Shown piece after piece: positions 1-64,000 of a stretch of DNA of 64,000 nucleotides; position 1 is the stretch's first letter; each line of letters starts with the position of its first letter. A program made the translations under genes and the position numbers. Location of the stretch: the IMG/VR virus record IMGVR_UViG_3300031998_000007; one strand, written 5' to 3'. Source of the stretch: a virus (taxonomy: Duplodnaviria > Heunggongvirae > Uroviricota > Caudoviricetes). The notes beneath the pieces were generated by a model that had not been told where the DNA came from, did not search any database, and was given only the letters and a program-made list of their open reading frames with translations.

Positions 1-549
1 GTCAAACTGTCCATTCTCACCGAACGCTTCACGGAAGACCGGCCCGTATTTCTGTACGGCGCCCTCCCTGCCGAGCTTCTGCAAGCCTTCTACGCCAGTC
101 TTGCTGATTTCGCCAATGGCCGACAGTGCGCCGGCATAGGCCCTGCTGATCGCGACTCGGTCGGCGTCGTCGATGACACCCACCATCCGGTTCGCGAACA
201 CCGCGCCATAGAAAAGCATGTTGGTCGGGATGTCAAAAAGGTCGAACGACCGTTCGCCAAGGTCAAGCGAGAACTTTTCCGGGTTGAACGTAAACTTATT
301 TTCACATGCCTGAATGACCTGGGTCGAAGTTGCCCTGTACTGGGCCACGCAGGTTTCGTTCACGGTCTCCGGGTTCCCGATATACGCAAGGTACTTGTCC
401 ATGAGGGTACCCTTCGTCCCGGTAAACACGGCCGACTTGGACAGTATCGCAATCAATATCCAGAGGGTTTCCGTCCCTTCGCGGCTCCTGTCGTTGAGAA
501 TTTCGATGCCGGCTTCCTTCTTGACCAGCGCTTCGGGTATGACTGCCAT
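1..549 (-). CDS. Hypothetical protein, truncated by the left window edge (MAVIPEALVKKEAG...)
   Basis: Hand translation: ATG at 549 on the minus strand, open to base 1. AAGGTGG RBS-like sequence and TATAAACTA motif (592-584) upstream. Absent from the ORF track because no stop lies in the window. Confidence 0.75.
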   Translation of the reverse strand, partial: MAVIPEALVKKEAGIEILNDRSREGTETLWILIAILSKSAVFTGTKGTLMDKYLAYIGNPETVNETCVAQYRATSTQVIQACENKFTFNPEKFSLDLGERSFDLFDIPTNMLFYGAVFANRMVGVIDDADRVAISRAYAGALSAIGEISKTGVEGLQKLGREGAVQKYGPVFREAFGENGQFD

Positions 550-721
550 GGTCCACCTTCCATATATATGTTAAATACGCCCCTAGTTTATATTTTCACG
601 CCCGCAGGGGGCAGAATTCTGGAGTTTTTTGATATAAACCTCTTCCGAAGACGGAAAGTTTTTTATAGATTCTTAACCGTCGTTCCCGAATAGACCAATG
701 GGGCGCATACCGGAGGGTAAC

Positions 722-2395
722 TTGGACACACATGGAATGAAGCGGGGGTCCCTGGACTACACCTACATCGACTATGACCACAGGTCATGGTCCGACTTCG
801 CTCCAGCCTGCCTTCTCCCGTCCCTCCTCTTCCGTTCTTTCGATACCGCTTTCAATGCGGACCTTTCTTTCTCGGCCTTGGGACAGAGACAGCGTCTTTG
901 CCTCTACGAGTCCATGCTCGTCATTCTTTTTGACGTCTGCAAGGGCCTGTCCGAGAAGTTCAAGGACGACAACATCGCCGGCGTCCGCACCCACGAGAGC
1001 TCCTGGTACTGCAACCTTTACAGCACGTTGTTCCGCTATCGCGCAGGGACAGGCTATCCGGCCTGCGTAAAGTGGCTGACCGACCACGGGTTCATCTGCC
1101 ACACGGCTTCCTACCGCAAGTCCACGACCAAGTGCAAGGGCGTCTCGAAGGCCTACTGGCTCGGCGAGGCCTATGCCACCTACTACCTCCGCTACCTCTG
1201 GACGCGTTGGAAATCCAAGTGCGGCAACGGCGAACACCACCCGGTCGGCTCCCTCCGCTCCTACAAGTTCGAGAGCATCTTCACCAAGCGCCGCCTGTAT
1301 CTTGACGCAGTCCGCAGGAAGGAATACCTTCTCGAGCAGGACGATGTCGCCGACATGTATGACGACCTGGCCCACTTCAAGATTGACGCGGAAAAGGCAA
1401 GGGCCACCATGCAGGGGCTTGCCGACAGCGGAACCGTGCCGCAGGAACGCGTGGATGGCGAAATGGACAAGGTCGAGCGTTTTGGCCGCATGGGCGAGGA
1501 CCCTATTGCGGCCTATGTCGTCAAGGACCGTTATGGTCGTGTCCACACGAACGTTACCTCCTTGAAGAAGGAAATCCGCGAGCAGTGCATGTCCTGCGAC
1601 GGTGCGCCGGTTGGTAGCGTTGACATCAGGAGTTCCCAGGCGGCCTTCCTCTGCAGCGTGTTCGGCATGTGGAAGCGCCTTGCCACCGATCCGCTGATGG
1701 TCCCGGAACCGAGGTTCGTAAAGCTGACCCCGTTCTGGCGCCCGGAAGAATCCGCGGCTACCGGGAAGCTGATTTCCGACGAGCTCGAACGGTTCAGTTC
1801 CCTGCTCCGCGAAGGCCGTATTTACGAGTATTTTGCCGAGCAAATCGGCATGAACGACAGAAAGACGGTGAAGAAGGAATGGCTCGCGTTCCTGTATGCG
1901 CCGATTATCTTCGACCGAGCGAAGCACTATGTCAGGTCGAAGCTGCGTCAGGTCTGGAAGCGCGACTTCCCGACGCTTCTCCGCTGCATCGACTCGATGA
2001 AGCGCGACAACTATGCAGCGCTTTCCCACGAGATGCAGTCCACCGAAAGTGACTTCGTGTTCAAGGGCGTCATCCCGCTGGTGCGCCTGTTCATCGGGTG
2101 CCCCGTGTGCACCGTCCATGACTCCCTCATTGTCCCGGCAGAGTATGTCAACGCGGTGAAGGAAATCATGGACGCCGAGCTAATCAGGACAGGCATCCCG
2201 ACAATGACCGTGGCGGAAATGGAAATCCTCCGCCCGTCCACTACGGCGCAGCGTGACGCGGAAAAGATCCGCTCCGCAATCGAGCGCCATTATCACGCGC
2301 TTTCCATGCGGGGGCATGGAACCGTGGAAACCGCAGACCCGCGAGAACATAGTTTTCAGTCGGTAATGCAGCCGTGCCTGGCTAAGGTTTCCTGA
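722..2395 (+). CDS. Stand-alone family-A/T7-RNAP-like polymerase palm protein (TV-Pol/Rep-like)
   Basis: ORF 698..2395, probable TTG start at 722 after GGAGG (712-716). Motif A VDIRSSQ, motif B RKTVKKEWLAFLY (RxxxK...Y with K-Y spacing of 8), motif C TVHDSL, and GRVHTNVTSL upstream. No exonuclease domain seen. Confidence 0.7.
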   Translation: MDTHGMKRGSLDYTYIDYDHRSWSDFAPACLLPSLLFRSFDTAFNADLSFSALGQRQRLCLYESMLVILFDVCKGLSEKFKDDNIAGVRTHESSWYCNLYSTLFRYRAGTGYPACVKWLTDHGFICHTASYRKSTTKCKGVSKAYWLGEAYATYYLRYLWTRWKSKCGNGEHHPVGSLRSYKFESIFTKRRLYLDAVRRKEYLLEQDDVADMYDDLAHFKIDAEKARATMQGLADSGTVPQERVDGEMDKVERFGRMGEDPIAAYVVKDRYGRVHTNVTSLKKEIREQCMSCDGAPVGSVDIRSSQAAFLCSVFGMWKRLATDPLMVPEPRFVKLTPFWRPEESAATGKLISDELERFSSLLREGRIYEYFAEQIGMNDRKTVKKEWLAFLYAPIIFDRAKHYVRSKLRQVWKRDFPTLLRCIDSMKRDNYAALSHEMQSTESDFVFKGVIPLVRLFIGCPVCTVHDSLIVPAEYVNAVKEIMDAELIRTGIPTMTVAEMEILRPSTTAQRDAEKIRSAIERHYHALSMRGHGTVETADPREHSFQSVMQPCLAKVS

Positions 2396-2862
2396 TGCCC
2401 AACAAAAAACGACATTTTCTGACTGCGGTCGCCAGTCTCCGTAACCGTTGGCTCGTCTGGCGGTTCCCGTTCCTCGAACCGAGGGCGGTGGACGGTGGTC
2501 GCATCGAGGACTACGACTTCTCGTATACCCTGCTCGACAGCTATCCTGACGGGTGGCGCCGCGTCATTGTCCGTCATCTCCGCCGCATTAAGTCCTTGTT
2601 GAAACGTTACGGGGAGCTCGACAGCTTCCGCATCACAGACGCGAAGGAAAAATACGGGGAGGCCAGGCTATACTGGTCCGGCGTGTCGTCCGAGGAGTGC
2701 GTGAAGCAGCTGGATGAACTGATATGGAACATGGAAAGCGATACCGGGCATACCTGCTGCGAGTGTGGCCGTCCGGCCAAGTATGTTACGCAGGGCTACA
2801 TCCTTCCGTTCTGCCGGAAGTGCATCATGAAACACGGCGTTGACAACGCAAGGGAGATTTGA
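2395..2862 (+). CDS. Conserved phage hypothetical protein with C-terminal Zn-finger
   Basis: Pattern GW...KEKYG..RLY...TCCECGRP...GY..PFC..C, typical of a widespread uncharacterised phage family. Start overlaps the upstream TGA. Confidence 0.65.
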   Translation: MPNKKRHFLTAVASLRNRWLVWRFPFLEPRAVDGGRIEDYDFSYTLLDSYPDGWRRVIVRHLRRIKSLLKRYGELDSFRITDAKEKYGEARLYWSGVSSEECVKQLDELIWNMESDTGHTCCECGRPAKYVTQGYILPFCRKCIMKHGVDNAREI

Positions 2863-2863
2863 C

Positions 2864-3439
2864 ATGTCAAGGTTTTCTGGAAAGAGCGACTTATACGATT
2901 TTCTCTACATGCACGCCGACGCGGAAGGCAGGACTTCCTCGGAGGAATACCGCAGGAACATACGGATATTCGTCGGGAAGGACATGGTCCGTAACGAAAG
3001 CGACAAGGACCTTGTCCCGTATTACCCGTTTGTCGGCAGCTTCGGCGCGGGGCGCGACGGGGCTACGTTCCAGTTCGGCCCGATGTCCCATGTGGACTGG
3101 GAGGACTTCGACATCCTGTCCAAGGTCCTGTGCGACGTGAACCGTGCCTACCGGAAAATGGTCCGCAAGAAGCTCCCGAAGACGGTCGAACAGATTGTCG
3201 AACTGGTCGGGAACGCCTATGACTACCTGACCAAGGACGGGGACGACCCTGTTCCGGTGTTAGCGAAGCGCAAGCTGGAAATGGGCCGGAAGGCTTCCGT
3301 CCCGATGATCCCGTCCGAATACCGGCTTACCCGCAGGGACTTCTACCGGAAGGAACTGGAAGAGGAGATGGTCAAGTGGGGCTATACTCCGAAGGAGGCC
3401 CACGAGTGGTGCTTCGCCGGGCGGAAAACCTGGCCGTAG
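2864..3439 (+). CDS. Hypothetical phage protein (MSRFSGKSDLYD...)
   Basis: GGGAG RBS before ATG 2864, coupled to the upstream stop, followed by a terminator. Confidence 0.7.
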   Translation: MSRFSGKSDLYDFLYMHADAEGRTSSEEYRRNIRIFVGKDMVRNESDKDLVPYYPFVGSFGAGRDGATFQFGPMSHVDWEDFDILSKVLCDVNRAYRKMVRKKLPKTVEQIVELVGNAYDYLTKDGDDPVPVLAKRKLEMGRKASVPMIPSEYRLTRRDFYRKELEEEMVKWGYTPKEAHEWCFAGRKTWP

Positions 3440-3445
3440 AAACCA

Positions 3446-3477
3446 GAAAACCCCGCGCCGGCGCGGGGTTCTCTTTT
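3446..3477. terminator. Bidirectional intrinsic terminator
   Basis: AACCCCGCGC-CG-GCGCGGGGTT hairpin (3449-3470) with A-run before and T-run after, between convergent genes. Confidence 0.8.
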
Positions 3478-3507
3478 CATTTAAGCATTGATGTGTAATG
3501 AACCCGA

Positions 3508-3930
3508 CTAGCGGTTGTCCGGGTCGAGGTCGTCGGTCGTAGTTGCCCAGCCGCGCTCGTCAGAACCACCGAACTCGGCAGCATTCATCTGGTCGAAGAT
3601 GTCCAGATCTTCCGGGTTTTCGTTTTCCTTGTTGAGGAAGTCACCCTTCGGATCGGATGCCGGGAGATACTTCTCCCCGTTGCATGCCGGGCACGGCAAC
3701 TTGAGGCCGTTCGGGAGACGGAGGCTCAGCTTGCCGTCAGGGCCCCAGGCGTAGTTGGATTCGCCCGTACCGTCGCAGTACGGACAGGGTTTGCTGTGGT
3801 CAATGATAGCTTCCATGAAGTACACCTTGCCCATTTCCTTCACTGCTTCCATGATGGGAGCGTTGGTTGGGGTAGTGTACGCGTCAGCTGCCTTGCACAC
3901 GCGGTCGTAGAGTTTCTGGTTAGAAGCCAT
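3508..3930 (-). CDS. Small protein with DnaJ-type CxxCxG Zn-finger pair
   Basis: CPYCDGTG and CPACNGE motifs, acidic C-terminus. GGAG RBS before ATG 3930 and TAAACTA at 3967-3961. Confidence 0.7.
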   Translation of the reverse strand: MASNQKLYDRVCKAADAYTTPTNAPIMEAVKEMGKVYFMEAIIDHSKPCPYCDGTGESNYAWGPDGKLSLRLPNGLKLPCPACNGEKYLPASDPKGDFLNKENENPEDLDIFDQMNAAEFGGSDERGWATTTDDLDPDNR

Positions 3931-3964
3931 GGTTTTCTCCATTGGAGGTATTTCTGAGGTTAGT

Positions 3965-4975
3965 TTAGAACAGGGACATCAAATAATCGAAATCTTCCGG
4001 GTTCATTCCGCCGGTGTCCCGTTCTTCCGGCTTTTGTTCTTCCTGTTCAGGTTCCGGTTCCGCCGGTGTCTGTTGCTCCGCCGGTGCAGGTTCCTGCTTT
4101 TCCGTCTCACCGAGCCCGACTGCGCCAAGACTTTCCTTCTTGTTTTCTTCCGTAGGTTCCGCCGTCGGCTGTTCGACTTCCTCGATTGCCGCATTGACAT
4201 TTTCGTCCGGGGTCTTCGGTGCAGTTTCATCCAGTTTCTCGGTTGCGAAGGCAAGGCTGTTGAGGGCCTCTTCGGCTGCATCGACCTTTGCCGGCGCTTC
4301 TTCGAGAAGTTCCTTGTCTACCTCGACCGGTTCCTTCTCGGGCTTGTTGCGGACGGTCTTTTCCGTCTTGAAAAATTCTCCGGTGGCGCTTTCGGCCTGT
4401 TTTTCCTGGCCGTCGTTTGGTGTGAAGTGCGAGTTGGCCGCATCCTTCATGATGCTGGTTGCGTTGGTCTTCATGCCCTTGAACGCTGCGAGCAGGTGCT
4501 TGCAGACGAGTATTTTTCCCTGTGGGTCCCTGACGACCGGCTTGATGTCGGATCCGTCCGGCACTCCGGGAACGGACTCGAAACCTTCTTCGAGACTGCC
4601 CATCTTGTGCTTCATGTTGTATCTGGCGCCCGACCAGTTGAAGTCGGGACATGTGCAGAAACACTTGACATCGGCGTTCTTGATCGCTTCCATGCGGGAC
4701 CGGATGTCCCTTCTGGACTTCGCGAGAGCGAACAGGGACTGCTTGCCCGCCGGTATCACGGCGATGTAGCAGTCGTACATGACGTTTTCCTTGGTCTGGG
4801 ACGGGATTTTCCACCGGATTACGGCATTTCCCTCGCGGTCCTTGCCGAGGCCGCGATAGTAGTGGAGCAGCGACTTGGAACGCTGTGCGCGTCCAGTGTC
4901 AGTGCCCTTGGAAATGTCGGCCATGTTCGCTTCGATAAATGCTATCAGGTTGTTTTTGAGGACATTCGTCAGCAT
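3965..4975 (-). CDS. SWIM-type Zn-finger protein with acidic C-terminal tail
   Basis: CFCTCPDF...VCKHL (CxC-xn-CxH). AGGAG RBS. E/P/Q-rich tail ending DFDYLMSLF. Confidence 0.7.
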   Translation of the reverse strand: MLTNVLKNNLIAFIEANMADISKGTDTGRAQRSKSLLHYYRGLGKDREGNAVIRWKIPSQTKENVMYDCYIAVIPAGKQSLFALAKSRRDIRSRMEAIKNADVKCFCTCPDFNWSGARYNMKHKMGSLEEGFESVPGVPDGSDIKPVVRDPQGKILVCKHLLAAFKGMKTNATSIMKDAANSHFTPNDGQEKQAESATGEFFKTEKTVRNKPEKEPVEVDKELLEEAPAKVDAAEEALNSLAFATEKLDETAPKTPDENVNAAIEEVEQPTAEPTEENKKESLGAVGLGETEKQEPAPAEQQTPAEPEPEQEEQKPEERDTGGMNPEDFDYLMSLF

Positions 4976-4984
4976 TGCAGTCTC

Positions 4985-6898
4985 CTAGTATGCGAACAGG
5001 ACGTCCGCGATATGGGCCGGGATGATGAACCCGCCGCGGTGGCCGTCGATAGAGCAGGTCACCATCGAGTTCGCCTTCCTGAACCCGGTCACCCTGGACA
5101 GGAACGAACCGGTGCTGAGGTCGCTGCGGCTGAAACTGGTCTTTGCCGTCGGGGCGAGAACTGACGTGTACGGGATTGCGTTGTCGTCGAGGTATGCCTC
5201 CGGCGTTGTCCCGTTGGGGTTCCCGGTCCACTTCCGGTACACGCTGAGCTGGCGGTACGGGTCAACTTCGACAAAGAACTTGTTGATGAAGTTGATCGGG
5301 ATTGCCTCCGGCTTGCGGACACGGAACTTCACGTCGCCGTAGATGGTCGGCCTGACCGTGAGGTTGGCCCCGTCCGGCGTATCGCGCACTTCGCGGCCGT
5401 TGGCGATGAGCGTATTCAGGTAGCACTTGCTGTAAGAGCTGGATTTCAGCGTCTTCAACAGCATGATGGGGCTTTCCATCATGGAATCCCACATCCCGCC
5501 GAGAATACCCCTGGTCTGCAGGTGGGCGAGCTGGCGCAGCTGGTCCTTGATGTTTGCGTAGGCACGTTTCCTGGTGACATCGTCCCCGTTGAGCAGGTTG
5601 GTGATGTCCCGGCAGGCGAAATTGATGAACGGGAAACCGAACTTGGTGACCACGGCCTGGTTCCATTCGTCCATTGCGGTAGTGTCCACACCCATGCGTT
5701 CCGGCTTGGTATATTCTACCGGCGCATTGTCATTTCCACCGGCATCCGCGGTTTCTTGGTGGTCGACAGTTCCTGCGTTGCCGGGTGCAGTGTCCCGGTG
5801 TTCCTGGATATGGGAAACTCGACGCAACGGCAGGTCGTCATCTTCACCGTTTCCGGCTGCGGTCGGAGCCGCGGCTTCCGGTTGTTCTGGTTTCTGCTTG
5901 AGTGCCTGGTTTTCTTGCTGCAACTCGGCAATCCTTTCCTGCAAGCTCTGGTTTTGCGAGTTTGCGCTATTAAGTTGGTTTTGCAGGTCCTGGATCTGTG
6001 CGGAATGGGTATTCTGCAAGTCGGAAATCTGCTTCCCGTATGTAGTCTTCAACGATTGCAGTTCGGCCTGCGCATCGGACAGTGCCTTGCTTTCGGCATC
6101 TTTTGTGTCTTCCGCGTTGGGCGATTTCTTTATCGTATCAAGTTTTTGCTTGTAACCGTCAATTATCTGCTGCTTTTGCTGGTTGAACTCGGCAATCAGC
6201 TTGGCCTTTTCGTTTTCAAAGTCGGTTTTCAGCTGTTGCGCCTGTGCATCGAGGGCAGCCTTTAACTGCTTTCTGTCGCTGGTGGTCTTTTTTGCCGCCG
6301 GTTTCTTTGGCTTGGTTTCCGTTGTTTCGGGATTGGGTTCTGCCGGCGGGACCACTTCGGTCGGCTTTGCAGTTTCGTCCTGCACCTGCGGCTCTGCCGC
6401 CGGTTCCTGCGGAGGAACTTCTTGTGCCTGGATGGGCTGTTCTGCCGGAGTTTCCTTTGGTGCGTTCTTTGAAAGTTCGGTATTCACACGCTGAATGGTA
6501 TTCCCTAGACTGCGGAGGGCGCGTGGGGAAGACAGCCCGGCCAGGATTATTTGGAACTTCTGTGCAGGGCTCTCGTCCGGGCTTTCCAGATTGTCTTCGA
6601 TTGCAGTCTGGACATAATCGGACAGGATATTGTCGAGAATTGCGTCCTTGGGGGCCGTAATGCCCGGCGCAATGTTTATTCTGTCGCTGATCGGCTTGAA
6701 GTCCGCGTCGTCTACTGCTTTGAACTCGGCACACTCGTCAGGGGTCAAGAGTTTCTTGTTCCGCGCGGCTTCCTTTACGGCCCGCTTCTCGGCTTCCAGC
6801 GACAGTGGGGCACCGGCGCTTTTCTGCGCCTCCGAAATCGCCTTTTCCGCATCTGCATCCGAAAGGGTAAATTTTCTTGCTATCTGTTCTAACGTCAT
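4985..6898 (-). CDS. Hypothetical 637-aa protein with central coiled coil (probable virion/internal protein)
   Basis: Long ORF with coding-like codon bias and a Q/E/K heptad-rich centre. TATAAACTA at 6931-6923 upstream. Confidence 0.7.
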   Translation of the reverse strand: MTLEQIARKFTLSDADAEKAISEAQKSAGAPLSLEAEKRAVKEAARNKKLLTPDECAEFKAVDDADFKPISDRINIAPGITAPKDAILDNILSDYVQTAIEDNLESPDESPAQKFQIILAGLSSPRALRSLGNTIQRVNTELSKNAPKETPAEQPIQAQEVPPQEPAAEPQVQDETAKPTEVVPPAEPNPETTETKPKKPAAKKTTSDRKQLKAALDAQAQQLKTDFENEKAKLIAEFNQQKQQIIDGYKQKLDTIKKSPNAEDTKDAESKALSDAQAELQSLKTTYGKQISDLQNTHSAQIQDLQNQLNSANSQNQSLQERIAELQQENQALKQKPEQPEAAAPTAAGNGEDDDLPLRRVSHIQEHRDTAPGNAGTVDHQETADAGGNDNAPVEYTKPERMGVDTTAMDEWNQAVVTKFGFPFINFACRDITNLLNGDDVTRKRAYANIKDQLRQLAHLQTRGILGGMWDSMMESPIMLLKTLKSSSYSKCYLNTLIANGREVRDTPDGANLTVRPTIYGDVKFRVRKPEAIPINFINKFFVEVDPYRQLSVYRKWTGNPNGTTPEAYLDDNAIPYTSVLAPTAKTSFSRSDLSTGSFLSRVTGFRKANSMVTCSIDGHRGGFIIPAHIADVLFAY

Positions 6899-6922
6899 GG
6901 TAAACCTGGCCGCATGTGTCCA

Positions 6923-6994
6923 TAGTTTATAAGTCCCGGTTATCGTTCCGGTCCGGCGGTTTACCGTCCGAAACGGGTCCCCGTCTATAAACTA
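6923..6994. promoter_or_regulatory. Divergent pair of late-promoter-like TATAAACTA motifs flanking a GC hairpin
   Basis: CCATAGTTTATA (6920-6931) and TATAAACTATGG (6986-6997) form a perfect 12-bp inverted repeat, each facing a large gene. Confidence 0.65.
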
Positions 6995-7027
6995 TGGGCG
7001 CAAAGAACGAAAATATGCGAGGCGTGA

Positions 7028-10000
7028 ATGAACCCAAATGCAGTTGACAGTAATACTCCGAACGGCGCACACGACCTGTTCAGGAAGACTGTTGGGTTGT
7101 ATGAACAGTTTGCCACCGAGTGCGGGCTCCCGAAGGATGCTTTCCTCAAAACTACGGACGGCGCGGAGAACGCTTTCATGGACCAGGTCGATGCCGCCAT
7201 ACTGTCCCTCCGGTCATCCACGCGCCCGAACGCAGCAAATCCTGACCAGAAGGTCACGGACGACCCCAATTATAACCCGAGGCTGATGAACCTCCTCGGC
7301 AAGATTGGCCAGAGCGTTGTCTATACATTGATCGCGAGCGCCCAGTCGCATTCTTACGCAACTCCGGGGAAAACGGATGAAATTCTGAGTAAGATTGTCG
7401 AGGCTTACCGCCCGGAGATTGCCCAGACGGAGGCCGAGCTTGCACGCAAGGCGAAGCTGGGACGCGCCATTGGTTACAAGGCGTTCAAGCCGATCGTGTG
7501 GGCATGTGTCGGGCGAAAGATTATCGCCAAGGCATACACCAACGCGGCGAACGGTGTTTCCAGCGGACCGGAAAGCCTGGCCAGCTCCGTAAATGTCAAC
7601 TATGACCTGCCGGGCGGCGATAGCGCTGCCAATACGGTCGAAGTCGCACCGGAAAAGATTAACGGCCTTACTAAGTTTGGCTTCCGCCACTTCTATCAGT
7701 TGTTCGGCGATGTCGGCAAGCTGTACAGTGACAAGATTAACCTCTTGCCGGAACTTGTCATGGCATGTGAAACCGGCTATTCCCAGATATTCAACGACGC
7801 GCTTACTTCCGTTTATCCCGATTTCTTCAAACCGGGGGTTGACAAGAATGGCAACCAGACCGGGCACTGTGCAGCGTTTACGCTTGACCGCAAGACGCTT
7901 GCCGGAATTTTCAACCGCGCGATCCGTGTGGTTTGTTCCGACTTGACTCGCGCGGTCGAGGCCAGAACCGAACTTATTGATGCAATCGGTACGCTCGAAA
8001 ACGAACCGGTGATGAACCTCATTTTTGACCAGTTCCTCGGCATGAACCGTCGCGAAAGCAGCAAGAATGGAACCGTGACGCTCAAAACTGATTTGGGTGT
8101 CGTGAGCATCGAGACCGCCAAGATGGAAGGTGGCACTACCGGTGCAGGTTCGCTTAACCGTGGCTCCGACGAAGGCTACATGCGTGCTACCGGCGTTGCG
8201 TCTTCCACTAAGATTGAAAACAAGGGCGTTTCACGTTCCGCAAATGGCTCTACCGTGAGCTTGAACGTCTATGGCATCGACGTTACCCTGTCCATCGACG
8301 ATTCGACTGAACTTGACAACTATGTTCTCCCGGTTGTCCTTAACATGGCGTTCCACGGCCATGAACGCAGCTGGGTTGTGTGCAAGGGACTTGCGCCGTT
8401 CACTTACGAGGTTGATGGCGGCTTGCAGCAGGATGCTGCGCTTGCCGACCCGAACGCGCCTGCCGAAGATGCGGCAAGCATTTCTGAAACGATGCAGCAC
8501 GCATCGGAAAATACCAGGGCAGGCCGCTTTGGCCGTGTTGCCGACCAGATTTCTAACCTGGAACCGGCATTCAATCTGTCGGAAGCCGACCGCGCTGCGG
8601 TTGTTTCGGACATCCATTCCCGCGCCGAAAGCGATCCGAAACTCGCCGATGACGCCTCCGTGGCACTCGGTGTCTTGGATTCCATCAAGGGTTCATACGG
8701 CCAGTTCCGCCATGCGGTTGCCGAGGCGTTTGTGCCTGGTTCCAGGAATGGCACGAAGCAGATTACTACCGGAAACATGATTGACGTCGTCAACAAGGTT
8801 TCCAAGACCATCATCATTGATATGCTGATGGGTCGCGGTAGTCCCAATGACGAACGCGCCATCCGCGAAAAGACAATGCAGGATGTAAAGGCTTCGCTCA
8901 TTTCCAAGTGGGCGTCTGGTGCAGGATATGACATCAAGCGTATGGGCTTCGACGCCGAGGATGACAAGGTGTCTGCCGTTGCTGCGCTTATGTATGACCA
9001 GGCCGGTGCGATGGGCATTGCCCGTAGCATTTTCGGAAGCTACATGCAGTCCGCCGGTTCCGATCCTGCAAAGGCGGTCGAACAGTTTGAAAGCGGCGCC
9101 GGGCTTGACCAGCATGTCGCCGAAATGAAAAATCTTGTTCGCCGGTATATCAAGGCGGCAAGTATTGTCGGCACAAGTGACACGCCGGACGAAATTCTCG
9201 ACTTGCTTGAACAGGTCGAAAGTGGCGACCTCGCAGCATGTGCTCGCTTGGTAAAGGGTTCTACCGGCTGGTTTGCCGAAAAGCTCACCGACCAGATGTA
9301 TGCTGCCGCCCGCGACCAGTTTGACGAATGGTGCCTCGGGTTCTCTTACGATAACCTTAATGACGACAATACGCCATATCGCAAGGTCATTGAGTCGGTC
9401 AACCAGTTCTACGACAGTGTTGCCGATGCGATGTTCAGCAAGTATGACGGCATTGAAGGCCGCGACGCGGTCAAGAAAGTCGTTGGCGCCGTGCAGGGTG
9501 CACTCGGTACCGGTGCAGGAACGGCTGATGCACAGGGCGCGGTCAACGAGATGAACGACTTCTACACGTTCTCGAAGGTAATCGAGCTTGTCGCAGCTGC
9601 TACGGATTCTAAACCGGCCGAAAAGGATACCGGCGTGAAGGCCGTTGCATCCGGTTTTGGCATGAAGCCGCAGTTTACCGAGGAACCTTCCGGTGTCCAG
9701 GTTGAACAGCCGGAAGCGCAGAAGGCGCCGCAGGTTGATTATAGCGAAGTCATCGAGGAAGGCAACCCGGGAGCGGTCGAAGCCTATGGCCTCGGGACCA
9801 TCAAGCAGTTGGTTGACCGCGGCGACGCGCAGTCTGCCGCAGTCTTGGATGCGATGCGGCTCTATGACGGTTCACGTGCCCAGATTAGCAAGCTGGAAGA
9901 AATCGGGGACACTACCCGCACACCGGCTTCTGCCGAAACACTTATCAAGAGCAAGGTTTCCAACCTTGTCGATAAGCTCATTACCATCGTTGGCGATGGC

Positions 10001-12961
10001 ATGGTAAAGGCAAGCGGCAACAAGGCCCCTGGTCAGGCAGTCCGTTCTGCATTGACGACGGCATCCGCCGAACTTGCCGACACGGAACGCCTGTTCAAGT
10101 TCAACGCTGCCCCGCTGTTTGAAAAGATTCTTTCCGGTGGCGAGAAGATTCTTGGCTCCATCGAATCCCAGCAGGGCGAAGTTACTGCACCGCAGGCAAT
10201 CTTTGTTGCAAGCAAGGTTATCTCCGGGCTTGATGACGCGCTTACGCAGATGGCCGACCCCAATGCCGGTTCGCTCGGCGATAAGGCTACCGGGTTTGCT
10301 GGACGTAAGAGCAGACATTCCGTGGTTGACGATGGCCTCAGCAATGTTTCCACGACTGCCGCGGCTGGGGACAGCGATGACATTGTCGATTCGTTTGCCC
10401 GTTTGATCGTGTCCCCGAAGGCCAACAATCCTTATAAGGATGCTACGGAAAACACCCGCAAGGCAAAGGCCACCACGCAAGAAATTCACGATACCATGCG
10501 TTTCTACAATGCCGCCATGGTGCACCGCGTGGACAGCGACCCGTCGCTGCGTAAGCTGGCCGCTCACCTCGGGCAGATGCTCGGGTATGTTAGCGCGGAC
10601 GACGCTGATGACGTAATCAACGCCAAGGACGCCGGCTTGAAGATGAAGCGTGCTTCCTTGAAGGAAAACCCGGTCAAGGCATTTACTGGCATTGCCGGAA
10701 ACGGCATCATGAATTTGCTCGTGAATGACATCTTTGACGACGAGCGCAAGGGTGATGCGGAATATCATGGCACGAAGGGAGACATTGTTGCCCTTATGCG
10801 TGGCATGCCTGTCGGTGTGTATTCTAAAAACCTGTCGGTATCTGCGCCTGAACCCGAAAGCGATTACCGTAGTCGCGGCGACTACAATGTCAAGACCAAG
10901 AAGGTCCAGGTTCATTATGGGCCCGATGGTCAGGCTTCCACGACCCCGGGTGGCATGACGTTTGAAGATATTGCGAAGGCATGTGGCGTGGACGGCGATT
11001 TCTCCACCGTGAATGTCCCGACCGATGCCGACATGATGAGCCTCATTGCCGGTATTCGCAAGACGGTGGCTGAACGCATCATTGACTTGTCCGTCGACAC
11101 GGGTTACACCCCGGATAACATGGGTAGGTTCAATTCGACTGTTCGCGCCCGTCGTACTTCGGATGATGAGACATTGAAGTCCCAGATCAAGAATGAACTT
11201 ATGCCTGCCGTTGAGAAGGGCTCCATTCCGCTGTCCGATTTGGTCTTTGTAATGAACGGTGACGTGGAACGCGAAGCCGTGCGCTATGAAATGGCTAATT
11301 CCGGCACCAAGATGTATGCCAATTCCAAGTTCCAGTCAAACGGCAAATATGTCGGTGAAGTAAAGCCGACTGACTTGTTTACTGCCGAACGTGCAGGAAA
11401 GATCTTCAAGGTCCTTAGCCAGCTTCCGTCGGATATGGACGAGGACGAAATCCGTTCTCTTGCCCACAAGTATTTTACCGAACTTGGCGAACGCGACGAA
11501 ATCCGTCATTCCAGACCGGAAGTTGCCAAGGTCTTCGGCCAGCTGGAAGAATATGACCTCATTGACCGTAATGACGCTACGGTTGACATTGACAAGATTA
11601 TCGAGCAGTTCTGTGATGCAAGGTCTCGTGCCGCTTCGAAGAACTTCTCGGCTGGCATCCGCAATGAGTTCGGCGTCAAGGTCCGGGCGGAAGCAGCAAA
11701 AATTTTGGGTGAGCTGCCCGACAACGTTTCCGGGGAAATGTTTACCAAGGCGTTCGGCGAGTATTTCGGTTCCGATGCGAGCCGCGAAAAGCTGAAACAG
11801 GATGACCAGGATGTTGCCATGGTCATTGCTCGTCTGGTCGATGAGCATGTAATCCCTGATTACTTGCATCTTCCCGATGGTGCTGACCAGGCTGCGGCCG
11901 TTCGGTCCAAGGAAAGGTTCGTTAAGGAAAGCAGCGCATTCATTGACCAGCACAATACCGAATATGACATGTCGAATGCCGAAAAGGCAATCGACCTCAT
12001 GTGTGCACCTACCCCGAAGGATATGCCGCAGAAAGAAGCGTCTGCATATCGTGCAAAACAGGTCAAGGAAGCTGCTACTCTGTTCCCGCACATCGTGGAT
12101 ATCTTTGCCAAGGCAAAGCAGAGCGGAAAGGCAAAAACTCGCGACGAGTATGTTGAGCTCATGCGCAAGATGTGCCGTGAGTATGCCAAGGTGAACCCCG
12201 ACGACATCAAGCCGGACCTTACCGACAAGGATACTGCCGGTGGGTTCAAGCCGAATACGAATGTGATGGACTACATCAACATGAACGAGGTGAGCGAAGA
12301 TGAAGCCAAGGACCGCGTAATTGATTCGCTTGCCAAGCTGGGTGTTGACATCAAGTATGATACCACGGCAAAGGACGGCGATGGTTACGTGATTACGGTG
12401 AACGGGTTCCGCACAAGCATCGCATCTTCGATGTTTGACAAGGCCATGAAGAAAACCGCTGTCGCGGTTTCCGGTGGCGAAGATGCTCGTTCTGCTGTCG
12501 TCTCTACGCTTAACGAGTTCGGCGCAAAGTGGGAACCGGTTTCCAAGGAAACCAAGCCTGCACCGAAGCCGGTCTCTCCGGTATCGAAGGCAAAGAACCG
12601 TTACGAGAACATGGCTTACCAGCGTCTGCTCGCCAATGCCGAGAAGGCTGACCCGTCCAAGTTCAAGGATCACCGTCCGATTGACCCGGCGCTTGATGAG
12701 CAGTTGATGGCAGAGGCCGAACGCCAGTCGCAGATCGAGGCAGACAAGGCGAAGGCATCCGCATCCGGCCAGGCTGACTTCAACAAGAAGGTCGCAGCAA
12801 AGCACCGTGAGCTGATGGCCAAGCAGGCTGCCAAGTACAAGGAACTCCTGGCGGCCAACGACCCGAACGCGGAAGCCGAGAACCCGGAACGCAAGTCAAC
12901 CCAGTTGTTTAACGAAGCCCGTAAGTTTGTCCAGACCCAGGGCGGCAAGGAGGCAAATTAA
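7028..12961 (+). CDS. Giant 1977-aa hypothetical protein (candidate internal head/ejection protein)
   Basis: Uninterrupted 5.9-kb ORF with GAGG RBS and late-type motif upstream. Ala/Asp/Lys-rich and apparently helical. No catalytic motif recognised. Confidence 0.8.
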   Translation: MNPNAVDSNTPNGAHDLFRKTVGLYEQFATECGLPKDAFLKTTDGAENAFMDQVDAAILSLRSSTRPNAANPDQKVTDDPNYNPRLMNLLGKIGQSVVYTLIASAQSHSYATPGKTDEILSKIVEAYRPEIAQTEAELARKAKLGRAIGYKAFKPIVWACVGRKIIAKAYTNAANGVSSGPESLASSVNVNYDLPGGDSAANTVEVAPEKINGLTKFGFRHFYQLFGDVGKLYSDKINLLPELVMACETGYSQIFNDALTSVYPDFFKPGVDKNGNQTGHCAAFTLDRKTLAGIFNRAIRVVCSDLTRAVEARTELIDAIGTLENEPVMNLIFDQFLGMNRRESSKNGTVTLKTDLGVVSIETAKMEGGTTGAGSLNRGSDEGYMRATGVASSTKIENKGVSRSANGSTVSLNVYGIDVTLSIDDSTELDNYVLPVVLNMAFHGHERSWVVCKGLAPFTYEVDGGLQQDAALADPNAPAEDAASISETMQHASENTRAGRFGRVADQISNLEPAFNLSEADRAAVVSDIHSRAESDPKLADDASVALGVLDSIKGSYGQFRHAVAEAFVPGSRNGTKQITTGNMIDVVNKVSKTIIIDMLMGRGSPNDERAIREKTMQDVKASLISKWASGAGYDIKRMGFDAEDDKVSAVAALMYDQAGAMGIARSIFGSYMQSAGSDPAKAVEQFESGAGLDQHVAEMKNLVRRYIKAASIVGTSDTPDEILDLLEQVESGDLAACARLVKGSTGWFAEKLTDQMYAAARDQFDEWCLGFSYDNLNDDNTPYRKVIESVNQFYDSVADAMFSKYDGIEGRDAVKKVVGAVQGALGTGAGTADAQGAVNEMNDFYTFSKVIELVAAATDSKPAEKDTGVKAVASGFGMKPQFTEEPSGVQVEQPEAQKAPQVDYSEVIEEGNPGAVEAYGLGTIKQLVDRGDAQSAAVLDAMRLYDGSRAQISKLEEIGDTTRTPASAETLIKSKVSNLVDKLITIVGDGMVKASGNKAPGQAVRSALTTASAELADTERLFKFNAAPLFEKILSGGEKILGSIESQQGEVTAPQAIFVASKVISGLDDALTQMADPNAGSLGDKATGFAGRKSRHSVVDDGLSNVSTTAAAGDSDDIVDSFARLIVSPKANNPYKDATENTRKAKATTQEIHDTMRFYNAAMVHRVDSDPSLRKLAAHLGQMLGYVSADDADDVINAKDAGLKMKRASLKENPVKAFTGIAGNGIMNLLVNDIFDDERKGDAEYHGTKGDIVALMRGMPVGVYSKNLSVSAPEPESDYRSRGDYNVKTKKVQVHYGPDGQASTTPGGMTFEDIAKACGVDGDFSTVNVPTDADMMSLIAGIRKTVAERIIDLSVDTGYTPDNMGRFNSTVRARRTSDDETLKSQIKNELMPAVEKGSIPLSDLVFVMNGDVEREAVRYEMANSGTKMYANSKFQSNGKYVGEVKPTDLFTAERAGKIFKVLSQLPSDMDEDEIRSLAHKYFTELGERDEIRHSRPEVAKVFGQLEEYDLIDRNDATVDIDKIIEQFCDARSRAASKNFSAGIRNEFGVKVRAEAAKILGELPDNVSGEMFTKAFGEYFGSDASREKLKQDDQDVAMVIARLVDEHVIPDYLHLPDGADQAAAVRSKERFVKESSAFIDQHNTEYDMSNAEKAIDLMCAPTPKDMPQKEASAYRAKQVKEAATLFPHIVDIFAKAKQSGKAKTRDEYVELMRKMCREYAKVNPDDIKPDLTDKDTAGGFKPNTNVMDYINMNEVSEDEAKDRVIDSLAKLGVDIKYDTTAKDGDGYVITVNGFRTSIASSMFDKAMKKTAVAVSGGEDARSAVVSTLNEFGAKWEPVSKETKPAPKPVSPVSKAKNRYENMAYQRLLANAEKADPSKFKDHRPIDPALDEQLMAEAERQSQIEADKAKASASGQADFNKKVAAKHRELMAKQAAKYKELLAANDPNAEAENPERKSTQLFNEARKFVQTQGGKEAN

Positions 12962-12962
12962 C

Positions 12963-13484
12963 ATGACCCAGCTTGTAACCGCAGGTGAAACCAAGAAGAA
13001 GGGGACCAAGACGAAGAAGTGCGCCACGCCATGGGATGCGTATTCCAGCACCCCGGGCGAACGCACTACTGTTCCGTACTATTCCGTGAAGGACTTTACC
13101 TGCACGTCCAATTTTTCCGATGCTGGCGTAGCTGCCGCAGCCAACATGGTTGCCGCGCAGGGCGATGCCGCTGCTGCGCCGATGGGCGATGCGGTCGATG
13201 ACCGCAACACTCCGGCTGGGTTGGTCATCGTGAGCAATACCGTTGACAGCCTTGCCAAGGACCATCCGAACTCGAACGCCGCTGCGGAAATCAAGAAGCT
13301 CTTCGACCGTCTCCGCGCGGATCCGTCCAGCTTCCGGGAGCCCTTCTACCAGGGTGCCGATGGCCTTGACGCCGACCCGAACGGGAGCGCGATAAGCAGC
13401 CTCGCTGCAGCATGTGAGGCTACGCTCGGCGCGTTCCGCCGTGCAACGGGTATCGACTACATGGATTTTAGGAAGAAAACCTAG
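12963..13484 (+). CDS. Hypothetical protein (MTQLVTAGETKKKG...)
   Basis: AAGGAGG RBS before ATG 12963. The stop codon lies in the CCTAG motif. Confidence 0.7.
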   Translation: MTQLVTAGETKKKGTKTKKCATPWDAYSSTPGERTTVPYYSVKDFTCTSNFSDAGVAAAANMVAAQGDAAAAPMGDAVDDRNTPAGLVIVSNTVDSLAKDHPNSNAAAEIKKLFDRLRADPSSFREPFYQGADGLDADPNGSAISSLAAACEATLGAFRRATGIDYMDFRKKT

Positions 13485-13487
13485 TTT
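13476..13487 (+). promoter_or_regulatory. AAAACCTAGTTT motif, copy 1 of 7
   Basis: Other copies at 14454, 17425, 33858, 50580, 52239 and 55386, each 23-39 nt upstream of a start codon. Confidence 0.55.
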
Positions 13488-13511
13488 ACGCCCGTATCAA
13501 GCGGGCTAGAC

Positions 13512-14462
13512 ATGAATCCATATACCATTCTCGGCGTAAAGCTCTCCGACTCCGACGAAGACATTAAGAAGGCCTACCGGCGCCTCTGCAAGGAAGCCCA
13601 CCCGGACAAGGGTGGGTCCGAGCAGCGCATGGCCGAACTCAACGAGGCCTATGCGCAGATTGGGACTCCCGAGAAGCGCAAGGAGTATGACAAGAAGCAC
13701 TCCTACATGGCGGAGTTCGAACTCTACGCATCTGTTCTCGGCACGCCGACCGTGGCAAGGAATTTCGGCAAGAAGCCCGAATCCAGGACCGCGGTCAACG
13801 GTTCTGACATCCATCTCACTGTGAATATCCCGTTTTCCGTGTTCATGCACGGGTGCTCCATGATGCCCGTGCAGTTCGAGCGCCGTTCCACCTGCCTCGA
13901 ATGTGACGGTACCGGAGCTGCCAAGGCGGCAAAGTGCAGCCAGTGCGGCGGTAACGGCAGGTATCGCGACCCGACTACCCACCGGTTCAGGAAGTGCAAC
14001 AAGTGCAACGGGACCGGCATCAACGTCATCGAGAAGTGCCCGTATTGCAATAACGGCGAGAACCGTCGCCAGATTACCCAGAACCTGATTTACAGGCCCG
14101 GCATGATGGAGACCCGCATGACCGGGAAGGGCAACGCCGGCCACTTTGGCGGCTGTAACGGCAACCTCATCGTGACCTTCAACCCGGAACTTCCCGAGAA
14201 CTGTTCCATCGTGGATGGCGTCCTTGTCGTGGATGGGCCGGAAATCTTCCCCGAGGACCTCGTTCTCGGCAAGTGGGCGGTTGTCCAGTGCGGCGACGAG
14301 ACGGTCAGAATTTGCATCCCGGCGAACAGCCAGGACACTGTCGTCGAGACGGTGACTGCCGACGGGTTGAAGATACGTGTCAAGTTCCGGCTCGCCCCGT
14401 GCAAGTCGGATGCCGAGCGGGCGGCATACGACTACCTTCGCCAGCTCCACGAGAAAACCTAG
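13512..14462 (+). CDS. dnaJ: DnaJ-family co-chaperone (J domain, Zn-finger, C-terminal domain)
   Basis: NPYTILGV...IKKAYRRL...HPDKGG J domain. Four CxxCxGxG-type repeats (CLECDGTG, CSQCGGNG, CNKCNGTG, CPYCNNGE). GSDI and GKGNAG...GNLIV C-terminal motifs. Confidence 0.9.
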   Translation: MNPYTILGVKLSDSDEDIKKAYRRLCKEAHPDKGGSEQRMAELNEAYAQIGTPEKRKEYDKKHSYMAEFELYASVLGTPTVARNFGKKPESRTAVNGSDIHLTVNIPFSVFMHGCSMMPVQFERRSTCLECDGTGAAKAAKCSQCGGNGRYRDPTTHRFRKCNKCNGTGINVIEKCPYCNNGENRRQITQNLIYRPGMMETRMTGKGNAGHFGGCNGNLIVTFNPELPENCSIVDGVLVVDGPEIFPEDLVLGKWAVVQCGDETVRICIPANSQDTVVETVTADGLKIRVKFRLAPCKSDAERAAYDYLRQLHEKT

Positions 14463-14488
14463 TTTTCATCCAAACAGGGTAAATTGTC

Positions 14489-14884
14489 ATGAACTCAGTC
14501 AAACTTACACTCGAACAGCGGTACAAACTCATCAGGTTCATCGGCCGCATCCCATGCACGATCACCGTCCGTCTCACTGTCGATGCGCTTATCGACCAGC
14601 TCGTCCTTAACGACGAGGAAAGGGCAGCCGGCTATACGGTGGAAATCGTTGACGGTGTCGCCAAGCCGAACAATACCGAGTATACCCGCGAATACACCGC
14701 GGACATGCTTGGCCCGACTCTCGAAGGTGTCCGCGATTTCGTCAAGTATCTTGATGAAATCATCAAGGAGACCAACGGCGGTTCCGAATCGTCTCGCGAA
14801 ATCCGTGACGCCCTCGCCTTGCTTCGCCCGATTTTCCCGAAGCCGGAAGGCGAAACTGACGACGCTAAGCCGGAAGGTAAGTAA
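14489..14884 (+). CDS. Hypothetical protein
   Basis: 131-aa ORF in the + strand run, downstream of a CCTAG motif. Confidence 0.65.
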   Translation: MNSVKLTLEQRYKLIRFIGRIPCTITVRLTVDALIDQLVLNDEERAAGYTVEIVDGVAKPNNTEYTREYTADMLGPTLEGVRDFVKYLDEIIKETNGGSESSREIRDALALLRPIFPKPEGETDDAKPEGK

Positions 14885-14886
14885 GG

Positions 14887-15849
14887 ATGCAGTTGCCGTC
14901 CCAGAGGATCGGCCTCACTACGGTCGACAGCACGTTCAACGTATTCATGAGCGACTATGACGGGCATGACCTGTCGTTGGAGTTCATGGACCGGTGCGCA
15001 GCAATCCGTGCGGACCGCAACCTCTGGTACACCCCGATAAAGTTCTACATAACGTCAGGGACGCTCGGCTACATCCATGCCGAACAGCTGATTGTCTATG
15101 TGGACGCCGGGACCATCTTCATCCTATCCTCGTTGCCGTCCTTTGACGGTTCCGACTACGCGCACGCCGCGCTCGGCTCCGACGGGGAACTCATGGTCAC
15201 CCGCCTGTTCAACGGCAAGTCCAGGGTCGCATCCTCGCTGGGTATCGTTCCCGACGGGACGGACATCATGACCTACGCGAAGGACTATTATACCGGGAAC
15301 GGCATAGTCACCGACGGGCAGATCAATTCCGAGCAGGTGCTGATGTTCCTCGACCAGTGGGAAGATTTCTACCACGGGAACCTCTATGTCACCGGTGGCC
15401 ACCTATACGGCGTCTATGCCGTCGATTGCAGCGTTTCCGCGGCAATCAGGTATGTCCGGGGGGACAACTCGTTCCAGTTCGCCGGCAAGGAAGTTCTCCT
15501 CGTTGGCGGCATCCCGGAAATCATGCCGCTTGGCTACCATACCAACATGTTCGGCCATACCTTCAAGGTGTGGACGGCGAACGACATCGACCGGTTCAAC
15601 CACGCGAAGCGCATCTTCGAGAGCGAATGGCTCCCGACCGACCTCTTCGACATCGACCTTGACGAGATTGCCGAGGCCTTTGCGTTGCACGCCGAGAAAA
15701 TGCGCAGGGACGACCCCACCGAGAACCTGGACGCGTTCAGCGGAGGCGGTGCGGAAGCCGCCCCTCCGGTGGTTGACGAGGGCGACGGCAACTATGACCA
15801 TCTTGTCCACCTCGGCGGAGTGGATTCCACCGAGAAGGAAAGCGAATAA
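14887..15849 (+). CDS. Hypothetical protein
   Basis: 320-aa ORF directly after the upstream stop and followed by a terminator hairpin. No family recognised. Confidence 0.7.
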   Translation: MQLPSQRIGLTTVDSTFNVFMSDYDGHDLSLEFMDRCAAIRADRNLWYTPIKFYITSGTLGYIHAEQLIVYVDAGTIFILSSLPSFDGSDYAHAALGSDGELMVTRLFNGKSRVASSLGIVPDGTDIMTYAKDYYTGNGIVTDGQINSEQVLMFLDQWEDFYHGNLYVTGGHLYGVYAVDCSVSAAIRYVRGDNSFQFAGKEVLLVGGIPEIMPLGYHTNMFGHTFKVWTANDIDRFNHAKRIFESEWLPTDLFDIDLDEIAEAFALHAEKMRRDDPTENLDAFSGGGAEAAPPVVDEGDGNYDHLVHLGGVDSTEKESE

Positions 15850-15853
15850 AGAA

Positions 15854-15880
15854 CCCCGGCGCGGAGCCGGGGCATTTTTA
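15854..15880 (+). terminator. Intrinsic terminator abutting a TATAAACTA motif (15879-15887)
   Basis: CCCCGGC-GCGGA-GCCGGGG followed by CATTTTT. Confidence 0.65.
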
Positions 15881-15913
15881 TAAACTATGGGGAAACCGCA
15901 CTGGATATTTACC

Positions 15914-17371
15914 ATGGCCGTGACGCAATACGACAAAAGTGAACTGATTACGAAGTTGAAGGGCTTCAAGGTCGTCTCAACCGAGAGCGGACCGATTGTG
16001 CCTGCGAAGGACAAGCTCATCAAGGCCATGACCAAGGGCGTCATGGAACCGATTGGCAACCAGATTTCCGAGGAATGGGACCGCCGAATTTACAGCGAGC
16101 GCAATCCGTTCTTCGATAACAAGACCCGCAAGAATGTCAAGGACATCATGCAGGAAGCCGCCGAGCAGACGGCCAACAAGGGCATCCGCCTCAACCTGGA
16201 AAGCATCGACGCCGAAAAGTCCCGCTGCCTGCTTCGCGTATCGCGTCGCGGAAAGATGTTTACCGTTGACATCCTCTACCCGAACACCAAGGGCGACATT
16301 TCCGTCATCGTGACGAACGAGAACGGGGAAATCAAGAAGCTCGAACTCGGTATCGAGAGCGAGGACTACGTCAAGAACTTCGGCAACCGCATCCTCGAAA
16401 CGATTGACGCTTTCGCCGCGGAAGATGCGCCGGCCAACATGGACGACCTTCTCTATAACGACCTCGACTCGGTGTTGCCCGAAAACAAGCCGGCGGAACC
16501 TGGGCTCAACCCGGAAACCCGCATGGTCGAGTCCGTCGGGTGGCAGCTTGGCCGCGACATGAGGGAAACACGCCGCATCCTCATGGAACAGCAGGAAGCT
16601 GGCGCGAACGGCTTTGGACCGGAAGATTTTGCCGCCGAACCGGACGACGATAACCCGAACCAGGTGGTCGCCAATGCCGAGCAGGCCAACGAACAGATGA
16701 CCGATCCGACTGCCGGCGGTGTTCAGGCCAACGATCCGACCTATACCGAGTTTGCGACGGAAAACGCTTCCATCCTGAAAAATGGCGCAACCGACCACAT
16801 GGCGGAAATCATCGCAAGCTCTGCCGAAGAAACCCCGGTTATCCTCGGCATGGACAAGCAGCTCAACGGGTTCGCCGGTATCAAGGACATGAAGGACCAG
16901 GAAATCATCAACGCGTTCGGTAAGCTCTTCGGGTTTATCAAGAATGACATGACGACCGATCCGAGCCGTCCGGTTCCAGAAAGCGAAACCGATGTCCGTC
17001 TCCCGAAAGAAAAGTGGGAAGCCGTGTTCACTGCGCTCGAAGACGAGTACACCACGCCGGACCACTTCAAGGAACAGCTCGGCAAGATCCTTCCTGAAAT
17101 GTTCGACTCCCAGGGAAGCATGCACAACCCGGATGCCGAGATGACCGCACTCCAGCTCCCGAACGACCCGTATGACGAAACGTCGGTCAAGCCGGGCGAC
17201 GAGTTCAGCGTGGCTACTCCCGCACCGGAAGGTCCCGCTGCCGGAGCTACCGACTCTGGCGTGTTCGGTTCCCTCGCGGAAGACAACGCGCTCGCGCAGG
17301 ACCAGTTCCTGCCGGACGAGAGCGAGGACACTACGTCCAGGTATGACCAGATTTTCCAGAACGTCGTCTAG
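15914..17371 (+). CDS. Acidic hypothetical protein (probable head/internal protein)
   Basis: ATG 15914 lies 27 nt downstream of TATAAACTA. Contains NLES and MVES motifs and acidic low-complexity segments. Confidence 0.7.
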   Translation: MAVTQYDKSELITKLKGFKVVSTESGPIVPAKDKLIKAMTKGVMEPIGNQISEEWDRRIYSERNPFFDNKTRKNVKDIMQEAAEQTANKGIRLNLESIDAEKSRCLLRVSRRGKMFTVDILYPNTKGDISVIVTNENGEIKKLELGIESEDYVKNFGNRILETIDAFAAEDAPANMDDLLYNDLDSVLPENKPAEPGLNPETRMVESVGWQLGRDMRETRRILMEQQEAGANGFGPEDFAAEPDDDNPNQVVANAEQANEQMTDPTAGGVQANDPTYTEFATENASILKNGATDHMAEIIASSAEETPVILGMDKQLNGFAGIKDMKDQEIINAFGKLFGFIKNDMTTDPSRPVPESETDVRLPKEKWEAVFTALEDEYTTPDHFKEQLGKILPEMFDSQGSMHNPDAEMTALQLPNDPYDETSVKPGDEFSVATPAPEGPAAGATDSGVFGSLAEDNALAQDQFLPDESEDTTSRYDQIFQNVV

Positions 17372-17395
17372 CCGACATGCTGGAATACAATTACT

Positions 17396-17420
17396 GCGGG
17401 GCCATCCGGCCCCGTTTTTT
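17396..17420 (+). terminator. Intrinsic terminator
   Basis: GCGGGGCC-ATCC-GGCCCCGT followed by a T-run. Confidence 0.75.
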
Positions 17421-17458
17421 AATGGAGAAAACCTAGTTTCTCGCCAAGAGGTTTTAAT

Positions 17459-18604
17459 ATGCAGAAGACAAACATTGAAAAGATGCTCATGTTCCCGACC
17501 AAGGAAGGGAATTTCAGACAAGCCATCGGCCTTATCAAGGAAAGCTGTTCCTATGACCCGGGTCTCTGTGTCCGAATTTCGACCCGTCCGTCCTATGACG
17601 GCTCCGTCGAAGCTACGTTCACTACCGGCAACGGCATAGTTGCCAAGGCAAGCGCGGCAAAGGGTTCCGATCCGCTTCCGCATGACGTGGTCGTTTATGC
17701 CAACGAGTTCTGCGCGGCATGCGACATCAACATGGTCGATGACAAGGATGCAATCCTTGCCGGAATGAGCTTCGTTGACGGCAAGCTGTTCGTCTTCGGG
17801 TTCCTTGCCGAGAACAGCGACGAGTTCAACTTCGAGTGCGGCCTCGAAGTGCAGCCTGCCGACAAGGTGCCGGACGTTCCGAAGTTCGACCTTGACGAAA
17901 CCCTCGTCATTGGCCAGCTTGACATGGCCATGGTCGGTGACAGCACTTACGGGTTCCCGTATATCGAAATGCACCGCAAGAACGGTGTCATCTCCTTCCG
18001 TATCGGTGACGAGCATTTCTGCATGGCCACGGTTTTCAACAACCAGGCACATGCCGCTGCGAGCGAAGACGAAAAGCCGAAGGATTTCTCCATCAGGCTC
18101 CCGTCCGTCATCTTCAACGTGCTTTCGAAGATCAAGATTGACATGGTCGTGACGATGGAACTCGACTTCACCTCGAAGCGCATCGCGGTTCGCGACGACG
18201 ACCTTTCCATCTCGTTCCCGTTCCTCGATACACAGGTCCAGACGTTCAACAATGCCGGCCTCTCAAAGTTTGCCACCATCCCGGGTTCGGGCCTGGTTCT
18301 CTCCATCGCCCACATGAAGAAAATTCTCCCGGCGAAGGAAATCGAACTCCATACTTCCGACGACAACACGATTATGGTGGTCGCAAAGACGGACCGCGTG
18401 GATTACAACTTCACTATCCGCGAGTGCGAAGTCCATGCACCGAACAAGGTGTTCAAGATGCCGTATGACATCTTCCTCCGAACCGTCATCATGGGTTCCG
18501 GCGCCAAGGTGGAATGGTCCGTTTCCGACGACGGCGAAAGCAAGTTCCTCGCGTTCTTCAACACGGGACTCATGTCTAGGAAGTGCACCTATTCCAAGGC
18601 ATAG
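17459..18604 (+). CDS. dnaN: DnaN-like (beta) sliding clamp, divergent
   Basis: 381 aa, the size of a three-domain beta clamp. Co-linear resemblance to E. coli DnaN by eye: VVVYANEFCAAC~TTVPARKFFDIC, QPADKVPDV~LPAADFPNL, SIRLPSVIFNVL~SVIVPRKGVIEL, RIAVRDDDLSISFPFLD~NIRAHVGDFIFTSKLVD. Confidence 0.55.
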   Translation: MQKTNIEKMLMFPTKEGNFRQAIGLIKESCSYDPGLCVRISTRPSYDGSVEATFTTGNGIVAKASAAKGSDPLPHDVVVYANEFCAACDINMVDDKDAILAGMSFVDGKLFVFGFLAENSDEFNFECGLEVQPADKVPDVPKFDLDETLVIGQLDMAMVGDSTYGFPYIEMHRKNGVISFRIGDEHFCMATVFNNQAHAAASEDEKPKDFSIRLPSVIFNVLSKIKIDMVVTMELDFTSKRIAVRDDDLSISFPFLDTQVQTFNNAGLSKFATIPGSGLVLSIAHMKKILPAKEIELHTSDDNTIMVVAKTDRVDYNFTIRECEVHAPNKVFKMPYDIFLRTVIMGSGAKVEWSVSDDGESKFLAFFNTGLMSRKCTYSKA

Positions 18605-18616
18605 TCTCGATTGGAC

Positions 18617-18649
18617 AAAAAGAAAGGCCTCCCGGACGGGAGGCCTTTT
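18617..18649. terminator. Bidirectional intrinsic terminator
   Basis: AAAGGCCTCCCG-GA-CGGGAGGCCTTTT between convergent genes. Confidence 0.8.
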
Positions 18650-18664
18650 GAATTTCGCGGTGCG

Positions 18665-19321
18665 CTAGGCTTTGACGGCTTCTTCTTCCTTGGTTTCTTC
18701 CAATGGAGTTTTTTCTCCGCCTGTCGGGGCCGGGGTGCCGTCCGGGGCGGAGTTCACGTTGTCCGGCGTGACATTGGGGTCGATGTCCGTGAACGTGTCG
18801 GTCCCGAACGGTTCGGAGTCGTCCGGGAGGTCGTAGTCGGCAGCTGCCGCGTCGGCGACGGAGTTCGTAAGCGCCATGTCTTCGTCGGAGAACCCGAGCG
18901 AGTTGTTGTCGATGCTGGGAGTGAAACTGTTCGCTCCGCTGGCAAACGCATCCTCGATTTCGCCCGTGCTGCCCGGAGACTTCTGTTCTTCTTCGGGGGA
19001 GAACATGGTGCTCATGCTGGAAAGCGTATCTTCGAGTTCCTGCTCCGAGTCACTTTCGGTTTCTTCCGGGGTAAGCACCTTCTTCCGGGTCTCGCTCCAC
19101 ACCTTGTCGCCGAAGCGGCAGTTGCCGTAGACGTCCATGACGATCTTGTCCGGGTTTTCCGCTGCGTCGTTCTTTTCGTCGCGTTCGGTCTGGGCGTAGA
19201 TTGATGCGACTTCGGTCTCGGGCATGCCCGATTTGCGGGACAGGTCCTGAATTGCCGGGGAAACGCCCGGATGGTAGAGTTCGGAGGGTGAAAGCTGGAT
19301 TTGGGACTCGGTAGTGTTCAT
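18665..19321 (-). CDS. Acidic hypothetical protein (MNTTESQ...)
   Basis: Probable start at 19321 rather than 19648, because TATAAACTG (19354-19346) lies 25 nt upstream and the longer version overlaps a + strand gene. Confidence 0.65.
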   Translation of the reverse strand: MNTTESQIQLSPSELYHPGVSPAIQDLSRKSGMPETEVASIYAQTERDEKNDAAENPDKIVMDVYGNCRFGDKVWSETRKKVLTPEETESDSEQELEDTLSSMSTMFSPEEEQKSPGSTGEIEDAFASGANSFTPSIDNNSLGFSDEDMALTNSVADAAAADYDLPDDSEPFGTDTFTDIDPNVTPDNVNSAPDGTPAPTGGEKTPLEETKEEEAVKA

Positions 19322-19384
19322 TGTGCCGCCGGAATTGTTCGAATACAGTTTATAGGTTCCGGGATTTGCTATAAACTGACAAGT

Positions 19385-19600
19385 ATGGCACGAAAGAAAC
19401 AGACCACAGAACAAGAAATCACCGGAAACAGCGAACCGGAGAAGGTAATCACGCCGGAAGTTCCGGCTGTGGCCGCTCAGGCTCCTGCCCAGAAACCCAT
19501 GAAGCCGGTCCGAAAGAGGCTGCGCATCCGCAAGAAGGGCCCCAAGAAGCTGTCCGTGGCAGTCCTCTGCTCGAACATCGGGTTCAGCCGTTTTGCCTGA
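19385..19600 (+). CDS. Small basic protein (MARKKQTTEQ...RKRLRIRKKGPKK)
   Basis: 71 aa, Lys/Arg-rich C-terminal half, TATAAACTG at 19370-19378. May be a DNA-binding or core protein. Confidence 0.55.
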   Translation: MARKKQTTEQEITGNSEPEKVITPEVPAVAAQAPAQKPMKPVRKRLRIRKKGPKKLSVAVLCSNIGFSRFA

Positions 19601-19661
19601 CGGGCAAAAACGGGGACATCTTCTAAACTTAGTAAAAAGTCCAATCACCGGAGTTTACCCA

Positions 19662-20291
19662 ATGTCACAGGCATTCGATATTTATGGCGACGAAAAGGTG
19701 CAGGCCATCCTCGAAGGCATCTGCAGTCAGCCGATCATCGACAAACCGTTCAACGAGACTGACAATCCGAAGCCTATGTGCGAAGGCATCAAGATGTTCA
19801 ACGGTGAAGTCTTTGATACCAACAAGTGGTGCAGCGGCGGTAAGTCGCTCGTGCTCTCCAAGAATTCCAAGGTCGGTAAGGCCAAGACCGCGCCCGAAAA
19901 GGACGTCAAGCAGCAGACTGAAAATGAGACTGTTGACTTGAAGAAGACCGCCGGTCCAGGCGGAACCAAGGTCGTGACCCAGTCCCTCACTACGACTGAC
20001 CCGGAAGTGAAGGCCGCCAAGGGCGTCCAGGTCGAGTGCGTTACCACTACCCCTCCCCAGAAGCCGGCTTTCGACAGCAAGGCCAAGAGCGCGGCATCAG
20101 GCATGGAAAGTGACGCCAAGGACAACAAGAAGTTCATGAAGGGTACCCTTTCCGACCCGAAGCGCTGGGACCTCCTCGGCAAGTTCGTGGAAACACGCCT
20201 CGGCGCCGGTGCCGAAGGCAAGAAAAAGGACAATATCGACAAGATTTTGTCCCACATCAAGAACGCGAAGGCACAGTTCGCCAAGAAGTAA
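19662..20291 (+). CDS. Lys-rich hypothetical protein (probable head core/internal protein)
   Basis: GGAG RBS before ATG 19662, TAAACT at 19624 and a terminator downstream. Confidence 0.65.
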   Translation: MSQAFDIYGDEKVQAILEGICSQPIIDKPFNETDNPKPMCEGIKMFNGEVFDTNKWCSGGKSLVLSKNSKVGKAKTAPEKDVKQQTENETVDLKKTAGPGGTKVVTQSLTTTDPEVKAAKGVQVECVTTTPPQKPAFDSKAKSAASGMESDAKDNKKFMKGTLSDPKRWDLLGKFVETRLGAGAEGKKKDNIDKILSHIKNAKAQFAKK

Positions 20292-20318
20292 CTGTTCGCT
20301 TGCGCGGAAAAATTAAAT

Positions 20319-20354
20319 CGGACTGGCAATGCCGGTCCGTTTTTTGCTATATTT
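20319..20354 (+). promoter_or_regulatory. Terminator whose U-tract overlaps a TTTTTGCTATATTT promoter-like motif
   Basis: CGGACTGGC-AAT-GCCGGTCCG hairpin, then TTTTTGCTATATTT (20341-20354) 6 nt before the polymerase ATG. The motif recurs at 23626, 32394, 61853 and 62153. Confidence 0.55.
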
Positions 20355-20360
20355 CTGGAT

Positions 20361-23300
20361 ATGCCGGAGATACCTGTATCTAATACAGAAGTAAAAGCTC
20401 CCAAGATGTGGGAGGCCATCTACCATGACCCGGAAAAGGACAGAATGTTCCTGTGGTACATGGATGGCACTATGGACGTGTTGCAGAACATCAACACGTT
20501 CTATACCAATATACGGGGGCAATTCGGCGCAAAACCGTGTGGCATGCACGACATCTACGGAAACGAGATGTTTGCCGTGCAGCGGCATACGAAGGACGAG
20601 CGGGAAATCCGCCACCAGTTCTCCGGCCCGCGCAACCACCTTGCAGAAATCGACATCGACCCGAGGGCGAGGTTCCTTTCCCGCTTCTACGCAAATGCCG
20701 GCATGCTCAAAGCCGACATGTCGAAAATCAACCTCTGCTTCCTCGATATTGAGGTGGAGACCACCGGTAAATTCCCACGCGCGAGCGTGGCCGCATACCC
20801 GATCAACTGCGTAACGATTTATTTTTCCAAGACGGACAACTACATCACCTACGGCGTGGCGAAGGACGTCAGCCAGGAGGTGAAGGACGAGATGGCCAAG
20901 GACAACGGCCGCTATGTCCTATGCAAGACCGAAGGCGAACTCCTGACCAGGCTGTTCACCGAGATTGGCAACAACAACGTGTCAATCCTGTCCGGTTGGA
21001 ACTTCACATACGATACTACCTACATGGTCAACCGAGCGGCGAAGTTGAAGATCCCGCTCAAGCTCATGTCCAGGCTCCCGGCTGCCGAGAAGCGTGCATG
21101 GGTTGACCAGCGAGAAGGCGACCTCCACATCGCGGGCACGGAAGTCATCGACTTCCTCGACCTCTACCGCAAGTACACCTTCTCCGAACAGCCGTCCTAC
21201 AAGTTGGACTACATCGGCGAAATCACGGTCGGCGAGCACAAGGCTCCGCTTCCCGAAGGCTACCTGTCCTGGAAGAACCACTGGGACATGTTCATCCTGT
21301 ATAACATGCAGGACGTCCGCCTCCTGAAGAAGATCGAGCAGAAGGAAAAGATGTTCCACCTGGCGGTGTCCGCATCCGCGGAAGCCAGGGTTCCGTTCTC
21401 GTTCGTGTTCGAGTCGAAGAAAATGCTGGTCGGCTTTGTCCTGAACCATCTGCACAAGACAGGCCGAACGTTCCCGCCACTACGCGCACAGGAAAAGGAG
21501 GAGTTTCCTGGCGCATTCGTGTATGCTATCCCGGGCTACAAGGAAAAGCTGGTCTCATACGACTACCGTTCCCTTTACCCATCCATCATGATGACGTTCA
21601 ACACCTCGCCGGAAATGAAGGTGGTCTATCCTATCGACTACCAGGTCCCGGAAGAGGAATTGAAGAACCTTATCCGTTCTCCGTGGACCCACAACGGCCA
21701 GTATCAGGTATTCTTCCGAAAGGACAAGGTCGGCGTCGTGCCGGAAGTCACGAGGCTTCTGTTCGACGGCCGTTCCAACTTGAAGAAGAAGATGAAGGCC
21801 GCGAAGAAGGCGGGCGACGCGGAAATGACCGGCGTCTACGACATGATGCAGAAGGTGTACAAGGTGCTCGGCAACTCGCTCTACGGTTTGCTCGGCTCCC
21901 CGTTCTTCCCGCTCTACGACGTGGACAACGCGGCATCCATTACCGCGTATGGTCAGCAGCTTATCAAGTATACCATCAACGGCATGGCGAAGTATATCAA
22001 CGAGGAGCTGGTCGAAGACAAGCGGTTCTACGATACGTTCGGGTATGTCCCGCGCATCGAGCCCGCGTTCGTCGGCACCGAAGTTGACTCCGAAGGTGTC
22101 GTCCAGCAGCGCCGCATGTCCCATGGCGATACCGACTCCTTCTTCGTGAAGTTCGGCGACATCATGGAAGGCTTCGAGACGCATACCGGCAAGAATATCG
22201 AGATTGTCGCGTTCCGCGGCCACCAGCGCTTCCTGTCCAAGGTATTTACCGTCGAGCAGGAAACCGACGCGAAGAAGTTCTTTGCGGCTGCCTGCAAGAT
22301 GTATGCCCCGGGTGTCTGGAACGATCCGGGCAACCGCGTCCCGGACGAGAAGACCGGGTTCACGAAGATGCAGATCATGTTCGCCGACGGCATCGTGCAG
22401 GACGGCGATGTCCGCATCATCTACAACCGTTACCGCATGACGGACTTCTGCCGCATGTTCGACGCGGTCGCCCTCGAAGAGAAGCTGGACGAGTTCATGC
22501 TCGCCTACGCACAGCAGTGGAACTACTTCGTCAACGAACTGTTCCTGAAACGCGAGAAGTGCATCCACAAGGCCATTGTCACCGCGAAAAAGAAGTATAT
22601 CTGTCTCGTGGAGAGCATGGAAGACATCGTCTATCTTGACAAGGGCCACAAGGAAAATGGCAAGTGGGTAAAGGGCACTCTCGAAGTGAAGCCCGAGTTC
22701 GCAATCACCGGCCTCGAAATCGTCCGAAGCTCCACCACGCTGTTCTCCCGCGAACGTATGATGGACATGGTGACGCTCATGCTGAACACAATGGACAAGA
22801 AGGTGGTGCGCGACCGACTTCTCGAAATGAAGCGCGAATACTACGAGCTCGTCAAGAAGAACGACTTCACGCACCTGTCCTGCCCGTCCGGCGTCAAGGA
22901 AGAACCGCCTACGCTTGCCGAGATGTACAGGATGCCGAAGGAAGAGCTTGCCAGGGTTGACTGGCGCCGCAGGGCCGCTGCCGTGTGGAACTACCTCATC
23001 GAGTTCGATCCGGTCCTCTCGCAGTTCCCGTATGAACCGATTGCTGCCGGCGACAAGATGAAGTTCGTCAAGAAGGCCGATGCCCTGTATGGTGTCACGG
23101 TGATTTGCTACACCGGCGACGAGATGCCTCCGCACCTGCTTGAACTGTTTACGCCTGACTGGGAGAAGCACTGGAAGATGAGCGTCGCCCAGGTTCTGGG
23201 ACGCCTGTTCAAGGCCGTCGGCTGGCCGGAAGAGCTTGAATTTGATGAATCCGAGGCAGTGAAGAATCTCCTCTGCCGTCCGAGGAAGAAGGTTATCTAA
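20361..23300 (+). CDS. gp43: Family B DNA polymerase (T4 gp43-like)
   Basis: ExoI FLDIEVET, ExoII GWNFTYD, ExoIII YNMQDV. PolA DYRSLYPS, PolB KVLGNSLYG, PolC HGDTDS, and KKKY. Confidence 0.95.
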   Translation: MPEIPVSNTEVKAPKMWEAIYHDPEKDRMFLWYMDGTMDVLQNINTFYTNIRGQFGAKPCGMHDIYGNEMFAVQRHTKDEREIRHQFSGPRNHLAEIDIDPRARFLSRFYANAGMLKADMSKINLCFLDIEVETTGKFPRASVAAYPINCVTIYFSKTDNYITYGVAKDVSQEVKDEMAKDNGRYVLCKTEGELLTRLFTEIGNNNVSILSGWNFTYDTTYMVNRAAKLKIPLKLMSRLPAAEKRAWVDQREGDLHIAGTEVIDFLDLYRKYTFSEQPSYKLDYIGEITVGEHKAPLPEGYLSWKNHWDMFILYNMQDVRLLKKIEQKEKMFHLAVSASAEARVPFSFVFESKKMLVGFVLNHLHKTGRTFPPLRAQEKEEFPGAFVYAIPGYKEKLVSYDYRSLYPSIMMTFNTSPEMKVVYPIDYQVPEEELKNLIRSPWTHNGQYQVFFRKDKVGVVPEVTRLLFDGRSNLKKKMKAAKKAGDAEMTGVYDMMQKVYKVLGNSLYGLLGSPFFPLYDVDNAASITAYGQQLIKYTINGMAKYINEELVEDKRFYDTFGYVPRIEPAFVGTEVDSEGVVQQRRMSHGDTDSFFVKFGDIMEGFETHTGKNIEIVAFRGHQRFLSKVFTVEQETDAKKFFAAACKMYAPGVWNDPGNRVPDEKTGFTKMQIMFADGIVQDGDVRIIYNRYRMTDFCRMFDAVALEEKLDEFMLAYAQQWNYFVNELFLKREKCIHKAIVTAKKKYICLVESMEDIVYLDKGHKENGKWVKGTLEVKPEFAITGLEIVRSSTTLFSRERMMDMVTLMLNTMDKKVVRDRLLEMKREYYELVKKNDFTHLSCPSGVKEEPPTLAEMYRMPKEELARVDWRRRAAAVWNYLIEFDPVLSQFPYEPIAAGDKMKFVKKADALYGVTVICYTGDEMPPHLLELFTPDWEKHWKMSVAQVLGRLFKAVGWPEELEFDESEAVKNLLCRPRKKVI

Positions 23301-23610
23301 TCGCGGTGCAGTTGTCCGGCATACCGAGGGTGGTCCTTCCCGGCTTCGGGAAGTTGGTTGCCCCGCCGCGGTTGTGCTTGGCTTCCTCGGCAATCTCCTT
23401 ACGCTTCCCCTTTATTGAAGTCTTTTCATCGAAATATGGGTTATCGACCTGCGGGTTGACGCAGGTCCCGATGTCCGGGATTGCCTGTTGCGGCATTACG
23501 TCGGTGGCGAGCGCTTCGAGATAGGACTCGTAGCGGGTCCCGATTTTAGCCTTTAGTTGCGGATCGAGGACATCCAATGATGCGATGAATTTGGGGAAAG
23601 ACCTATCCAT
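23293..23610 (-). CDS. Hypothetical protein
   Basis: ORF 23293..23616, probable start at the second Met. TAAACTA at 23622-23616 lies immediately upstream. Confidence 0.5.
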   Translation of the reverse strand: MDRSFPKFIASLDVLDPQLKAKIGTRYESYLEALATDVMPQQAIPDIGTCVNPQVDNPYFDEKTSIKGKRKEIAEEAKHNRGGATNFPKPGRTTLGMPDNCTAIR

Positions 23611-23668
23611 GCACATAGTTTAGCGTTTTTGCTATATTTCACCGAGAAACTTTATCGAGTGGTATATA

Positions 23669-24907
23669 ATGTCTTCAAGTTTGCTTACAACCAAGGGTGC
23701 TCAGGTCGCCGCAGCAAAGCAGGCGGACCCGTCCAAGGAAACCCCACTCTCCCTCCCGTGGGAAGAAAAATACCGAGGGAAGACCCTCAATGAAATTATC
23801 CTCCCGCCGTCAATCAAGCGTATGGTCGACACGGCCCTCCGACTCAACAGTTTCGGAAACTATGTCCTGTATTCCGGTAGCCCGGGAACCGGCAAGACCA
23901 GTCTTGCCAGGGCAATCCCGAACATCCTCGGGACGGAAAGCAAGTTCCTCTATGGCAAGGCCAGCGAGGTGATTAACGAAATCGAACAGTACAAGATGTT
24001 CCGCGTGAGCGACGGCAAGCCTCGTTTCGTGATTATCGACGAAGTGGACAAGGCACTCAACCCGGAGAAGTTCTTCAAGGAGCTCCAGTCGGTAATCGAA
24101 TCCTCGACCGCGACCCTCCGCTTCATCCTGACCTGTAACGACATCTGGCAAGTTCGCCCGGCTATCAAGTCCCGCTGCATCCCCATCGAGTTCTCCATGC
24201 ACGGCTGCACCGCGGACGAAATCAAGTTCTACAAGCGCTCCATTTTCGAGCGTCTCGAATTTATCGTGCAGCAGGAAGTGGCTGCGGTCAACGGCCGCTA
24301 TGAACGCCAGACGATTATCGACACGTTCAACGCATGCTACCCGGACATCCGTTCGATGATTGTTAGCCTCCATGTGACCTTCCTCAAGAATGGCGGAAAC
24401 GTGGTTGGTAGGCCCAGCATTTTCGCGAGCGCACAAACCATCGCCGACATTTGGAACTATGTCACCCGCAACGATCCTCGCGGCCTCAGAATGTATCTGT
24501 CTTCCAACGTGGAAGACCCGATGAGCATTTACATTCCGTTCAGCAAGTATGCGTTCGACCGCATCAACGACCGCGGCCTGTTCTCGTTCGGCAAGATTAC
24601 TGCGGATGCCCTCGCTGACACCCGTGGCCAGGTTGACCCGGAAACGATGCTGTATGGTTATCTGTCCGCCACCGCGATGCTTGTCCATCAGGTAGGCTGG
24701 CTCCAGACACCGCAGAAGGCGCCGGAACTTACCGCCGAACAGCTTGCCGCGATGCAGCAGCAGGCGCAGCCGCAACAACAGATGCAACCTCGTCCGCAGG
24801 TCCAAGTCCAGGCGCAGGCACAGGCCCAGACGCAGCAGCGTGTCCAGTATGCTCAGCCGGGTGTCCAGCAAACGTGGCCAGGCCAGAACGGCATGGGTCG
24901 CCAATAG
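23669..24907 (+). CDS. gp44: Clamp loader AAA+ subunit (gp44/RFC-like) with Q-rich tail
   Basis: Walker A SGSPGTGKT, Walker B IIDEVD, RFILTCN and SRC arginine-finger motif. Confidence 0.92.
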   Translation: MSSSLLTTKGAQVAAAKQADPSKETPLSLPWEEKYRGKTLNEIILPPSIKRMVDTALRLNSFGNYVLYSGSPGTGKTSLARAIPNILGTESKFLYGKASEVINEIEQYKMFRVSDGKPRFVIIDEVDKALNPEKFFKELQSVIESSTATLRFILTCNDIWQVRPAIKSRCIPIEFSMHGCTADEIKFYKRSIFERLEFIVQQEVAAVNGRYERQTIIDTFNACYPDIRSMIVSLHVTFLKNGGNVVGRPSIFASAQTIADIWNYVTRNDPRGLRMYLSSNVEDPMSIYIPFSKYAFDRINDRGLFSFGKITADALADTRGQVDPETMLYGYLSATAMLVHQVGWLQTPQKAPELTAEQLAAMQQQAQPQQQMQPRPQVQVQAQAQAQTQQRVQYAQPGVQQTWPGQNGMGRQ

Positions 24908-24916
24908 GGGGTGCCG

Positions 24917-25333
24917 ATGGGGTTCAACGCGTTTACCTTTCTGAACAACCGTATCGAGAAGCTCCCGCTGAGCGAGGCGGAAATCGGAGAGTTCAAGGCA
25001 TATAATGTTCTGCAGTCTCTTTCCATGGACCGCAGGTACATCAAGATCGTGAACGGTCTCAACAATACCAACTTCACGAAACTGCCGCTTGAACTCCAGG
25101 CCAAGACGTTCAAGGCGCTTGGCGGCATGCAGGTTGACAACCGGTGGTGCAGGGCGAAGAATGAAGTGCTTGCTGCCCGCGATGCCTTCATCAACAAGGT
25201 GATGGTTGTCTATGACATGTCGCACAATTCCGCCTGGGCCAATGTCAAGGCCGGTGTCATTGACCGAAAGTATGTGGAGGAGGCCTACGATGTCATCCAG
25301 GCCAAGTACCCCAAGTTCAGAAAAGGCAAGTAA
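24917..25333 (+). CDS. gp62: Clamp loader small subunit (gp62-like)
   Basis: Directly after gp44. FKAYNVLQSLSM...VNGLN and RWCRAK resemble T4 gp62 YSKFMVENALSQ...VYAMN and KWAK. Confidence 0.7.
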   Translation: MGFNAFTFLNNRIEKLPLSEAEIGEFKAYNVLQSLSMDRRYIKIVNGLNNTNFTKLPLELQAKTFKALGGMQVDNRWCRAKNEVLAARDAFINKVMVVYDMSHNSAWANVKAGVIDRKYVEEAYDVIQAKYPKFRKGK

Positions 25334-25334
25334 G

Positions 25335-25484
25335 TTGGCCGACCTGTTCGGGATTTCCCCCGAGCAGGCCGAAGTCATGGCAAGCCAGGGTGCGGACCCG
25401 GAGGCCGCTGACCGGGAATTTGTCGAAGCCGCGAAAGTCGATGAGCACATGGAAACGCTGCGAACGATGACCGTGGAACCGTAA
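25335..25484 (+). CDS. Small hypothetical protein (49 aa, TTG start)
   Basis: Fills the gap between gp62 and the next gene with coding-like sequence (LADLFGISPEQ...). Confidence 0.4.
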   Translation: MADLFGISPEQAEVMASQGADPEAADREFVEAAKVDEHMETLRTMTVEP

Positions 25485-25502
25485 TAAAAATGGAGATGCA
25501 AA

Positions 25503-26279
25503 ATGTCTAAATCCGAAGACGAGGAATATATCGCCTCATTGCCGCAGGATGTCCAGGCCAGGATTAAGGTCGCCTGCGAACGGGATAACGAGGCCGGACA
25601 CGTCATCCTCCTTCATGATATGGAGGGTGCGATGATCGGGACGGCGAAGTTTACCTACATCGTGGAGCCGAAGGATGTCAAGCGCCCGACATACTCTCGC
25701 GTAAAATACGGTGAGCAAGTCAAGCCCACGGACAACCAGAAACTGGAAACGGTTGTAGTTTCCGTATATGAGAGCTCCCGTTGCATCGACGAGCTTGCCA
25801 AGACATTTACTCCGAATGCGGATGAACTTGACGAAGGCGAGACCCCGGAGGACCGCGCATACACGGACGCCATGGAATGGTTCGACTACAATACCAAGAG
25901 GTCGCTTCCGTATCTGCATGAATGTGCGCCGGTGGTGTATGATGCCTTTGAGCCTGACGAACGCGACAGCAAACTCGAAGAAAGCGAGGTCGGCGGCATT
26001 ATTCCAGAGTTCCCTCGCGAGGCGATGATTGGCATAGTCGATGCGATGGATGCCGGCATCCCGGACCCGGAATGCTCGATGCAAGTCGATACCGTCCCCG
26101 TCTATGAATACGGCAAGTGTGTCGAATTGATGAAGGCGCAGTTCGGCGACGATACTGAAAAGAAAATCGACGAAATCTTGACCAAGTGGGTCAAGGACGG
26201 CAAGCCGGAGCCGGTTATGGTTCTAGCGTTTGACGATATGCGGGATGGTCTTTTCAGCGATGCCAAACAAGGGGAATGA
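25503..26279 (+). CDS. Hypothetical protein with two tandem copies of an AMIG...VY...C phage domain
   Basis: EGAMIG...VSVYESSRCIDEL and REAMIG...VPVYEYGKCVEL. GGAG RBS. Confidence 0.7.
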   Translation: MSKSEDEEYIASLPQDVQARIKVACERDNEAGHVILLHDMEGAMIGTAKFTYIVEPKDVKRPTYSRVKYGEQVKPTDNQKLETVVVSVYESSRCIDELAKTFTPNADELDEGETPEDRAYTDAMEWFDYNTKRSLPYLHECAPVVYDAFEPDERDSKLEESEVGGIIPEFPREAMIGIVDAMDAGIPDPECSMQVDTVPVYEYGKCVELMKAQFGDDTEKKIDEILTKWVKDGKPEPVMVLAFDDMRDGLFSDAKQGE

Positions 26280-26649
26280 CCGGTCCCGGATCGTCTTTAT
26301 CGACCGGAACGAACCCCTGTTTCTTGTAGAAATCTAACGCGGTGTGTATCCCGTTTACGGTTACGGTGGCACACCCGGCCTTGACACTGTCCACAAGACG
26401 GGTGCCAAGGCCTTTCTTTTGGACGTCATCCCTGACACACAAGGTATGGATTGCGCCGGTGTCCCCGGTATGCGAGAAGATGACCGCCCCGAGGAGGGCG
26501 TTCTTTGCATTTGTGCCGACAAGGTATGCCACGGTTTTCGTGGAATAGTCGTTCTTGCCGATCATTGTGTGCAGAAGGGACATCCCCTCGGTGTCTAGCG
26601 AGGGGAGTATTTCATTGAAAAGCGGAAATGAACAGAAAATGAGTTTCAT
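26254..26649 (-). CDS. GNAT-family acetyltransferase
   Basis: Motif A LCVRDDVQKKGLGTRLV and motif B ALDFYKKQGF. Confidence 0.85.
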   Translation of the reverse strand: MKLIFCSFPLFNEILPSLDTEGMSLLHTMIGKNDYSTKTVAYLVGTNAKNALLGAVIFSHTGDTGAIHTLCVRDDVQKKGLGTRLVDSVKAGCATVTVNGIHTALDFYKKQGFVPVDKDDPGPVIPLVWHR

Positions 26650-27680
26650 TACGAGAAGTCTATCGTGTTCTTCCCAATGGTGACGAGCGCTTCGAGCAAT
26701 TTCTTGCTTCCGGCGATCGGGGCAGCGTCCGGGTCGTTCACGGTTGGGTTGTTTTCGAGGATTTGCTTGCAGCGTTCACGGACCGAAATGGTCGGCTCTT
26801 CGGCTGGTGCCGGGGCCGGTGCAGGCGTTTGGGTCGGCGCGGGTGCCGGAGCCGGAGCTTGGGCAGGGGCAGGCTGTTCCTGCGGTGCCGGTTGCTGGAC
26901 AGGCTGGGCAGGCGCTGCCGGCTGTGCCGGTGCGGCGGGCTGCTGGACCTGTTCCTGTTGCTGGACAATCTGGTCTGCGGTAGGAATATTCTGCGGGTTG
27001 GTTTCCGCGGTTGTCGCGAGCTGGGCTTCCGACTGTTCGATGGCCTTCTTGGCCTGGTCTTCGTTGAAGTTGGGGTCGGAAAGTGGTTCGCCGGGGCCAT
27101 TGTCCGGTTCGGGGCGGTCTGCAAAGTTTTCGAGCATCTGTCTCACGAGGGGATCCTGTCCGCAGCCACCGAAGACGCCAGTTCCCTTCGCGAAGTCGGC
27201 GAGGTATTCGAGCGGGGTCTTGTGGTCGAGGTCTTCCTCGTCCCATACGTTGCCGGTTTGGACCGAGCTTTCGTCGCCCGGCTCGGTCAGATACTGGAAC
27301 TGCATGTCCGTGTCGAGGATTTTCTGGATGAGCGGATAGTTCACCTGCTGGGTGAAGCGGCCAGTTGCCGCCATGAGGAGGCTCATGAGGACACATTCGC
27401 CGTCCGAGTTGCGGGCGGTGAGGACGAGCGGGTCGATGTCGAGCAGTTCGGCGACCTGGTTATCCGCCCAGATGTGCAGCTGGGTCGTCCATTCGCCGTC
27501 GGCTGTCGGAATTCGCTTCGTGAACTGCATCGGGAAGGCTTTCAGGGCCCTGATGCTGCGGTCCGAGATAATCTGCACTTCCTTGTTGAACAGCTTCTGC
27601 ACACTTTCGACCAGGGCGGTTTCCTCCGGGAAACGGTCCTTGATGTTGTTCAGTTCTTCGTTTACTGCGACTCCGTCCAT
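26649..27680 (-). CDS. Protein with degenerate ankyrin-like repeats and Pro/Ala/Gln-rich linker
   Basis: ARNSDGECVLMSLL and DEEDLDHKTPLEYLA resemble ankyrin D.G.TPLH.A. GAGG RBS and TATAAACTA at 27726-27718. Confidence 0.6.
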   Translation of the reverse strand: MDGVAVNEELNNIKDRFPEETALVESVQKLFNKEVQIISDRSIRALKAFPMQFTKRIPTADGEWTTQLHIWADNQVAELLDIDPLVLTARNSDGECVLMSLLMAATGRFTQQVNYPLIQKILDTDMQFQYLTEPGDESSVQTGNVWDEEDLDHKTPLEYLADFAKGTGVFGGCGQDPLVRQMLENFADRPEPDNGPGEPLSDPNFNEDQAKKAIEQSEAQLATTAETNPQNIPTADQIVQQQEQVQQPAAPAQPAAPAQPVQQPAPQEQPAPAQAPAPAPAPTQTPAPAPAPAEEPTISVRERCKQILENNPTVNDPDAAPIAGSKKLLEALVTIGKNTIDFS

Positions 27681-27717
27681 GGTTCCTCTTTCGGGCGTTT
27701 TGTGTGGTTTTCGACCA

Positions 27718-27774
27718 TAGTTTATATCCCGGGTGCCGGTATGCCGTGAAAAATCGTGCCCACCTATTAAACTA
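27718..27774. promoter_or_regulatory. Divergent late-promoter-like pair
   Basis: TATAAACTA on the minus strand (27726-27718) and TAAACTA on the plus strand (27768-27774), the latter upstream of the sheath gene. Confidence 0.6.
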
Positions 27775-27806
27775 GAAGCGTAAAATCACCAACCTGAGAG
27801 GAAATC

Positions 27807-30800
27807 ATGGCTACAAAGATGGGTGACCTGTGCGCCCCTGGAGTTCTGCTTTCGATCGAGGATAATTCCGCCTATGGCGAGGTTCAGAACCCGTCCGCCA
27901 TCGCCGGTATTGTTGGTTTCGCCGCAAAAGGCGAGATGAACAAGATCCTCAACATCTCGAACTCCGGCGCGATGGATGCCATACTCGGATATGGCTACAA
28001 CAATGCCAAATACAACCAGGGCCTGTATGCCGCCCGTGGCGTCATCGACAACGGTGGCGTGGTTGAGTTCGTTCGCCCTTACGGCGAAGAAATCGACAAG
28101 TCCAGCCCTTACAAGAGGGACCTCAAGTCCGATGCGTTCGTCGTGACCTACGACCGCAACGCTTTCCGGTATGATGGACAGCCGAAGAACTCTTTCCAGA
28201 TGAAGCACTTCGCGGCAACCCGCTTCAAGACCGATGCTGCCGCCGATTTCGGCGTGCGCCGCAAGATCAACAACATCGCCGAGACTGTGAAGTCCGGCAA
28301 GAACGTTGACTTCGCAGTAAGCGCCGGTGAAGAGTTCACCGACAGCAAGGCATGCCGCTGGTACGACAACGAACGCAAGAAGGCTCCGACCGACACCGTC
28401 CTCTTTGCGATCATCAACAGCGACCCGAGCAGCGCCAACCGCGCCTACGAGTCCTACGACATCGTCGACGTCCAGACCAACCTGGTCAGCAAGACGCTCA
28501 CCCTGACCCTCGGTGCCCGTCCGACCTTCTCTGTCGGCGAAAAGCTCTACTTCCCGATCACGGAAGGTGGCGCAAGCAACCAGTTCGCCAGCGCGACTGT
28601 TCTCTCCATCGACGAGTTCGACGTTTCCGTGTCCCCGGATGACAGCTCCTACCTGGAAAGCTACAACCGTCCGTCCGTTGCCTTCTATTGCAGCGACGCG
28701 ACTGCCGTTGCCGACGGCTTCGACTACCTCACGGTCAAGACTGCCGTTGCCGGTCGTGGTGCAAAGACCTTCACGGTGATGAACATTGCCGACTTCGCTG
28801 CCGGCGAACGCTTCTCCGTCAAGGATTCTCTCCCGAACGGTTCCTGCATCATCGTGAACGATGCCAACAACGGTATCATCCCGGTCCGCATCATCAACAA
28901 CGAGTTCAACTCGCTCGGTGCAATCTCCTTCAAGACCACTGACGTGGATGGCAACGCCCTCCCGGCAGGCGTGTTCCGCATTGAAAACGCTGACGGCAAC
29001 GTGACCCTCTTTGATGGCGACGTCATCACAGTGAAGTTCATCGTGTCCGCTTCTGGCACATACACCGAATACAGCACGACGACCGTCACCGTTACCAATG
29101 CTGCCAAGTATCTCTGCACCCCGAACGAAGAGCTCGACGGTTCTGGCCTCGATTCCATCGCGGTCGAATCTTCCTACATCTCCGAGTTCAGCGAAAAGGT
29201 TGACAGCGTGTTCGCCGACATCAGCGACGCAAAGAGCTGGGGCGACGTGGTCAAGACCATCGCCAAGGCATTCCGCACTTCCGCGGTCGGTTACAACAAT
29301 CGTGCAGTCGTGAACGACATTGTCACCTTCGACTTGAAGGCCAACAAGCTCAAGCTCGACACGAGCGCCGCGCTGGAATACGCTGTCGGCGATGCAGTCG
29401 CTGTCGTGCTCGGCTCCGGCACTACCACGGTGGAAACGGAAGCCGAAATCACCGAGTTCATGGAAAAGTGGCACAACCCGGTCGTTGGTACCGCCAAGAT
29501 CACGGCAATCAACGTGATGACCGGCGAAATCACCCTTGACGCCCTCCCGGAAGGCATGGACGACACTGCCGGTGAACACTTCTACCAGTTGATTGACCTC
29601 ACCGGCGCTGCAATGGATGTGTATGCAAGTGCACATACCATCGAAACCGTGCTCACCCTCGACGACACTACCTGGTCTGCGGCCAACGGCAGTGTCGAAA
29701 CCTACGGTGTCGAGTGCTCCAAGATGACCATTGCAAACACTGACTTGGACGGCAAGGTTCAGGTCGGGGATGTGCTGGCCATTACCGATGGCGACAACTC
29801 CTACATTGACCCGGATCCGCAGACGTTCACTGTGGTTGGTCTCACCGGTGGCGAGGTTATCGTCAAGGACCCGTTGAAGAAGCTCCTTGGCGAAGGCATC
29901 TCCTACACGGTCAAGTTCACCAAGAGCGTTGACATCGGCCAGTTCTTCGTGGTCGGCGCCTACTCGCTCTATGTTCCGACGGCTGCCCAGAACGCTGCCC
30001 AGTTCAGCATGACCACCCAGGGCAAGGCCCTTGCTACCGAAACCGGTGCATTGTTGGTCACCGACACCAACCTGGTGCTCGTTGCCGACTATGACGGCAA
30101 GGCCTACATCAACCCGGGTATGGGCAAGGACCAGTACATCGTCGAAAAGTCCAGCAAGTGCCTCGCAAGCGCTGAAATCGGTGCAACCTTCCTCGGCCTC
30201 GGCCTCGCTACCACGAAGTATGAGGACGTCGAGTTCACCGGCAACCCGAAGCAGGTGTATGCTCTGACTGCCGACGGCGAAAACGTCGCCCGCCTCTTCC
30301 TCAACGTGCAGTATCGCTTCAACGGAAACGTGTATGAGTTCGAAGGAACCGTTGTCCCGTATGTGCTCAACGGCCAGACCCAGCTGTCCATCGAATACGC
30401 CGCAGGCTTCGAACTTGCGGACACCGGCGTGTCGTTCCTCCTCAACGAGAGCGGCGTGCTCGACAACTTCCTGGACAACAACTCCTACGACCTGTCCCAG
30501 ACCATCTACAACGGTGTTCTCGACGGTTCAAGCACCTGCATCTCCTTCAACCCGGATGACCCGGCTATCGTGAACGACGCTGTGTGGGTTTACCAGCCTG
30601 CCAACAACATGTCCACGAGCACCCTCGCCACGGTCTGGAACCTGTTCCTCGACAAGGACGGCTCCGATGTCTCGTTCCTCGTCTCCGCGGGCACGAACAT
30701 CAACAACTTCGGCATGAAGGACATCGAAACCCTCAACACGCAGGTCATGAGCGCAATGATGACGGTTTGTGAAGCCCGTAAGGACTGCTTCGCGCTCCTC

Positions 30801-31553
30801 GGCGGTATCGGCGAAGCCGAAATCGCGAAGGCGTTGAAGAAGTATGACGGCGCAACCTCCTTCCCGACTACGCTCGGCCGCTGGGCCGCGCTCTACGACG
30901 GCAAGGGCCGCGTGATGGACAACTTCTACACGCACAACGTGGTGGACATCGACAAGTCCGTTCAGATTGCTGCCCTCGTGACGGCAAACCGCAGCGGCTC
31001 TATCTTCTGGTACCCGCCTGCCGGTAAGAAGAAGGGTGGTGTCCCGAGCGCATGGGGAACTTCCGAGAAGTACCCGCGCCGCTACTCTTACCCGGAAGAC
31101 ACCACGTCCGACATCGCAAGGCTCATCAACATCCACGTCAACCCGACGCGCTGCACCAAGAAGGGCAACTTCTTCTGGGGCGACTGGACCTTGCAGATGG
31201 AAGACACTGCGTTCAACCAGATCCACGTTGCGATGTTGGTGGCCGGCATCCACAAGATGTACTACCACTACCTGGACAATTACGTGTTCGACCTGAACAC
31301 GCCGGAAGTCCGTGCGGACATCCAGTCCACCATCCAGGCATCGCTCGACTCCATCAAGAACGCCCGCCCGTCCGGCTTCTACATGGCAGAGTGCATCTGT
31401 AACGAAACCAACAACCCGCAACCGGTGATTGACCAGGGCAAACTCAATGTTTGGCTCCGTATTCGCCCGACCAAGACGGCCCGCTGGATCCAGCTCAAGA
31501 CCGAACTTGTGAAGACCGAAAACGGCAACCAGGTCACAACCGCACTGATCTAA
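27807..31553 (+). CDS. gp18: Contractile tail sheath protein with large insertion
   Basis: N-terminal PG...AGIVGFAAKGEMNK...GYG. C-terminal RKDCFALL, FWYPPAG, VNP...GNFFWGDWT...IHV and F..NT...R...RIRPTK. 1248 aa. Confidence 0.9.
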   Translation: MATKMGDLCAPGVLLSIEDNSAYGEVQNPSAIAGIVGFAAKGEMNKILNISNSGAMDAILGYGYNNAKYNQGLYAARGVIDNGGVVEFVRPYGEEIDKSSPYKRDLKSDAFVVTYDRNAFRYDGQPKNSFQMKHFAATRFKTDAAADFGVRRKINNIAETVKSGKNVDFAVSAGEEFTDSKACRWYDNERKKAPTDTVLFAIINSDPSSANRAYESYDIVDVQTNLVSKTLTLTLGARPTFSVGEKLYFPITEGGASNQFASATVLSIDEFDVSVSPDDSSYLESYNRPSVAFYCSDATAVADGFDYLTVKTAVAGRGAKTFTVMNIADFAAGERFSVKDSLPNGSCIIVNDANNGIIPVRIINNEFNSLGAISFKTTDVDGNALPAGVFRIENADGNVTLFDGDVITVKFIVSASGTYTEYSTTTVTVTNAAKYLCTPNEELDGSGLDSIAVESSYISEFSEKVDSVFADISDAKSWGDVVKTIAKAFRTSAVGYNNRAVVNDIVTFDLKANKLKLDTSAALEYAVGDAVAVVLGSGTTTVETEAEITEFMEKWHNPVVGTAKITAINVMTGEITLDALPEGMDDTAGEHFYQLIDLTGAAMDVYASAHTIETVLTLDDTTWSAANGSVETYGVECSKMTIANTDLDGKVQVGDVLAITDGDNSYIDPDPQTFTVVGLTGGEVIVKDPLKKLLGEGISYTVKFTKSVDIGQFFVVGAYSLYVPTAAQNAAQFSMTTQGKALATETGALLVTDTNLVLVADYDGKAYINPGMGKDQYIVEKSSKCLASAEIGATFLGLGLATTKYEDVEFTGNPKQVYALTADGENVARLFLNVQYRFNGNVYEFEGTVVPYVLNGQTQLSIEYAAGFELADTGVSFLLNESGVLDNFLDNNSYDLSQTIYNGVLDGSSTCISFNPDDPAIVNDAVWVYQPANNMSTSTLATVWNLFLDKDGSDVSFLVSAGTNINNFGMKDIETLNTQVMSAMMTVCEARKDCFALLGGIGEAEIAKALKKYDGATSFPTTLGRWAALYDGKGRVMDNFYTHNVVDIDKSVQIAALVTANRSGSIFWYPPAGKKKGGVPSAWGTSEKYPRRYSYPEDTTSDIARLINIHVNPTRCTKKGNFFWGDWTLQMEDTAFNQIHVAMLVAGIHKMYYHYLDNYVFDLNTPEVRADIQSTIQASLDSIKNARPSGFYMAECICNETNNPQPVIDQGKLNVWLRIRPTKTARWIQLKTELVKTENGNQVTTALI

Positions 31554-31565
31554 GGAGAATGAATC

Positions 31566-32324
31566 ATGGCAAGAAGCGAAGGAATATACAATACCCTCTC
31601 GGAAGAGCAGAAAAAGGTCGCCTTCTGGGGCGGCGCCATTGACCATCTCACGGATCCGTGGCGCACCACCCGTGCACGCTTGGTCATCCCGACCAGCATC
31701 TTCGGCCTTGTCGGCGTTGAGCCCTCCAACGGGGACTCGTTCGCCAACAGTGGCGGTGAGCATGAGTTCGCAATCCGCATCTTGAAGATGCCGGAACTGC
31801 CGAACGTCAAGATCGCCAAGAAGAGCATCGTGTACTCGAACTTCCCTCACCAGGTCCCCGTTGGACAGGAAGGCATTGCCGGCCAGTTCAGCATCAAGGG
31901 CTACCTCTATGAGGACTTGAAGGCTTACGAGACGCTCGTCGCCTGGAAGGAGCAGCTCTTCAACTGCGGCCTTCTTTCCGAAAGCCCGACCACGGCGATG
32001 CTCGACTCCGACTCCAGCCGCACGACGAATGAAGGCAACAACAAGATTTATCTTGGTGCTGGCCAGCAGGCGAACTACGGCAACGAGTATTCCGGCCTTC
32101 TCCGCAACGCGGCAATCCGTTGCGAGATGTTTGACTGGCACTACCTCAACTGCATCATGAGCGTGTGCTACGTCAACGCCTGGCCGTTCGAGGTCAAGAT
32201 TGACCAGACGCCGGAGTACAAGGAACAGGCGGACATCGCTACGTGGACGGCAACGTTCGCGTATGACCGCCCGAACATCTACGTCCCGAAGAAGGGCTAT
32301 GTAGTTGTGGGTGACAAGCCGTAA
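31566..32324 (+). CDS. gp19: Tail tube protein
   Basis: Follows the sheath gene. NAWPFEV...IATWTATFAYD tube-fold signature. Confidence 0.8.
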   Translation: MARSEGIYNTLSEEQKKVAFWGGAIDHLTDPWRTTRARLVIPTSIFGLVGVEPSNGDSFANSGGEHEFAIRILKMPELPNVKIAKKSIVYSNFPHQVPVGQEGIAGQFSIKGYLYEDLKAYETLVAWKEQLFNCGLLSESPTTAMLDSDSSRTTNEGNNKIYLGAGQQANYGNEYSGLLRNAAIRCEMFDWHYLNCIMSVCYVNAWPFEVKIDQTPEYKEQADIATWTATFAYDRPNIYVPKKGYVVVGDKP

Positions 32325-32350
32325 TCAACCGGACACGTTTCAACTCCCAC

Positions 32351-32378
32351 AAGCCGGCCAGCGATGGCCGGCTTTCTT
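32351..32378 (+). terminator. Intrinsic terminator of the sheath-tube unit
   Basis: AAGCCGGCCA-GCGA-TGGCCGGCTTTCTT. Confidence 0.75.
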
Positions 32379-32411
32379 GTATTTGGTCCCTAATTTTGGT
32401 ATATTTTGGAC

Positions 32412-33092
32412 ATGAGTGATCCATTTGCAGCATATAAGCAGGCCACCGATGCGATGGCCAGACAGGCTACCCAGCAATTTACGGCCCAGCAGGAGCAGGT
32501 CGTGGCGTCGGCACCGAAGCCGAAGCGGACCAAGGGTGTCCCGATTTCGGAACTCCAGACGGACGAGAAGATTATCAAGGTCAGGGATTTCCTCATGGCT
32601 ACCCTGGACTCCACGAACGAGGAGGGCGACCCGGACCTGCACAAGATGGTCTATAACGGCACATACAACATGGGCGCGGCCGCAATCGAGATGGCCGGCC
32701 TCGTCATGCAGGAAAAGCTCCGCCTGGAAAGCATGCAGAAGATGCTCCGCGAGAAAAAGGCAAGGACGTTGGAACGCATGCGCAACACGCGCATCGGCTG
32801 GTCTCCTACGAACTCGGAGATAAATACGCTCGTTGAGGGCAACACGGAGACCAATATAGACGGCGATACGGACGAGATGCGTGCACTCGACAAGTATTCT
32901 GTCTCTAAACTCCAATCTATGGTTGACCGGCAGCAGGAATACATTGATTTCCTGAAAGCCGGGCAAGAACAGATACGGTATTACCCCAGCAATGCGAAGG
33001 CCCTTACGGCGGTCTATCAGTTCGGCGTGGAAATCGGCAAGATTATCCCGGATGAAAACGAATGGAAGAAATACCGGAAGAAATCAGGATAG
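32412..33092 (+). CDS. uvsY: UvsY-like recombination mediator
   Basis: Helical protein. SEINTLVEG and ..YIDFLKAGQEQIR resemble T4 UvsY SEMKTVLSA and LLDFCSGALDAIK. TTTTGGTATATTTT lies just upstream. Confidence 0.5.
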   Translation: MSDPFAAYKQATDAMARQATQQFTAQQEQVVASAPKPKRTKGVPISELQTDEKIIKVRDFLMATLDSTNEEGDPDLHKMVYNGTYNMGAAAIEMAGLVMQEKLRLESMQKMLREKKARTLERMRNTRIGWSPTNSEINTLVEGNTETNIDGDTDEMRALDKYSVSKLQSMVDRQQEYIDFLKAGQEQIRYYPSNAKALTAVYQFGVEIGKIIPDENEWKKYRKKSG

Positions 33093-33095
33093 CAA

Positions 33096-33869
33096 ATGGA
33101 TCAGAACTCGCAGATACAGCCGACGGACTTTTTCCACTCGTTTGACTTTACGTCGGACGGGAATGAGCCGCCTGTCGACGCCGGCCCGATTGACTTTGCC
33201 GGCATGGACGAACGTCCTACGCCCCGGGCCGCAAAACAGAAACCCAACCCGTTTGCGGTAATCGAAAGCAAGCTGCGGTTGCCTGACGGTTCTACCGAAC
33301 AGGCGCTTGCCGTGTTGAAACAGAACACGTCCAATATCGCGAAGACGGCAGCTTCCTTCCAGAACCAGGCAAACAATGTCGTCGCTGCCCAACAGCAGGT
33401 CGCCAAGGGCTATGCCAAGATTGACCCGGAACAGCTGCGTTCCGACCGTGAGCGCATCAGGTCGGAGGCGTTCGAGATGTACGAGAATGTCAAGGAGCTG
33501 TTCATGTCCATGAAGGAAACCTTCATGGGCACGGTTTCCCCTCCGCCCAACATGTGCACGGCCATCGCCACGATGGTGAACTCCGTCCAGCAGTCCCTTG
33601 ACAAGCTAATCAAGGTCGTCCAGGTGCTGCGCGAGGAAGGCGAACATTACGATGAGAAGTATGTCAAGCCCGAGGTCAAGGAGGAGGACGTCGAGAATCA
33701 GACCTACGATTTCAGCCCGACCCAGATGGCCGACCTTGTCGAACTTTGGGACAAGAAGGCCGAGGAGAAGCGCAAGGAAGACCTTGACCGGGAGTTCGCA
33801 AACCGGTCCCCCGCACAGATTACCGATGAAAGTTCGGGGGAGACGAAACTGATTGAACAGAAAACCTAG
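33096..33869 (+). CDS. gp16: Terminase small subunit (gp16-like)
   Basis: QLRSDRERIR...SPPPNMCTAIATMVNSV...YDFSPTQMADL parallels T4 gp16 DLEDDYGVVR...SPRHMEVFATLMGQM...FMGSPTELMD. Confidence 0.65.
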   Translation: MDQNSQIQPTDFFHSFDFTSDGNEPPVDAGPIDFAGMDERPTPRAAKQKPNPFAVIESKLRLPDGSTEQALAVLKQNTSNIAKTAASFQNQANNVVAAQQQVAKGYAKIDPEQLRSDRERIRSEAFEMYENVKELFMSMKETFMGTVSPPPNMCTAIATMVNSVQQSLDKLIKVVQVLREEGEHYDEKYVKPEVKEEDVENQTYDFSPTQMADLVELWDKKAEEKRKEDLDREFANRSPAQITDESSGETKLIEQKT

Positions 33870-33895
33870 TTTTCTGCCATAAATGAGGTACTACA

Positions 33896-35371
33896 ATGCC
33901 AGATATTAAGGAAATGCTTAAACAGAAGGTTGCCGAACGCGTCAAGCAGGTTGACCGTTTCGACATTCTCTTCATCACAGACGGCGCATCCCGTATGTAT
34001 AATCTCCGCGGCATCACTGCCATGGAAGATTTTGCCCGTTTCTACGATTCGAGCGGCAAGACGGCCAAGATTTCCCTCGTCACGATGGACAGCACCCGCG
34101 CATGCCAGCTCAAGCCGGACTTCTCCAAGTTCAGCATCGTGTGGTTCGACAATGTCGCCAACCGCGAGCTTTCCCGCATTGTTGACGAACAGCGTCTCCG
34201 CATAACGGAAGATGTCCTTCCTGGCTGGAAGGAAGACCTCGACGACTTTGAAAAGGAAATTGCCGCAGCTTCCAAGAAGTATGAAGACGCGGTTGCCGCA
34301 GCAGAAGTCGCTGCCGGCGGTCCTGACCACGACGAAACCGAAGAAGAGCAGGCTGCCGCCAAGGCCCTCAAGGATCTTGTCAAGGAACGCGACGAATATC
34401 TGGCGGATGTTGCCGAATACCGTGCAATCTCCTCGACCCGTTTCATCTACGCCCTCGACGAATTTATCTGGGAAGGCCCGATTGGCAGTGGCCGCAGCAA
34501 TACCGTCAACTACGTCAAGACGGTGGAAGACCTCATCGTGTCCTGTGACGCCCTCGTCGTCCCGAACACCCAGATGGCAAAGCTCATCGGTACGTTCCGC
34601 TTCGTCGGCAACAAGGACATCGCCGTTGTCCCGACGTTCATGAGCGAACGTTTCTACCCGGTCAACAAGATTTTCAAGCGTGCCGGCAGCAGCTCTTCCA
34701 GCATCCGCAAGCCGAAAATCCTCTTCAAGGGCCCGGTAATCCCGACCGTCCTCCAGAACTACATCTTCCACTATCACGAAAAGGCCGACATCACGATTTC
34801 TACCGGTGGCGTCCTCCAGGAACGCGTGTACAAGCTCCTCTGCGAAGGGAAGATCAAGAACATCGTCCACTGGTCCCACCCGAACCTCAGCGACCGCGCT
34901 CTCCTGCACACGCAGGCCGTGGAACGCGACGTGCCGTTCGACTTTGTCATCCTCACGATGCCTGACGACCCGGCAGACTGCATCTACTGTGTCGCCGATG
35001 CCGATACGGACGCTCTCGAAGCAGTCGCATGCGGTGCCGTCGCAATCGCTCAGATTGACGACATCAACTACGATGACGGTGTCCACATCTGTAAGGAAAC
35101 CGGCCTCACTTTCGGTCACTCCATCACGGTCGAAAAGTTCGTGGCCCTCATCACCAAGTGGAGTTCCTGCGTCAGCTGGGACAACGCCCATGAAAAACAG
35201 CGCAAGCTGCTTGACACCAGAATGGTCGGCAGCGACGCCATCATGGGTAGCTACTACGGCGTGATGTGCGGTAAGCTCGTTTCTGCCGAACGTGCCGACA
35301 CCATCAAGAAGATGCTTGCTGACGGCGACAACGCGGCGGAAGCCATCGAAGCGGGGGAAGCCGCGAAGTGA
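33896..35371 (+). CDS. Divergent GT-B (GT4-like) glycosyltransferase-fold protein
   Basis: ILFITD, IYALDEFIW, CDALVVPNTQMAK, VVPTF and LEAVACGAVAIA follow the GT4 layout. Carries an acidic coiled-coil insert. Confidence 0.5.
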   Translation: MPDIKEMLKQKVAERVKQVDRFDILFITDGASRMYNLRGITAMEDFARFYDSSGKTAKISLVTMDSTRACQLKPDFSKFSIVWFDNVANRELSRIVDEQRLRITEDVLPGWKEDLDDFEKEIAAASKKYEDAVAAAEVAAGGPDHDETEEEQAAAKALKDLVKERDEYLADVAEYRAISSTRFIYALDEFIWEGPIGSGRSNTVNYVKTVEDLIVSCDALVVPNTQMAKLIGTFRFVGNKDIAVVPTFMSERFYPVNKIFKRAGSSSSSIRKPKILFKGPVIPTVLQNYIFHYHEKADITISTGGVLQERVYKLLCEGKIKNIVHWSHPNLSDRALLHTQAVERDVPFDFVILTMPDDPADCIYCVADADTDALEAVACGAVAIAQIDDINYDDGVHICKETGLTFGHSITVEKFVALITKWSSCVSWDNAHEKQRKLLDTRMVGSDAIMGSYYGVMCGKLVSAERADTIKKMLADGDNAAEAIEAGEAAK

Positions 35372-35634
35372 TGTACTACGCGGCCCGTTATGACCTGACG
35401 ATGTTCGCCAGGCGCGAGCTTAACGGCTTTGGGGATCCGGTTGACGGGTCCCTTCCCGTAGGAAAGACCCTTGTCTCGCTGGGACAGGGTTATCCCACCC
35501 CGGAACAGGCCCAGGCGGCCGTCGATGCCGGAAACAAGTCTTGCAAGGACGGCGAGCAGCTGTCCTGCATTTTCAAGAACGGCGAGCAGTATAACGGTCC
35601 GAGATACCATTACGAGCTCGTATCGGAGGAATGA
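35371..35634 (+). CDS. Hypothetical protein
   Basis: 88-aa ORF overlapping both neighbours (TGATG junctions). Confidence 0.55.
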   Translation: MYYAARYDLTMFARRELNGFGDPVDGSLPVGKTLVSLGQGYPTPEQAQAAVDAGNKSCKDGEQLSCIFKNGEQYNGPRYHYELVSEE

Positions 35635-37004
35635 TGAACAACATGGTCAAGCAGGTTCCGCAGGCGGAACGCGTCCCGCAGGCTGGCGAAGTTCAGCTTC
35701 CGCCGGAAGTCGCCGCGTATGTGAACGCTGCACGAGAGAAGAGTGCCGAACTGCACGGGGATTTTCAGGAAGGTGAAACTCCTTCCCAGATGATGGCCCG
35801 GATGAACAGCAAACTCGACCAGGGTGCGGCGCTTGCACCGAAGCCTCCGCGCAGGAAGCGCCCGATGGTGCGCCAGGTGCCTGTCCAGGAAGAGGCTCCC
35901 GCCGTGGAACAGCCGATGGAAGTAGCCCCTCCGGCATTCGAGGCTGCCCAGCAACAGCCGCAGCTCCCTCCCGAGTATATTCCGGCGGACCGTGTCGAGC
36001 GCCCGGCGCCGAGAAAGTTCCCGAAAATCCCGGCAGCTGCGATGCGGCTCCCGGAAGCACCGGCTCCAGAACATCACGTTCCCGATCCGATTGCTACAGG
36101 CATCCCCGCATACGGGCAGGCGCCAGCCCCCGCTCCGGCACCCACGCCGGAACCTCCGCAGCAGCCGGCCCCGATTGTGCACCAGGTGGACAACTCGGTT
36201 CCCCACAACATGGGCGCCGAACGCCGCAACTATGACGCATACTCGCTCATCACGGCGCTTCCGTCGAAGGGACTGTTCTACAAGAACGCGGTTTATGGCC
36301 AGTGCCTCTCGCTCGAAGACATCCTTCTCCTGTCTGGCGCCACGCCGTATGACACCGTGGACATCTTCGACGAAATCCTCCAGCGCCGCGTGAAGGGCGT
36401 CCTCCCGGGCGAAATCATGTGGTGCGACGAGGCCTATATCTTCCAGTGGCTCCGCATCTCGTCATTCCCGACCATCGGGATTCCATATCCCGACGGGTTC
36501 AAGTGCCACGAGTGCGGATATACGGAGACATCCCCGGATTACCAGATTTCCTTCAAGAACATGGACTTCCGAACCAACATCGACCCGAAGGAACTTGCGG
36601 CCAGCATGCCGGAAGGCTATTTCGCCTTCCACTTCAGCGACGGTCGCGAGTGCAACGTGTACCCGCGCAAGCGCCGTCACGACCAGCCGATGCAGGAATG
36701 GTTGAAGGACTATGTCGCGACATACGGCGTAACCCCGAAGAAGGCCCACATGCAGCTTTCCGCGACTGCAGCCGTAATCGAAATCGAGGGCATCGACGAC
36801 CCGGATGAGAAGAAACGCCATCTTGCGAAGTTCAACTACCTCCGCAACCTCCGAAACATTGATGACTACCATCTCTTGTTCGACAGCGTGAACTCCCATT
36901 CGCTCATCGCGGAAAACCATGTCATCCATGTCTGCCCCGTGTGCGGCGCAAAGGTGGATATTGTATATCCCTTTCGTACCGACCAGTACGTTTCCGGTAT
37001 ATAG
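35631..37004 (+). CDS. gp26: Baseplate hub assembly protein (gp26-like) with Pro/Gln-rich N-terminal extension
   Basis: LPSKGLFY, D..YIFQWLRISS, CxxC (CHECG) and C-terminal HVCPVCG. Confidence 0.7.
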   Translation: MMNNMVKQVPQAERVPQAGEVQLPPEVAAYVNAAREKSAELHGDFQEGETPSQMMARMNSKLDQGAALAPKPPRRKRPMVRQVPVQEEAPAVEQPMEVAPPAFEAAQQQPQLPPEYIPADRVERPAPRKFPKIPAAAMRLPEAPAPEHHVPDPIATGIPAYGQAPAPAPAPTPEPPQQPAPIVHQVDNSVPHNMGAERRNYDAYSLITALPSKGLFYKNAVYGQCLSLEDILLLSGATPYDTVDIFDEILQRRVKGVLPGEIMWCDEAYIFQWLRISSFPTIGIPYPDGFKCHECGYTETSPDYQISFKNMDFRTNIDPKELAASMPEGYFAFHFSDGRECNVYPRKRRHDQPMQEWLKDYVATYGVTPKKAHMQLSATAAVIEIEGIDDPDEKKRHLAKFNYLRNLRNIDDYHLLFDSVNSHSLIAENHVIHVCPVCGAKVDIVYPFRTDQYVSGI

Positions 37005-37014
37005 GCCGGAGGAC

Positions 37015-37170
37015 GTGGCGCACGACAAGGCGGTCATCTCGCAGATTACATCGAACACGAGCGCCGACTGCGACCGCATGCTGCTGCCGGAGTTCTTTGT
37101 GTTGCGCGACTACGCAATCAAGGAATACCAGCGGCTCTACATGCGGAGAAAGGAAACCCAATCGCTTTAA
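37015..37170 (+). CDS. gp51-like baseplate assembly peptide
   Basis: DCDRMLLPEFFVLRDY resembles the gp51-family EIENMIPWERSIY segment and lies right after gp26. Start uncertain (GTG 37015, or frameshift). Confidence 0.45.
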   Translation: MAHDKAVISQITSNTSADCDRMLLPEFFVLRDYAIKEYQRLYMRRKETQSL

Positions 37171-37179
37171 GGAGAACAA

Positions 37180-37353
37180 ATGAAGGACAAACCGAAAAAG
37201 GAATTTGAGACCGAAGAGCAGAAGAACGCCCGCTGGGCAAAGCAGTCCAAGCAGGCCCGCTCCTTCGGCAAGCAGTGCGGGTTCGACGCGAAGAAGCTCG
37301 CGGGCGAACGCAACAAGTATGCGAAAGAACGTCGCGGGAAGTTTGATTACTGA
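37180..37353 (+). CDS. Small basic protein, 57 aa (MKDKPKKEFET...)
   Basis: Hand translation. AAGGAG RBS, and the stop overlaps the methylase ATG. Confidence 0.65.
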   Translation: MKDKPKKEFETEEQKNARWAKQSKQARSFGKQCGFDAKKLAGERNKYAKERRGKFDY

Positions 37354-38198
37354 TGGGAAAGCTCGAACCACTCGTCAAGTGGTCCGGGTCGAAGCGGTCG
37401 CAGGCCGCTGCCATCCTGGCCTCGGTAAAGGGCTCGTATAACACATACTACGAGCCTTTCTGTGGTGGCTGCTCGGTGCTCTTCTACATCCTGAATAACT
37501 GCCCGGAAAAGTTCAAGAATTACATGTGCAGCGACCTGAATGCGCCGCTCATCGAACTTTACCGTCTCGTCAAGGAGTTCCCGGATGCCATCAGGCGTAC
37601 CTATCGCCAACTGTGGACCGTGCTTAACGTGGACGGCGACCTTGAACGCAAGAAGGCGTATTTCGCGAATGTTCGTGCCTCGTTCAACGAGAGCCATGAT
37701 CCCAAGCTGCTGTTCTTCATCATGCGGACGACTACCAACGGCATGCCCCGGTACAATGCGAGGGGAGAGTTCAATAACTCGTTCCATGTGACGCGCAACG
37801 GCATGCACCCCGACACGATGGACCGCATCATAGGGGAGTGGTCGGCCAAGCTGAATGAGTTCAACGTGACATTCACTCCGTGTTCGTATCTCGACGTGAA
37901 ACCCGGGCCGGACGACTTCATGTATCTGGATCCGCCGTATGCCCACACCAAGGGGATGTATTACGGTTCAATCGACTGCGATGCGCTGTATTCATATCTC
38001 CGCACCCTGCCTTGTGACTACTGCATGAGTTTCGACGGCGAGGTCGAGGGCGAGGACTACACTGTCCATGTCCCGGAAGACATCTACGGCGAACGCCTGC
38101 TTATAGACAGCGGCGGTTCCTCGTTCCGAAGGATAATCGGTAACGGAAAGATTGTAAACGTCAAGGAAAGCCTGTACTGCCGTTTTTCACACCAGTAA
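37353..38198 (+). CDS. dam: D12-class N6-adenine DNA methyltransferase
   Basis: KWSGSK, YYEPFCGGCSV, SDLN and YLDPPY. Confidence 0.9.
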   Translation: MGKLEPLVKWSGSKRSQAAAILASVKGSYNTYYEPFCGGCSVLFYILNNCPEKFKNYMCSDLNAPLIELYRLVKEFPDAIRRTYRQLWTVLNVDGDLERKKAYFANVRASFNESHDPKLLFFIMRTTTNGMPRYNARGEFNNSFHVTRNGMHPDTMDRIIGEWSAKLNEFNVTFTPCSYLDVKPGPDDFMYLDPPYAHTKGMYYGSIDCDALYSYLRTLPCDYCMSFDGEVEGEDYTVHVPEDIYGERLLIDSGGSSFRRIIGNGKIVNVKESLYCRFSHQ

Positions 38199-38217
38199 CG
38201 GCAGTTTTCCAAGTCCC

Positions 38218-38247
38218 ACGGCCGCCTTCGGGCGGCCGTCTTGTTTG
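38218..38247 (+). terminator. Intrinsic terminator
   Basis: ACGGCCGCC-TTCG-GGCGGCCGT followed by CTTGTTTG. Confidence 0.7.
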
Positions 38248-38297
38248 TTATCGACCCCCGGCGGATATAAACTAGGGGTGCGTGGTAACGGGTCGTC

Positions 38298-40490
38298 ATG
38301 GCTGATCAGAATACAACAAAGCAAACCGCGTCGCAGGACGTCAAGAATCCGAACCTGGTGGTTCAGGAGCTTAATGTCGCGTTGCCGTATATAGGCGACA
38401 CGATTTATACCAACGTGCTTGCTGCGCTGGCCGACCACGATACCGAAAAGGAATTTAACGACAATTTCAAGAAGCAGCATGAGCGCAATGTCCAAGCTGT
38501 CCGCGAGGAACAGAAGGGCGAGCCGGAACCGGTATATCGCCGCGAGCCTGCATCCGAGTTCGGGATGGCGATGCTGCTGTCAACGATGATGCAGCCGATG
38601 GCGCAGAACTCGTTCATGGCGAAGCTGCTTGAACCTGCCCCTACCCTACCAATCGATCCGCCCCAGCAATCGACAAATGCCATTCAGCAGGCGTCTTTCG
38701 GTCCGCAGATAGGCGAGACATCGACCCAGCATAAGTCCGTGGTGGAATCCGTTCCGCCGGTCCCGACCATGTTTATCGGGGACTCCCAGCAACAGCATAT
38801 CCATAGCGCCACCGCGTCAATCGAGGACCCGAGGGAATACTATGACCGTATGCTGGCCGGGACCAACCGCCGGCGCACCGAGGAGATGCGGATTGCCAAC
38901 AGGCTTGCTGCCATGCTGGGTCTGGACGCATCGACCAGGCAGAAACCGGCATCGGAACGCACTGAGCAGCCGGTCGCCAGGGTGAAGTCGGTTGCCGACC
39001 AGACCTTGGAAACTGAACTGCGCAACGAACAGTTCCGTGGAATTGAATTTGAAAACAGGGTCCGTCGCCCGAAGGACGAACTTCTCTACAAGTTCCTCAA
39101 AGACTGGGACGACGGCAAGCTGGACCTTGGAAAGAAGACTGGCGAGGAGGCCGAACAGCCCAAGAACGGTGGTTTCGGATGGGGCAGTGCCCTTCTCCTC
39201 GGTGGCGGTCTCGCATTGCTTAACCATGCCCTTCTTGGCAAGTTCGGGGATGCGGTCAGTGTCCTCGAAGGCAAGGGGTTGAAGGCTGGCGGTAACGCCC
39301 TCCAGATGCTCAACCCGGAATATGCCAAGAACGCCAAGCAGGCCACCGCAGAACGCGCCCGCATCAGGGCAACAAACGCGCAGGCCAAGGTGGACAACTA
39401 CAAGGGCAGCAACCTCAAGAAGTCCAATGCCCTAGTGGACAAGGCCCGCAAGGCCTCCGGCATTGCCGACGAGGCGGAGAAGGCTGCTGCCGATGCAGCA
39501 AAACGCGCTGCGTCCCAGTCCGGGCGCATAGCGAAGCTGACTACCGGGCCTCTCGCGAAGACTGGTGCCGCTGTGGCGAAGGTCGGGAAGGTTCTCGGTC
39601 CGCTCGGGGTCGCTGTCGGTGCCGGTGCATCCGGTCTGGAAGCGCTCAACCGTTACCAGAGCGGTGACACGCGCGGTGCCAAGAATACGCTCATCGGTGG
39701 CGGTGTCGATGCCGCTCTCGGTGCGACGAGCCTGGCCGCGGGTCCCGTTGGCTGGGGTGCGCTTGCCGGGCAGCTGGCGTTTGGTGGAACAACCTTCATC
39801 GGCAAGAAGATGGGCTTCATCGACGAGGGTTCCCCGGACTCTATCGGCGAGGCGATTTCAGGCTATCTCGACTATCGCGACGGCCTTGCCGACCAGAAGG
39901 AAAACACGGCGAAGATGCTCGACAGTTCCATCCATCGCCGTCTCCAGAGCCAGGCAAAGCAGATTGCCAAGCAGCGCCCGGACATCGGCGACTCGAACAT
40001 TGTTCTCGACAAGTTCCTCAGCACTGATCGTGCCAAGGATGCCATCGGTCGCATCAAGGAAGCCTCCGACAACTATGCTGACGCCAATAGCCTTGGCGGA
40101 CAGCTCAAATTCTGGGGAGACTCTTCCGAGGAGGCCTACAAGAAGCTCGAAGATGCGCAGGACGATGTCCTCAAGCTCATGGCCGAGTTCGCGTCCACCT
40201 ACGACCCGAACAAGATGCACGACTGGGTATTCGAGACCCAGGCCCGCATCCAGGCGGAACAGGAGACCGCGCAGATTGAGGCTGCCGCTACGGCTGGCAA
40301 GGTGGAGGGTTCCGAGGACATTATCGAGAAGGACCACGAGTATAATGCTCCGTTCGACGCGTCTCTCATGCAGCAGTCCGTGTTTGGCGGCATGACGGCA
40401 TCCTTGATGGATCCGCGTTACCACGAAATGATGCGCCAGGACATGAGCGTAATCGGAAGACAGTTGAACACTCAAATGACGGGAATGTAA
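38298..40490 (+). CDS. Tape-measure/baseplate hub protein (gp29-like)
   Basis: Helical Ala/Gly-rich protein with hydrophobic GxxxG segments (GPLGVAVGAG, GPVGWGALAG). First gene of the baseplate operon, with TATAAACTA at 38266-38274. Confidence 0.6.
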   Translation: MADQNTTKQTASQDVKNPNLVVQELNVALPYIGDTIYTNVLAALADHDTEKEFNDNFKKQHERNVQAVREEQKGEPEPVYRREPASEFGMAMLLSTMMQPMAQNSFMAKLLEPAPTLPIDPPQQSTNAIQQASFGPQIGETSTQHKSVVESVPPVPTMFIGDSQQQHIHSATASIEDPREYYDRMLAGTNRRRTEEMRIANRLAAMLGLDASTRQKPASERTEQPVARVKSVADQTLETELRNEQFRGIEFENRVRRPKDELLYKFLKDWDDGKLDLGKKTGEEAEQPKNGGFGWGSALLLGGGLALLNHALLGKFGDAVSVLEGKGLKAGGNALQMLNPEYAKNAKQATAERARIRATNAQAKVDNYKGSNLKKSNALVDKARKASGIADEAEKAAADAAKRAASQSGRIAKLTTGPLAKTGAAVAKVGKVLGPLGVAVGAGASGLEALNRYQSGDTRGAKNTLIGGGVDAALGATSLAAGPVGWGALAGQLAFGGTTFIGKKMGFIDEGSPDSIGEAISGYLDYRDGLADQKENTAKMLDSSIHRRLQSQAKQIAKQRPDIGDSNIVLDKFLSTDRAKDAIGRIKEASDNYADANSLGGQLKFWGDSSEEAYKKLEDAQDDVLKLMAEFASTYDPNKMHDWVFETQARIQAEQETAQIEAAATAGKVEGSEDIIEKDHEYNAPFDASLMQQSVFGGMTASLMDPRYHEMMRQDMSVIGRQLNTQMTGM

Positions 40491-40491
40491 T

Positions 40492-41631
40492 ATGCGCGTA
40501 AGTGATTTGTATGATGGAGGCATGCGTTACCAGGCCAGGGACAACGTCAAGAACGCTGCCTATGACAGGGCTAATGGGTCTCTTTCCGGCGACGAATACA
40601 CCGGCGAACGCAACGCGCTTTCCGACAAGACGCCCAAGCCCAACGTGGTGCGTATCGAGGTGCTCCCGTCCAGCGTCCGCAGGGAATATCTGGGGTCGTT
40701 TTACAGTATCTTTGACCGTGTCCGCGCTGCCGTGACGAACGCCAATGCAGGCGCTGACGCGTATCTCCCGTTCTACGGCATCATGACCGAAGGCGCCAAC
40801 CCGTCGTTCGGCGTTACCGCTGAATGGGGAAACCGCAGCGAAGGCGGTTTTGCCGGTGCTGTCCAGCTGTTGAGGGAAATCGCTTCCCCGGTTACCGCCC
40901 TTGCCGACAAGACCGGTATCGGGCGCACGCTGAACCAGGTCGGGACGACTGCGTTGACTAGCGTCGATGCTGCCCGCAGGACTGCGCTACATGTTGCGGA
41001 GCAGGCCGGCATCATGAGTAACGGGGTGGGTACGTCCACCTTGAAGAGTTTCAAGAAAGGCAACATCAACCTGAGCTACGACATCAAGGTGCAGTGGTAT
41101 CTCCCCGAGCAGGAAATCCCGTGCATGGTCGGTGTCGAGCGCCTTGTCAGGATGACCTATCTCCGCGCGACCGAGAAGGGCATTGCGGAAAACATCCGCC
41201 AGCTGATGACCGATGTCGCTACGACCGGGCAGAACGAACTCGCGAGCGCGGGCTACGACCTTGCCGCGTCGGCCACAGGCGCCGTTGCTGGCGCATCGGG
41301 TAGCGACTTCGCGAAGTCCGCCGCGGACACGATTGACAAGTTTACCGGGAACCTGTGGGGCACCCATTACACGATTGCCCCGTTGCCGGTCCGTCTCAGC
41401 ATTGGCCACACCCTCGACCTCCAGCCGATGGTGATTACCAACGTGAATTTCGAGACGTCGTCCGAACAGTTCATTTCCGAAATCTGCGGTGCACACCTCC
41501 CGCTGTGGGTCAAGGCGAGCATCAAGCTCGAACCGTGGCTCATCCCGAGCCCTGGTCAGCAGTATATGTCGTTCCTCGGCCATGAGATGTTCGGCAAGTA
41601 TGCAGGAAAGGATAAAGGAGGGAAGAAGTAA
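40492..41631 (+). CDS. Baseplate tail-tube cap (gp48-like)
   Basis: Position in the operon. C-terminal PLPVRL.IG...PMVITNVNF...P..VKASIKL pattern. Confidence 0.45.
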   Translation: MRVSDLYDGGMRYQARDNVKNAAYDRANGSLSGDEYTGERNALSDKTPKPNVVRIEVLPSSVRREYLGSFYSIFDRVRAAVTNANAGADAYLPFYGIMTEGANPSFGVTAEWGNRSEGGFAGAVQLLREIASPVTALADKTGIGRTLNQVGTTALTSVDAARRTALHVAEQAGIMSNGVGTSTLKSFKKGNINLSYDIKVQWYLPEQEIPCMVGVERLVRMTYLRATEKGIAENIRQLMTDVATTGQNELASAGYDLAASATGAVAGASGSDFAKSAADTIDKFTGNLWGTHYTIAPLPVRLSIGHTLDLQPMVITNVNFETSSEQFISEICGAHLPLWVKASIKLEPWLIPSPGQQYMSFLGHEMFGKYAGKDKGGKK

Positions 41632-42059
41632 TGGCACGCGAGTTCCCCCGTCTCTGGGACACCAACTTCAAGCTCTCCGGCACGGCCAGGATTGACGACG
41701 GCCTTGCCGGGCGCATGGACCTTGTCGCCAATGCGATAATGGGCGACCCGGGCATGTATATGCTGCTTGCGGCCGCGAACAACATCCGCAACGTCCTCAC
41801 GCTGCGCCCGACCATCCGTCCTGCCGATGAGGCGATACGGACGGAACTGGAAATGCGCGGGGTTTCCGATAGCCAGCTCGACAAGGCGGTCAGCGCGGCA
41901 ATGAGCGACCTCGCCGTCGGCAAGGGCGACTGGCTGAGTTATGAATCCGTCGGCACGTCCGGCACTATTACCGACGTGGAGACAAATACGGTCCTCGGCA
42001 TCCCCGACATGGAAAGCGCCGCGGACTTCGTTACCAAGTATAGCGGTGAAGGTGTATAA
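41631..42059 (+). CDS. Baseplate wedge protein (gp53/LysM-like)
   Basis: GRMDLVANAIMGDPGMYMLLAAANNI is the typical R.DL.A...YG......I...N.I motif. Confidence 0.6.
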   Translation: MAREFPRLWDTNFKLSGTARIDDGLAGRMDLVANAIMGDPGMYMLLAAANNIRNVLTLRPTIRPADEAIRTELEMRGVSDSQLDKAVSAAMSDLAVGKGDWLSYESVGTSGTITDVETNTVLGIPDMESAADFVTKYSGEGV

Positions 42060-43402
42060 TGGACGCATTTGGCGGAACCAGCATAGGTATCAGCGTAGTT
42101 GTGGGCAACCTGTCGGCAGTTGACGGAGTTGTCAATTTCGCGATGGATTTCCCACTCAACGGATTGCCGCGCGGGGAGTTTACCCTTGCTGTCCCGACTG
42201 CGTTCAACGCGACGCTGAAAAGCGGCATCTACGGTGCGCTTACGTTTACCGACAGCGGACATTCCTATTTCGAGAACAGCTCCATCCCGATCTATATATC
42301 GTCAATCAACCGCATGATTGTCAACGATACCGAGATGCACATTACGTGCCGGTTCGTCGTAGGCGTTCCCGCAATGATGAGCAAGCACACGTTCGCCGTT
42401 CCCGCGGCGACTTCCGTGGATGCGTTCCGCGAGGCGTTCAAGACCATCGGCATCGAGAACTTCGAGGACAGGATTTCCCCGACCGGCGTCACTCCGGTGG
42501 ATTCGATGGTGTGGCGTTTCGTCAACGCGGACAGCGTGGAGATCGGCAACGACATCATCGAGCACTCCTGCATCCCGCAGGAATATGCCGTCTGGGGTTA
42601 TGACGAGCGAACGGGCAAGGTGTTCCTTACCGGATATTCCGCTGCCCGGAAGGCATGCGCCGATTACTGCGTGTATAGCCCGAACGCCAAGCAGGCTACG
42701 GGCGGCAACTGCATCACTGACCCGGCTTCCGGGAAGACGCTGTGGATGTATAGCAACGAGCACAAGGGGAATATCCAGGGCGACCTCCGTTCCGCGATGT
42801 TCCCGGAAATCGTGACATCTTCCGTGACCGGTGGCAAGGCGGAGATTTCTTCGTGCAAGTCCAACTGTTTCGGCGAGCTCGCTTCCCAGGTTGGCGCGAA
42901 GGACACTGACAGCGCCCGTGCCGACTACGACCTCGGCAGCGACGAGAATGGCGACAACAAGGACGTATATGGCGACCTTACCGTGGTTTCCGACTTCCCG
43001 GCAAATACTCACAAGTATTATCCGGTGGCCACCATGCTGCGCGACCGCATATCCGCGGAATACGGCAAGGTGATGGAGATTGAGCTGTATAACGACATCG
43101 GCCCGGTTGTCGGTTCGTGCCTCGGCATATACACGATGATGCCCGACCTCGGTTCCAGCGGCCCGATGACCGACTACACCTATACCGACCGCTACATTGT
43201 CGTTTCCAAGCATGTCGAGCGCAAGACGGTGACCTCCGGCGGTATGCTCGGTTCGGCAAACCCGGACGAGACGCCTACTTTGGTTACGCGGCTCATGCTC
43301 GTTTCCAACGGTTCCGGTGACAAGAGCGTCATCGAGGACCTAAATTCACTGATACAGAGCTTGAAGAAGGCCAAGCTGATCCCGGAAGGGGTGATAGGAT
43401 AG
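42059..43402 (+). CDS. Baseplate hub protein (gp27-like)
   Basis: Beta-rich 447-aa ORF between gp53-like and gp5-like genes. Assignment is mainly from synteny. Confidence 0.4.
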   Translation: MDAFGGTSIGISVVVGNLSAVDGVVNFAMDFPLNGLPRGEFTLAVPTAFNATLKSGIYGALTFTDSGHSYFENSSIPIYISSINRMIVNDTEMHITCRFVVGVPAMMSKHTFAVPAATSVDAFREAFKTIGIENFEDRISPTGVTPVDSMVWRFVNADSVEIGNDIIEHSCIPQEYAVWGYDERTGKVFLTGYSAARKACADYCVYSPNAKQATGGNCITDPASGKTLWMYSNEHKGNIQGDLRSAMFPEIVTSSVTGGKAEISSCKSNCFGELASQVGAKDTDSARADYDLGSDENGDNKDVYGDLTVVSDFPANTHKYYPVATMLRDRISAEYGKVMEIELYNDIGPVVGSCLGIYTMMPDLGSSGPMTDYTYTDRYIVVSKHVERKTVTSGGMLGSANPDETPTLVTRLMLVSNGSGDKSVIEDLNSLIQSLKKAKLIPEGVIG

Positions 43403-43406
43403 ACTG

Positions 43407-44603
43407 ATGCGGAAACTTGAAGAAGACTATTACATCTGTGAAGTTGTCGGCGGGAGCCAGGATGCGATGCACCGTGGCGCCGTCCGCGTCAAGATCTGTG
43501 GCATTACCGATACCTGGGACGACAGCGAGCAGCCGTATGTCTATCCCGCGCTTACGGGCGGTATGCAGCAGGTTCCACAGAAGGGCTACTTTCTCCGCGT
43601 CCGTTTTGACCGCGGGGACATCAACTGTGGCCGTTACTACGGCATGTCGGCGACCCCGAGCATACTTCCCGTTGACTACGTGAACGAATACCCGGATGTG
43701 GCCGTGGCCAACCTTGGCGAGGACAATTATTTTTATACCCACAACCGCAACACGCATGTGTCCGAAATCAGGAACGCGGGCAACGATACGCGGGTGACAT
43801 GGGATGCCGCGGGCATGGTCGAACTGGAGTGCAATACCGCATACGGACAGGCCGGCATGGGCGCCAAGGAAGGAAACGGCGCCAATGTGCAGCAGGTCCT
43901 GACCGAAGCGACGATTGACATTTTTACCTGCATGCCCGTAGGCAACAACCGTGCCAACACCGGCATCGGGCAGGGTTCCGAGTATCTCGGGATTTCCCAC
44001 ATCTCGCAGCTCACCGTCGATACGTTCAACGGGACCGGGACGGTGGAACCTCCGCCGGAGCCGAAGCCGGAGGACGCCCAGTTGAGCAGCGAGGCCGACT
44101 TGCGCACAATCGACGGCGTTGACGGACCGGTCCAGGTCGAGTTCCACGCTACCGAGCGCTACATCAAGCGCACGGACAAGGTATATACGCGCATCATCAT
44201 CTGCCATACGCAGGGTGCCGGTATCGGCAAGGCCATCACGGACTCGATGAAGACCAATTCCTGCGTGCATTTCATCGTCGGCAAGAACGAGGGGCAGATT
44301 TCTCTCGATGAAGCTGATGGATCCGGCACTGACGGGTTCGTCCAGCTGGTCGAAATCGGCAACGACGTCGGCATGTTCAGCAGCTACAAGGTTAGCGGCG
44401 ACAAGGCCAACGAGGGCGCCGTGGTCATTCAGGTTGTGGGCGGTGCGATGGACAATTACACCGATTACCAGAAGAAGATAGTCGCGGACATTGTAAACCA
44501 TGTCCGTAAGAACTCCGGTAACGGGAGTTTGCCTCTCGTGACACCGGATTCGTTTGATGGCATTCCCAGCCCGAGCCTTACGATGGCCCGGCATATCATG
44601 TAG
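43407..44603 (+). CDS. gp5: Baseplate spike (gp5-like OB fold) fused to an Amidase_2-like domain
   Basis: N-terminal VVG..D....GAVRVKI.G...VPQKG...V.F..GD OB fold. C-terminal RIIICHT...HFIVG...VQLV...AVVIQVVG...T..Q. Confidence 0.75.
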   Translation: MRKLEEDYYICEVVGGSQDAMHRGAVRVKICGITDTWDDSEQPYVYPALTGGMQQVPQKGYFLRVRFDRGDINCGRYYGMSATPSILPVDYVNEYPDVAVANLGEDNYFYTHNRNTHVSEIRNAGNDTRVTWDAAGMVELECNTAYGQAGMGAKEGNGANVQQVLTEATIDIFTCMPVGNNRANTGIGQGSEYLGISHISQLTVDTFNGTGTVEPPPEPKPEDAQLSSEADLRTIDGVDGPVQVEFHATERYIKRTDKVYTRIIICHTQGAGIGKAITDSMKTNSCVHFIVGKNEGQISLDEADGSGTDGFVQLVEIGNDVGMFSSYKVSGDKANEGAVVIQVVGGAMDNYTDYQKKIVADIVNHVRKNSGNGSLPLVTPDSFDGIPSPSLTMARHIM

Positions 44604-44610
44604 GTAGAAT

Positions 44611-46629
44611 ATGGCAGGAACTAAGAACGAAGGATGTTTGCCGAAGGAAAACGCGGCCTCCGCGTCAGGCAAGGCGGGCGCTTCCGGGCGTGCCGCTAGG
44701 ACGCGCAGTTCCTCGTCCGGTTCCGGCGTGTCTGCCGGAGTGGGCGCATCCGCTTCCGTCGCCGCTGTCAAGTCCAGCGACGGTTCGTCTGCCGTCTCTA
44801 CCGCGTCGTCAACTTCCGGCAGTACGGAAAGCGCGACCGCGAAGGCCGAGACGAAGAAGACCGGGAAGAACCTTTACGAGTATCTGGATTCGTTTGCGCA
44901 GTCTGTCGAGAACAGCGCTGCCGTGAAATCAATGAACAATGCCACCGACGCGATTAACGCCGTGGACTGTGGCGATGTTGTGTTCAAGTTCATGGAGGAC
45001 AATGTCCCCATGTTCAAGCAGGCGGTGTCGTTCCTCAACAAGGGTGTCAACTTCATGAACGGGCTGAGCACCGGCGTGTCGCTTTCTACCGGCATGGCGG
45101 GTTCCGACTTCGTCCAGAAAATATGTGACATGCTTGCCAAGATTTGGGGAACCGTTGACGGCTATATCGAGGTTGTCGTGAAGGGGGCGTTCGTCATCTT
45201 CAAGCGCATCGACGCGATGCTTGAACGTGTGGAGAATACGCTAATCAATCTTTCGGAAGCGGTCAAGAACTGCATACTGGATGTCCTTCGCGACCTTGCG
45301 GGTTTCTTGAAACGTGCTGCCATCATCGGCATCAGCATCGACTGGAGTTCTCTCATCGAGCTTATGCAGGACTGCCCGTGCGTCGCACGCGTGATTGCCG
45401 CGCTGACCGGTTGCCAGGAAGACGATTTCGGTAACGACATCAGGAACAACCCGGCCGCTATCGTGAAATGTATCGAGGACAAGTTCCCGTTCCTTACCCC
45501 GGTGAACCTGACCAACGCTGTTGACAAGATGTATCGGAACTACTTGAAGAAGTATGTGGACATGGCCTTCGGCTACCTCGAATCGTGGATAGTCTATGTG
45601 TACAACAAGCTCATCAAGCCGCTCCGCTGCCTCATCAAGAAGTATGCCGAGATGCTCCGCTACAAGATTGACGTCACCGGATTTATCAAGTCGCTAGGCA
45701 ACTTCGCATGTTTCCTCATCTATACCGAGGAATACAAGAAGGGTAAGAAGTATTACGGCATGTCCGTAATCGACATGATTAACTCGTTCCGCCAGTGGAT
45801 CAACTGCTTCAAGCATGCCTGCCCGAATTTCAGCGAGAAGGTCAAGAGCCGGAGCAAGGAAATCTACAAGGACCTGCGACTGGACGACAAGTATTGGCGC
45901 AGCGCCTATGCAATCGACATCTACATGATGTGCATTAACGCCGACCTCGAAGGTCTCAGCCCCCGCGATTCTACGCTCCGTGCGATGTACCCGGAAAGCC
46001 CGATTGACCTCATCATGAGCTGGATCAAGAAGTCCAAGAAGGACAGGGAGGTTGCCGACGAGGAGGCCGCGTTCCAGAGCACTGCCGCGCTCGAAGACGA
46101 AATCGAGAAGTATAAGGCCGAGCACAACGGGGAGCTCCCGCCGAACGCCCCGGACCCGGTCTCCACCATCGTTGCGCTTGACGGCAATACCGACACCGAG
46201 AACGAGGTGAACTCCGGCGACGAGCCGATGGACGTGAACGCGGAGAACGCGGTCATCGCCATGATGGAAAACATGCACGCTGCCGGCGAGCCGTTCTATG
46301 TCGAGAAGTTCTATCAGCTTATCCGCCTGATGAACGTGTATGCGACTTCCCCGAAGTTTTTGGAGAAGGCCAACGAGCTGCTGGCGACGATGGAGACGGT
46401 AGATACTTCCTACCGCGACACCGGTGACTACATGCCCATTACCGGTGGCAGGAAAGACCTCGAAATCGACGATACCGAGCAGGTCGCCACTTATACGCTC
46501 GAAGACGATTATGACGCTGCCCGTGTGGCCAGGCTGAGTTCTCCGTCTGCATTTGCCGGATATTCCGAGAAGGCGGGCTCCCGGAGCGCGTTCTATGCCC
46601 GGAGGTATTCAAGTGTCGTCACAGCATAA
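44611..46629 (+). CDS. Hypothetical 672-aa virion-associated protein (Ser-rich N-terminus, Cys-containing helical core)
   Basis: Long ORF inside the baseplate operon. No family recognised. Confidence 0.65.
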   Translation: MAGTKNEGCLPKENAASASGKAGASGRAARTRSSSSGSGVSAGVGASASVAAVKSSDGSSAVSTASSTSGSTESATAKAETKKTGKNLYEYLDSFAQSVENSAAVKSMNNATDAINAVDCGDVVFKFMEDNVPMFKQAVSFLNKGVNFMNGLSTGVSLSTGMAGSDFVQKICDMLAKIWGTVDGYIEVVVKGAFVIFKRIDAMLERVENTLINLSEAVKNCILDVLRDLAGFLKRAAIIGISIDWSSLIELMQDCPCVARVIAALTGCQEDDFGNDIRNNPAAIVKCIEDKFPFLTPVNLTNAVDKMYRNYLKKYVDMAFGYLESWIVYVYNKLIKPLRCLIKKYAEMLRYKIDVTGFIKSLGNFACFLIYTEEYKKGKKYYGMSVIDMINSFRQWINCFKHACPNFSEKVKSRSKEIYKDLRLDDKYWRSAYAIDIYMMCINADLEGLSPRDSTLRAMYPESPIDLIMSWIKKSKKDREVADEEAAFQSTAALEDEIEKYKAEHNGELPPNAPDPVSTIVALDGNTDTENEVNSGDEPMDVNAENAVIAMMENMHAAGEPFYVEKFYQLIRLMNVYATSPKFLEKANELLATMETVDTSYRDTGDYMPITGGRKDLEIDDTEQVATYTLEDDYDAARVARLSSPSAFAGYSEKAGSRSAFYARRYSSVVTA

Positions 46630-47146
46630 TTACTACACCGACTGCAAGAAGGGCGAATACAAGCTGCGCAACCCACAGAAGTATATGCCCGACATCGCCC
46701 CTCCCGTGTTCAAGTCTTCGTGGGAGGAGAAGTTCTTCATACTCTGCGACGTGAACCCGTTCGTGACCCTGTGGGGCTATGAGCCGTTCGGGATTTCCTA
46801 CTATTCCCCTCTGTATATGAGGCAGTCGATTTACAAGCCGGACATCTATCTGGAGTGCAAGTATCAGGACGGTTTCGTTGACCGGTATCTGATAGAGATT
46901 AAGCCGGACAGCTATGCGACCATAGCGAAGCCGCCAACTCCCCCGAAGGGCGGACTTACCGATCCTAAGAAGATGGCCCGGTTCCAAAAGAAAATGGCCG
47001 CGTTCGACCGTAAGAACATGGATGTTCTGGTGAACCAGGCCAAATGGGAAGCCGCCATGCTGTGGTGCAAGGCACAGAATGTCAACTGGCTCGTTGCGAC
47101 CGAGGCCAACATGGGCGACCTCTTCAAGCAATCTACGATTATTTAG
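46613..47146 (+). CDS. gp4: Head completion nuclease (T4 gp4/TnsA-like)
   Basis: KGEYK..NPQKY, FKSSWE, Y.PD, LIEIKP and VNQAKWEAA..WC. GTG start after GGAGGT. Confidence 0.88.
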   Translation: MSSQHNYYTDCKKGEYKLRNPQKYMPDIAPPVFKSSWEEKFFILCDVNPFVTLWGYEPFGISYYSPLYMRQSIYKPDIYLECKYQDGFVDRYLIEIKPDSYATIAKPPTPPKGGLTDPKKMARFQKKMAAFDRKNMDVLVNQAKWEAAMLWCKAQNVNWLVATEANMGDLFKQSTII

Positions 47147-48462
47147 GGATACGGGACACCGGCCCACTGGTCGGCGGAGTTCTGCGTAGTGGGTGCCTTG
47201 CCCGGCGCATAGACCTTCGGATCGCGGCGTTTCGGATCCCAGTCTTCCACCTGATATTCCGGGAAAGCGTCCCGGGCCTTCTTCTGCCAGTCCGTCTGCG
47301 GGTTCTTGGAGTCGTCCTGCGGCTTGCTGTTCTTGACAGGCTGCCCGCTCGGGAGTTTCTCCGGGTATTGTTGCAGCTGTGTCGGCAGCTTGCCGAACGC
47401 CGGGAGCAGCTTTTCCTTGAACGACTTGTCGTAGTAGGTGTGGCTAATCGCGTTGAGCGAGGAGTTCTCGTCCTTCGTGTTGATGTTCGTCTTGCGGTTC
47501 GGGCGGCTTTCCTCGAAGAAGGACCGGTTGAAGCAGCCCACATCTTCTTCCACGCCCTGGACGCCCACTGCGAGGCTTCCCTCGATGGTGTTGTCGCGCA
47601 GGCCGCGGAGCTCGCACTTCGACGTGCCCTGGAAGGTGTTCGGGTATTTGAACGAAATGTCGAACTGGTAGAAGTCGCCGCTTTCCTGGTTCTTGAGGGT
47701 TCCCATCTTCGGAGCGTATTCGAGGACGCAGGAATTGAACTCGAACGCCTGGGCGAGGTCGTCCGAGGTGTAATAGATCTTGTTGGTCCGTTGCAACTCG
47801 TTTTCCGCCGGACCTATCGCGGTGGTCATTTCGCCATAGACGTCAACGCACACCAGGATTTTCTGGAAGGTGCTGCGTGCTTTCAGCACTCGCGTGGAGA
47901 ACTGGACGTTGAAGAGTGCATTGAAGAACTGATACCACATGAAATACGGGTCGTCGATGACTTTCAGTTTCAGGACGCCCGGCCCCTCATACTTCGTGAT
48001 GAGCGGGTATGGCATGGAGTTCTTGATCGAGTCGATTGTGAAATTGTCTATCTTGGCCTTCGCCTGCCCGATGTCAACGTCCTGGCTTACCCAGAGCATG
48101 TTGAGGAGGTGGTTCCTCGAGTCGTAGTGCAGGTCGAGCCATGCCTTGAAGGCTTCGTGCTTGAACGGGAACTGGCCGTGGGCCAGCTTCTTCGCCTTGG
48201 TGTTGCGGTCGATGTTCGTGTTGAGGTCCATCACGCGGAGGGCCTCTTCGACATACGGGCCCTGCAGGCTTACGTTGTAGCGGTTGAGGATGTGGCCGCG
48301 TGCATACTTGTAGAACGCGGCGTAGTAATGTTCGTGGAACGGACGGTAGGTGTTGAGCGTCTGCGCATTGGCAGACTGCGTAGCGGCCTGGGACGCTGCG
48401 TATGCCGCGCTTCCACCGGTGCTGCCGGTTGCTGAATTGGTCTGTGGGCCTCTATCCGCCAT
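47143..48462 (-). CDS. Tube-fold baseplate protein (gp54-like) with low-complexity tail
   Basis: LKLKVIDD...WYQFFN...VCVDVY...FEFNSCV...FYQFDISFKY is a tube-protein-like layout. Confidence 0.45.
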   Translation of the reverse strand: MADRGPQTNSATGSTGGSAAYAASQAATQSANAQTLNTYRPFHEHYYAAFYKYARGHILNRYNVSLQGPYVEEALRVMDLNTNIDRNTKAKKLAHGQFPFKHEAFKAWLDLHYDSRNHLLNMLWVSQDVDIGQAKAKIDNFTIDSIKNSMPYPLITKYEGPGVLKLKVIDDPYFMWYQFFNALFNVQFSTRVLKARSTFQKILVCVDVYGEMTTAIGPAENELQRTNKIYYTSDDLAQAFEFNSCVLEYAPKMGTLKNQESGDFYQFDISFKYPNTFQGTSKCELRGLRDNTIEGSLAVGVQGVEEDVGCFNRSFFEESRPNRKTNINTKDENSSLNAISHTYYDKSFKEKLLPAFGKLPTQLQQYPEKLPSGQPVKNSKPQDDSKNPQTDWQKKARDAFPEYQVEDWDPKRRDPKVYAPGKAPTTQNSADQWAGVPYP

Positions 48463-49136
48463 TATGTGTACCTGTCAGTTCCGTTTGACACGCATATCGC
48501 GGTCATGAGTTCGTTCGGTTCCGGGAGCCTGATGAGCCTCCGGTCTTCATACTGCATCGAGACGGTGAACGTCGCCACGTCGAGGTTGCCCGGCGTGATG
48601 TCGATGTCGCTGAGTTCCGTGATGCGGCAGCGCTCGTAGCGCCATATCATGTATTCCTGCGCCACGTCGTCCGCGGCGTGGATTTCCACGAAGGGGATCC
48701 AGGTAAGGCGGTTGCGGTATCGCTTGTCGAAGCTATACACCCTGTGGTTCACGTCCTTGATAGGATTGCCGCCAATCTGCCCTCCCTGGACCGTCCGGCA
48801 ATACCGGTCGATTGCCCAGTAGTTCTCGAACCTGTTGTCGCAGAACATGTTCACGGTGAGCACCTTGTCGAACTGGTTGTTCTCGGTGACCGGGATGCGC
48901 GTGCTGAACAGGTAGTGGTGCTCCTTCTGGTAATGGAGCGAGAGGCCCGGGGCCACGAACTTCTTGATGTTCGCGTTGACCGTTTCTGCCGCTGGGGAGG
49001 TGTATGGGTCGGTGGGGGACTTGCGGGTTTCCTTGTATGACACGGGAAGCGGGCCGATGAATATGCGCCAGAACCCCTGGTGCACTAGCATCGGGTTTCT
49101 GGCAAGTGGCCTGCTGCGGGTATCTGTTACCGGCAT
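48462..49136 (-). CDS. Tube-fold tail completion protein (gp3-like)
   Basis: APGLSL...LTVNMFCDNRFENY..I...ITELSDIDIT...ATFTVSMQY resembles gp3/gp19-superfamily motifs. Confidence 0.55.
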   Translation of the reverse strand: MPVTDTRSRPLARNPMLVHQGFWRIFIGPLPVSYKETRKSPTDPYTSPAAETVNANIKKFVAPGLSLHYQKEHHYLFSTRIPVTENNQFDKVLTVNMFCDNRFENYWAIDRYCRTVQGGQIGGNPIKDVNHRVYSFDKRYRNRLTWIPFVEIHAADDVAQEYMIWRYERCRITELSDIDITPGNLDVATFTVSMQYEDRRLIRLPEPNELMTAICVSNGTDRYT

Positions 49137-49151
49137 AGCCCCTCCGGCCGA

Positions 49152-49862
49152 TTAGAGTTTTGCTTTCGGGACTTTGACCGCTCCGCTGTTGTCATGGAGC
49201 TTTACCGGCTTGTTTGCCGGGAACTCGCCCGTGACTACCTTCCCGTCGTTGGTATAGGTCTTCACGTTCTTCTGGTCGAAGAAGTCGAGCTTCTTTTCCT
49301 TGTTGTTGCCCCATTCCTTGCCGGGTTCCTTCACCTTGACCGCGCCGCTCTTGTCGGGTAGCGTGTTGGTCTTGCCCTGGGTCTTGAGCGGGACGCCGAG
49401 TTCTTCGGTAGTCGTCTCGGTCTTGCCGGACTTGTCGGTGACGGAAGTCTTGCGGAGAGCCTTCAACTGTTCGGCGACCTTTGCCGCGGAAACGGTCTTG
49501 CCACCGATTTCGACGGTGACTGTGCCGAACGGATCGGTTTTCGGGGAGCCGGTCTTGACAGTTTTGGCCTTGTCCTTGAGACGGCGGAGGATTGTCTGCC
49601 AGTCGGTGAGCGCATCTTCATGGAAGATGTTGTAATTCTTGCCTTGGAGGTTGGCCTTCGGGACCTTGACCGCTCCCTGCATGGAGTTCACGGTATAGGG
49701 GCCGCTGCCAAGTTTCTTTTGGCCGGGGAACCAGAACGGATCGGTAAGGTGTTCGTTGTTCGTGTTGGCTGCTTCGGATTCCTTTTTCTTGGCAGCTTCC
49801 ATCATGGCGAACACCTCGCTTTCGGTCGGCATTTCATACATTGGGAGTTTAGGTATAGCCAT
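49152..49862 (-). CDS. Lys-rich hypothetical protein with three GAVKV repeats (probable head core protein)
   Basis: GAVKVPKANL, SGAVKVKEP and SGAVKVPKAKL. TAAACTA at 49899-49893. Confidence 0.6.
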   Translation of the reverse strand: MAIPKLPMYEMPTESEVFAMMEAAKKKESEAANTNNEHLTDPFWFPGQKKLGSGPYTVNSMQGAVKVPKANLQGKNYNIFHEDALTDWQTILRRLKDKAKTVKTGSPKTDPFGTVTVEIGGKTVSAAKVAEQLKALRKTSVTDKSGKTETTTEELGVPLKTQGKTNTLPDKSGAVKVKEPGKEWGNNKEKKLDFFDQKNVKTYTNDGKVVTGEFPANKPVKLHDNSGAVKVPKAKL

Positions 49863-49924
49863 TTGCGTAACCACTTTGGTGTTTGATGTGAATAGTTTAG
49901 AAGTGGGAGGCCGAAATGCCCGGT

Positions 49925-50095
49925 TTACATGGGCTGCGCGGCGCTGGTGCCGATAGCCTCGAAGAACGCCTGGTCTGCTTTCGCGACGGCGGACTTGTAT
50001 GCGGACTCGACACAGACGTCAACAATCTCGCGGACGGCGTTGTCGTCGTCGTTGAGGATGGCGGTAATGAGCCTTTTCTGGGTCTTGTGGTCCAT
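49925..50095 (-). CDS. Prohead core protein (gp67-like), 56 aa
   Basis: Hand translation MDHKTQKRLITAILNDDDNAVREIV... resembles T4 gp67 GLIEAIKSNDLVAARKLF. AAGGAG RBS. Near the protease gene. Confidence 0.55.
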   Translation of the reverse strand: MDHKTQKRLITAILNDDDNAVREIVDVCVESAYKSAVAKADQAFFEAIGTSAAQPM

Positions 50096-50118
50096 GATTT
50101 AACTCCTTGTTCCGCACG

Positions 50119-50132
50119 TAGTTTATAAACTA
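50119..50132. promoter_or_regulatory. Perfect 14-bp palindrome TAGTTTATAAACTA: two overlapping back-to-back late-promoter motifs
   Basis: Sits between divergent genes starting at 50095 (-) and 50157 (+). Confidence 0.7.
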
Positions 50133-50156
50133 TGGGTGCAAACGAAAAGGTAAACC

Positions 50157-50588
50157 ATGGCCCGTTCAAGTATCGACATCTTTATCGAGGCGGCTTCCGA
50201 GTCGCCGAAAATAGCCAGTCTCGTCCTCGACGCACAGCGCATCAAGTTCGAGTCGGCTTCCGATGAGGCCGTGAGGCGCCTGCATGACCAGGTCGGCACG
50301 AACAAATACAAGCAGCCGGCTTCCGATATTCACGACGTGGCCAATAACGCCAACGTCGATCCGGGCAAGCAGCCCGGCGAGGAAGAGCTCGAAAACATCT
50401 TCCGTGCCGAACAACTTCCCGGCATGCGCGATAATTCCATCGCGCCCCCGCCCGTGGAGGCGCCGGTTGATGCCGGCCTCAATACTGCCGAAATCGACAC
50501 GCCCGATGCCGACGGCATCATAGACAACCCGTCGGACGACGCAATCGACGACTTTTGCTCGATGCTGGGCGGAAATTCGGGAACCTAG
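50157..50588 (+). CDS. Acidic hypothetical protein (probable prohead core)
   Basis: AAGGT RBS, immediately upstream of the protease. Stop codon lies in the CCTAG motif. Confidence 0.65.
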   Translation: MARSSIDIFIEAASESPKIASLVLDAQRIKFESASDEAVRRLHDQVGTNKYKQPASDIHDVANNANVDPGKQPGEEELENIFRAEQLPGMRDNSIAPPPVEAPVDAGLNTAEIDTPDADGIIDNPSDDAIDDFCSMLGGNSGT

Positions 50589-50626
50589 TTTCTAAACTAT
50601 CAGGCGAATCCTGAACGGACAGAAAG

Positions 50627-51373
50627 ATGCCTCAGATTTTGAAACCAACGAACTTTGTCGAGTCGCTTGACCGCCCGGTTACGGTGCAGGAACTCTCCCG
50701 CATTGGTCTTGACGGTAAGCCCCGCAAGCGCATCATTCTCAATGGTGTCTGTTTGGTGTGCGATACTATCGGCATCAACGGAAGAAAGTACCCGTTGCCG
50801 ATTATCAAGCGCGAGGTTGAATATCTCGTCCGCACTAAGGTGCCTTATGGCCGCCTTGCTGCCGAGCTGAACCACCCGCGTCTCAACAAGAAGAATATTC
50901 CTATCGACTACTCGATCATGGAGATGAACCTCTGGAAGACCTGCGCGGTCATCGAGGACCTCCATTTCGAAGGGCCGAACCTGATTTGCCGAATGGTCGT
51001 CGCGGAAGGGACGCCCGCTGGCGATTGCCTTGCTGGCCTTCTCCGCACCGGCTACCATCCGGGCTATTCTATCCGCGGTACAGGAACCGCCCACCTCATC
51101 GACCCCAAGAAGAAGGACGGGCCGGTCGAGGTCAACGAAGACTATACGCTCGTCACGGTGGACGTCGTGGGCAACCCGTCCTATGGCGAAGCGGCAATCT
51201 TCGATTCCTACATGGAGTCCGTTGCCGCAATGCAGAGCGACAAGCAGGTTCTCCTTGAATCCGTGAACTGTGCAAGAAACTTCCGCAGGGAGTTCCGCAA
51301 GAACTACAAACTCCGCACCGGTTTCAATACGTTCGACAAGAACGTGCTGATTGAAGCCCTGAGCGCTCGATAA
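50627..51373 (+). CDS. gp21: Prohead maturation protease (gp21, S80-like)
   Basis: NGRKYP, ELNHP (catalytic His), TPAG, GYSIRG (Ser-x-Arg) and DVVGNPS (Asp). Confidence 0.92.
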   Translation: MPQILKPTNFVESLDRPVTVQELSRIGLDGKPRKRIILNGVCLVCDTIGINGRKYPLPIIKREVEYLVRTKVPYGRLAAELNHPRLNKKNIPIDYSIMEMNLWKTCAVIEDLHFEGPNLICRMVVAEGTPAGDCLAGLLRTGYHPGYSIRGTGTAHLIDPKKKDGPVEVNEDYTLVTVDVVGNPSYGEAAIFDSYMESVAAMQSDKQVLLESVNCARNFRREFRKNYKLRTGFNTFDKNVLIEALSAR

Positions 51374-51387
51374 GGTGGTAATCCGAA

Positions 51388-52233
51388 ATGGTATTGAAGG
51401 ACATACTTACAGAAGAAGAAATGTCGAAGCTCCCCGAGTCTGTGGGGCCCAAGCTGGAAGCCGCGTTCGCCGCGGAGATGAATGCCGCCATAGAGTCCGA
51501 ACGCAAGAAGTCCGGCAAGAAGCTGAACACCCTTATCGAGAGCATATCCGCGAAGGCCGAGAGCAAGATTGACCAGGCCATTACCGAGAGCGTGGACACC
51601 ATGCGCGGCAATGCCCTTACCGACAAGATGTACAAGCTGGTCCATGACATGGCCGCCCTCCTCGAAAGCGCCGGCATCCCGGTTTCCGAGGACACGAAGC
51701 GCTTGAAGGCGGAGCTTGCCCAGTGCAACATCAACTTGAAGAAGGCCTATGCCGAACGCGAGCACGTAAAGCAGGAACTCAACGACCAGCAGAAGAAGAA
51801 CTTCATCTACAAGTCCGTCCAGGGCATGCGCCCGGAAGTCGTAGATGCCGTGATGAACCACTTCATCAACTTCGACATCCGCGAAATCACTTCCGAGGCC
51901 ATTTCCGACTTCCTGCATGGCAAGAGCGGCACGTACATGATGGACGTTGACCCGGAAGCGAACGGCGATCTTGACATGGACAAGGTCAACAGCGCACTCA
52001 ACGACATTGACCATGCCTTCGAGCTCGACAACCCGAAATATCCGTCCCGCGAGAACGCGCCGATTGAATATTCCCGCGGTGCCAAGGCGAGTCCGATGAA
52101 GTATGACCTTCATACCCCGAACGTCTCCTACGGTCTCGGCGAGGCTGCGGACACCATGCCGCACGGCATCGACCCGGACGTCGCGAGCGCAATCTCCCAG
52201 ATGAGCGGCTTGGGTAGCATGGGATTCGTCTAA
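51388..52233 (+). CDS. gp22: Prohead scaffolding protein (gp22-like)
   Basis: Follows gp21. Coiled-coil protein beginning LKDILTEEE...LEAAF with many xxES sites. Confidence 0.7.
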   Translation: MVLKDILTEEEMSKLPESVGPKLEAAFAAEMNAAIESERKKSGKKLNTLIESISAKAESKIDQAITESVDTMRGNALTDKMYKLVHDMAALLESAGIPVSEDTKRLKAELAQCNINLKKAYAEREHVKQELNDQQKKNFIYKSVQGMRPEVVDAVMNHFINFDIREITSEAISDFLHGKSGTYMMDVDPEANGDLDMDKVNSALNDIDHAFELDNPKYPSRENAPIEYSRGAKASPMKYDLHTPNVSYGLGEAADTMPHGIDPDVASAISQMSGLGSMGFV

Positions 52234-52276
52234 TCGCGGTGAAACCTAGTTTCACGCCGTAAAGACGAGGTAAACC

Positions 52277-52984
52277 ATGGCTTCAAAAGCATTTGCTCAT
52301 CGCCCGGGCGCTTTCGCCCCTACTGCCCGCACACAGCAGACACAACAGTCCGCTTTCATCCAGCCCCAACCGGCACAGCCGGTCTATCAGCCGCAGCTTC
52401 AACCGGCACCGCAGGTCCAACCTGCACCCCAGGCCATTCCTGGGTTTGCTGCGCAGGCTGCACAGCCCCTGGGCCCGGTTCCTGAATTTGGGACCGAGGC
52501 ATACTACCAATACCAGCAGCAGGCACAGGCTGCCGGCTATCACCTGAACCAGGGTGCCGCCAACGAACAGGAAGCATATCGCCAGCGCCAGGCATACATG
52601 GACAACTTGAAGGCCCAGTATGACCAGGATAACGACTGCGCCAAGTTCAACATGACGACCGAAGAGGCCCAGGAGAACAAGAAGCAGCTCGACCAGATGA
52701 TCGACATCCTCAAGTCGGACGAGACCATGATGTCGTCCAAGCCGATGCTCGACACAATCGACAAGTTCCGCTGGATGATTTCCCAGGTCGTGACCAGCAT
52801 GCGCAGTCCCGAACTATGGATTCCCGAAATGTATGTCAGCAACCCGAAGTATGTCGACGGCTACCGTGCCGCGGGCAAGGCTTTGGCTGACGCAATCGAA
52901 AAGTATTCCAGTAAACTTACGTTGATGCAGAACAAGCCGCAGCAACAGCAACCACAACAGCAAGCGCAGCAGCCGACACAGTAA
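52277..52984 (+). CDS. Gln-rich hypothetical protein
   Basis: GAGG RBS and CCTAG motif upstream. Q/P/Y-rich N-terminus, helical core and poly-Q C-terminus. Confidence 0.7.
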   Translation: MASKAFAHRPGAFAPTARTQQTQQSAFIQPQPAQPVYQPQLQPAPQVQPAPQAIPGFAAQAAQPLGPVPEFGTEAYYQYQQQAQAAGYHLNQGAANEQEAYRQRQAYMDNLKAQYDQDNDCAKFNMTTEEAQENKKQLDQMIDILKSDETMMSSKPMLDTIDKFRWMISQVVTSMRSPELWIPEMYVSNPKYVDGYRAAGKALADAIEKYSSKLTLMQNKPQQQQPQQQAQQPTQ

Positions 52985-52985
52985 C

Positions 52986-55382
52986 ATGGAAAAGTTCACC
53001 CTCACCAGCACAGTTTTCAAGGCGGACGGAAATACCCCGCTCGCAATCGGAGTAATCGTCCCTGACGAAGAACAGGTGAGGGAAATCCTCGAAGCCGAAC
53101 TCGACACCGAGACGGATCTTTTCGAGCTGGCCAAGGTCGGCGAGGGGGTCTGGGAACTCCGGTATCTCGGTGGTGCCGAAATGCCGGACCCGAATGTCGC
53201 GTTCGACCTCGAAGTCCTGATTGAGTATATCGCAATCAACGGCCAGCGCATGCGTGCGCTTCCCAAGTTCCGCGTGTTCGGCACTACGGGTGCGCAGTGC
53301 CTCCCGGAAATCCACCACATCGAAAATCTTGCAAGCCGTGTAGGCGAGGTTGCCGAGGTTGTGCTTCACTGTCATAATCTGACGGAAGCGAACGTCGCGA
53401 ACCTTGCCGTCTTTTTGTATGCGGACGGAAATTGCATCCGCATCGCCCCGGAAGACATCCAGTATGAGGGCCTTTCCGACGAGGCTTGTTCGACTGCGGA
53501 CCAGACCGCGACGGTCATCCTCACGCCGGACATGTTCGGTAGCGAGGAGGCATGTGCTACCTATTCAATCTATCTCGGGTATGGCGATACTTGCGCCAAT
53601 GCGACCTTGCTCGAAAATTCCGCGACGACCAGGAACCTGTCACTAATCAGGTATAAGTTCGACGAGGCAAACGAGCCGGCAACGAGCAACAGCGATTACA
53701 GCGGCGAGGGGAACTGCTGGTTTACCAGCCCGATTTCCCTTACTACTTCCGAAGTGGGGACTGTGGCCAATGACGTTTCTACCGGCGCCGGTGACGGCTT
53801 CGGGAGCGAAATCTATGTGAAGGGCATCAGCTATGATTGCCCGTGTGAAAATATCAAGTATTACTACGTCCGCCTGATTTACAATACCCGTCTCGACTAC
53901 CGCAAGGGCGAGATGACGCTTGATGGCGTTTCCCTTCGCGAGGGCGACATCGTGTGGCTTGCCGCGCAGTTCGACGGGACGGATGGCCTCTGGGAAGTCA
54001 GGAAGGACGACTGGCAGGGTCTTGGGGAACCGGTGTATGGCGAAGGTGCGAACCCGTGCTTTGCAATCAATCCCCCGTTGCCGGTTGACTGCGGCGTGTT
54101 CATCGATCCGGGTGTCCGCGTGGCCGAGCCCGTCAGGACGGTTTGCTCCGACGATGTCCCTGTCAAGAACGGATCGCAGACCGTGTGCGGCGTTGCCGTT
54201 AAGCCGGGCGACCTTGTTGTCCTTACCAACCAGGTATGCGAACCGGGCGAGAACTGCGATGGCCTATGGCGCGTTACGTGCGGGGACTGGGAGTTCCTCG
54301 GGAACGACTTTGAAATCAGCGGGAATACGGTTGACCTCAGCCGTGCCGTCACCGTGCAGACCGACATCGACTTCTGCAAGTGCGGCGGTATTTTCCACAT
54401 CGACTATTACTACCTCAACTCGTCATGCTACCTCAACCATGCCCGCAGGACCGTCAAGGTCATGTGCGGTGGCGCATCGGTCGTCCCCAACGGCGAACGC
54501 CAGGTAATCATCACCGATTACAAGATTAGCGACGGCGCGAATGACGAGCTTATTAAGGCGATTTCCGGGACACCGGGCGATCCGGTCCTGGACGACTGCG
54601 TCCTCGTTGACGAGAACTACGAACGCAAGTTCTCCATGGAGACTACGGAAATCCGCAAGGAATGTTCCTATACCGAGGGCGACGTTTCCCCGGACTGTCG
54701 CGCATATTGCGACTGCGAGCGGCATTACACGGTCAAGATGACCGACGATTATTCGACAAGCTCCGACACGAACGGGTTTACGATTGCGTTCTGGCAGCGT
54801 CGCGACGACGGGTGGCACCTGTATGGCTACGTCGGGACGGGCAACATCCGCATCGGCATGGAATACTACGTGATGCACCTCAAGAAGACCGGTGCTGCCG
54901 TGGCGGACGATGTCGAATACAACCGGGAAGTTACCGTGGTCGAGCTGGACGGGAACGGCAATACTGTCAAGGATGCCAACGGGCAGGCAATCGAGCACAC
55001 TACGCATGACGCGTGGTTCATCCCCCATGCTGTCCCGGAAGAAATCTACCCCGAGGATTCCGAGAACACCCGCAAGACCAAGATGGCCTACAACCGGAGC
55101 CTCGAAAACATTCTTGCCGACGGCTTCGGGCTCGTTGACGACAACTGGTCGTTCGCGGTCCGCGACGGCTACGGTGAGAAGGTCCCGATGGAATATACTT
55201 CCATCCTCGGCCCGGACAGCCTCTACGACAACTGGCGAATCACGGACAGCACCAAGTTCCTCTGCAACCGGACTGACGACGGCATCGTCGGCATGCGCGG
55301 TGTGTGGGGTTTCCGGTATTACAAGACCGCGATGTCCGCTGCCGACTTTGCCAAGATGTATAACTCGGCAGCCTGCCACTAG
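52986..55382 (+). CDS. Cys-rich virion appendage/tail-fibre-like protein
   Basis: Two copies of L..GD.V.L..Q....GLW.V...W (about 53934 and 54198), a motif typical of phage fibre proteins. Many Cys residues. Confidence 0.6.
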   Translation: MEKFTLTSTVFKADGNTPLAIGVIVPDEEQVREILEAELDTETDLFELAKVGEGVWELRYLGGAEMPDPNVAFDLEVLIEYIAINGQRMRALPKFRVFGTTGAQCLPEIHHIENLASRVGEVAEVVLHCHNLTEANVANLAVFLYADGNCIRIAPEDIQYEGLSDEACSTADQTATVILTPDMFGSEEACATYSIYLGYGDTCANATLLENSATTRNLSLIRYKFDEANEPATSNSDYSGEGNCWFTSPISLTTSEVGTVANDVSTGAGDGFGSEIYVKGISYDCPCENIKYYYVRLIYNTRLDYRKGEMTLDGVSLREGDIVWLAAQFDGTDGLWEVRKDDWQGLGEPVYGEGANPCFAINPPLPVDCGVFIDPGVRVAEPVRTVCSDDVPVKNGSQTVCGVAVKPGDLVVLTNQVCEPGENCDGLWRVTCGDWEFLGNDFEISGNTVDLSRAVTVQTDIDFCKCGGIFHIDYYYLNSSCYLNHARRTVKVMCGGASVVPNGERQVIITDYKISDGANDELIKAISGTPGDPVLDDCVLVDENYERKFSMETTEIRKECSYTEGDVSPDCRAYCDCERHYTVKMTDDYSTSSDTNGFTIAFWQRRDDGWHLYGYVGTGNIRIGMEYYVMHLKKTGAAVADDVEYNREVTVVELDGNGNTVKDANGQAIEHTTHDAWFIPHAVPEEIYPEDSENTRKTKMAYNRSLENILADGFGLVDDNWSFAVRDGYGEKVPMEYTSILGPDSLYDNWRITDSTKFLCNRTDDGIVGMRGVWGFRYYKTAMSAADFAKMYNSAACH

Positions 55383-55423
55383 GCTAAAACCTAGTTTTCA
55401 TGCAGCAACAAGGACCACCAATT

Positions 55424-56185
55424 ATGGCCAAGAATAGCGAAAAGTCTGTACAAGTCGAGATGGAACCCGAGTTCGACAAGGACGGGCATCAGACCCGCCA
55501 GTCGATGATTTACGGTCACATCGACCCGAATTACTTGAACAGGTTGCTCCTTGAACACAAGGCCGACCACAATGCCGCCTACCAGAAGGCGGTCGAGATG
55601 GGCAACCCCAACCCGAATTTCTACGCACTGCAGACCGCCCCCGTCAACCGCTGGCTCGGGGAAATCATCCAGATTGTTGTCACCAAGACCATCTGCGACG
55701 GTCGCTGGCACTCCTACTCCGCCGACTGGAAGGAGGAAATGGAGGCCTATGCAATCGAGAACATGATCCTCTATTGCCACAACTACGACCCCGAGAAGAT
55801 GAAAGCCAAGTCGAAGAACGGCAAGTGCGACCCCTATTACTACCTTGCGAACGCCGCTACCTGGGCCTTCGTGGCCATCAAGGAAAAGAAGAAGAAGCAG
55901 GCTGCCCGTATGAAGTTCACGAGCCTCAACGACAACCTCCTCTCCACATGTTCGTCCCTTGACCAGTATGCTGGCGTGGTGAAGGAAGATGCCGAAAAGA
56001 AGAAGCATGCTGCCGTGGCCGAAGTCGGCTCCATGGGCGAAATCGACAATGCGGTCGGCGTGCTCGAAGCGGCCTTCCCGGACAAGAAGCATGACCCGGA
56101 CAACATCGAAAGCCCGGATTTCGGCAAGGAACACGCTGAACTGGACGACCTCGTCCGGGACGCGCGGCACAGTTCTATAAACTGA
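55424..56185 (+). CDS. gp55: Late-transcription sigma factor (gp55-like)
   Basis: HIDPNYL..., SYSADWKEEMEAYAIEN...HNYDPEK and DPYYYLANAATWAFV parallel T4 gp55 YVNNKEL, GYTQSWKQEMIADGIEA...HNFDETK and NPHAYITQACFNAFV. Confidence 0.85.
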   Translation: MAKNSEKSVQVEMEPEFDKDGHQTRQSMIYGHIDPNYLNRLLLEHKADHNAAYQKAVEMGNPNPNFYALQTAPVNRWLGEIIQIVVTKTICDGRWHSYSADWKEEMEAYAIENMILYCHNYDPEKMKAKSKNGKCDPYYYLANAATWAFVAIKEKKKKQAARMKFTSLNDNLLSTCSSLDQYAGVVKEDAEKKKHAAVAEVGSMGEIDNAVGVLEAAFPDKKHDPDNIESPDFGKEHAELDDLVRDARHSSIN

Positions 56186-56205
56186 TTCCGTAAAACCTAC
56201 GGAGA

Positions 56206-56691
56206 GTGGCGATGGCGCTCAATATCAATCCTGGAAATGTCCTGAACATGATGGGCTACAATTTCAACCAGCAGAACAGCTGGAAGCGCGACATCTTTGT
56301 CGCTTGCCAGGATGTGTTCCCTACCGTGGGGGACATCAAGAGCGGCAAGGCCGACAAGTTCCTCAACCGTGCCTACAAGCAGCAGAAGCTCCATACCAAC
56401 GGGCTTCTCTCCAAGGCGCAGGAGGACTTTATCGAGGAAAACTACTGGATGAATACTCCGGGTCGTGGCGAAAAGAACTACAACCGCATGGAGTATGACT
56501 TCAGTGACAACCCCAACGGGAAGTCCGCCGAGAACGACAGGAAGGACGCCGAGGCCAAGACGGAGATCAACAAGAACGACATGTTGGACTACTTCAAGAA
56601 GAACGGCTACACCATCTGCACGACGGCCACGTCCTACGGCACCGCTCCCATCACACAGGAAGACTACAAGGACCAGATCAAGTTGCGATAA
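56206..56691 (+). CDS. Hypothetical protein
   Basis: GGAG RBS, with TATAAACTG at 56176-56184 overlapping the end of gp55. Confidence 0.65.
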   Translation: MAMALNINPGNVLNMMGYNFNQQNSWKRDIFVACQDVFPTVGDIKSGKADKFLNRAYKQQKLHTNGLLSKAQEDFIEENYWMNTPGRGEKNYNRMEYDFSDNPNGKSAENDRKDAEAKTEINKNDMLDYFKKNGYTICTTATSYGTAPITQEDYKDQIKLR

Positions 56692-56735
56692 GGTGAGGTT
56701 AGCGTTTTAATCTCCTTTGGCTTGTACCTCACCTG

Positions 56736-56767
56736 GCCCGTGCCGCAAGGCACGGGTCTTTCGTTTT
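56736..56767 (+). terminator. Intrinsic terminator
   Basis: GCCCGTGCC-GCAA-GGCACGGGT followed by CTTTCGTTTT. Confidence 0.75.
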
Positions 56768-56825
56768 GGCACGGTTTTTGCTAATAGTGTGCAGAACAAA
56801 AAATCAACAAGAGGAAACAACAACT

Positions 56826-57221
56826 ATGATTCAACCGTTCAACTCCAATTTCGGTTTCAACTTCTTAAACAATGTCTTCAACATGCTTGCCGACGCGTCT
56901 GACCAGAATAAGGACGTGAAGGTCGCCACGGAGGCAATCCCGTCCAATTACAGCCACGTTGACAAGGACAAGGGCGCGACAATCGCCATCGAGCTCCCGG
57001 GCGTGCCCAAGGAAGCGATTTCCTGCACGTTTGAAGGCAACAATTTCAAGCTGAGCGCCCCTCGCGACGTGTTCGGCCAGAAGCTGACCTACACCCTCGA
57101 CTTCGCGGTCAGGGAAGAGTTCGACTGCGACAAGGCGGATCTTGCCTACACGGACGGCTTGCTCACCATCAGTATCCCGAACAAGGTCTCTTCCGAGCCG
57201 AGGAAGCTGACTATCGCATAG
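56826..57221 (+). CDS. hsp20: Small heat-shock protein (Hsp20/alpha-crystallin)
   Basis: IAIELPGVPKEAI and ADLAYTDGLLTISIPNK...RKLTI. GAGG RBS. Confidence 0.88.
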   Translation: MIQPFNSNFGFNFLNNVFNMLADASDQNKDVKVATEAIPSNYSHVDKDKGATIAIELPGVPKEAISCTFEGNNFKLSAPRDVFGQKLTYTLDFAVREEFDCDKADLAYTDGLLTISIPNKVSSEPRKLTIA

Positions 57222-57245
57222 CCAGTGCGATCCTGATTGGTTAGG

Positions 57246-57281
57246 GGCCGGCGGGTAATTCCGCCGGCCTTGTTTCGTTTT
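57246..57281 (+). terminator. Intrinsic terminator
   Basis: GGCCGGCGG-GTAATT-CCGCCGGCC followed by a T-rich tail. Confidence 0.7.
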
Positions 57282-57333
57282 GAAACCCCCGGAAAACTAT
57301 AAACTAGACGGAAAGGAAACAGCCGGTTACAAC

Positions 57334-57618
57334 ATGGATGATCCGAAGCAAAAATTTATCGACGACCTCGGCGAGATTATGCGCGAGAAGGGCCCGGCGC
57401 TGACCGAGTGCGTTGCTGACGCGTTCGTCGTCTGCGAGACCGCCGACCGGAACCGCGTCGAGGCAATCAACTTCCTCGAAAGCCAGTGCGGCGAGGACAG
57501 GGGCGCATTTATCAACAAGCTCGCCGGCATTGTCGAGAGCGCATCCGGCTCGGAACGCGACTATGCGCTCCGTGGCCTGGAAACATACGCTAACATTGTT
57601 CTTCCGGCGAAGGAATAA
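57334..57618 (+). CDS. Hypothetical protein
   Basis: ATG 57334 after AAGGA and TATAAACTA (57298-57306). Confidence 0.6.
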   Translation: MDDPKQKFIDDLGEIMREKGPALTECVADAFVVCETADRNRVEAINFLESQCGEDRGAFINKLAGIVESASGSERDYALRGLETYANIVLPAKE

Positions 57619-57630
57619 CCGGGGGTCGGG

Positions 57631-59271
57631 ATGACGCCATACTACTACGTAAGGGAAATCGAGAAGATTGAGATAGCCCTCCTTGACGTGTTCAACAATC
57701 TCCGCGTGAACAAGTACAAGGACACGAAACGGCAGATTTACGACCGTACCGTCCGCATCCCGATTGTCACCCACACTAATGACGACTTTGCGAACTGGGT
57801 AACGACGGTCCGCGCGAAGCAGGTTGCGCAGCCTATCCCCGTAGCGGGCCTCCGCTGCACGGGAACTGCCCCCGATGACGCTCGCCGCGTGCAGCCGACA
57901 TATACCCGCAGGATTTTCTATGAACCGTTGAACCGGTGGATCCAGGACATCCAGCCCACTCCCTACATTTTCAAGTTCGAGCTGGAAATCCTCTGTGACA
58001 ACATATCCGACTTCCGGCAGGTGAAGGAAAACATCGAGCCGTATTTCAACACTTACCGCACCCTGCGCATCAGGGAGTTCGATTTCGCCCCCAAGCTCGA
58101 ACGACAGATTCCGTTCACTATCGGCGTTCCCGGCGACCAGATTGACGACGAGAAGGAACTGACTTCCAACGAATACCAGTTCTACCGCGCGAAATACAAT
58201 ATCGAGGCGCACGGCGTCTATCACCGTCCCTACGAGCTGCCGGAAATGATCCGTTATGCGCAGATGGACTTCAACATCGACGAGCGACTAATCGACAGCC
58301 TGCAGGTGTTCGTTTACCCGGACGCGATTGCGCAGCAGAAGAAGCAGCTGTGGGAAACCGTGGAACCGTCCCGCCGTGAAGGCTATTCGCTGTTGAAGAC
58401 GTTTACGAGGACGCTCGTCAAGCAGTATGCCGACGACAACGAGGAATATTGGAAGGACGTGACGCTCCGCCGCATCTTCCTCACCGCCCCGCAGGTCCTT
58501 GGCCTCGACGAGAACGGGAACCCACAGAACGGGTATAACCCGCAGCTGGTCGGGTACGAGGTTGACGATAACGGCAAGTATGTCCTTGACGAGAATGGCG
58601 ACCGCATCCCGATTTATGACTTTACCGAGGTGGTGGTCGATGATGTCGCCCGGCCTACCGAGGTCCCGGAATTTGACCTTCTCCACCTTACGTTCGATGA
58701 CGATTCCGATGTCGCGAAGGATTTTAGCGGCATGGGCCGTGACTTCGTCGCAATCAACGCGGCAAGCCGCGAGTTCGTCCCGTCCATCCCTCCAGGAAAC
58801 GGCTCATACGCCCCGGGCGGGTACGCTTCGGACGGACTGCAGAATACCGGCGTCGCCGGCGAGCGCAAGGAATGGTCGCAGATACTTGACTGGTTCGGCG
58901 ATAACGAGGGCGGTCTCATCGAGTCCTCATACACGTTCAAGGCCACGTTGCAGTTCAAGGAACTCGGCGATACGGTCTTCCAGTATCTCTACAACCCGGA
59001 GGACACCACCGCCCACGACGGTACGGTAATCCCGAAGGGTACTGTCTGGTTCGACTGGGGCGTGATGGACAACCGTCTCTACTTCACTTTCCATACCGCA
59101 ACCATGCACAAGACGTTCAGGACGGACGAATACGACTTCGACACGGAAACCATCTATTCGTTCTATTTCGTTCTCTACAATCACGGCGAGAACGGCGCGT
59201 TCGGCGTCAAGACAAACTTCTCCGACACGATGGTTGCCGTGAACACGTTCGAGGTTACCGATGGATCCTAG
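57631..59271 (+). CDS. gp15: Tail sheath terminator/stabiliser (gp15-like) with C-terminal extension
   Basis: YYYVREIEK..IALLDVFNNLRV...VRIPI and PTPY.FKFEL.I parallel T4 gp15 YFYNSSFRRY..LMGDLFSNIQI...IRVPI. Confidence 0.75.
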   Translation: MTPYYYVREIEKIEIALLDVFNNLRVNKYKDTKRQIYDRTVRIPIVTHTNDDFANWVTTVRAKQVAQPIPVAGLRCTGTAPDDARRVQPTYTRRIFYEPLNRWIQDIQPTPYIFKFELEILCDNISDFRQVKENIEPYFNTYRTLRIREFDFAPKLERQIPFTIGVPGDQIDDEKELTSNEYQFYRAKYNIEAHGVYHRPYELPEMIRYAQMDFNIDERLIDSLQVFVYPDAIAQQKKQLWETVEPSRREGYSLLKTFTRTLVKQYADDNEEYWKDVTLRRIFLTAPQVLGLDENGNPQNGYNPQLVGYEVDDNGKYVLDENGDRIPIYDFTEVVVDDVARPTEVPEFDLLHLTFDDDSDVAKDFSGMGRDFVAINAASREFVPSIPPGNGSYAPGGYASDGLQNTGVAGERKEWSQILDWFGDNEGGLIESSYTFKATLQFKELGDTVFQYLYNPEDTTAHDGTVIPKGTVWFDWGVMDNRLYFTFHTATMHKTFRTDEYDFDTETIYSFYFVLYNHGENGAFGVKTNFSDTMVAVNTFEVTDGS

Positions 59272-59707
59272 TATAGCGCGTATGTTTGCCCACCAGAAGG
59301 CGGTGATGGAGAAACGGATTGCGGCAGCGTCCGTTCCCGCACCGAAGCGGCCCGAATTCGTCATGCCGAAGCCCCATACGCCTGACCAGATGATGCAGGC
59401 GTTCATCGAGGACCGGCAATACGACAATGACCGCATCGAGAAGCCGGGGAAGGAGAAGGAAACCTCCGATAACGTATTCGACGCCATGTTCGATACGATG
59501 AACTCTGACGGGCAGGAAGGAGGGTATCGGAAATTCACCGGGCCTGGCGCCTACGATCCCGCGTTTATCCGTGCACAGCTTGCGAAGGAACAGCCCGATG
59601 AATATGTCGGCAACGACAGCTCCGATGACGACGATTCCGACCCGATGGGACTTTATAAGGCGGCAAACAGCCGCGTTGACGGCATGATGCGGTCCACGTT
59701 TGCCTAG
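59261..59707 (+). CDS. Hypothetical protein
   Basis: GAGG RBS. Overlaps the end of gp15. Confidence 0.6.
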   Translation: MDPSIARMFAHQKAVMEKRIAAASVPAPKRPEFVMPKPHTPDQMMQAFIEDRQYDNDRIEKPGKEKETSDNVFDAMFDTMNSDGQEGGYRKFTGPGAYDPAFIRAQLAKEQPDEYVGNDSSDDDDSDPMGLYKAANSRVDGMMRSTFA

Positions 59708-59763
59708 CCGGCAACCTATAAACTGTAGGATATTACTGTTTAACCCTTAACCGGAATAACCAA

Positions 59764-60366
59764 ATGACCGTAGAATCTACACTCCTGGCCATCCAGGCCC
59801 GCTCCAAGAGCCGTGGGCGCACATCCGTTGCCCCGGTGATTACCCGCAAGGCGGCAGCATCCGATGCCCCGTCTGCAATCTCCCGCCTTCTCGCCGCACA
59901 GAACGCCGCGAAGCGCCAGGTCGTCGCACCGGCACCTGTCGTGAAGCCGACCGGCGCGGCAAACGAAGGCGAACGTATTGCCGCGATGATGGCCCACCAG
60001 CAGGAAAGCAAGAAGCCGACTGCCAGCTCTTTCAGCGTAGTCGCCGAAACTGCCGACTACCAGGAGTTCATGAAGGCCCTTGAAGCCGGTGACGCCGAAG
60101 CCATCAAGAAGTTCGGCATCAACGTCGATTTTGGCCCGATGTTCTTCACCGGCACCGACCAGGGCGGGACTGCCCAGGTAAGCATGGGCGCCGCTGCAGA
60201 ACCCGAAGCCCCGGCTGAGGAAGCCCCGGCGGCAGAAACCCCGGCTGAACCGGAAACGGTAGTTACCGAGGCCCCGGCCAAGGTCACTACCAAGAAGAGC
60301 CGCAAGGCCAAGCAGGCTGCCGAGGCTACCAACCCGATTGGCGGTCTCGTAGAAAGCATGCAGTAA
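59764..60366 (+). CDS. Ala/Pro-rich hypothetical protein (probable internal head protein)
   Basis: TATAAACTG at 59717-59725. Begins MTVES and ends GLVESMQ. Confidence 0.65.
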   Translation: MTVESTLLAIQARSKSRGRTSVAPVITRKAAASDAPSAISRLLAAQNAAKRQVVAPAPVVKPTGAANEGERIAAMMAHQQESKKPTASSFSVVAETADYQEFMKALEAGDAEAIKKFGINVDFGPMFFTGTDQGGTAQVSMGAAAEPEAPAEEAPAAETPAEPETVVTEAPAKVTTKKSRKAKQAAEATNPIGGLVESMQ

Positions 60367-60389
60367 CGTAGCCAGCGACGGGGGTCCCC

Positions 60390-60572
60390 GTGAACCGCGA
60401 GCAGATGAAGAAGTTCCTTGATGCCCAGCGAGAGGAAATCGAGCGGCACAAGTGGATTGAATCCGAGAAAGCGGGACGGGACCTCGGCGAGGCCGCTGCC
60501 AGGGATTGGGTGGCGAAATACGCAAAAGTTTTCCGAGAGGAGTACGAAAGAAAAAATGGACAACAATTTTGA
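60390..60572 (+). CDS. DUF4032-like small protein
   Basis: EIERHKWIESEKAGRDLG..AA.DW..KY. Confidence 0.7.
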   Translation: MNREQMKKFLDAQREEIERHKWIESEKAGRDLGEAAARDWVAKYAKVFREEYERKNGQQF

Positions 60573-61053
60573 AAAGATGGAACGCGGGCTGGCCCGTCTC
60601 GGTGGACATCCGTTCCCGATGATGGAAAATGCGGAAACCACGGCCAAGGCCAGAGATGCCGATGTTCTCAAATCGGTTGCATGCGACTTGCTCGGATATG
60701 CGAACGAGTTCCATGTCTATCACTGGAACTCGAAGACCAACTTCGAGCACGAACTGATGGGTGAGGTCTATGACCTCATGCGCGACACGTCCGACAGGCT
60801 TGCCGAGCGTTACCTGTCTATGTCCGATGTCGATTCGTTCGTCCCGGAAGGCAATTTCGGGACAGATCGCAAGGACTGGGCCCCGGGCAAGGAAACTATC
60901 CTATCCCGCATGGAGACCATCCTTAAAGGCATGGACGACGCGTTCAACGAGCACCCGGACCTCGCTAAGTTCGGCGGTATCGGCAACATCTTCTCCGACT
61001 TCGACGAGAAGATGGCAACAATCATCTACAAGTACAAGCGCTTCGAAGGATAA
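60556..61053 (+). CDS. Ferritin/Dps-like four-helix protein (DUF5856-like)
   Basis: HVYHWNS...EHELMGEVYD...DRLAERY. Confidence 0.7.
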   Translation: MDNNFEKMERGLARLGGHPFPMMENAETTAKARDADVLKSVACDLLGYANEFHVYHWNSKTNFEHELMGEVYDLMRDTSDRLAERYLSMSDVDSFVPEGNFGTDRKDWAPGKETILSRMETILKGMDDAFNEHPDLAKFGGIGNIFSDFDEKMATIIYKYKRFEG

Positions 61054-61056
61054 GAT

Positions 61057-61815
61057 ATGGCCAGCGGACGACTGATGACACGAGATGACATGGCGACCTG
61101 GGTCAAGCGTCGCCTCGGTGCCCCGTTGACGGACATCGAAATGGTGGTTGAGGAAGACAATGGCCTGGGTCATATCCACATGGCCATCCAGGACTGCCTC
61201 GACTTCTTCTGGAAGTCCAGTGTCGATGAATCCTCTTACCAGGACATCCTAGTCATCCACCTCGAACCGGGCGTGATGGAATACCGTGTCCCGGACGAGT
61301 GCATGCAGTTCATCGACATCAGCCCGTCATACGGCAACACCTTCTCCCCGATGATGGCGTGGGATGTTGGTCCGGGTGAATCGCTCATGGCTATCGGCGG
61401 TGCGACGATTGGCAATTTCGGCCAGTTCGACCTCGTCACCTACTGCAATTCGCTTCGGACTCTGCAGGATTACAAGAAGATTATCGGGACCCAGTATGAC
61501 ATCCACTTCTACCCGACGGAACACATCGTCCGTATCTACCCGACCCCGAAGGCTCCGAGGAAGGCCATCGCCAAGGTGTTCATGAAGGCGAAGATGTCGG
61601 AAATCTTCTGCAACCCGTATTTCCGCGAAATGTGTGTCGCGAAGGCGCAGATGCAGCTGGGCGAAATCCTCAGCAAGGACGACTTCACGATGCCGGGTGG
61701 TGTCAAGATTGACGGCAAGGGAATTTACGACAGGGCTGAAAAGCGCTTCGACAAGTTCTTTGACCTGATGCTTGAACAGGCACCGGGCGCCATGATTATG
61801 ACGGACCTTTCCTAA
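61057..61815 (+). CDS. gp13: Neck protein (gp13-like)
   Basis: RDDM..WVKRRLGAP...IE...AIQDCLDFF and WG-like QLGEILSK...MPGGV.IDG..IY..A. Confidence 0.85.
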   Translation: MASGRLMTRDDMATWVKRRLGAPLTDIEMVVEEDNGLGHIHMAIQDCLDFFWKSSVDESSYQDILVIHLEPGVMEYRVPDECMQFIDISPSYGNTFSPMMAWDVGPGESLMAIGGATIGNFGQFDLVTYCNSLRTLQDYKKIIGTQYDIHFYPTEHIVRIYPTPKAPRKAIAKVFMKAKMSEIFCNPYFREMCVAKAQMQLGEILSKDDFTMPGGVKIDGKGIYDRAEKRFDKFFDLMLEQAPGAMIMTDLS

Positions 61816-61832
61816 CAACATTCCAGCCAAAG

Positions 61833-61865
61833 ATGGACCGGGTTCCGGTCCATTTTTCTATATTT
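61833..61865 (+). terminator. Terminator overlapping a TTTTTCTATATTT promoter-like motif
   Basis: ATGGACCGG-GTT-CCGGTCCAT followed by TTTTCTATATTT, 5 nt before the ATG at 61871. Confidence 0.7.
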
Positions 61866-61870
61866 GGACT

Positions 61871-62152
61871 ATGCTCGAACTGTTCTCCAATTTCTCCGGC
61901 ATTTGCGGTTCAGTCGCATTCGCCGTATGTCTCCTGCCCCAGGTCATCTCCTGTCTCCGTGCGAAGGACGCGAGCCAGCTTTCCTGGGGTTTCCTGTTCC
62001 TGTCCTATGTCGGGAACCTCGCCACGGCCGAATATGTCGCATACGGTGACGTCGTGAACGGCACCTTGCACCTGCCCCTGTATTTCAACTACGGGATTGC
62101 GACTACCCTCCTTTCTATCCTTTTGTACTGCAAGCTGAAATACGCGCGGTGA
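61871..62152 (+). CDS. PQ-loop/SemiSWEET-like membrane protein
   Basis: 93 aa with three hydrophobic helices and LLPQV...KDASQLSW motif. Confidence 0.8.
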   Translation: MLELFSNFSGICGSVAFAVCLLPQVISCLRAKDASQLSWGFLFLSYVGNLATAEYVAYGDVVNGTLHLPLYFNYGIATTLLSILLYCKLKYAR

Positions 62153-62184
62153 TTTTTGCTATATTTTACCTCAGAGGTAAAATT

Positions 62185-62754
62185 ATGGCCAATGAAACCA
62201 CTATCCATAGCGTGAGCCTTGCCAAGGCGTTCAGCATCCGCAAGAAGCTCTGCGACCTAATCCGCAAGGAAGAGGACTTGCTCATCAAGTTCCCTACCTA
62301 TGCTTATGACGAAGCCGTTGCCGATGTCAATGGACGTCTCAACAAGCCCAGTATCGAGGAAGAATTTGCGTTCTATGACGCGCTCCTCTACGCCAAGTCG
62401 ATTATCGTGAAGGCAATCGAGGACGTGAACGGCAATGGTCAGCATCTCCTTGCCGACATCGCCCGCGTTGACGCTGCCCTCCGCATCGAACAGAGCATGC
62501 TTACACGAGCAAAGGACGCCAAGACTTCCGAACGTGTCCTTGACCAGGTCCACGGCAACTACATCATTACGCAGCTCCAGCGCACCGCGCCGTCCACGGA
62601 GTTCCTCGAAAAGCGTATCATGGCCGACATCAACCAGAAGAACACGCTCGAAGACGCCCTTTCTGCATATAATGCGGAAACCGTTGTGCAGTTCCCGCTC
62701 GACGAAGAAATCGCCAAGAAGATCGGCCTGGGGAAGGAAGAAGCCACCAATTAA
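62185..62754 (+). CDS. DIP1984-like coiled-coil protein
   Basis: SLAKAFSIRKKL at the N-terminus and LEDALSAYNAETVV at the C-terminus resemble DIP1984-family KLAEAL..R and LD..IQ..N..T. GAGG RBS. Confidence 0.5.
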   Translation: MANETTIHSVSLAKAFSIRKKLCDLIRKEEDLLIKFPTYAYDEAVADVNGRLNKPSIEEEFAFYDALLYAKSIIVKAIEDVNGNGQHLLADIARVDAALRIEQSMLTRAKDAKTSERVLDQVHGNYIITQLQRTAPSTEFLEKRIMADINQKNTLEDALSAYNAETVVQFPLDEEIAKKIGLGKEEATN

Positions 62755-63040
62755 CGGTCGCAACGGCTTCGGTCAATGCCACCACGTTGCACGCCAAAGA
62801 AGATCGTTGCTGCACGGTATGTGCAAAACGCTACGAGGAAATTTGGTGTCGACCGGTCCGGCTAGTTCCGTTCAGCTCAGGTACGGCACGGCGACAGGAA
62901 AGTGTTCCGAGGGCGTTCGTAGAGTTCTTAAAGTTACAACGCTCGCAACAGTCACTCCCTATACTGCTTGGTCCGTGCGATGCCCGACTAGACCGGAAGC
63001 CAAATGCGGTTCCCGTTGGATATGGTAGCGGGGAACCGAA
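62755..63040 (+). ncRNA. Candidate structured non-coding RNA (about 165-nt rod plus flanking hairpins)
   Basis: Longest non-coding gap in the window. Nested pairings 62841-47/62999-63005, 62857-66/62987-97, 62886-91/62973-78, 62896-904/62953-60 and 62908-21/62935-45. Extra hairpins at 62760-90, 62811-25 and 63007-38. Strand assumed from context. Confidence 0.5.
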
Positions 63041-63065
63041 GCGACTGCATTTTCAAGGGTTTGAC

Positions 63066-63176
63066 ATGAAAACACATCAGAAAATCATCAACTGCATCCA
63101 GCTCGTCGCAATCGCGTTTTTCGCGGGGCGTTTCATCTATAACCTGGTGCGCAAGTTCAGGGGGGACATCGTATGA
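63066..63176 (+). CDS. Small membrane peptide, 36 aa
   Basis: MKTHQKIINCIQLVAIAFFAGRFIYNLVRKFRGDIV with one hydrophobic helix. AAGGG RBS. Overlaps the next start. Confidence 0.5.
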   Translation: MKTHQKIINCIQLVAIAFFAGRFIYNLVRKFRGDIV

Positions 63177-64000
63177 TGAAGTATGACGAAGCCTCCGCAA
63201 CGAACCTCATCTTTGACATCGACAGGATAGTAAGCACACTCGGCATGCCGAAGTTCAGCCGTCGTCTGTCGGCCAAGGACAACCTCAAACGCGCGGCAAA
63301 GGCGCTTGTGACTGCCGACACCAGCAGCGCAGCACTGGGGTATCGCGGTACATGTGCTCTCCTTTCAGTGTCCCATGTCATGTGCACGATTGCCGCCCGT
63401 AGCGGTCACCCGGTCATCGCGGCATATCTTTCGTGCGCCCGGAACGTCCTCGCCGAATATACCATTGCCCGCGGTGTCGATAAGCTATTCTCGTTCTCCA
63501 GCACACCGAACCAGCGAGTGTGGTATAATATCCAGCATACCGATCTTGTCGGGACCAAGTATGAAAATATCCCCATCACGAAAATCAATCTGGTGTCCCG
63601 CTCAATCGTGGCGGCAAGCTCTCGCGAGAAGAATTTCCTGTTCAGGTTTGGCGATTCCGATGTCCCGATGGATGTAGTCCATAACGGGAAGACCTATAAG
63701 GTCCGCCCCGTGGCGACAAACATCGAGGAATGCATTCCGGTGAACTCGGCTTTGCTCAGGATTACGTCGAAGCGCGAATACGAAGGTTCGTTCGACCCGT
63801 ATGTATGCGTCCAGGTTGGCGACAGTTTCATCGCGTTCGTGATGAGTCTTGATTCCCCGGTTCACTACGAGTCATCGAACCCGCCTGCACCGGGAACCGA
63901 AGAATACAACCGTATGATGCAGCAGGCCGAGATCATGCGGAACGGCATGAACGAACCGCGTCCCATTTCGGTAATCATTGCCAACATGGGCGAGGAGAAA
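63173..64000 (+). CDS. Hypothetical protein, truncated by the right window edge (MMKYDEASATNL...)
   Basis: Hand translation is open for 276 codons to the window end. GGGGG RBS-like sequence. Confidence 0.75.
   Translation, partial: MMKYDEASATNLIFDIDRIVSTLGMPKFSRRLSAKDNLKRAAKALVTADTSSAALGYRGTCALLSVSHVMCTIAARSGHPVIAAYLSCARNVLAEYTIARGVDKLFSFSSTPNQRVWYNIQHTDLVGTKYENIPITKINLVSRSIVAASSREKNFLFRFGDSDVPMDVVHNGKTYKVRPVATNIEECIPVNSALLRITSKREYEGSFDPYVCVQVGDSFIAFVMSLDSPVHYESSNPPAPGTEEYNRMMQQAEIMRNGMNEPRPISVIIANMGEEK

Follow-up and report, generated by a model that had tools for sequence, protein, structure and literature searches.

A CTAG-containing box as a putative third, non-late promoter class in an uncultured rumen jumbo phage

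What is the function of the box AAAACCTAGTTTTC, which recurs just ahead of genes in this phage DNA, that of a gp55-like late sigma factor among them? The sequence searched was a phage contig of 213,375 bp, and positions are given on the window, the whole stretch of 64,000 nt; the contig represents about half of the genome (CheckV 56%), so gene absences carry little weight. A genome-wide motif search, which the sequence-only reading had suggested, recovered 16 exact copies of AACCTAGTT, seven of them extending to the full 14-mer AAAACCTAGTTTTC, with 0 in the reversed-sequence control. By our estimate from base composition about one copy of AACCTAGTT would be expected, and fewer still given that CTAG is depleted roughly 8-fold on the contig (105 copies). 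All 16 boxes lie at gene ends or between genes, though 93% of the genome is coding, and all share the orientation of the flanking genes. In every copy a start codon lies 12 to 41 nt downstream of the T of the TAG, and in 7 copies this TAG also terminates the preceding ORF. Most boxes sit within strings of co-directional genes, two (s3 and s10, the latter outside the window) lie directly 3' of strong intrinsic terminators, and two occupy divergent gaps in which the strand concerned offers no other promoter, be it of the early, late or canonical sigma-70 kind. The seven + strand copies first noticed in the window are all where they had been placed, with the T of the TAG at 13482, 14460, 17434, 33867, 50586, 52247 and 55392; four do supply a stop codon (ORFs ending at 13484, 14462, 33869 and 50588), and the copy at 17434 does directly follow a terminator (17396-17415 plus a T run). 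The features in the window are these:

2344-2357, + strand: probable variant box AGAACATAGTTTTC, 45 nt 5' of the ATG at 2395, with CATAG as in one s4 orthologue (L174)
13476-13489, + strand: box s1 (AAAACCTAGTTTAC); TAG is the stop codon of ORF 12927-13484; DnaJ gene starts at 13512
14454-14467, + strand: box s2 (exact 14-mer), whose TAG ends the DnaJ gene; 131-aa gene starts at 14489
17396-17421, + strand: intrinsic terminator, 8-bp stem with 7 G-C pairs, then T6; immediately 5' of s3
17428-17441, + strand: box s3 (AAAACCTAGTTTCT); 381-aa gene starts at 17459
33861-33874, + strand: box s4 (exact 14-mer), 8-bp stem CAGAAAAC/GTTTTCTG; TAG is the stop codon of ORF 33096-33869; 491-aa gene starts at 33896
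50580-50593, + strand: box s5 (GGAACCTAGTTTCT); TAG is the stop codon of ORF 50157-50588; gp21-like protease gene starts at 50627
52241-52254, + strand: box s6 (GAAACCTAGTTTCA), 7-bp stem GTGAAAC/GTTTCAC; 235-aa gene starts at 52277
55386-55399, + strand: box s7 (exact 14-mer), preceding the gp55-like late sigma gene
55424-56185, + strand: gene for a gp55-like late sigma factor, present once on the contig and the putative target of s7; matches PHROG 234 (late sigma transcription factor) with E 2.8e-14

Among the downstream genes named in the sequence-only reading, those for DnaJ, the gp21-like prohead protease and gp55 hold up, whereas the "DnaN-like clamp" (the 381-aa protein, without a PDB sequence match) and the "GT-like" protein have no family or PDB sequence match behind their names. 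The box had also been called an element not previously described, which agrees with what we found as far as we checked: a literature search for the box 10-mers returned unrelated papers only, megablast of 4 kb against GenBank phages gave no match, and an exact 14-mer scan of IMG/VR gave more than 100 single, apparently random matches, with no multi-copy contig among the matches listed.

We conclude that the box most likely represents a third class of promoter, one that is not late, in this uncultured rumen jumbo phage, here called class A; by its sequence it forms a class separate from the early (TTTTGCTATATTTC) and late (TATAAACTA) classes. Conservation runs from -6 to +7 relative to the T of the TAG, with an additional C at +11 (13/16) and A at +12 (11/16); neither an information profile nor a word search revealed a conserved position or an enriched -35-like word upstream. 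TAGTTT is invariant in all 16 copies, and in all 32 instances once relatives are included, and it fits the sigma-70-type hexamer TAnnnT. The box is not an extended -10 promoter of the usual kind, since ACC stands where TGn would be and the -35 hexamer is also absent. Aligned column by column with the early extended -10 promoter, the two read TTTTGC-TATATT-TC (early) and AAAACC-TAGTTT-TC (box). The early class has TATATT at positions 0-5, TC at 6-7, an A at +12 in 17 of 29 promoters and leaderless ATGs at +12; three class-A copies likewise have an ATG exactly at +12 and no Shine-Dalgarno sequence, opening a 56-aa ORF, a 191-aa ORF (its N-terminal extension has a coding score of 0.17, against 0.20 for the remainder) and a mini-ORF of 9 codons.

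On this geometry AAAACC-TAGTTT-(T/C)C would be a promoter without a -35 element, in which TAGTTT serves as the -10 hexamer (T-12, A-11, T-7) and AAAACC takes the place that TTTTGC, with its TGn extension, has in early promoters. Transcription would start about 12 nt past the T of the TAG, at the conserved C-A, which predicts starts near 13494 (s1), 14472 (s2), 17446 (s3) and 55404 (s7). A conserved hairpin at +8 to +24 after s1 would be missing from an RNA starting at +12, an observation that counts against the promoter reading. Among TAnnTTT words upstream of genes, TATATTT and TAGTTTT predominate, in this phage and in a distant relative (G003) alike, and intermediates between the TATATT and TAGTTT hexamers are not enriched there; this lack of intermediate forms argues for a different reader of class A. 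Of the options raised in the sequence-only reading, that of a distinct, non-late promoter class with gp55 among its genes is supported by the early-promoter architecture, the predicted start geometry, the copies that come after terminators or lie in divergent gaps, and the retention of TAGTTTTC before the gp55 gene of a distant relative. Contigs from four sheep-rumen metatranscriptome runs, about 96% identical across 49800-56800, span s5 and s6, and contigs cannot mark starts. Some low-depth contigs break near s6 and s7 (X4, 52232/52304; X2, 55277/55416); DNA carry-over into these runs is possible.

A candidate reader is encoded on the same contig:

contig 169362-170234, - strand: gene for a 290-aa sigma-70-family factor with Sigma70_r2 and r4 domains (PHROG 351, E 3e-34)

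This protein aligns to RpoS/RpoD over regions 2-4 and is less than 30% identical to any sigma factor of GenBank phages. Its gene lies behind a host-type promoter (TTGACA-17-TGTTATATT in G003; TTGGAA-16-TATATT in G000); a sigma cascade calls for just this, a phage sigma carrying regions 2 and 4 whose gene has a host-type promoter. Both G000 and G003 have the sigma gene together with a TAGTTT class, and a third genome, that of the relative G002, has a marginal sigma-like match (E 0.004) and no TAGTTT class. Co-occurrence in three genomes and the logic of the cascade suggest a link between sigma factor and box, and host core RNA polymerase carrying the phage 290-aa sigma is most likely the reader of class A. 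The sigma factor has region 4, yet no -35 is conserved, which counts against this assignment. The host sigma would transcribe the gene of the phage sigma, the phage sigma would read the class-A box, the box would drive gp55, and gp55 would open the late TATAAACT promoters; class-A genes would include those for gp55, DnaJ, an Hsp20-domain protein, a RuvC-like resolvase, a glycosyltransferase and the protease. Searches of the contig, about half of the genome, returned no T7-type RNA polymerase, beta subunit, MotA or AsiA. We put the probability of the whole explanation, a class-A box promoter read by phage sigma and host core in a cascade leading to gp55 and the late genes, at roughly 70%; the motif, its placement, orientation, shared geometry and conservation come from the sequence itself, and we infer where transcription starts, which sigma factor reads the box and when.

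Comparison with relatives separates the constant from the variable parts of the box. In G003 the gp55 orthologue, 35% identical, is preceded by GGAATAGTTTTCCC, and the third motif enriched upstream of genes is (R)TAGTTTTC, at about 12 sites, without an A-run or a hairpin; one of these sites has an ATG at +12 and one is the site before the gp55 orthologue. While the right half of the box is constant, G003 lacks the left half and L011 has a degenerate version of it; none of five distant relatives has AATAGTTTT in multiple copies, and the core there is TAGTTTTC. The relatives L045 and L046 carry a box at the place orthologous to s1, have orthologous s2 sites and keep the terminator-then-box order of s3. 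The outer arms of s3 covary in three lineages (GAG/CTC, TT/AA, GGC/GCC), each with a one-base bulge or a shifted loop, and at the s4 orthologues the stem is retained in L172 (CAC/GTG) and lost in L171, while L174 has the CATAG variant. More distant relatives have the late promoter ATAAACTAGG at the place of s6. Right after s5, at ~50591-50600, lies a late-type box, TCTAAACTAT, and the longer spacing of s5 (39-41 nt) is due to this extra box between s5 and the start codon.

The inverted repeat that first drew attention to the box is better drawn with a loop of only three nucleotides, CTA, closed by the stem AAAAC/GTTTT, than with CCTAG as its loop, and the repeat AAAAC/GTTTT around CTA is inherent in the sub-clade consensus. 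The earlier statement that the arms differ but stay complementary is true in part: 6 of 16 copies fold better than shuffles (z <= -2: s2, s3, s4, s6, s15 and s16, with z of -3.2, -4.1 and -2.2 for s2, s4 and s6). Pairing of the arms past AAAAC/GTTTT is significant but limited to about these 6. Arm complementarity exceeds the cross-pairing control (permutation p ~0.0005; 2-7 of 500 shuffles); together with covariation at some orthologous sites, it goes beyond what a plain -10 element explains. In our view the apparent hairpin results for the most part from an A-run lying 5' of a T-rich -10 element, which calls for caution in reading it, and the longer stems, in about one third of copies, are a secondary feature. 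Two of the three leaderless copies have the strongest stems, and these overlap or adjoin the +12 ATG. A functional inverted repeat is rather unlikely; it could take the form of a sigma-dependent -10 within a small extrudable hairpin, whose opening is gated by supercoiling or upstream transcription and whose CTA triloop would present T-12 and A-11, or of a dual-use element of 15-29 nt that would act as a promoter in DNA and as a hairpin marking or blocking read-through RNA. Three further ideas do not hold: the box is not an intrinsic terminator (the T run is inside the stem, no T tract follows, and the terminators that were called lie 5' of s3 and s10 and do not coincide with the box), CCCTAGTTTATA is not a second CTAG motif (it is merely the reverse complement of the late promoter TATAAACTAGGG), and class A is not a late promoter read backwards through their shared AAACTAGG (TAT is missing, and the orientation would be antisense at 16/16 sites).

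Three other readings treat the inverted repeat as the point of the box. If it acted in RNA, polycistronic transcripts would carry an AAAAC-CUA-GUUUU hairpin that serves, at a fixed distance before the next start codon, in processing, stability or translational coupling; read-through RNA must exist at most copies, which lie within co-directional gene strings, the overlap with upstream stop codons would fit, six copies form hairpins far better than shuffles, and there are compensatory arm changes at orthologous s2, s3 and s4 sites and G-U-compatible pairs at s5 and s15. We nevertheless consider it quite unlikely, because 10 of the 16 copies fold no better than shuffles, across 32 instances only 34-53% of the outer positions can pair, and the part conserved family-wide, TAGTTTTC, has no stem. 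The processing or coupling option raised in the sequence-only reading is a weaker rival, one that fits poorly with the two copies after efficient-looking terminators, the two in divergent gaps without an upstream promoter and the three with a +12 ATG and no Shine-Dalgarno sequence.

That a dimeric DNA-binding regulator recognizes the inverted repeat GAAAAC-N3-GTTTTC as an operator over otherwise weak promoters is very unlikely: the consensus does form a near-palindrome of 15 bp whose position ahead of genes is fixed, but the CTA centre and the flanks are asymmetric and gene-oriented in 16/16 copies, the left half varies among relatives as described while the right half does not, a protein site would not predict complementary variable outer bases, and the divergent-gap copies would still require a promoter. 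An N4-style promoter, extruded as a hairpin from supercoiled DNA and read by a phage single-subunit RNA polymerase such as the 557-aa protein at 722-2395, is highly improbable. The N4 virion RNA polymerase promoter has a hairpin centred at -11 with a 3-nt loop (PMC4496689), and the box comes near this geometry, with an inverted repeat, a 3-nt loop centred ~11-12 nt before the predicted start and a 5-9 bp stem in some copies; the 557-aa protein does have a family-A polymerase core. However, N4 promoters have a 5-7 bp stem with a GC-rich core (a heptamer), whereas the box has a CTA loop on an A/T-rich AAAAC/GTTTT stem of mostly 3-5 bp, G003 dispenses with the hairpin, and the host-type early promoter is laid out in the same way as the box. 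PF00940 had no match on the contig, nor in control genomes, which leaves its sensitivity unproven. The 557-aa protein had no Pfam, PHROG or PDB sequence match and no named ESM Atlas cluster, and the best 50 Foldseek matches of its model were all family-A DNA polymerases, with no T7 RNA polymerase among them; its predicted fold is that of a family-A DNA polymerase. The hairpin-promoter option finds no support, given a stem that is weak in most copies and absent in a distant relative and the lack of a T7/N4-type RNA polymerase domain on the contig.

Promoters of known phages resemble class A in part. Extended -10 (TGn) sigma-70 promoters, the phage's own early class TTTTGCTATATTTC included, are likewise a single 14-nt block with a TAnnnT hexamer, TC after it and no need of a -35, and they have the start at a purine ~7 nt past the hexamer and the frequent leaderless mRNAs that are predicted for class A; the box differs in having CC for TG, an A-run for the T-run and TAGTTT for TATATT. 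Phage sigma cascades are known from SPO1, with gp28 and then gp33/34, and from phiEco32, with gp36; there, as proposed here, a sigma factor made early by the phage directs host core polymerase to promoters specific to that phage, but in the present cascade T4-type gp55 would take the last step, and the consensus sequences show no relation. T4 itself has three promoter classes (PMC6024815). Its middle promoters, with a MotA box at -30 and a sigma-70 -10, resemble class A in being non-late, in the TAnnnT -10 and, on the proposed reading, in driving the late sigma gene of a gp55-bearing phage; they differ in that class A has no conserved -30 element (there is no information content upstream of -6 from the T of the TAG, where a TGCTT-type MotA box would lie) and would use a full sigma factor instead of MotA/AsiA, PF09114 and PF09010 having no match on this half-genome contig. 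A T4-type late promoter has an TATAAATA-type box at -10, and the late class of this phage is TATAAACT(A/G), in 33 copies; its TAT is missing from class A, which carries one C more.

For an uncultured rumen jumbo phage of ~430 kb, this would amount to a complete, testable three-step programme of host-type early, phage-sigma and gp55 late promoters that names promoters for each gene, and it would offer candidate target promoters for a phage sigma factor family without described ones. The core TAGTTTTC is kept before the gp55 gene even where gp55 itself is only 35% identical. The box combines a -10-only design, a built-in inverted repeat and a CTAG within a CTAG-poor genome.

All seven plus-strand copies of the CCTAG element claimed in the sequence-only reading are present in the window and share AACCTAGTT; the window corresponds to bases 85376-149375 of an IMG/VR phage contig, and across the whole 213,375-bp contig (56% G+C; CheckV completeness 56%, about half of the genome) the set extends to 16 exact matches, 8 per strand, numbered s1 to s16, with s1 to s7 inside the window. 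The full 14-mer AAAACCTAGTTTTC is found in 7 of the 16 and never in the reversed-sequence control, and three further contig sites (AAAACATAGTTTTA, AAAACCTATTTTTA, and AGAACATAGTTTTC) are likely variants. In the window CCTAG falls short of chance expectation (20 observed versus 55 expected), and CTAG occurs 105 times on the contig against about 800 estimated from base composition, an approximately 8-fold depletion; the box therefore retains a strongly avoided word. Across the 16 copies, hereafter the class-A box, the information profile reads AAAACC-TAGTTT-(T/C)C, three free bases, then C in 13/16 at +11 and A in 11/16 at +12, counting the T of TAG as 0, with no further conservation upstream of AAAACC. 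A second CTAG lies within 25 nt of the box in four of the 16 copies (window 13506 and 55379; contig 76489 and 64024), and at s7 an upstream ACTAGG, seen in the studied phage and its relative L010, is able to pair with CCTAGT.

According to our home-made gene calls, under which the contig is 93% coding, all 16 boxes are intergenic or at a gene end and co-oriented with the flanking genes, and in 7 of them the preceding gene uses the TAG as its stop codon. Measured from the T of TAG, the distance to the following start codon is 25 to 41 nt in 13 copies and exactly 12 nt in the other 3. Strong intrinsic terminators end 6 to 10 nt before the box in two copies, an order kept in two relatives (~71% identical), and in two divergent gaps the box is the sole recognizable promoter candidate for its gene. 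Downstream genes encode DnaJ, an Hsp20-domain protein, gp55, a gp21-like prohead protease, a family-2 glycosyltransferase, a RuvC-like resolvase, a putative clamp-like protein of 381 aa (a label from the sequence-only reading), proteins of 131, 235, and 491 aa, and several proteins of unknown function. A Cys- and Trp-rich 798-aa protein (window 52986-55382), encoded between the protease block and gp55, is family-wide (30 homologues, 31 to 96% identity) and has only a weak head-decoration PHROG match.

The three boxes with ATG exactly at +12 all lie outside the window:

Contig 37502, minus strand: box at locus L002
Contig 30431, minus strand: box at locus L001
Contig 204532, minus strand: box at locus L044

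A Shine-Dalgarno sequence is absent at all three. The ATG at 37502 opens a mini-ORF of nine codons (MKRFKRGNR*), the TGA of which overlaps the start ATG of the main ORF (178 aa). At 30431 the ORF is 191 aa long; its N-terminal extension scores the same for coding as the remainder and contributes a CxxxxC, paired with a CxxHH further on, to an HNH-like N-terminus (CxxxxC..HH..CxxHH). One of the three opens a 56-aa ORF.

The phage carries two other promoter classes with which the box can be compared. The gp55-type late promoter TATAAACTAGGG is represented by 33 copies of TATAAACT, correctly oriented and 19 to 35 nt before starts; CCCTAGTTTATA, considered as a second CTAG motif, was rejected, as it is the reverse complement of TATAAACTAGGG. 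The early extended -10 class TTTTGCTATATTTC comprises 29 TGCTATA copies, 17 of them with A at +12 and several with leaderless ATGs at +12, and its layout, TTTTGC-TATATT-TC-nnn-nA, matches the class-A profile column for column. TAGTTT holds the three key -10 positions (TAnnnT), and the conserved C-A falls at the expected start position, 7 nt after the hexamer. Among TAnnTTT words upstream of genes just two forms dominate, TATATTT and TAGTTTT, an argument for two distinct readers over a single degenerate site. Taken together, the profile, the early-class layout, the leaderless ATGs, the terminators, the divergent gaps, and the TAnnTTT forms support, at the level of sequence, the box as a promoter. 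In sheep-rumen metatranscriptomes, a ~96% identical phage is covered across 49800-56800 by assembled contigs, which cannot show starts and speak neither for nor against this reading. Within that stretch, two divergent genes are separated by late promoters placed back to back (window 50124-50131, plus strand; 50127-50134, minus strand); in two runs the RNA contigs are interrupted between 50067 and 50160, weakly hinting at a pair of divergent transcription units.

In relatives with 60 to 72% identical proteins the box is present at every orthologous place checked (s1, s2, and s3 in L045 and L046; s4 in L171, L172, and L173; s6 and s7 in L010). At 49 to 50% identity (L011 and L174) TAGTTT persists, while the A-run is degraded or CC is replaced by CA. 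The distant relative G003 (253 kb; gp55 35% identical) was examined whole; upstream of its genes the enriched words are the late and early boxes and (R)TAGTTTTC. About 12 sites of (R)TAGTTTTC lie 11 to 45 nt before starts, one with ATG at +12 and another ahead of the gp55 orthologue. CC and the A-run are absent from these sites, and so, generally, is a stem; the element shared family-wide is therefore the -10-like TAGTTTTC, and AAAAC, together with the hairpin, is specific to the sub-clade of the studied phage. Other distant relatives have a late promoter in place of the box at the s6 position. Promoter repertoires differ within the family: G002 (IMG/VR, 253 kb, 99% complete) has a TGCTACATTT box alongside TGCTATATTT and the late TATAAACT, and the TAGTTT class is absent.

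Two proteins bear on what might read the box:

Contig 169362-170234 (locus L040:1036-1905), minus strand: sigma-70-family protein, 290 aa, regions 2 and 4 (PHROG 351, E 3e-34)
Window 722-2392: 557-aa protein with a divergent family-A polymerase fold (motifs GRVHT, VDIxNSQ, R..K, and HDS)

The sigma protein aligns with RpoS and RpoD over regions 2 to 4, and no sigma of GenBank phages reaches 30% identity to it; its best matches are in human-gut phage contigs, Prevotella megaphages, and one T4-like cyanophage. Orthologues in G003 and G001 are 34 to 35% identical, and G002 has only a marginal match. A host-type promoter precedes the gene (TTGGAA-16-TATATT in the studied phage; TTGACA-17-TGTTATATT in G003), and its stop codon is the class-A TAG inside s11. 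The simplest scheme would be a cascade in which host sigma leads to phage sigma, phage sigma to class A (including gp55), and gp55 to the late TATAAACT promoters; the step from phage sigma to class A is one that we infer. The contig, about half of the genome, yielded no beta subunit, MotA, or AsiA, and no T7-type RNA polymerase domain in a search run without a positive control. The proposal that the 557-aa protein transcribes from the box found no support: the top 50 PDB matches of its AlphaFold model (pLDDT 85.7) are all family-A DNA polymerases, at probability 1.0 but TM 0.2 to 0.34. An early-type box, TTTTGATATAAAC, stands before its gene, and the protein belongs to a very large uncharacterized family (1807 metagenome homologues) with no Pfam or PHROG family.

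The sequence-only reading had offered a distinct promoter or operator class (with gp55 needing a non-late promoter), an N4-like hairpin promoter, or an RNA processing or translational-coupling signal. The hairpin is best described as an AAAAC/GTTTT stem closing a CTA loop. Left arms pair better with their own right arms than with those of the other copies (mean 4.2 versus 3.4 pairs; permutation P ~ 0.0005), stems of at least 6 bp occur in 4/16 own versus 8/240 cross pairings, and the strongest two hairpins (13 and 9 bp) belong to the boxes at 37502 and 30431. Across 32 instances, relatives included, 71.2% of cells are paired versus 67.4 ± 1.7 in shuffles (7/500), with 34 both-side changes versus 23.9 (2/500), excesses that kinship among the sequences alone can yield; the outer four pairs form in only 34 to 53% of the 32. 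The claim that differing arms stay complementary holds in part, with real compensation among the orthologues of s2 (G:C to T:A), s3 (GAG/CTC, TT/AA, GGC/GCC), and s4 (CAG/CTG to CAC/GTG) and with stem loss in L171 and at s6 in L010. Six copies (s2, s3, s4, s6, s15, and s16) fold with z ≤ -2 (lowest, -6.9); the remaining 10 are no different from shuffles. We conclude that a short inverted repeat belongs to the consensus and that long stems are sporadic, secondary, and not element-defining; they may be selected, through dual use on DNA or read-through RNA, or may arise from quasi-palindrome correction. A non-late promoter class with gp55 among its targets is the option favored by layout, placement, and relatives; an N4-like promoter or an RNA signal is much less likely. 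The kind is already known, the new case being a phage-specific, probably phage-sigma-dependent class in a gp55-bearing jumbo phage; its palindromic consensus is unusual.

A separate small hairpin lies between s1 and the DnaJ start (window 13490-13506; L045, ~5998-6014; L046, ~5957-5970) and is preserved by compensation (GCCCG/CGGGC, CCCCG/CGGGG, GTCCG/CGGAC). If transcription starts at +12, this hairpin would be confined to read-through RNA; its 3' arm overlaps a G-rich, Shine-Dalgarno-like stretch, and it could provide translational control of a heat-shock-type gene.

What the first reader, a model, noticed from the sequence alone, without database searches (positions are those of the whole stretch)
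62755..63065. Candidate novel phage ncRNA: ~165-nt nested rod with flanking hairpins downstream of a DIP1984-like gene
Seen: the only ~300-nt gap in a wall-to-wall coding window. Manual folding gives a continuous rod: ATTTGGT/GCCAAAT, TCCGG-CTAGT/ACTAG-A-CCGGA, an asymmetric bubble (62867-80), GCACGG/CCGTGC, AGG..AGTG/CACT.CCT, CGA..GCGTT/AACGC-TCG and GTA/TAC. There are further hairpins at 62760-90, 62811-25 and 63007-38, none with a terminator U-tract. Established: 6S RNA is a rod of similar length with a central bubble that binds RNAP holoenzyme, and Y-like RNAs pair their ends. Inference: a sigma-sequestering 6S-like decoy that could aid the switch to gp55, or an RNA partner of the upstream coiled-coil protein, forming an undescribed protein-RNA module.
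Basis: partly seen in the sequence, partly recalled or inferred. Interest (0 to 1): 0.75.

Follow-up and report, generated by a model that had tools for sequence, protein, structure and literature searches.

The report
New phage RNA tied to DIP1984-like protein
The 311-base gap encodes a conserved, roughly 290-nucleotide folded RNA that matches no described RNA family; a similar untranslated stretch follows this helical protein's gene in every relative examined, in large gut and rumen phages, so the two probably work together, but it is not the 6S-like rod first proposed.

Summary
The gap 62755-63065 is real and non-coding. It holds a structured plus-strand RNA (core 62755-63047).

- **Conservation.** Phages whose flanking protein is only 55% identical keep the RNA's length (287-289 nt) and long invariant blocks.
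- **Fold.** The conserved fold is multi-branched: a closing helix P1 that starts at the upstream stop codon, a long-range P2, an internal domain of about 220 nt, a 3' hairpin, then P1'.
It folds no better than shuffles (z -0.79) and breaks in the sister clade. The comparative fold keeps 98.6% of pairs, 21 of 64 through compensatory changes.
- **More distant copies.** A covariance model finds full-length copies behind homologues of 25-28% identity (E 9e-7 and 2e-3).
- **Linkage to the protein.** All 12 protein lineages examined have a 290-500 nt ORF-free stretch right after the stop codon, while the downstream genes differ. An AT-rich clade independently shows the same architecture, though homology with it is not shown.
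- **Databases and papers.** Rfam 15 gives no hit. The protein's only full-length fold match is DIP1984 (3KDQ), of unknown function. No paper found describes the pair.

Best reading: a new RNA class co-transcribed with, and probably bound by, the upstream protein. The 6S reading is rejected.

The parts
62157..62165 (+). Promoter-like motif TGCTATATT, 20 nt upstream of the protein gene's ATG. No such motif lies between the gene and the RNA.
   Evidence: There are three exact copies in the window (20345, 23630, 62157), all on the + strand just upstream of ORF starts. The same GCTATATTT motif precedes the homologous gene, and the next gene, in L019 and L016. Its promoter function is inferred.
62185..62754 (+). 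Gene for a 189-aa helical protein with a DIP1984 / DUF6847 ('septicolysin')-like fold. It is the constant neighbour of the RNA.
   Evidence: AF2 pLDDT 92.3. 3KDQ is the best and only full-length PDB match (Foldseek prob 1.0, TM 0.53-0.64; VIA Z 10.7 over 144 residues). Sequence-level matches are weak or absent. Atlas neighbours carry PF20935.
62755..63047 (+). Core of the structured RNA, from the P1 5' strand to the P1 3' strand. It starts one base after the stop codon.
   Evidence: Conserved in alignments A2, A4 and A8. Consensus fold. CM R1 finds distant copies. Single copy in the 213-kb record.
62755..62761 (+). P1, 5' strand (CGGUCGC). It pairs with 63041-63047.
   Evidence: 7-9 bp in four lineages with different sequences: CGGUCGC/GCGACUG, GCGUGUCGC/GCGGCAUGU, GUGUCGC/GCGACAU and UAGUGCCGU/ACGGCAUUA.
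62765..62772 (+). P2, 5' strand (GGCUUCGG), after the invariant AAC junction. It pairs with 62993-63001.
   Evidence: GGCUUCGG/CCGGAAGCC, GGUCCCGG/CCGGGUUCC, GGAAUGC/(G)CGUAUUCC and GGGGCCG/CGGCUCC in four lineages.
62789..62807 (+). 5' strands of two long-range helices. P3 (62789-97) pairs with 62968-76; P4 (62799-807) pairs with 62910-18. Both are tentative.
   Evidence: 3 and 4 compensated pairs between the two clades. A brute-force scan shows that short stacks of this kind also arise by chance when only two clades are compared.
62811..62825 (+). P5 hairpin (UGCAC-GGUAU-GUGCA).
   Evidence: A hairpin of different sequence sits at the same place in the relatives: AUGCGC/GCGCAU (L008), AUCGU/ACGAU (L016), UGACU/AGUCA (L019) and ACGGGAA/UUCCCGU (L018) (read directly from the sequences).
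62825..62840 (+). Invariant single-stranded block AAAACGCUACGA, followed by the P6 5' strand GGAA (which pairs with UUCC at 62905-08).
   Evidence: The block is invariant between clades with 55%-identical proteins. P6 reads GGAA/UUCC, GGGA/UCCC, GUAC/GUAC (L016) and GGG/CCC (L018) (partly by eye).
62847..62896 (+). Central stem-loop domain (P7-P10): UGUCG/CGACA, CCG/CGG, CCGGCU/GGUACGG and an apical GUU/CAG stem with loop CCGUU.
Evidence: 17 pairs, 100% kept, 4 compensated (UGUCG/CGACA becomes UGCUG/CAGCA), with several invariant G-U pairs.
62899..62956 (+). Conserved, mostly unpaired motifs: AAAGU, CGAGGG, AGUUCnUAAnGUU and CAAnAnUCACU.
   Evidence: Conserved between clades. Recognisable in L016, L018 and L019 as AAAG..CGAGGG, UCnUAAAAnU and AAnnUUCAC. 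No role is known.
62993..63006 (+). P2 3' strand (CCGGAAGCC) and the junction AAAUG.
   Evidence: CCAAA(U/A)G is conserved in four lineages. A similar (C)CAAUG follows P2' in most AT-rich copies.
63007..63038 (+). 3' hairpin (CGGUUCCCG...CGGGGAACCG).
   Evidence: The stem is kept with different sequences, and the whole hairpin (stem plus loop) spans 32-49 nt in four lineages. 3 compensated pairs.
63041..63047 (+). P1, 3' strand (GCGACUG), after the conserved GAA junction.
63066..63176 (+). 36-aa hydrophobic ORF. Its RBS follows the RNA directly, and the ORF overlaps the start of the AAA ATPase gene (63173 onward). It is not part of the conserved module.
   Evidence: In L016 and L019 the RNA is followed by tRNA genes instead.

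Best explanation
The gap encodes a new class of structured RNA, about 290 nt long, read from the + strand. It is transcribed together with the upstream gene from the promoter-like motif at 62157, as the 3' part of that gene's mRNA. It folds into a closed, multi-branched body: P1 joins the two ends, P2 lies inside it, an internal domain of about 220 nt carries several invariant single-stranded blocks, and a 3' hairpin sits just before the P1 3' strand. The RNA is the dedicated partner of the DIP1984/DUF6847-like helical protein encoded immediately upstream. Protein and RNA are inherited and relocated as one two-part module in large rumen and gut phages, and most likely assemble into a ribonucleoprotein. 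Assembly may occur on the same transcript, because P1 begins at or inside the stop codon. **Shown:** conservation, the fold's outer architecture, the strand, the lack of coding capacity, and the genetic linkage. **Inferred:** co-transcription, binding, and any downstream activity.
For: 1. **Conservation.** RNA length is 287-289 nt, with invariant blocks between clades whose neighbouring protein is 55% identical. RNA identity is 64%, against 57-66% for the adjacent coding DNA (only the PQ-loop gene, at 78%, is higher).
2. **Structure.** 98.6% of cells are paired and 21 of 64 pairs are compensated, against 0-5 in slid controls and at most 4 of 500 shuffles. P1, P2 and the 3' hairpin are kept with different sequences in four lineages.
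3. **Distant copies.** CM R1 finds full-length copies in L016 (E 9e-7) and L019 (E 2e-3), exactly behind homologues of 28% and 25% identity.
4. **Strand.** 17% of paired cells are G-U. Pairs are 98.6% canonical on the + strand against 82.4% on the - strand.
5. **Not coding.** Relatives have 2-7 stops in all six frames. The window's 129-aa frame closes after 36 nt in relatives whose upstream protein is about 92% identical to the window's.
6. **Linkage.** All 12 protein lineages have a 290-500 nt ORF-free stretch right after the stop codon. Downstream neighbours vary: AAA ATPase, tRNAs plus DNA methylase, dCMP deaminase, and others.
7. **AT-rich clade.** An independent consensus fold gives the same P1/P2/3'-hairpin architecture, with 18 of 35 pairs compensated, against 3-5 in slid controls and 0 of 500 shuffles.
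8. **Transcription signals.** The scans found no sigma-70-like promoter and no terminator-like site inside the RNA (62755-63047); the only + strand promoter-like hit in the gap (63061-63088) lies past the RNA's 3' end, at the next gene's start. The recurrent motif lies upstream of the gene.
9. **Novelty.** No Rfam hit and no relevant literature.
Against:
- Thermodynamic stability of the single sequence is not above shuffles.
- The interior helices rest on only two clades, where chance 3-4 bp covarying stacks occur, and the structure was derived from the same alignment it was scored on.
- R1 does not detect the RNAs behind the most distant protein lineages (AT-rich clade, L144, L145, L149), even with filters off. 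Homology across the whole protein family is therefore inferred from position and architecture only.
- The protein is mildly acidic (pI 5.1-6.4 in ten of the eleven members computed, 7.8 in P0009) and has no known RNA-binding fold. Binding is not shown.
- The DIP1984 family has no known function that could guide a mechanism.
Confidence: 0.55

Rival explanations
1. The RNA is a cis-acting 3' UTR element of the upstream gene's mRNA. It would be a large structured cap that protects the transcript from 3' exonucleases, or an operator through which the protein regulates its own message. In this reading it has no function of its own in trans.
For: It starts at the stop codon, has no promoter of its own, and always travels with the upstream gene (the synteny calls listed above). 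The closing helix plus 3' hairpin would make a stable 3' end.
Against: About 290 nt with several invariant single-stranded blocks and a multi-domain fold is far more than known stabilisers need. In the window no terminator follows, and transcription seems to run on into the next genes. In L019 a tRNA gene follows 8 nt later, so the element would not be at the transcript's 3' end unless it is processed.
Confidence: 0.17
2. The RNA is an independent stable RNA, such as a ribozyme, a decoy for a host factor, or a self-assembling RNA like ROOL or GOLLD. It merely shares a transcription unit with the upstream gene, and the protein is not its partner.
For: In L016 and L019 it lies in tRNA gene clusters, close to genes for RtcB (L019 only), NAD synthase (L016 and L020) and DNA methylase. 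Phage-borne ROOL and GOLLD also sit near tRNAs (the near-tRNA placement is from my own knowledge; 10.1101/2024.12.08.627333, known here only from its search-result abstract, describes GOLLD and ROOL as large ornate RNAs solved by cryo-EM). Invariant unpaired blocks are typical of RNAs with tertiary or catalytic cores. The protein has no RNA-binding signature.
Against: The protein gene is the one constant neighbour in 12 lineages, across very different contexts and base compositions, and the RNA always starts within about 15 nt of its stop codon. Mere co-transcription would not preserve that over such divergence.
Confidence: 0.15
3. One reading: a 6S-like rod with a central bubble that sequesters sigma-70 holoenzyme.
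For: The window's own minimum-energy fold contains the rod helices. The length is roughly 6S-like.
Against: The rod is no more stable than shuffles and is broken in the sister clade. The conserved fold is branched. No 6S model matches at E <= 10.
Confidence: 0.03
4. A toxin-antitoxin-like pair: the 'septicolysin'-like protein is toxic and the downstream RNA neutralises it, in the manner of a type III system.
For: It is a two-part protein-plus-RNA module that moves as a unit. The family name hints at a cytolysin.
Against: Known type III antitoxins are short tandem repeats upstream of an endoribonuclease toxin. Here the RNA is unique in sequence, lies downstream and is complex. No tandem-repeat scan was run: none is visible in the sequence and the alignments place the whole RNA in one register. 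The protein has no nuclease fold. There is no evidence that the family is toxic.
Confidence: 0.04

Closest known systems
ROOL and GOLLD RNAs (large ornate phage- and prophage-associated RNAs, often near tRNA genes)
   Same: Large, conserved and highly structured, with many invariant unpaired nucleotides. Carried by phages of rumen and gut origin. Some copies (L016, L019) lie within tRNA gene clusters. Function unknown.
   Different: About 290 nt rather than about 580 or 800 nt. No match to their Rfam models. It has a constant protein-coding neighbour, which ROOL and GOLLD are not reported to have (my own knowledge).
Omega RNA of TnpB (IS200/IS605): a partner RNA encoded at and beyond the 3' end of its protein's ORF
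   Same: The gene layout is the same: the structured partner RNA starts at the end of the ORF, on the same transcript, and the pair moves as a unit.
   Different: The protein is a 189-aa helical DIP1984-like protein, not a RuvC nuclease. There are no transposon ends and no guide segment. No Rfam match. The similarity is one of arrangement only.
tmRNA
   Same: The overall topology is similar: the two ends pair (P1), a long-range P2 encloses a large internal domain, and a hairpin sits just before the 3' strand of P1.
   Different: ARAGORN and Rfam find no tmRNA. There is no T-loop, no CCA end, no G-U identity pair at a fixed place and no tag reading frame. The neighbouring protein is not SmpB-like.
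6S RNA
   Same: A non-coding RNA of broadly similar size whose ends pair.
   Different: Branched rather than rod-like, with no conserved central bubble. No 6S model matches.
DIP1984 / DUF6847 ('septicolysin') protein family (PDB 3KDQ)
   Same: The upstream protein shares the whole fold with 3KDQ. P0006 gives a weak end-to-end NCBIfam alignment.
   Different: Sequence similarity is below every family threshold. No RNA partner has been described for the bacterial family.

Membership tests
6S RNA | Match to a 6S covariance model (Rfam 6S families) | tested here: not met
   cmscan of 62000-64000, both strands, at E <= 10 gave no match to any family.
6S RNA | A conserved, largely double-stranded rod with a large central bubble | tested here: not met
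   The rod helices are broken in the sister clade. The conserved fold has three branch points.
6S RNA | Binds sigma-70 RNAP holoenzyme and templates pRNA | not testable with these tools
   Needs biochemistry.
tmRNA | tRNA-like domain with T-arm, plus a tag-peptide reading frame | tested here: not met
   ARAGORN found no tmRNA in the window. There was no Rfam tmRNA match. The 3' hairpin varies from 32 to 49 nt in all and has no T-loop.
Y RNA / YrlA | Match to the YrlA or Y RNA models, with a Ro-binding stem | tested here: not met
   No match in the RNA. The only weak YrlA hit in L019 lies on a tRNA gene, not on this RNA.
ROOL / GOLLD / OLE / raiA and other large bacterial ncRNA classes in Rfam | Match to the family's covariance model | tested here: not met
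   No match in the window, L016 or L019 at E <= 10 or E <= 1.
Type III toxin-antitoxin | RNA antitoxin made of tandem repeats upstream of an endoribonuclease toxin | tested here: not met
   The RNA is downstream. No repeat scan was run, but no tandem repeat is visible in the sequence, and the alignments place the whole RNA in a single register. The protein's fold is a helical bundle or coiled coil like 3KDQ.
DIP1984 / DUF6847 protein family (upstream protein) | Sequence match above the curated cut-off of NF038048 or PF20935 | tested here: not met
   The window protein gave no hit. P0006 scored 12.5 bits against a cut-off of 70. There was no Pfam hit at E <= 0.1 and none in G000.
DIP1984 / DUF6847 protein family (upstream protein) | The same three-dimensional fold as 3KDQ over the full length | tested here: met
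   Foldseek prob 1.0, TM 0.53-0.64 over 167-173 columns. VIA Z 10.7 with 144 of 152 residues aligned, the only full-length match. The model is a prediction (pLDDT 92).
Structured non-coding RNA (general) | Conserved base pairs supported by compensatory changes, with no conserved reading frame | tested here: met
   for the pairs. for the frames. Caveat: few independent lineages, and no R-scape test.
Structured non-coding RNA (general) | A discrete, stable transcript | not testable with these tools

The most novel reading that the evidence does not exclude
The RNA and the DIP1984-like protein form a previously unknown ribonucleoprotein of huge phages, assembled on the protein's own transcript. 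It would act in trans on a host or phage process, for example RNA metabolism around the tRNA and RtcB repair genes, or counter-defence. This would give the orphan DUF6847/'septicolysin' fold its first function, as an RNA-binding scaffold.
Probability: 0.4. Interest if true: 0.85.

Novelty: categorically new. Interest (0 to 1): 0.72.

Why it matters
- Large, intricately folded RNAs with unknown jobs are rare, and each has opened a new area. This one comes with a ready-made handle: a small, confidently modelled protein that always sits directly upstream. Pull-downs, co-expression and cryo-EM are therefore straightforward.
- It would also give a first functional lead for the DIP1984/DUF6847 fold, which is solved (3KDQ) but unexplained.
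- It adds a new component to the poorly understood RNA biology of huge rumen and gut phages, which also carry tRNA arrays, RtcB and intron-bearing tRNAs.
- If the RNA proves to be only a 3' UTR element, it would still be an unusually elaborate one.

Tried and rejected
- **Rfam** cmscan at E <= 10 on the window region, and at E <= 1 on L016 and L019: nothing on the RNA.
- **ARAGORN:** no tRNA or tmRNA in the window.
- **blastn against GenBank phages:** no match.
- **Pattern scans for more RNA copies:**
  - IMG/VR with CCAAAWGCG..CGAARCGRC returned mostly chance hits in coding DNA.
  - The longer AACGG...CGAARCGRC pattern found only the two known loci in IMG/VR.
  - In bacterial genomes it gave only chance hits.
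The subfamily alignments returned the same three IMG/VR loci twice.
- **R1 with filters off** does not detect the RNAs behind the AT-rich, L144, L145, L149 or truncated L018 genes.
- **CM alignment of L016 and L019** pushed their interiors into insertions. Their single-sequence MFE folds disagree with each other, so the interior fold outside the two closest clades stays open. In L144 and L145 the order of motifs relative to the P2-like helix looked different and was not resolved.
- **Sequence search of the protein profile against PDB:** nothing significant.
- **Literature searches** on DIP1984, septicolysin, DUF6847, prefoldin-like plus phage, and structured RNAs in huge phages: nothing relevant.
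- **Complex prediction was not used:** it does not take RNA, and no protein-protein claim is made.

Full report
**Setting**

The window is part of a 213-kb IMG/VR virus record, estimated 56% complete. Close relatives sit on contigs of 430-480 kb, so this is a huge phage. The local genes are T4-like neck and tail genes:
- gp15 tail-sheath stabiliser, 57631-59271;
- gp13-like adaptor, 61057-61815;
- a PQ-loop membrane protein, 61871-62152;
- a 189-aa protein with no family match, 62185-62754;
- the gap;
- a 36-aa hydrophobic ORF, 63066-63176;
- an AAA ATPase, from 63173.

**Checking the observation**

The gap 62755-63065 is real. Other gaps between long ORFs in the window contain ORFs of 57-107 aa. 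This one holds only a 38-aa minus-strand ORF.

The z-score is -0.79 for 62838-63008 and -1.5 for the whole gap. Rfam at E <= 10 and ARAGORN find nothing.

**Conservation**

Relatives were collected through the upstream protein and through a conserved DNA pattern. They form two clades. One is 92-98% identical in the protein. In the other the protein is only 55-57% identical.

Across the two clades the gap keeps its length (287-289 nt between the outer motifs). It also keeps long invariant blocks: GUCGCAACGG, AAAACGCUACGAGG, CCGGCUAnUUCCGU, GGUACGG, AAAGU, CGAGGG, AAGUUCnUAAnGUU and UCACU. Overall identity is 64%. That is within the range of the neighbouring genes (57-78%), above the two downstream genes and below the two upstream ones.

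The region is not coding. The second clade and more distant copies have 2-7 stop codons in all six frames. The window's open 129-aa frame (62787-63176) closes after 36 nt in relatives whose upstream protein is about 92% identical to the window's. Indels between copies are not multiples of three.

**Structure**

RNAalifold on the two clades gives a branched fold, not a rod. Counted on alignment A8:

|---|---|---|
| Cells forming a standard pair | 98.6% | 83% |
| Pairs with compensatory change | 21 of 64 | 3 of 41 |
| Same measure in slid controls | 0-5 | 0-3 |
| Shuffles reaching the observed value | at most 4 of 500 | 356 of 500 |

In the rod, the outer helix ATTTGGT/GCCAAAT is broken in 5 of 7 pairs in the second clade, and the innermost helix in 6 of 11.

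Two cautions apply. The branched structure was derived from the same alignment, and two clades amount to one comparison per pair. A brute-force scan shows that chance 3-4 bp stacks with two or three double changes do occur. I therefore treat these elements as solid:
- P1 (62755-61 with 63041-47);
- P2 (62765-72 with 62993-63001);
- the P5 hairpin (62811-25);
- the central stem-loop domain (62847-96);
- the 3' hairpin (63007-38).

P3, P4 and P6 are tentative.

Independent support comes from lineages not used to build the model. CM R1 finds full-length copies in L016 (E 9e-7) and L019 (E 2e-3). In these, P1, P2 and the 3' hairpin are formed by different sequences. For P1 the four versions are CGGUCGC/GCGACUG, GCGUGUCGC/GCGGCAUGU, GUGUCGC/GCGACAU and UAGUGCCGU/ACGGCAUUA. 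In two lineages P1 includes bases of the stop codon.

G-U pairs make up 17% of paired cells. The fold is therefore 98.6% canonical on the + strand but 82.4% on the - strand, which points to a + strand RNA rather than a DNA element.

**Linkage to the protein**

A profile search of 1.8 billion representatives found 16 relatives of the 189-aa protein, and a word-indexed search found 46 clusters. I fetched loci for 12 lineages. In every one, the gene is followed directly by 290-500 nt without a called gene.

The downstream and upstream neighbours differ:
- neck genes and an AAA ATPase in the window's group;
- tRNA genes with a DNA methylase in L016 and L019, plus NAD synthase (L016, L020) or RtcB (L019, L021);
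- an amidase, or a dCMP deaminase, in the AT-rich group.

For six AT-rich copies (proteins 21-27% identical to the window's), an independent consensus fold again gives:
- a closing P1;
- a long-range P2;
- a 3' hairpin just before the P1 3' strand;
- a (C)CAAUG junction after P2' in most copies, like the window's CCAAAUG.

In that fold 18 of 35 pairs are compensated, against 3-5 in slid controls and 0 of 500 shuffles.

R1, built narrowly, does not detect these AT-rich RNAs, and a second model could not be calibrated. Homology across the whole family is therefore inferred from position and architecture, not demonstrated.

**Transcription (inferred)**

A motif TGCTATATT lies 20 nt upstream of the protein gene's ATG. 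It recurs just upstream of other + strand ORFs, and before the homologous genes in L016 and L019. The scans show no promoter-like or terminator-like site inside the RNA; the one + strand promoter-like hit in the gap (63061-63088) lies beyond the RNA's 3' end, at the start of the next gene. In L019 a tRNA-Met gene starts 8 nt after P1.

The RNA is thus most likely made as the 3' part of the protein's mRNA and may be processed from it. Because P1 abuts or overlaps the stop codon, a terminating ribosome would hold P1 open. This fits assembly on the same transcript, though that remains speculation.

**The protein**

AlphaFold2 gives a confident model (pLDDT 92): long helices with a small sheet. 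The only full-length structural match is 3KDQ, the *C. diphtheriae* DIP1984 protein of unknown function. All other matches cover only a helical hairpin. Sequence-level evidence is weak, and Atlas neighbours carry PF20935/DUF6847.

Most family members are mildly acidic (pI 5.1-6.4 in ten of the eleven computed, 7.8 in one), with a conserved basic N-terminal helix (AFxxRKR). Nothing identifies it as an RNA binder, which is the main weakness of the ribonucleoprotein reading.

**Comparison with known systems**

No Rfam family matches, and the defining features of 6S RNA, tmRNA, Y RNA and type III antitoxins are not met. The closest analogies are:
- ROOL and GOLLD in kind (large, ornate, phage-borne RNAs near tRNAs, function unknown);
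- TnpB omega RNA in layout (the partner RNA begins at the end of the ORF).

Searches of the paper library found nothing on DIP1984/DUF6847 with an RNA, nor on this RNA. Earlier notes of this scan on the same genome describe a tRNA array and an RtcB gene 20-30 kb beyond the window.

**Verdict**

A real and apparently new structured RNA class, genetically welded to a DIP1984-like protein.
- Probability that the RNA is real and structured: about 0.9.
- Probability that it is functionally tied to the upstream gene: about 0.75.
- Probability that the two form a ribonucleoprotein: about 0.45.

The 6S-like reading is rejected. Expression and binding remain to be shown.

Noticed in passing
L016:4030-4330: A gene downstream of the RNA appears to be interrupted by a group I intron. 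Rfam Intron_gpI scores 35.8 bits at 4057-4282, below the gathering score. By eye the flanks resemble tRNA halves, but neither ARAGORN nor the Rfam tRNA model calls a tRNA there.
   Followed up: no
window 20345, 23630, 62157 (exact); 61856 (one mismatch): The recurrent + strand motif TGCTATATT lies just upstream of ORF starts. The same motif is seen in related phages (L016, L019). It is probably this phage group's promoter, reminiscent of T4 late promoters.
   Followed up: partly
window 61871-62152: A 93-aa PQ-loop membrane protein (PF04193, E 8e-8) is encoded between the neck gene and the DIP1984-like gene. It is conserved in the two closest clades. This is an unusual family for a phage structural region.
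   Followed up: no
window 61829-61857: A strong terminator-like hairpin (13 bp followed by a T run) lies right after the gp13-like gene. It overlaps the promoter-like TTCTATATT of the PQ-loop gene (61856-61864).
   Followed up: no
window 60418-61053: A 211-aa protein gives weak matches to DUF5856 and to Dps-like or 'starvation-inducible DNA-binding' PHROGs. It sits in the neck module and is also present next to gp13 in L018.
   Followed up: no
window 63066-63176 and 63173-64000: A 36-aa hydrophobic ORF overlaps the start of a roughly 600-aa AAA ATPase gene by ATGA. The pair is conserved in the two closest clades.
   Followed up: no
L019:3541-3549: In L019, and by one base in L008, the stop codon of the protein gene forms part of the RNA's closing helix P1. 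Translation termination and RNA folding would therefore compete on the same molecule.
   Followed up: partly
L144:1958-2230 and L145:2544-2832: In two intermediate lineages, the helix that looks like P2 closes before the A-rich UAAAAUU...AACAUUU motifs rather than after them. This suggests either a rearranged topology or alternative pairings. In L144, one 5' segment has two possible partners.
   Followed up: partly
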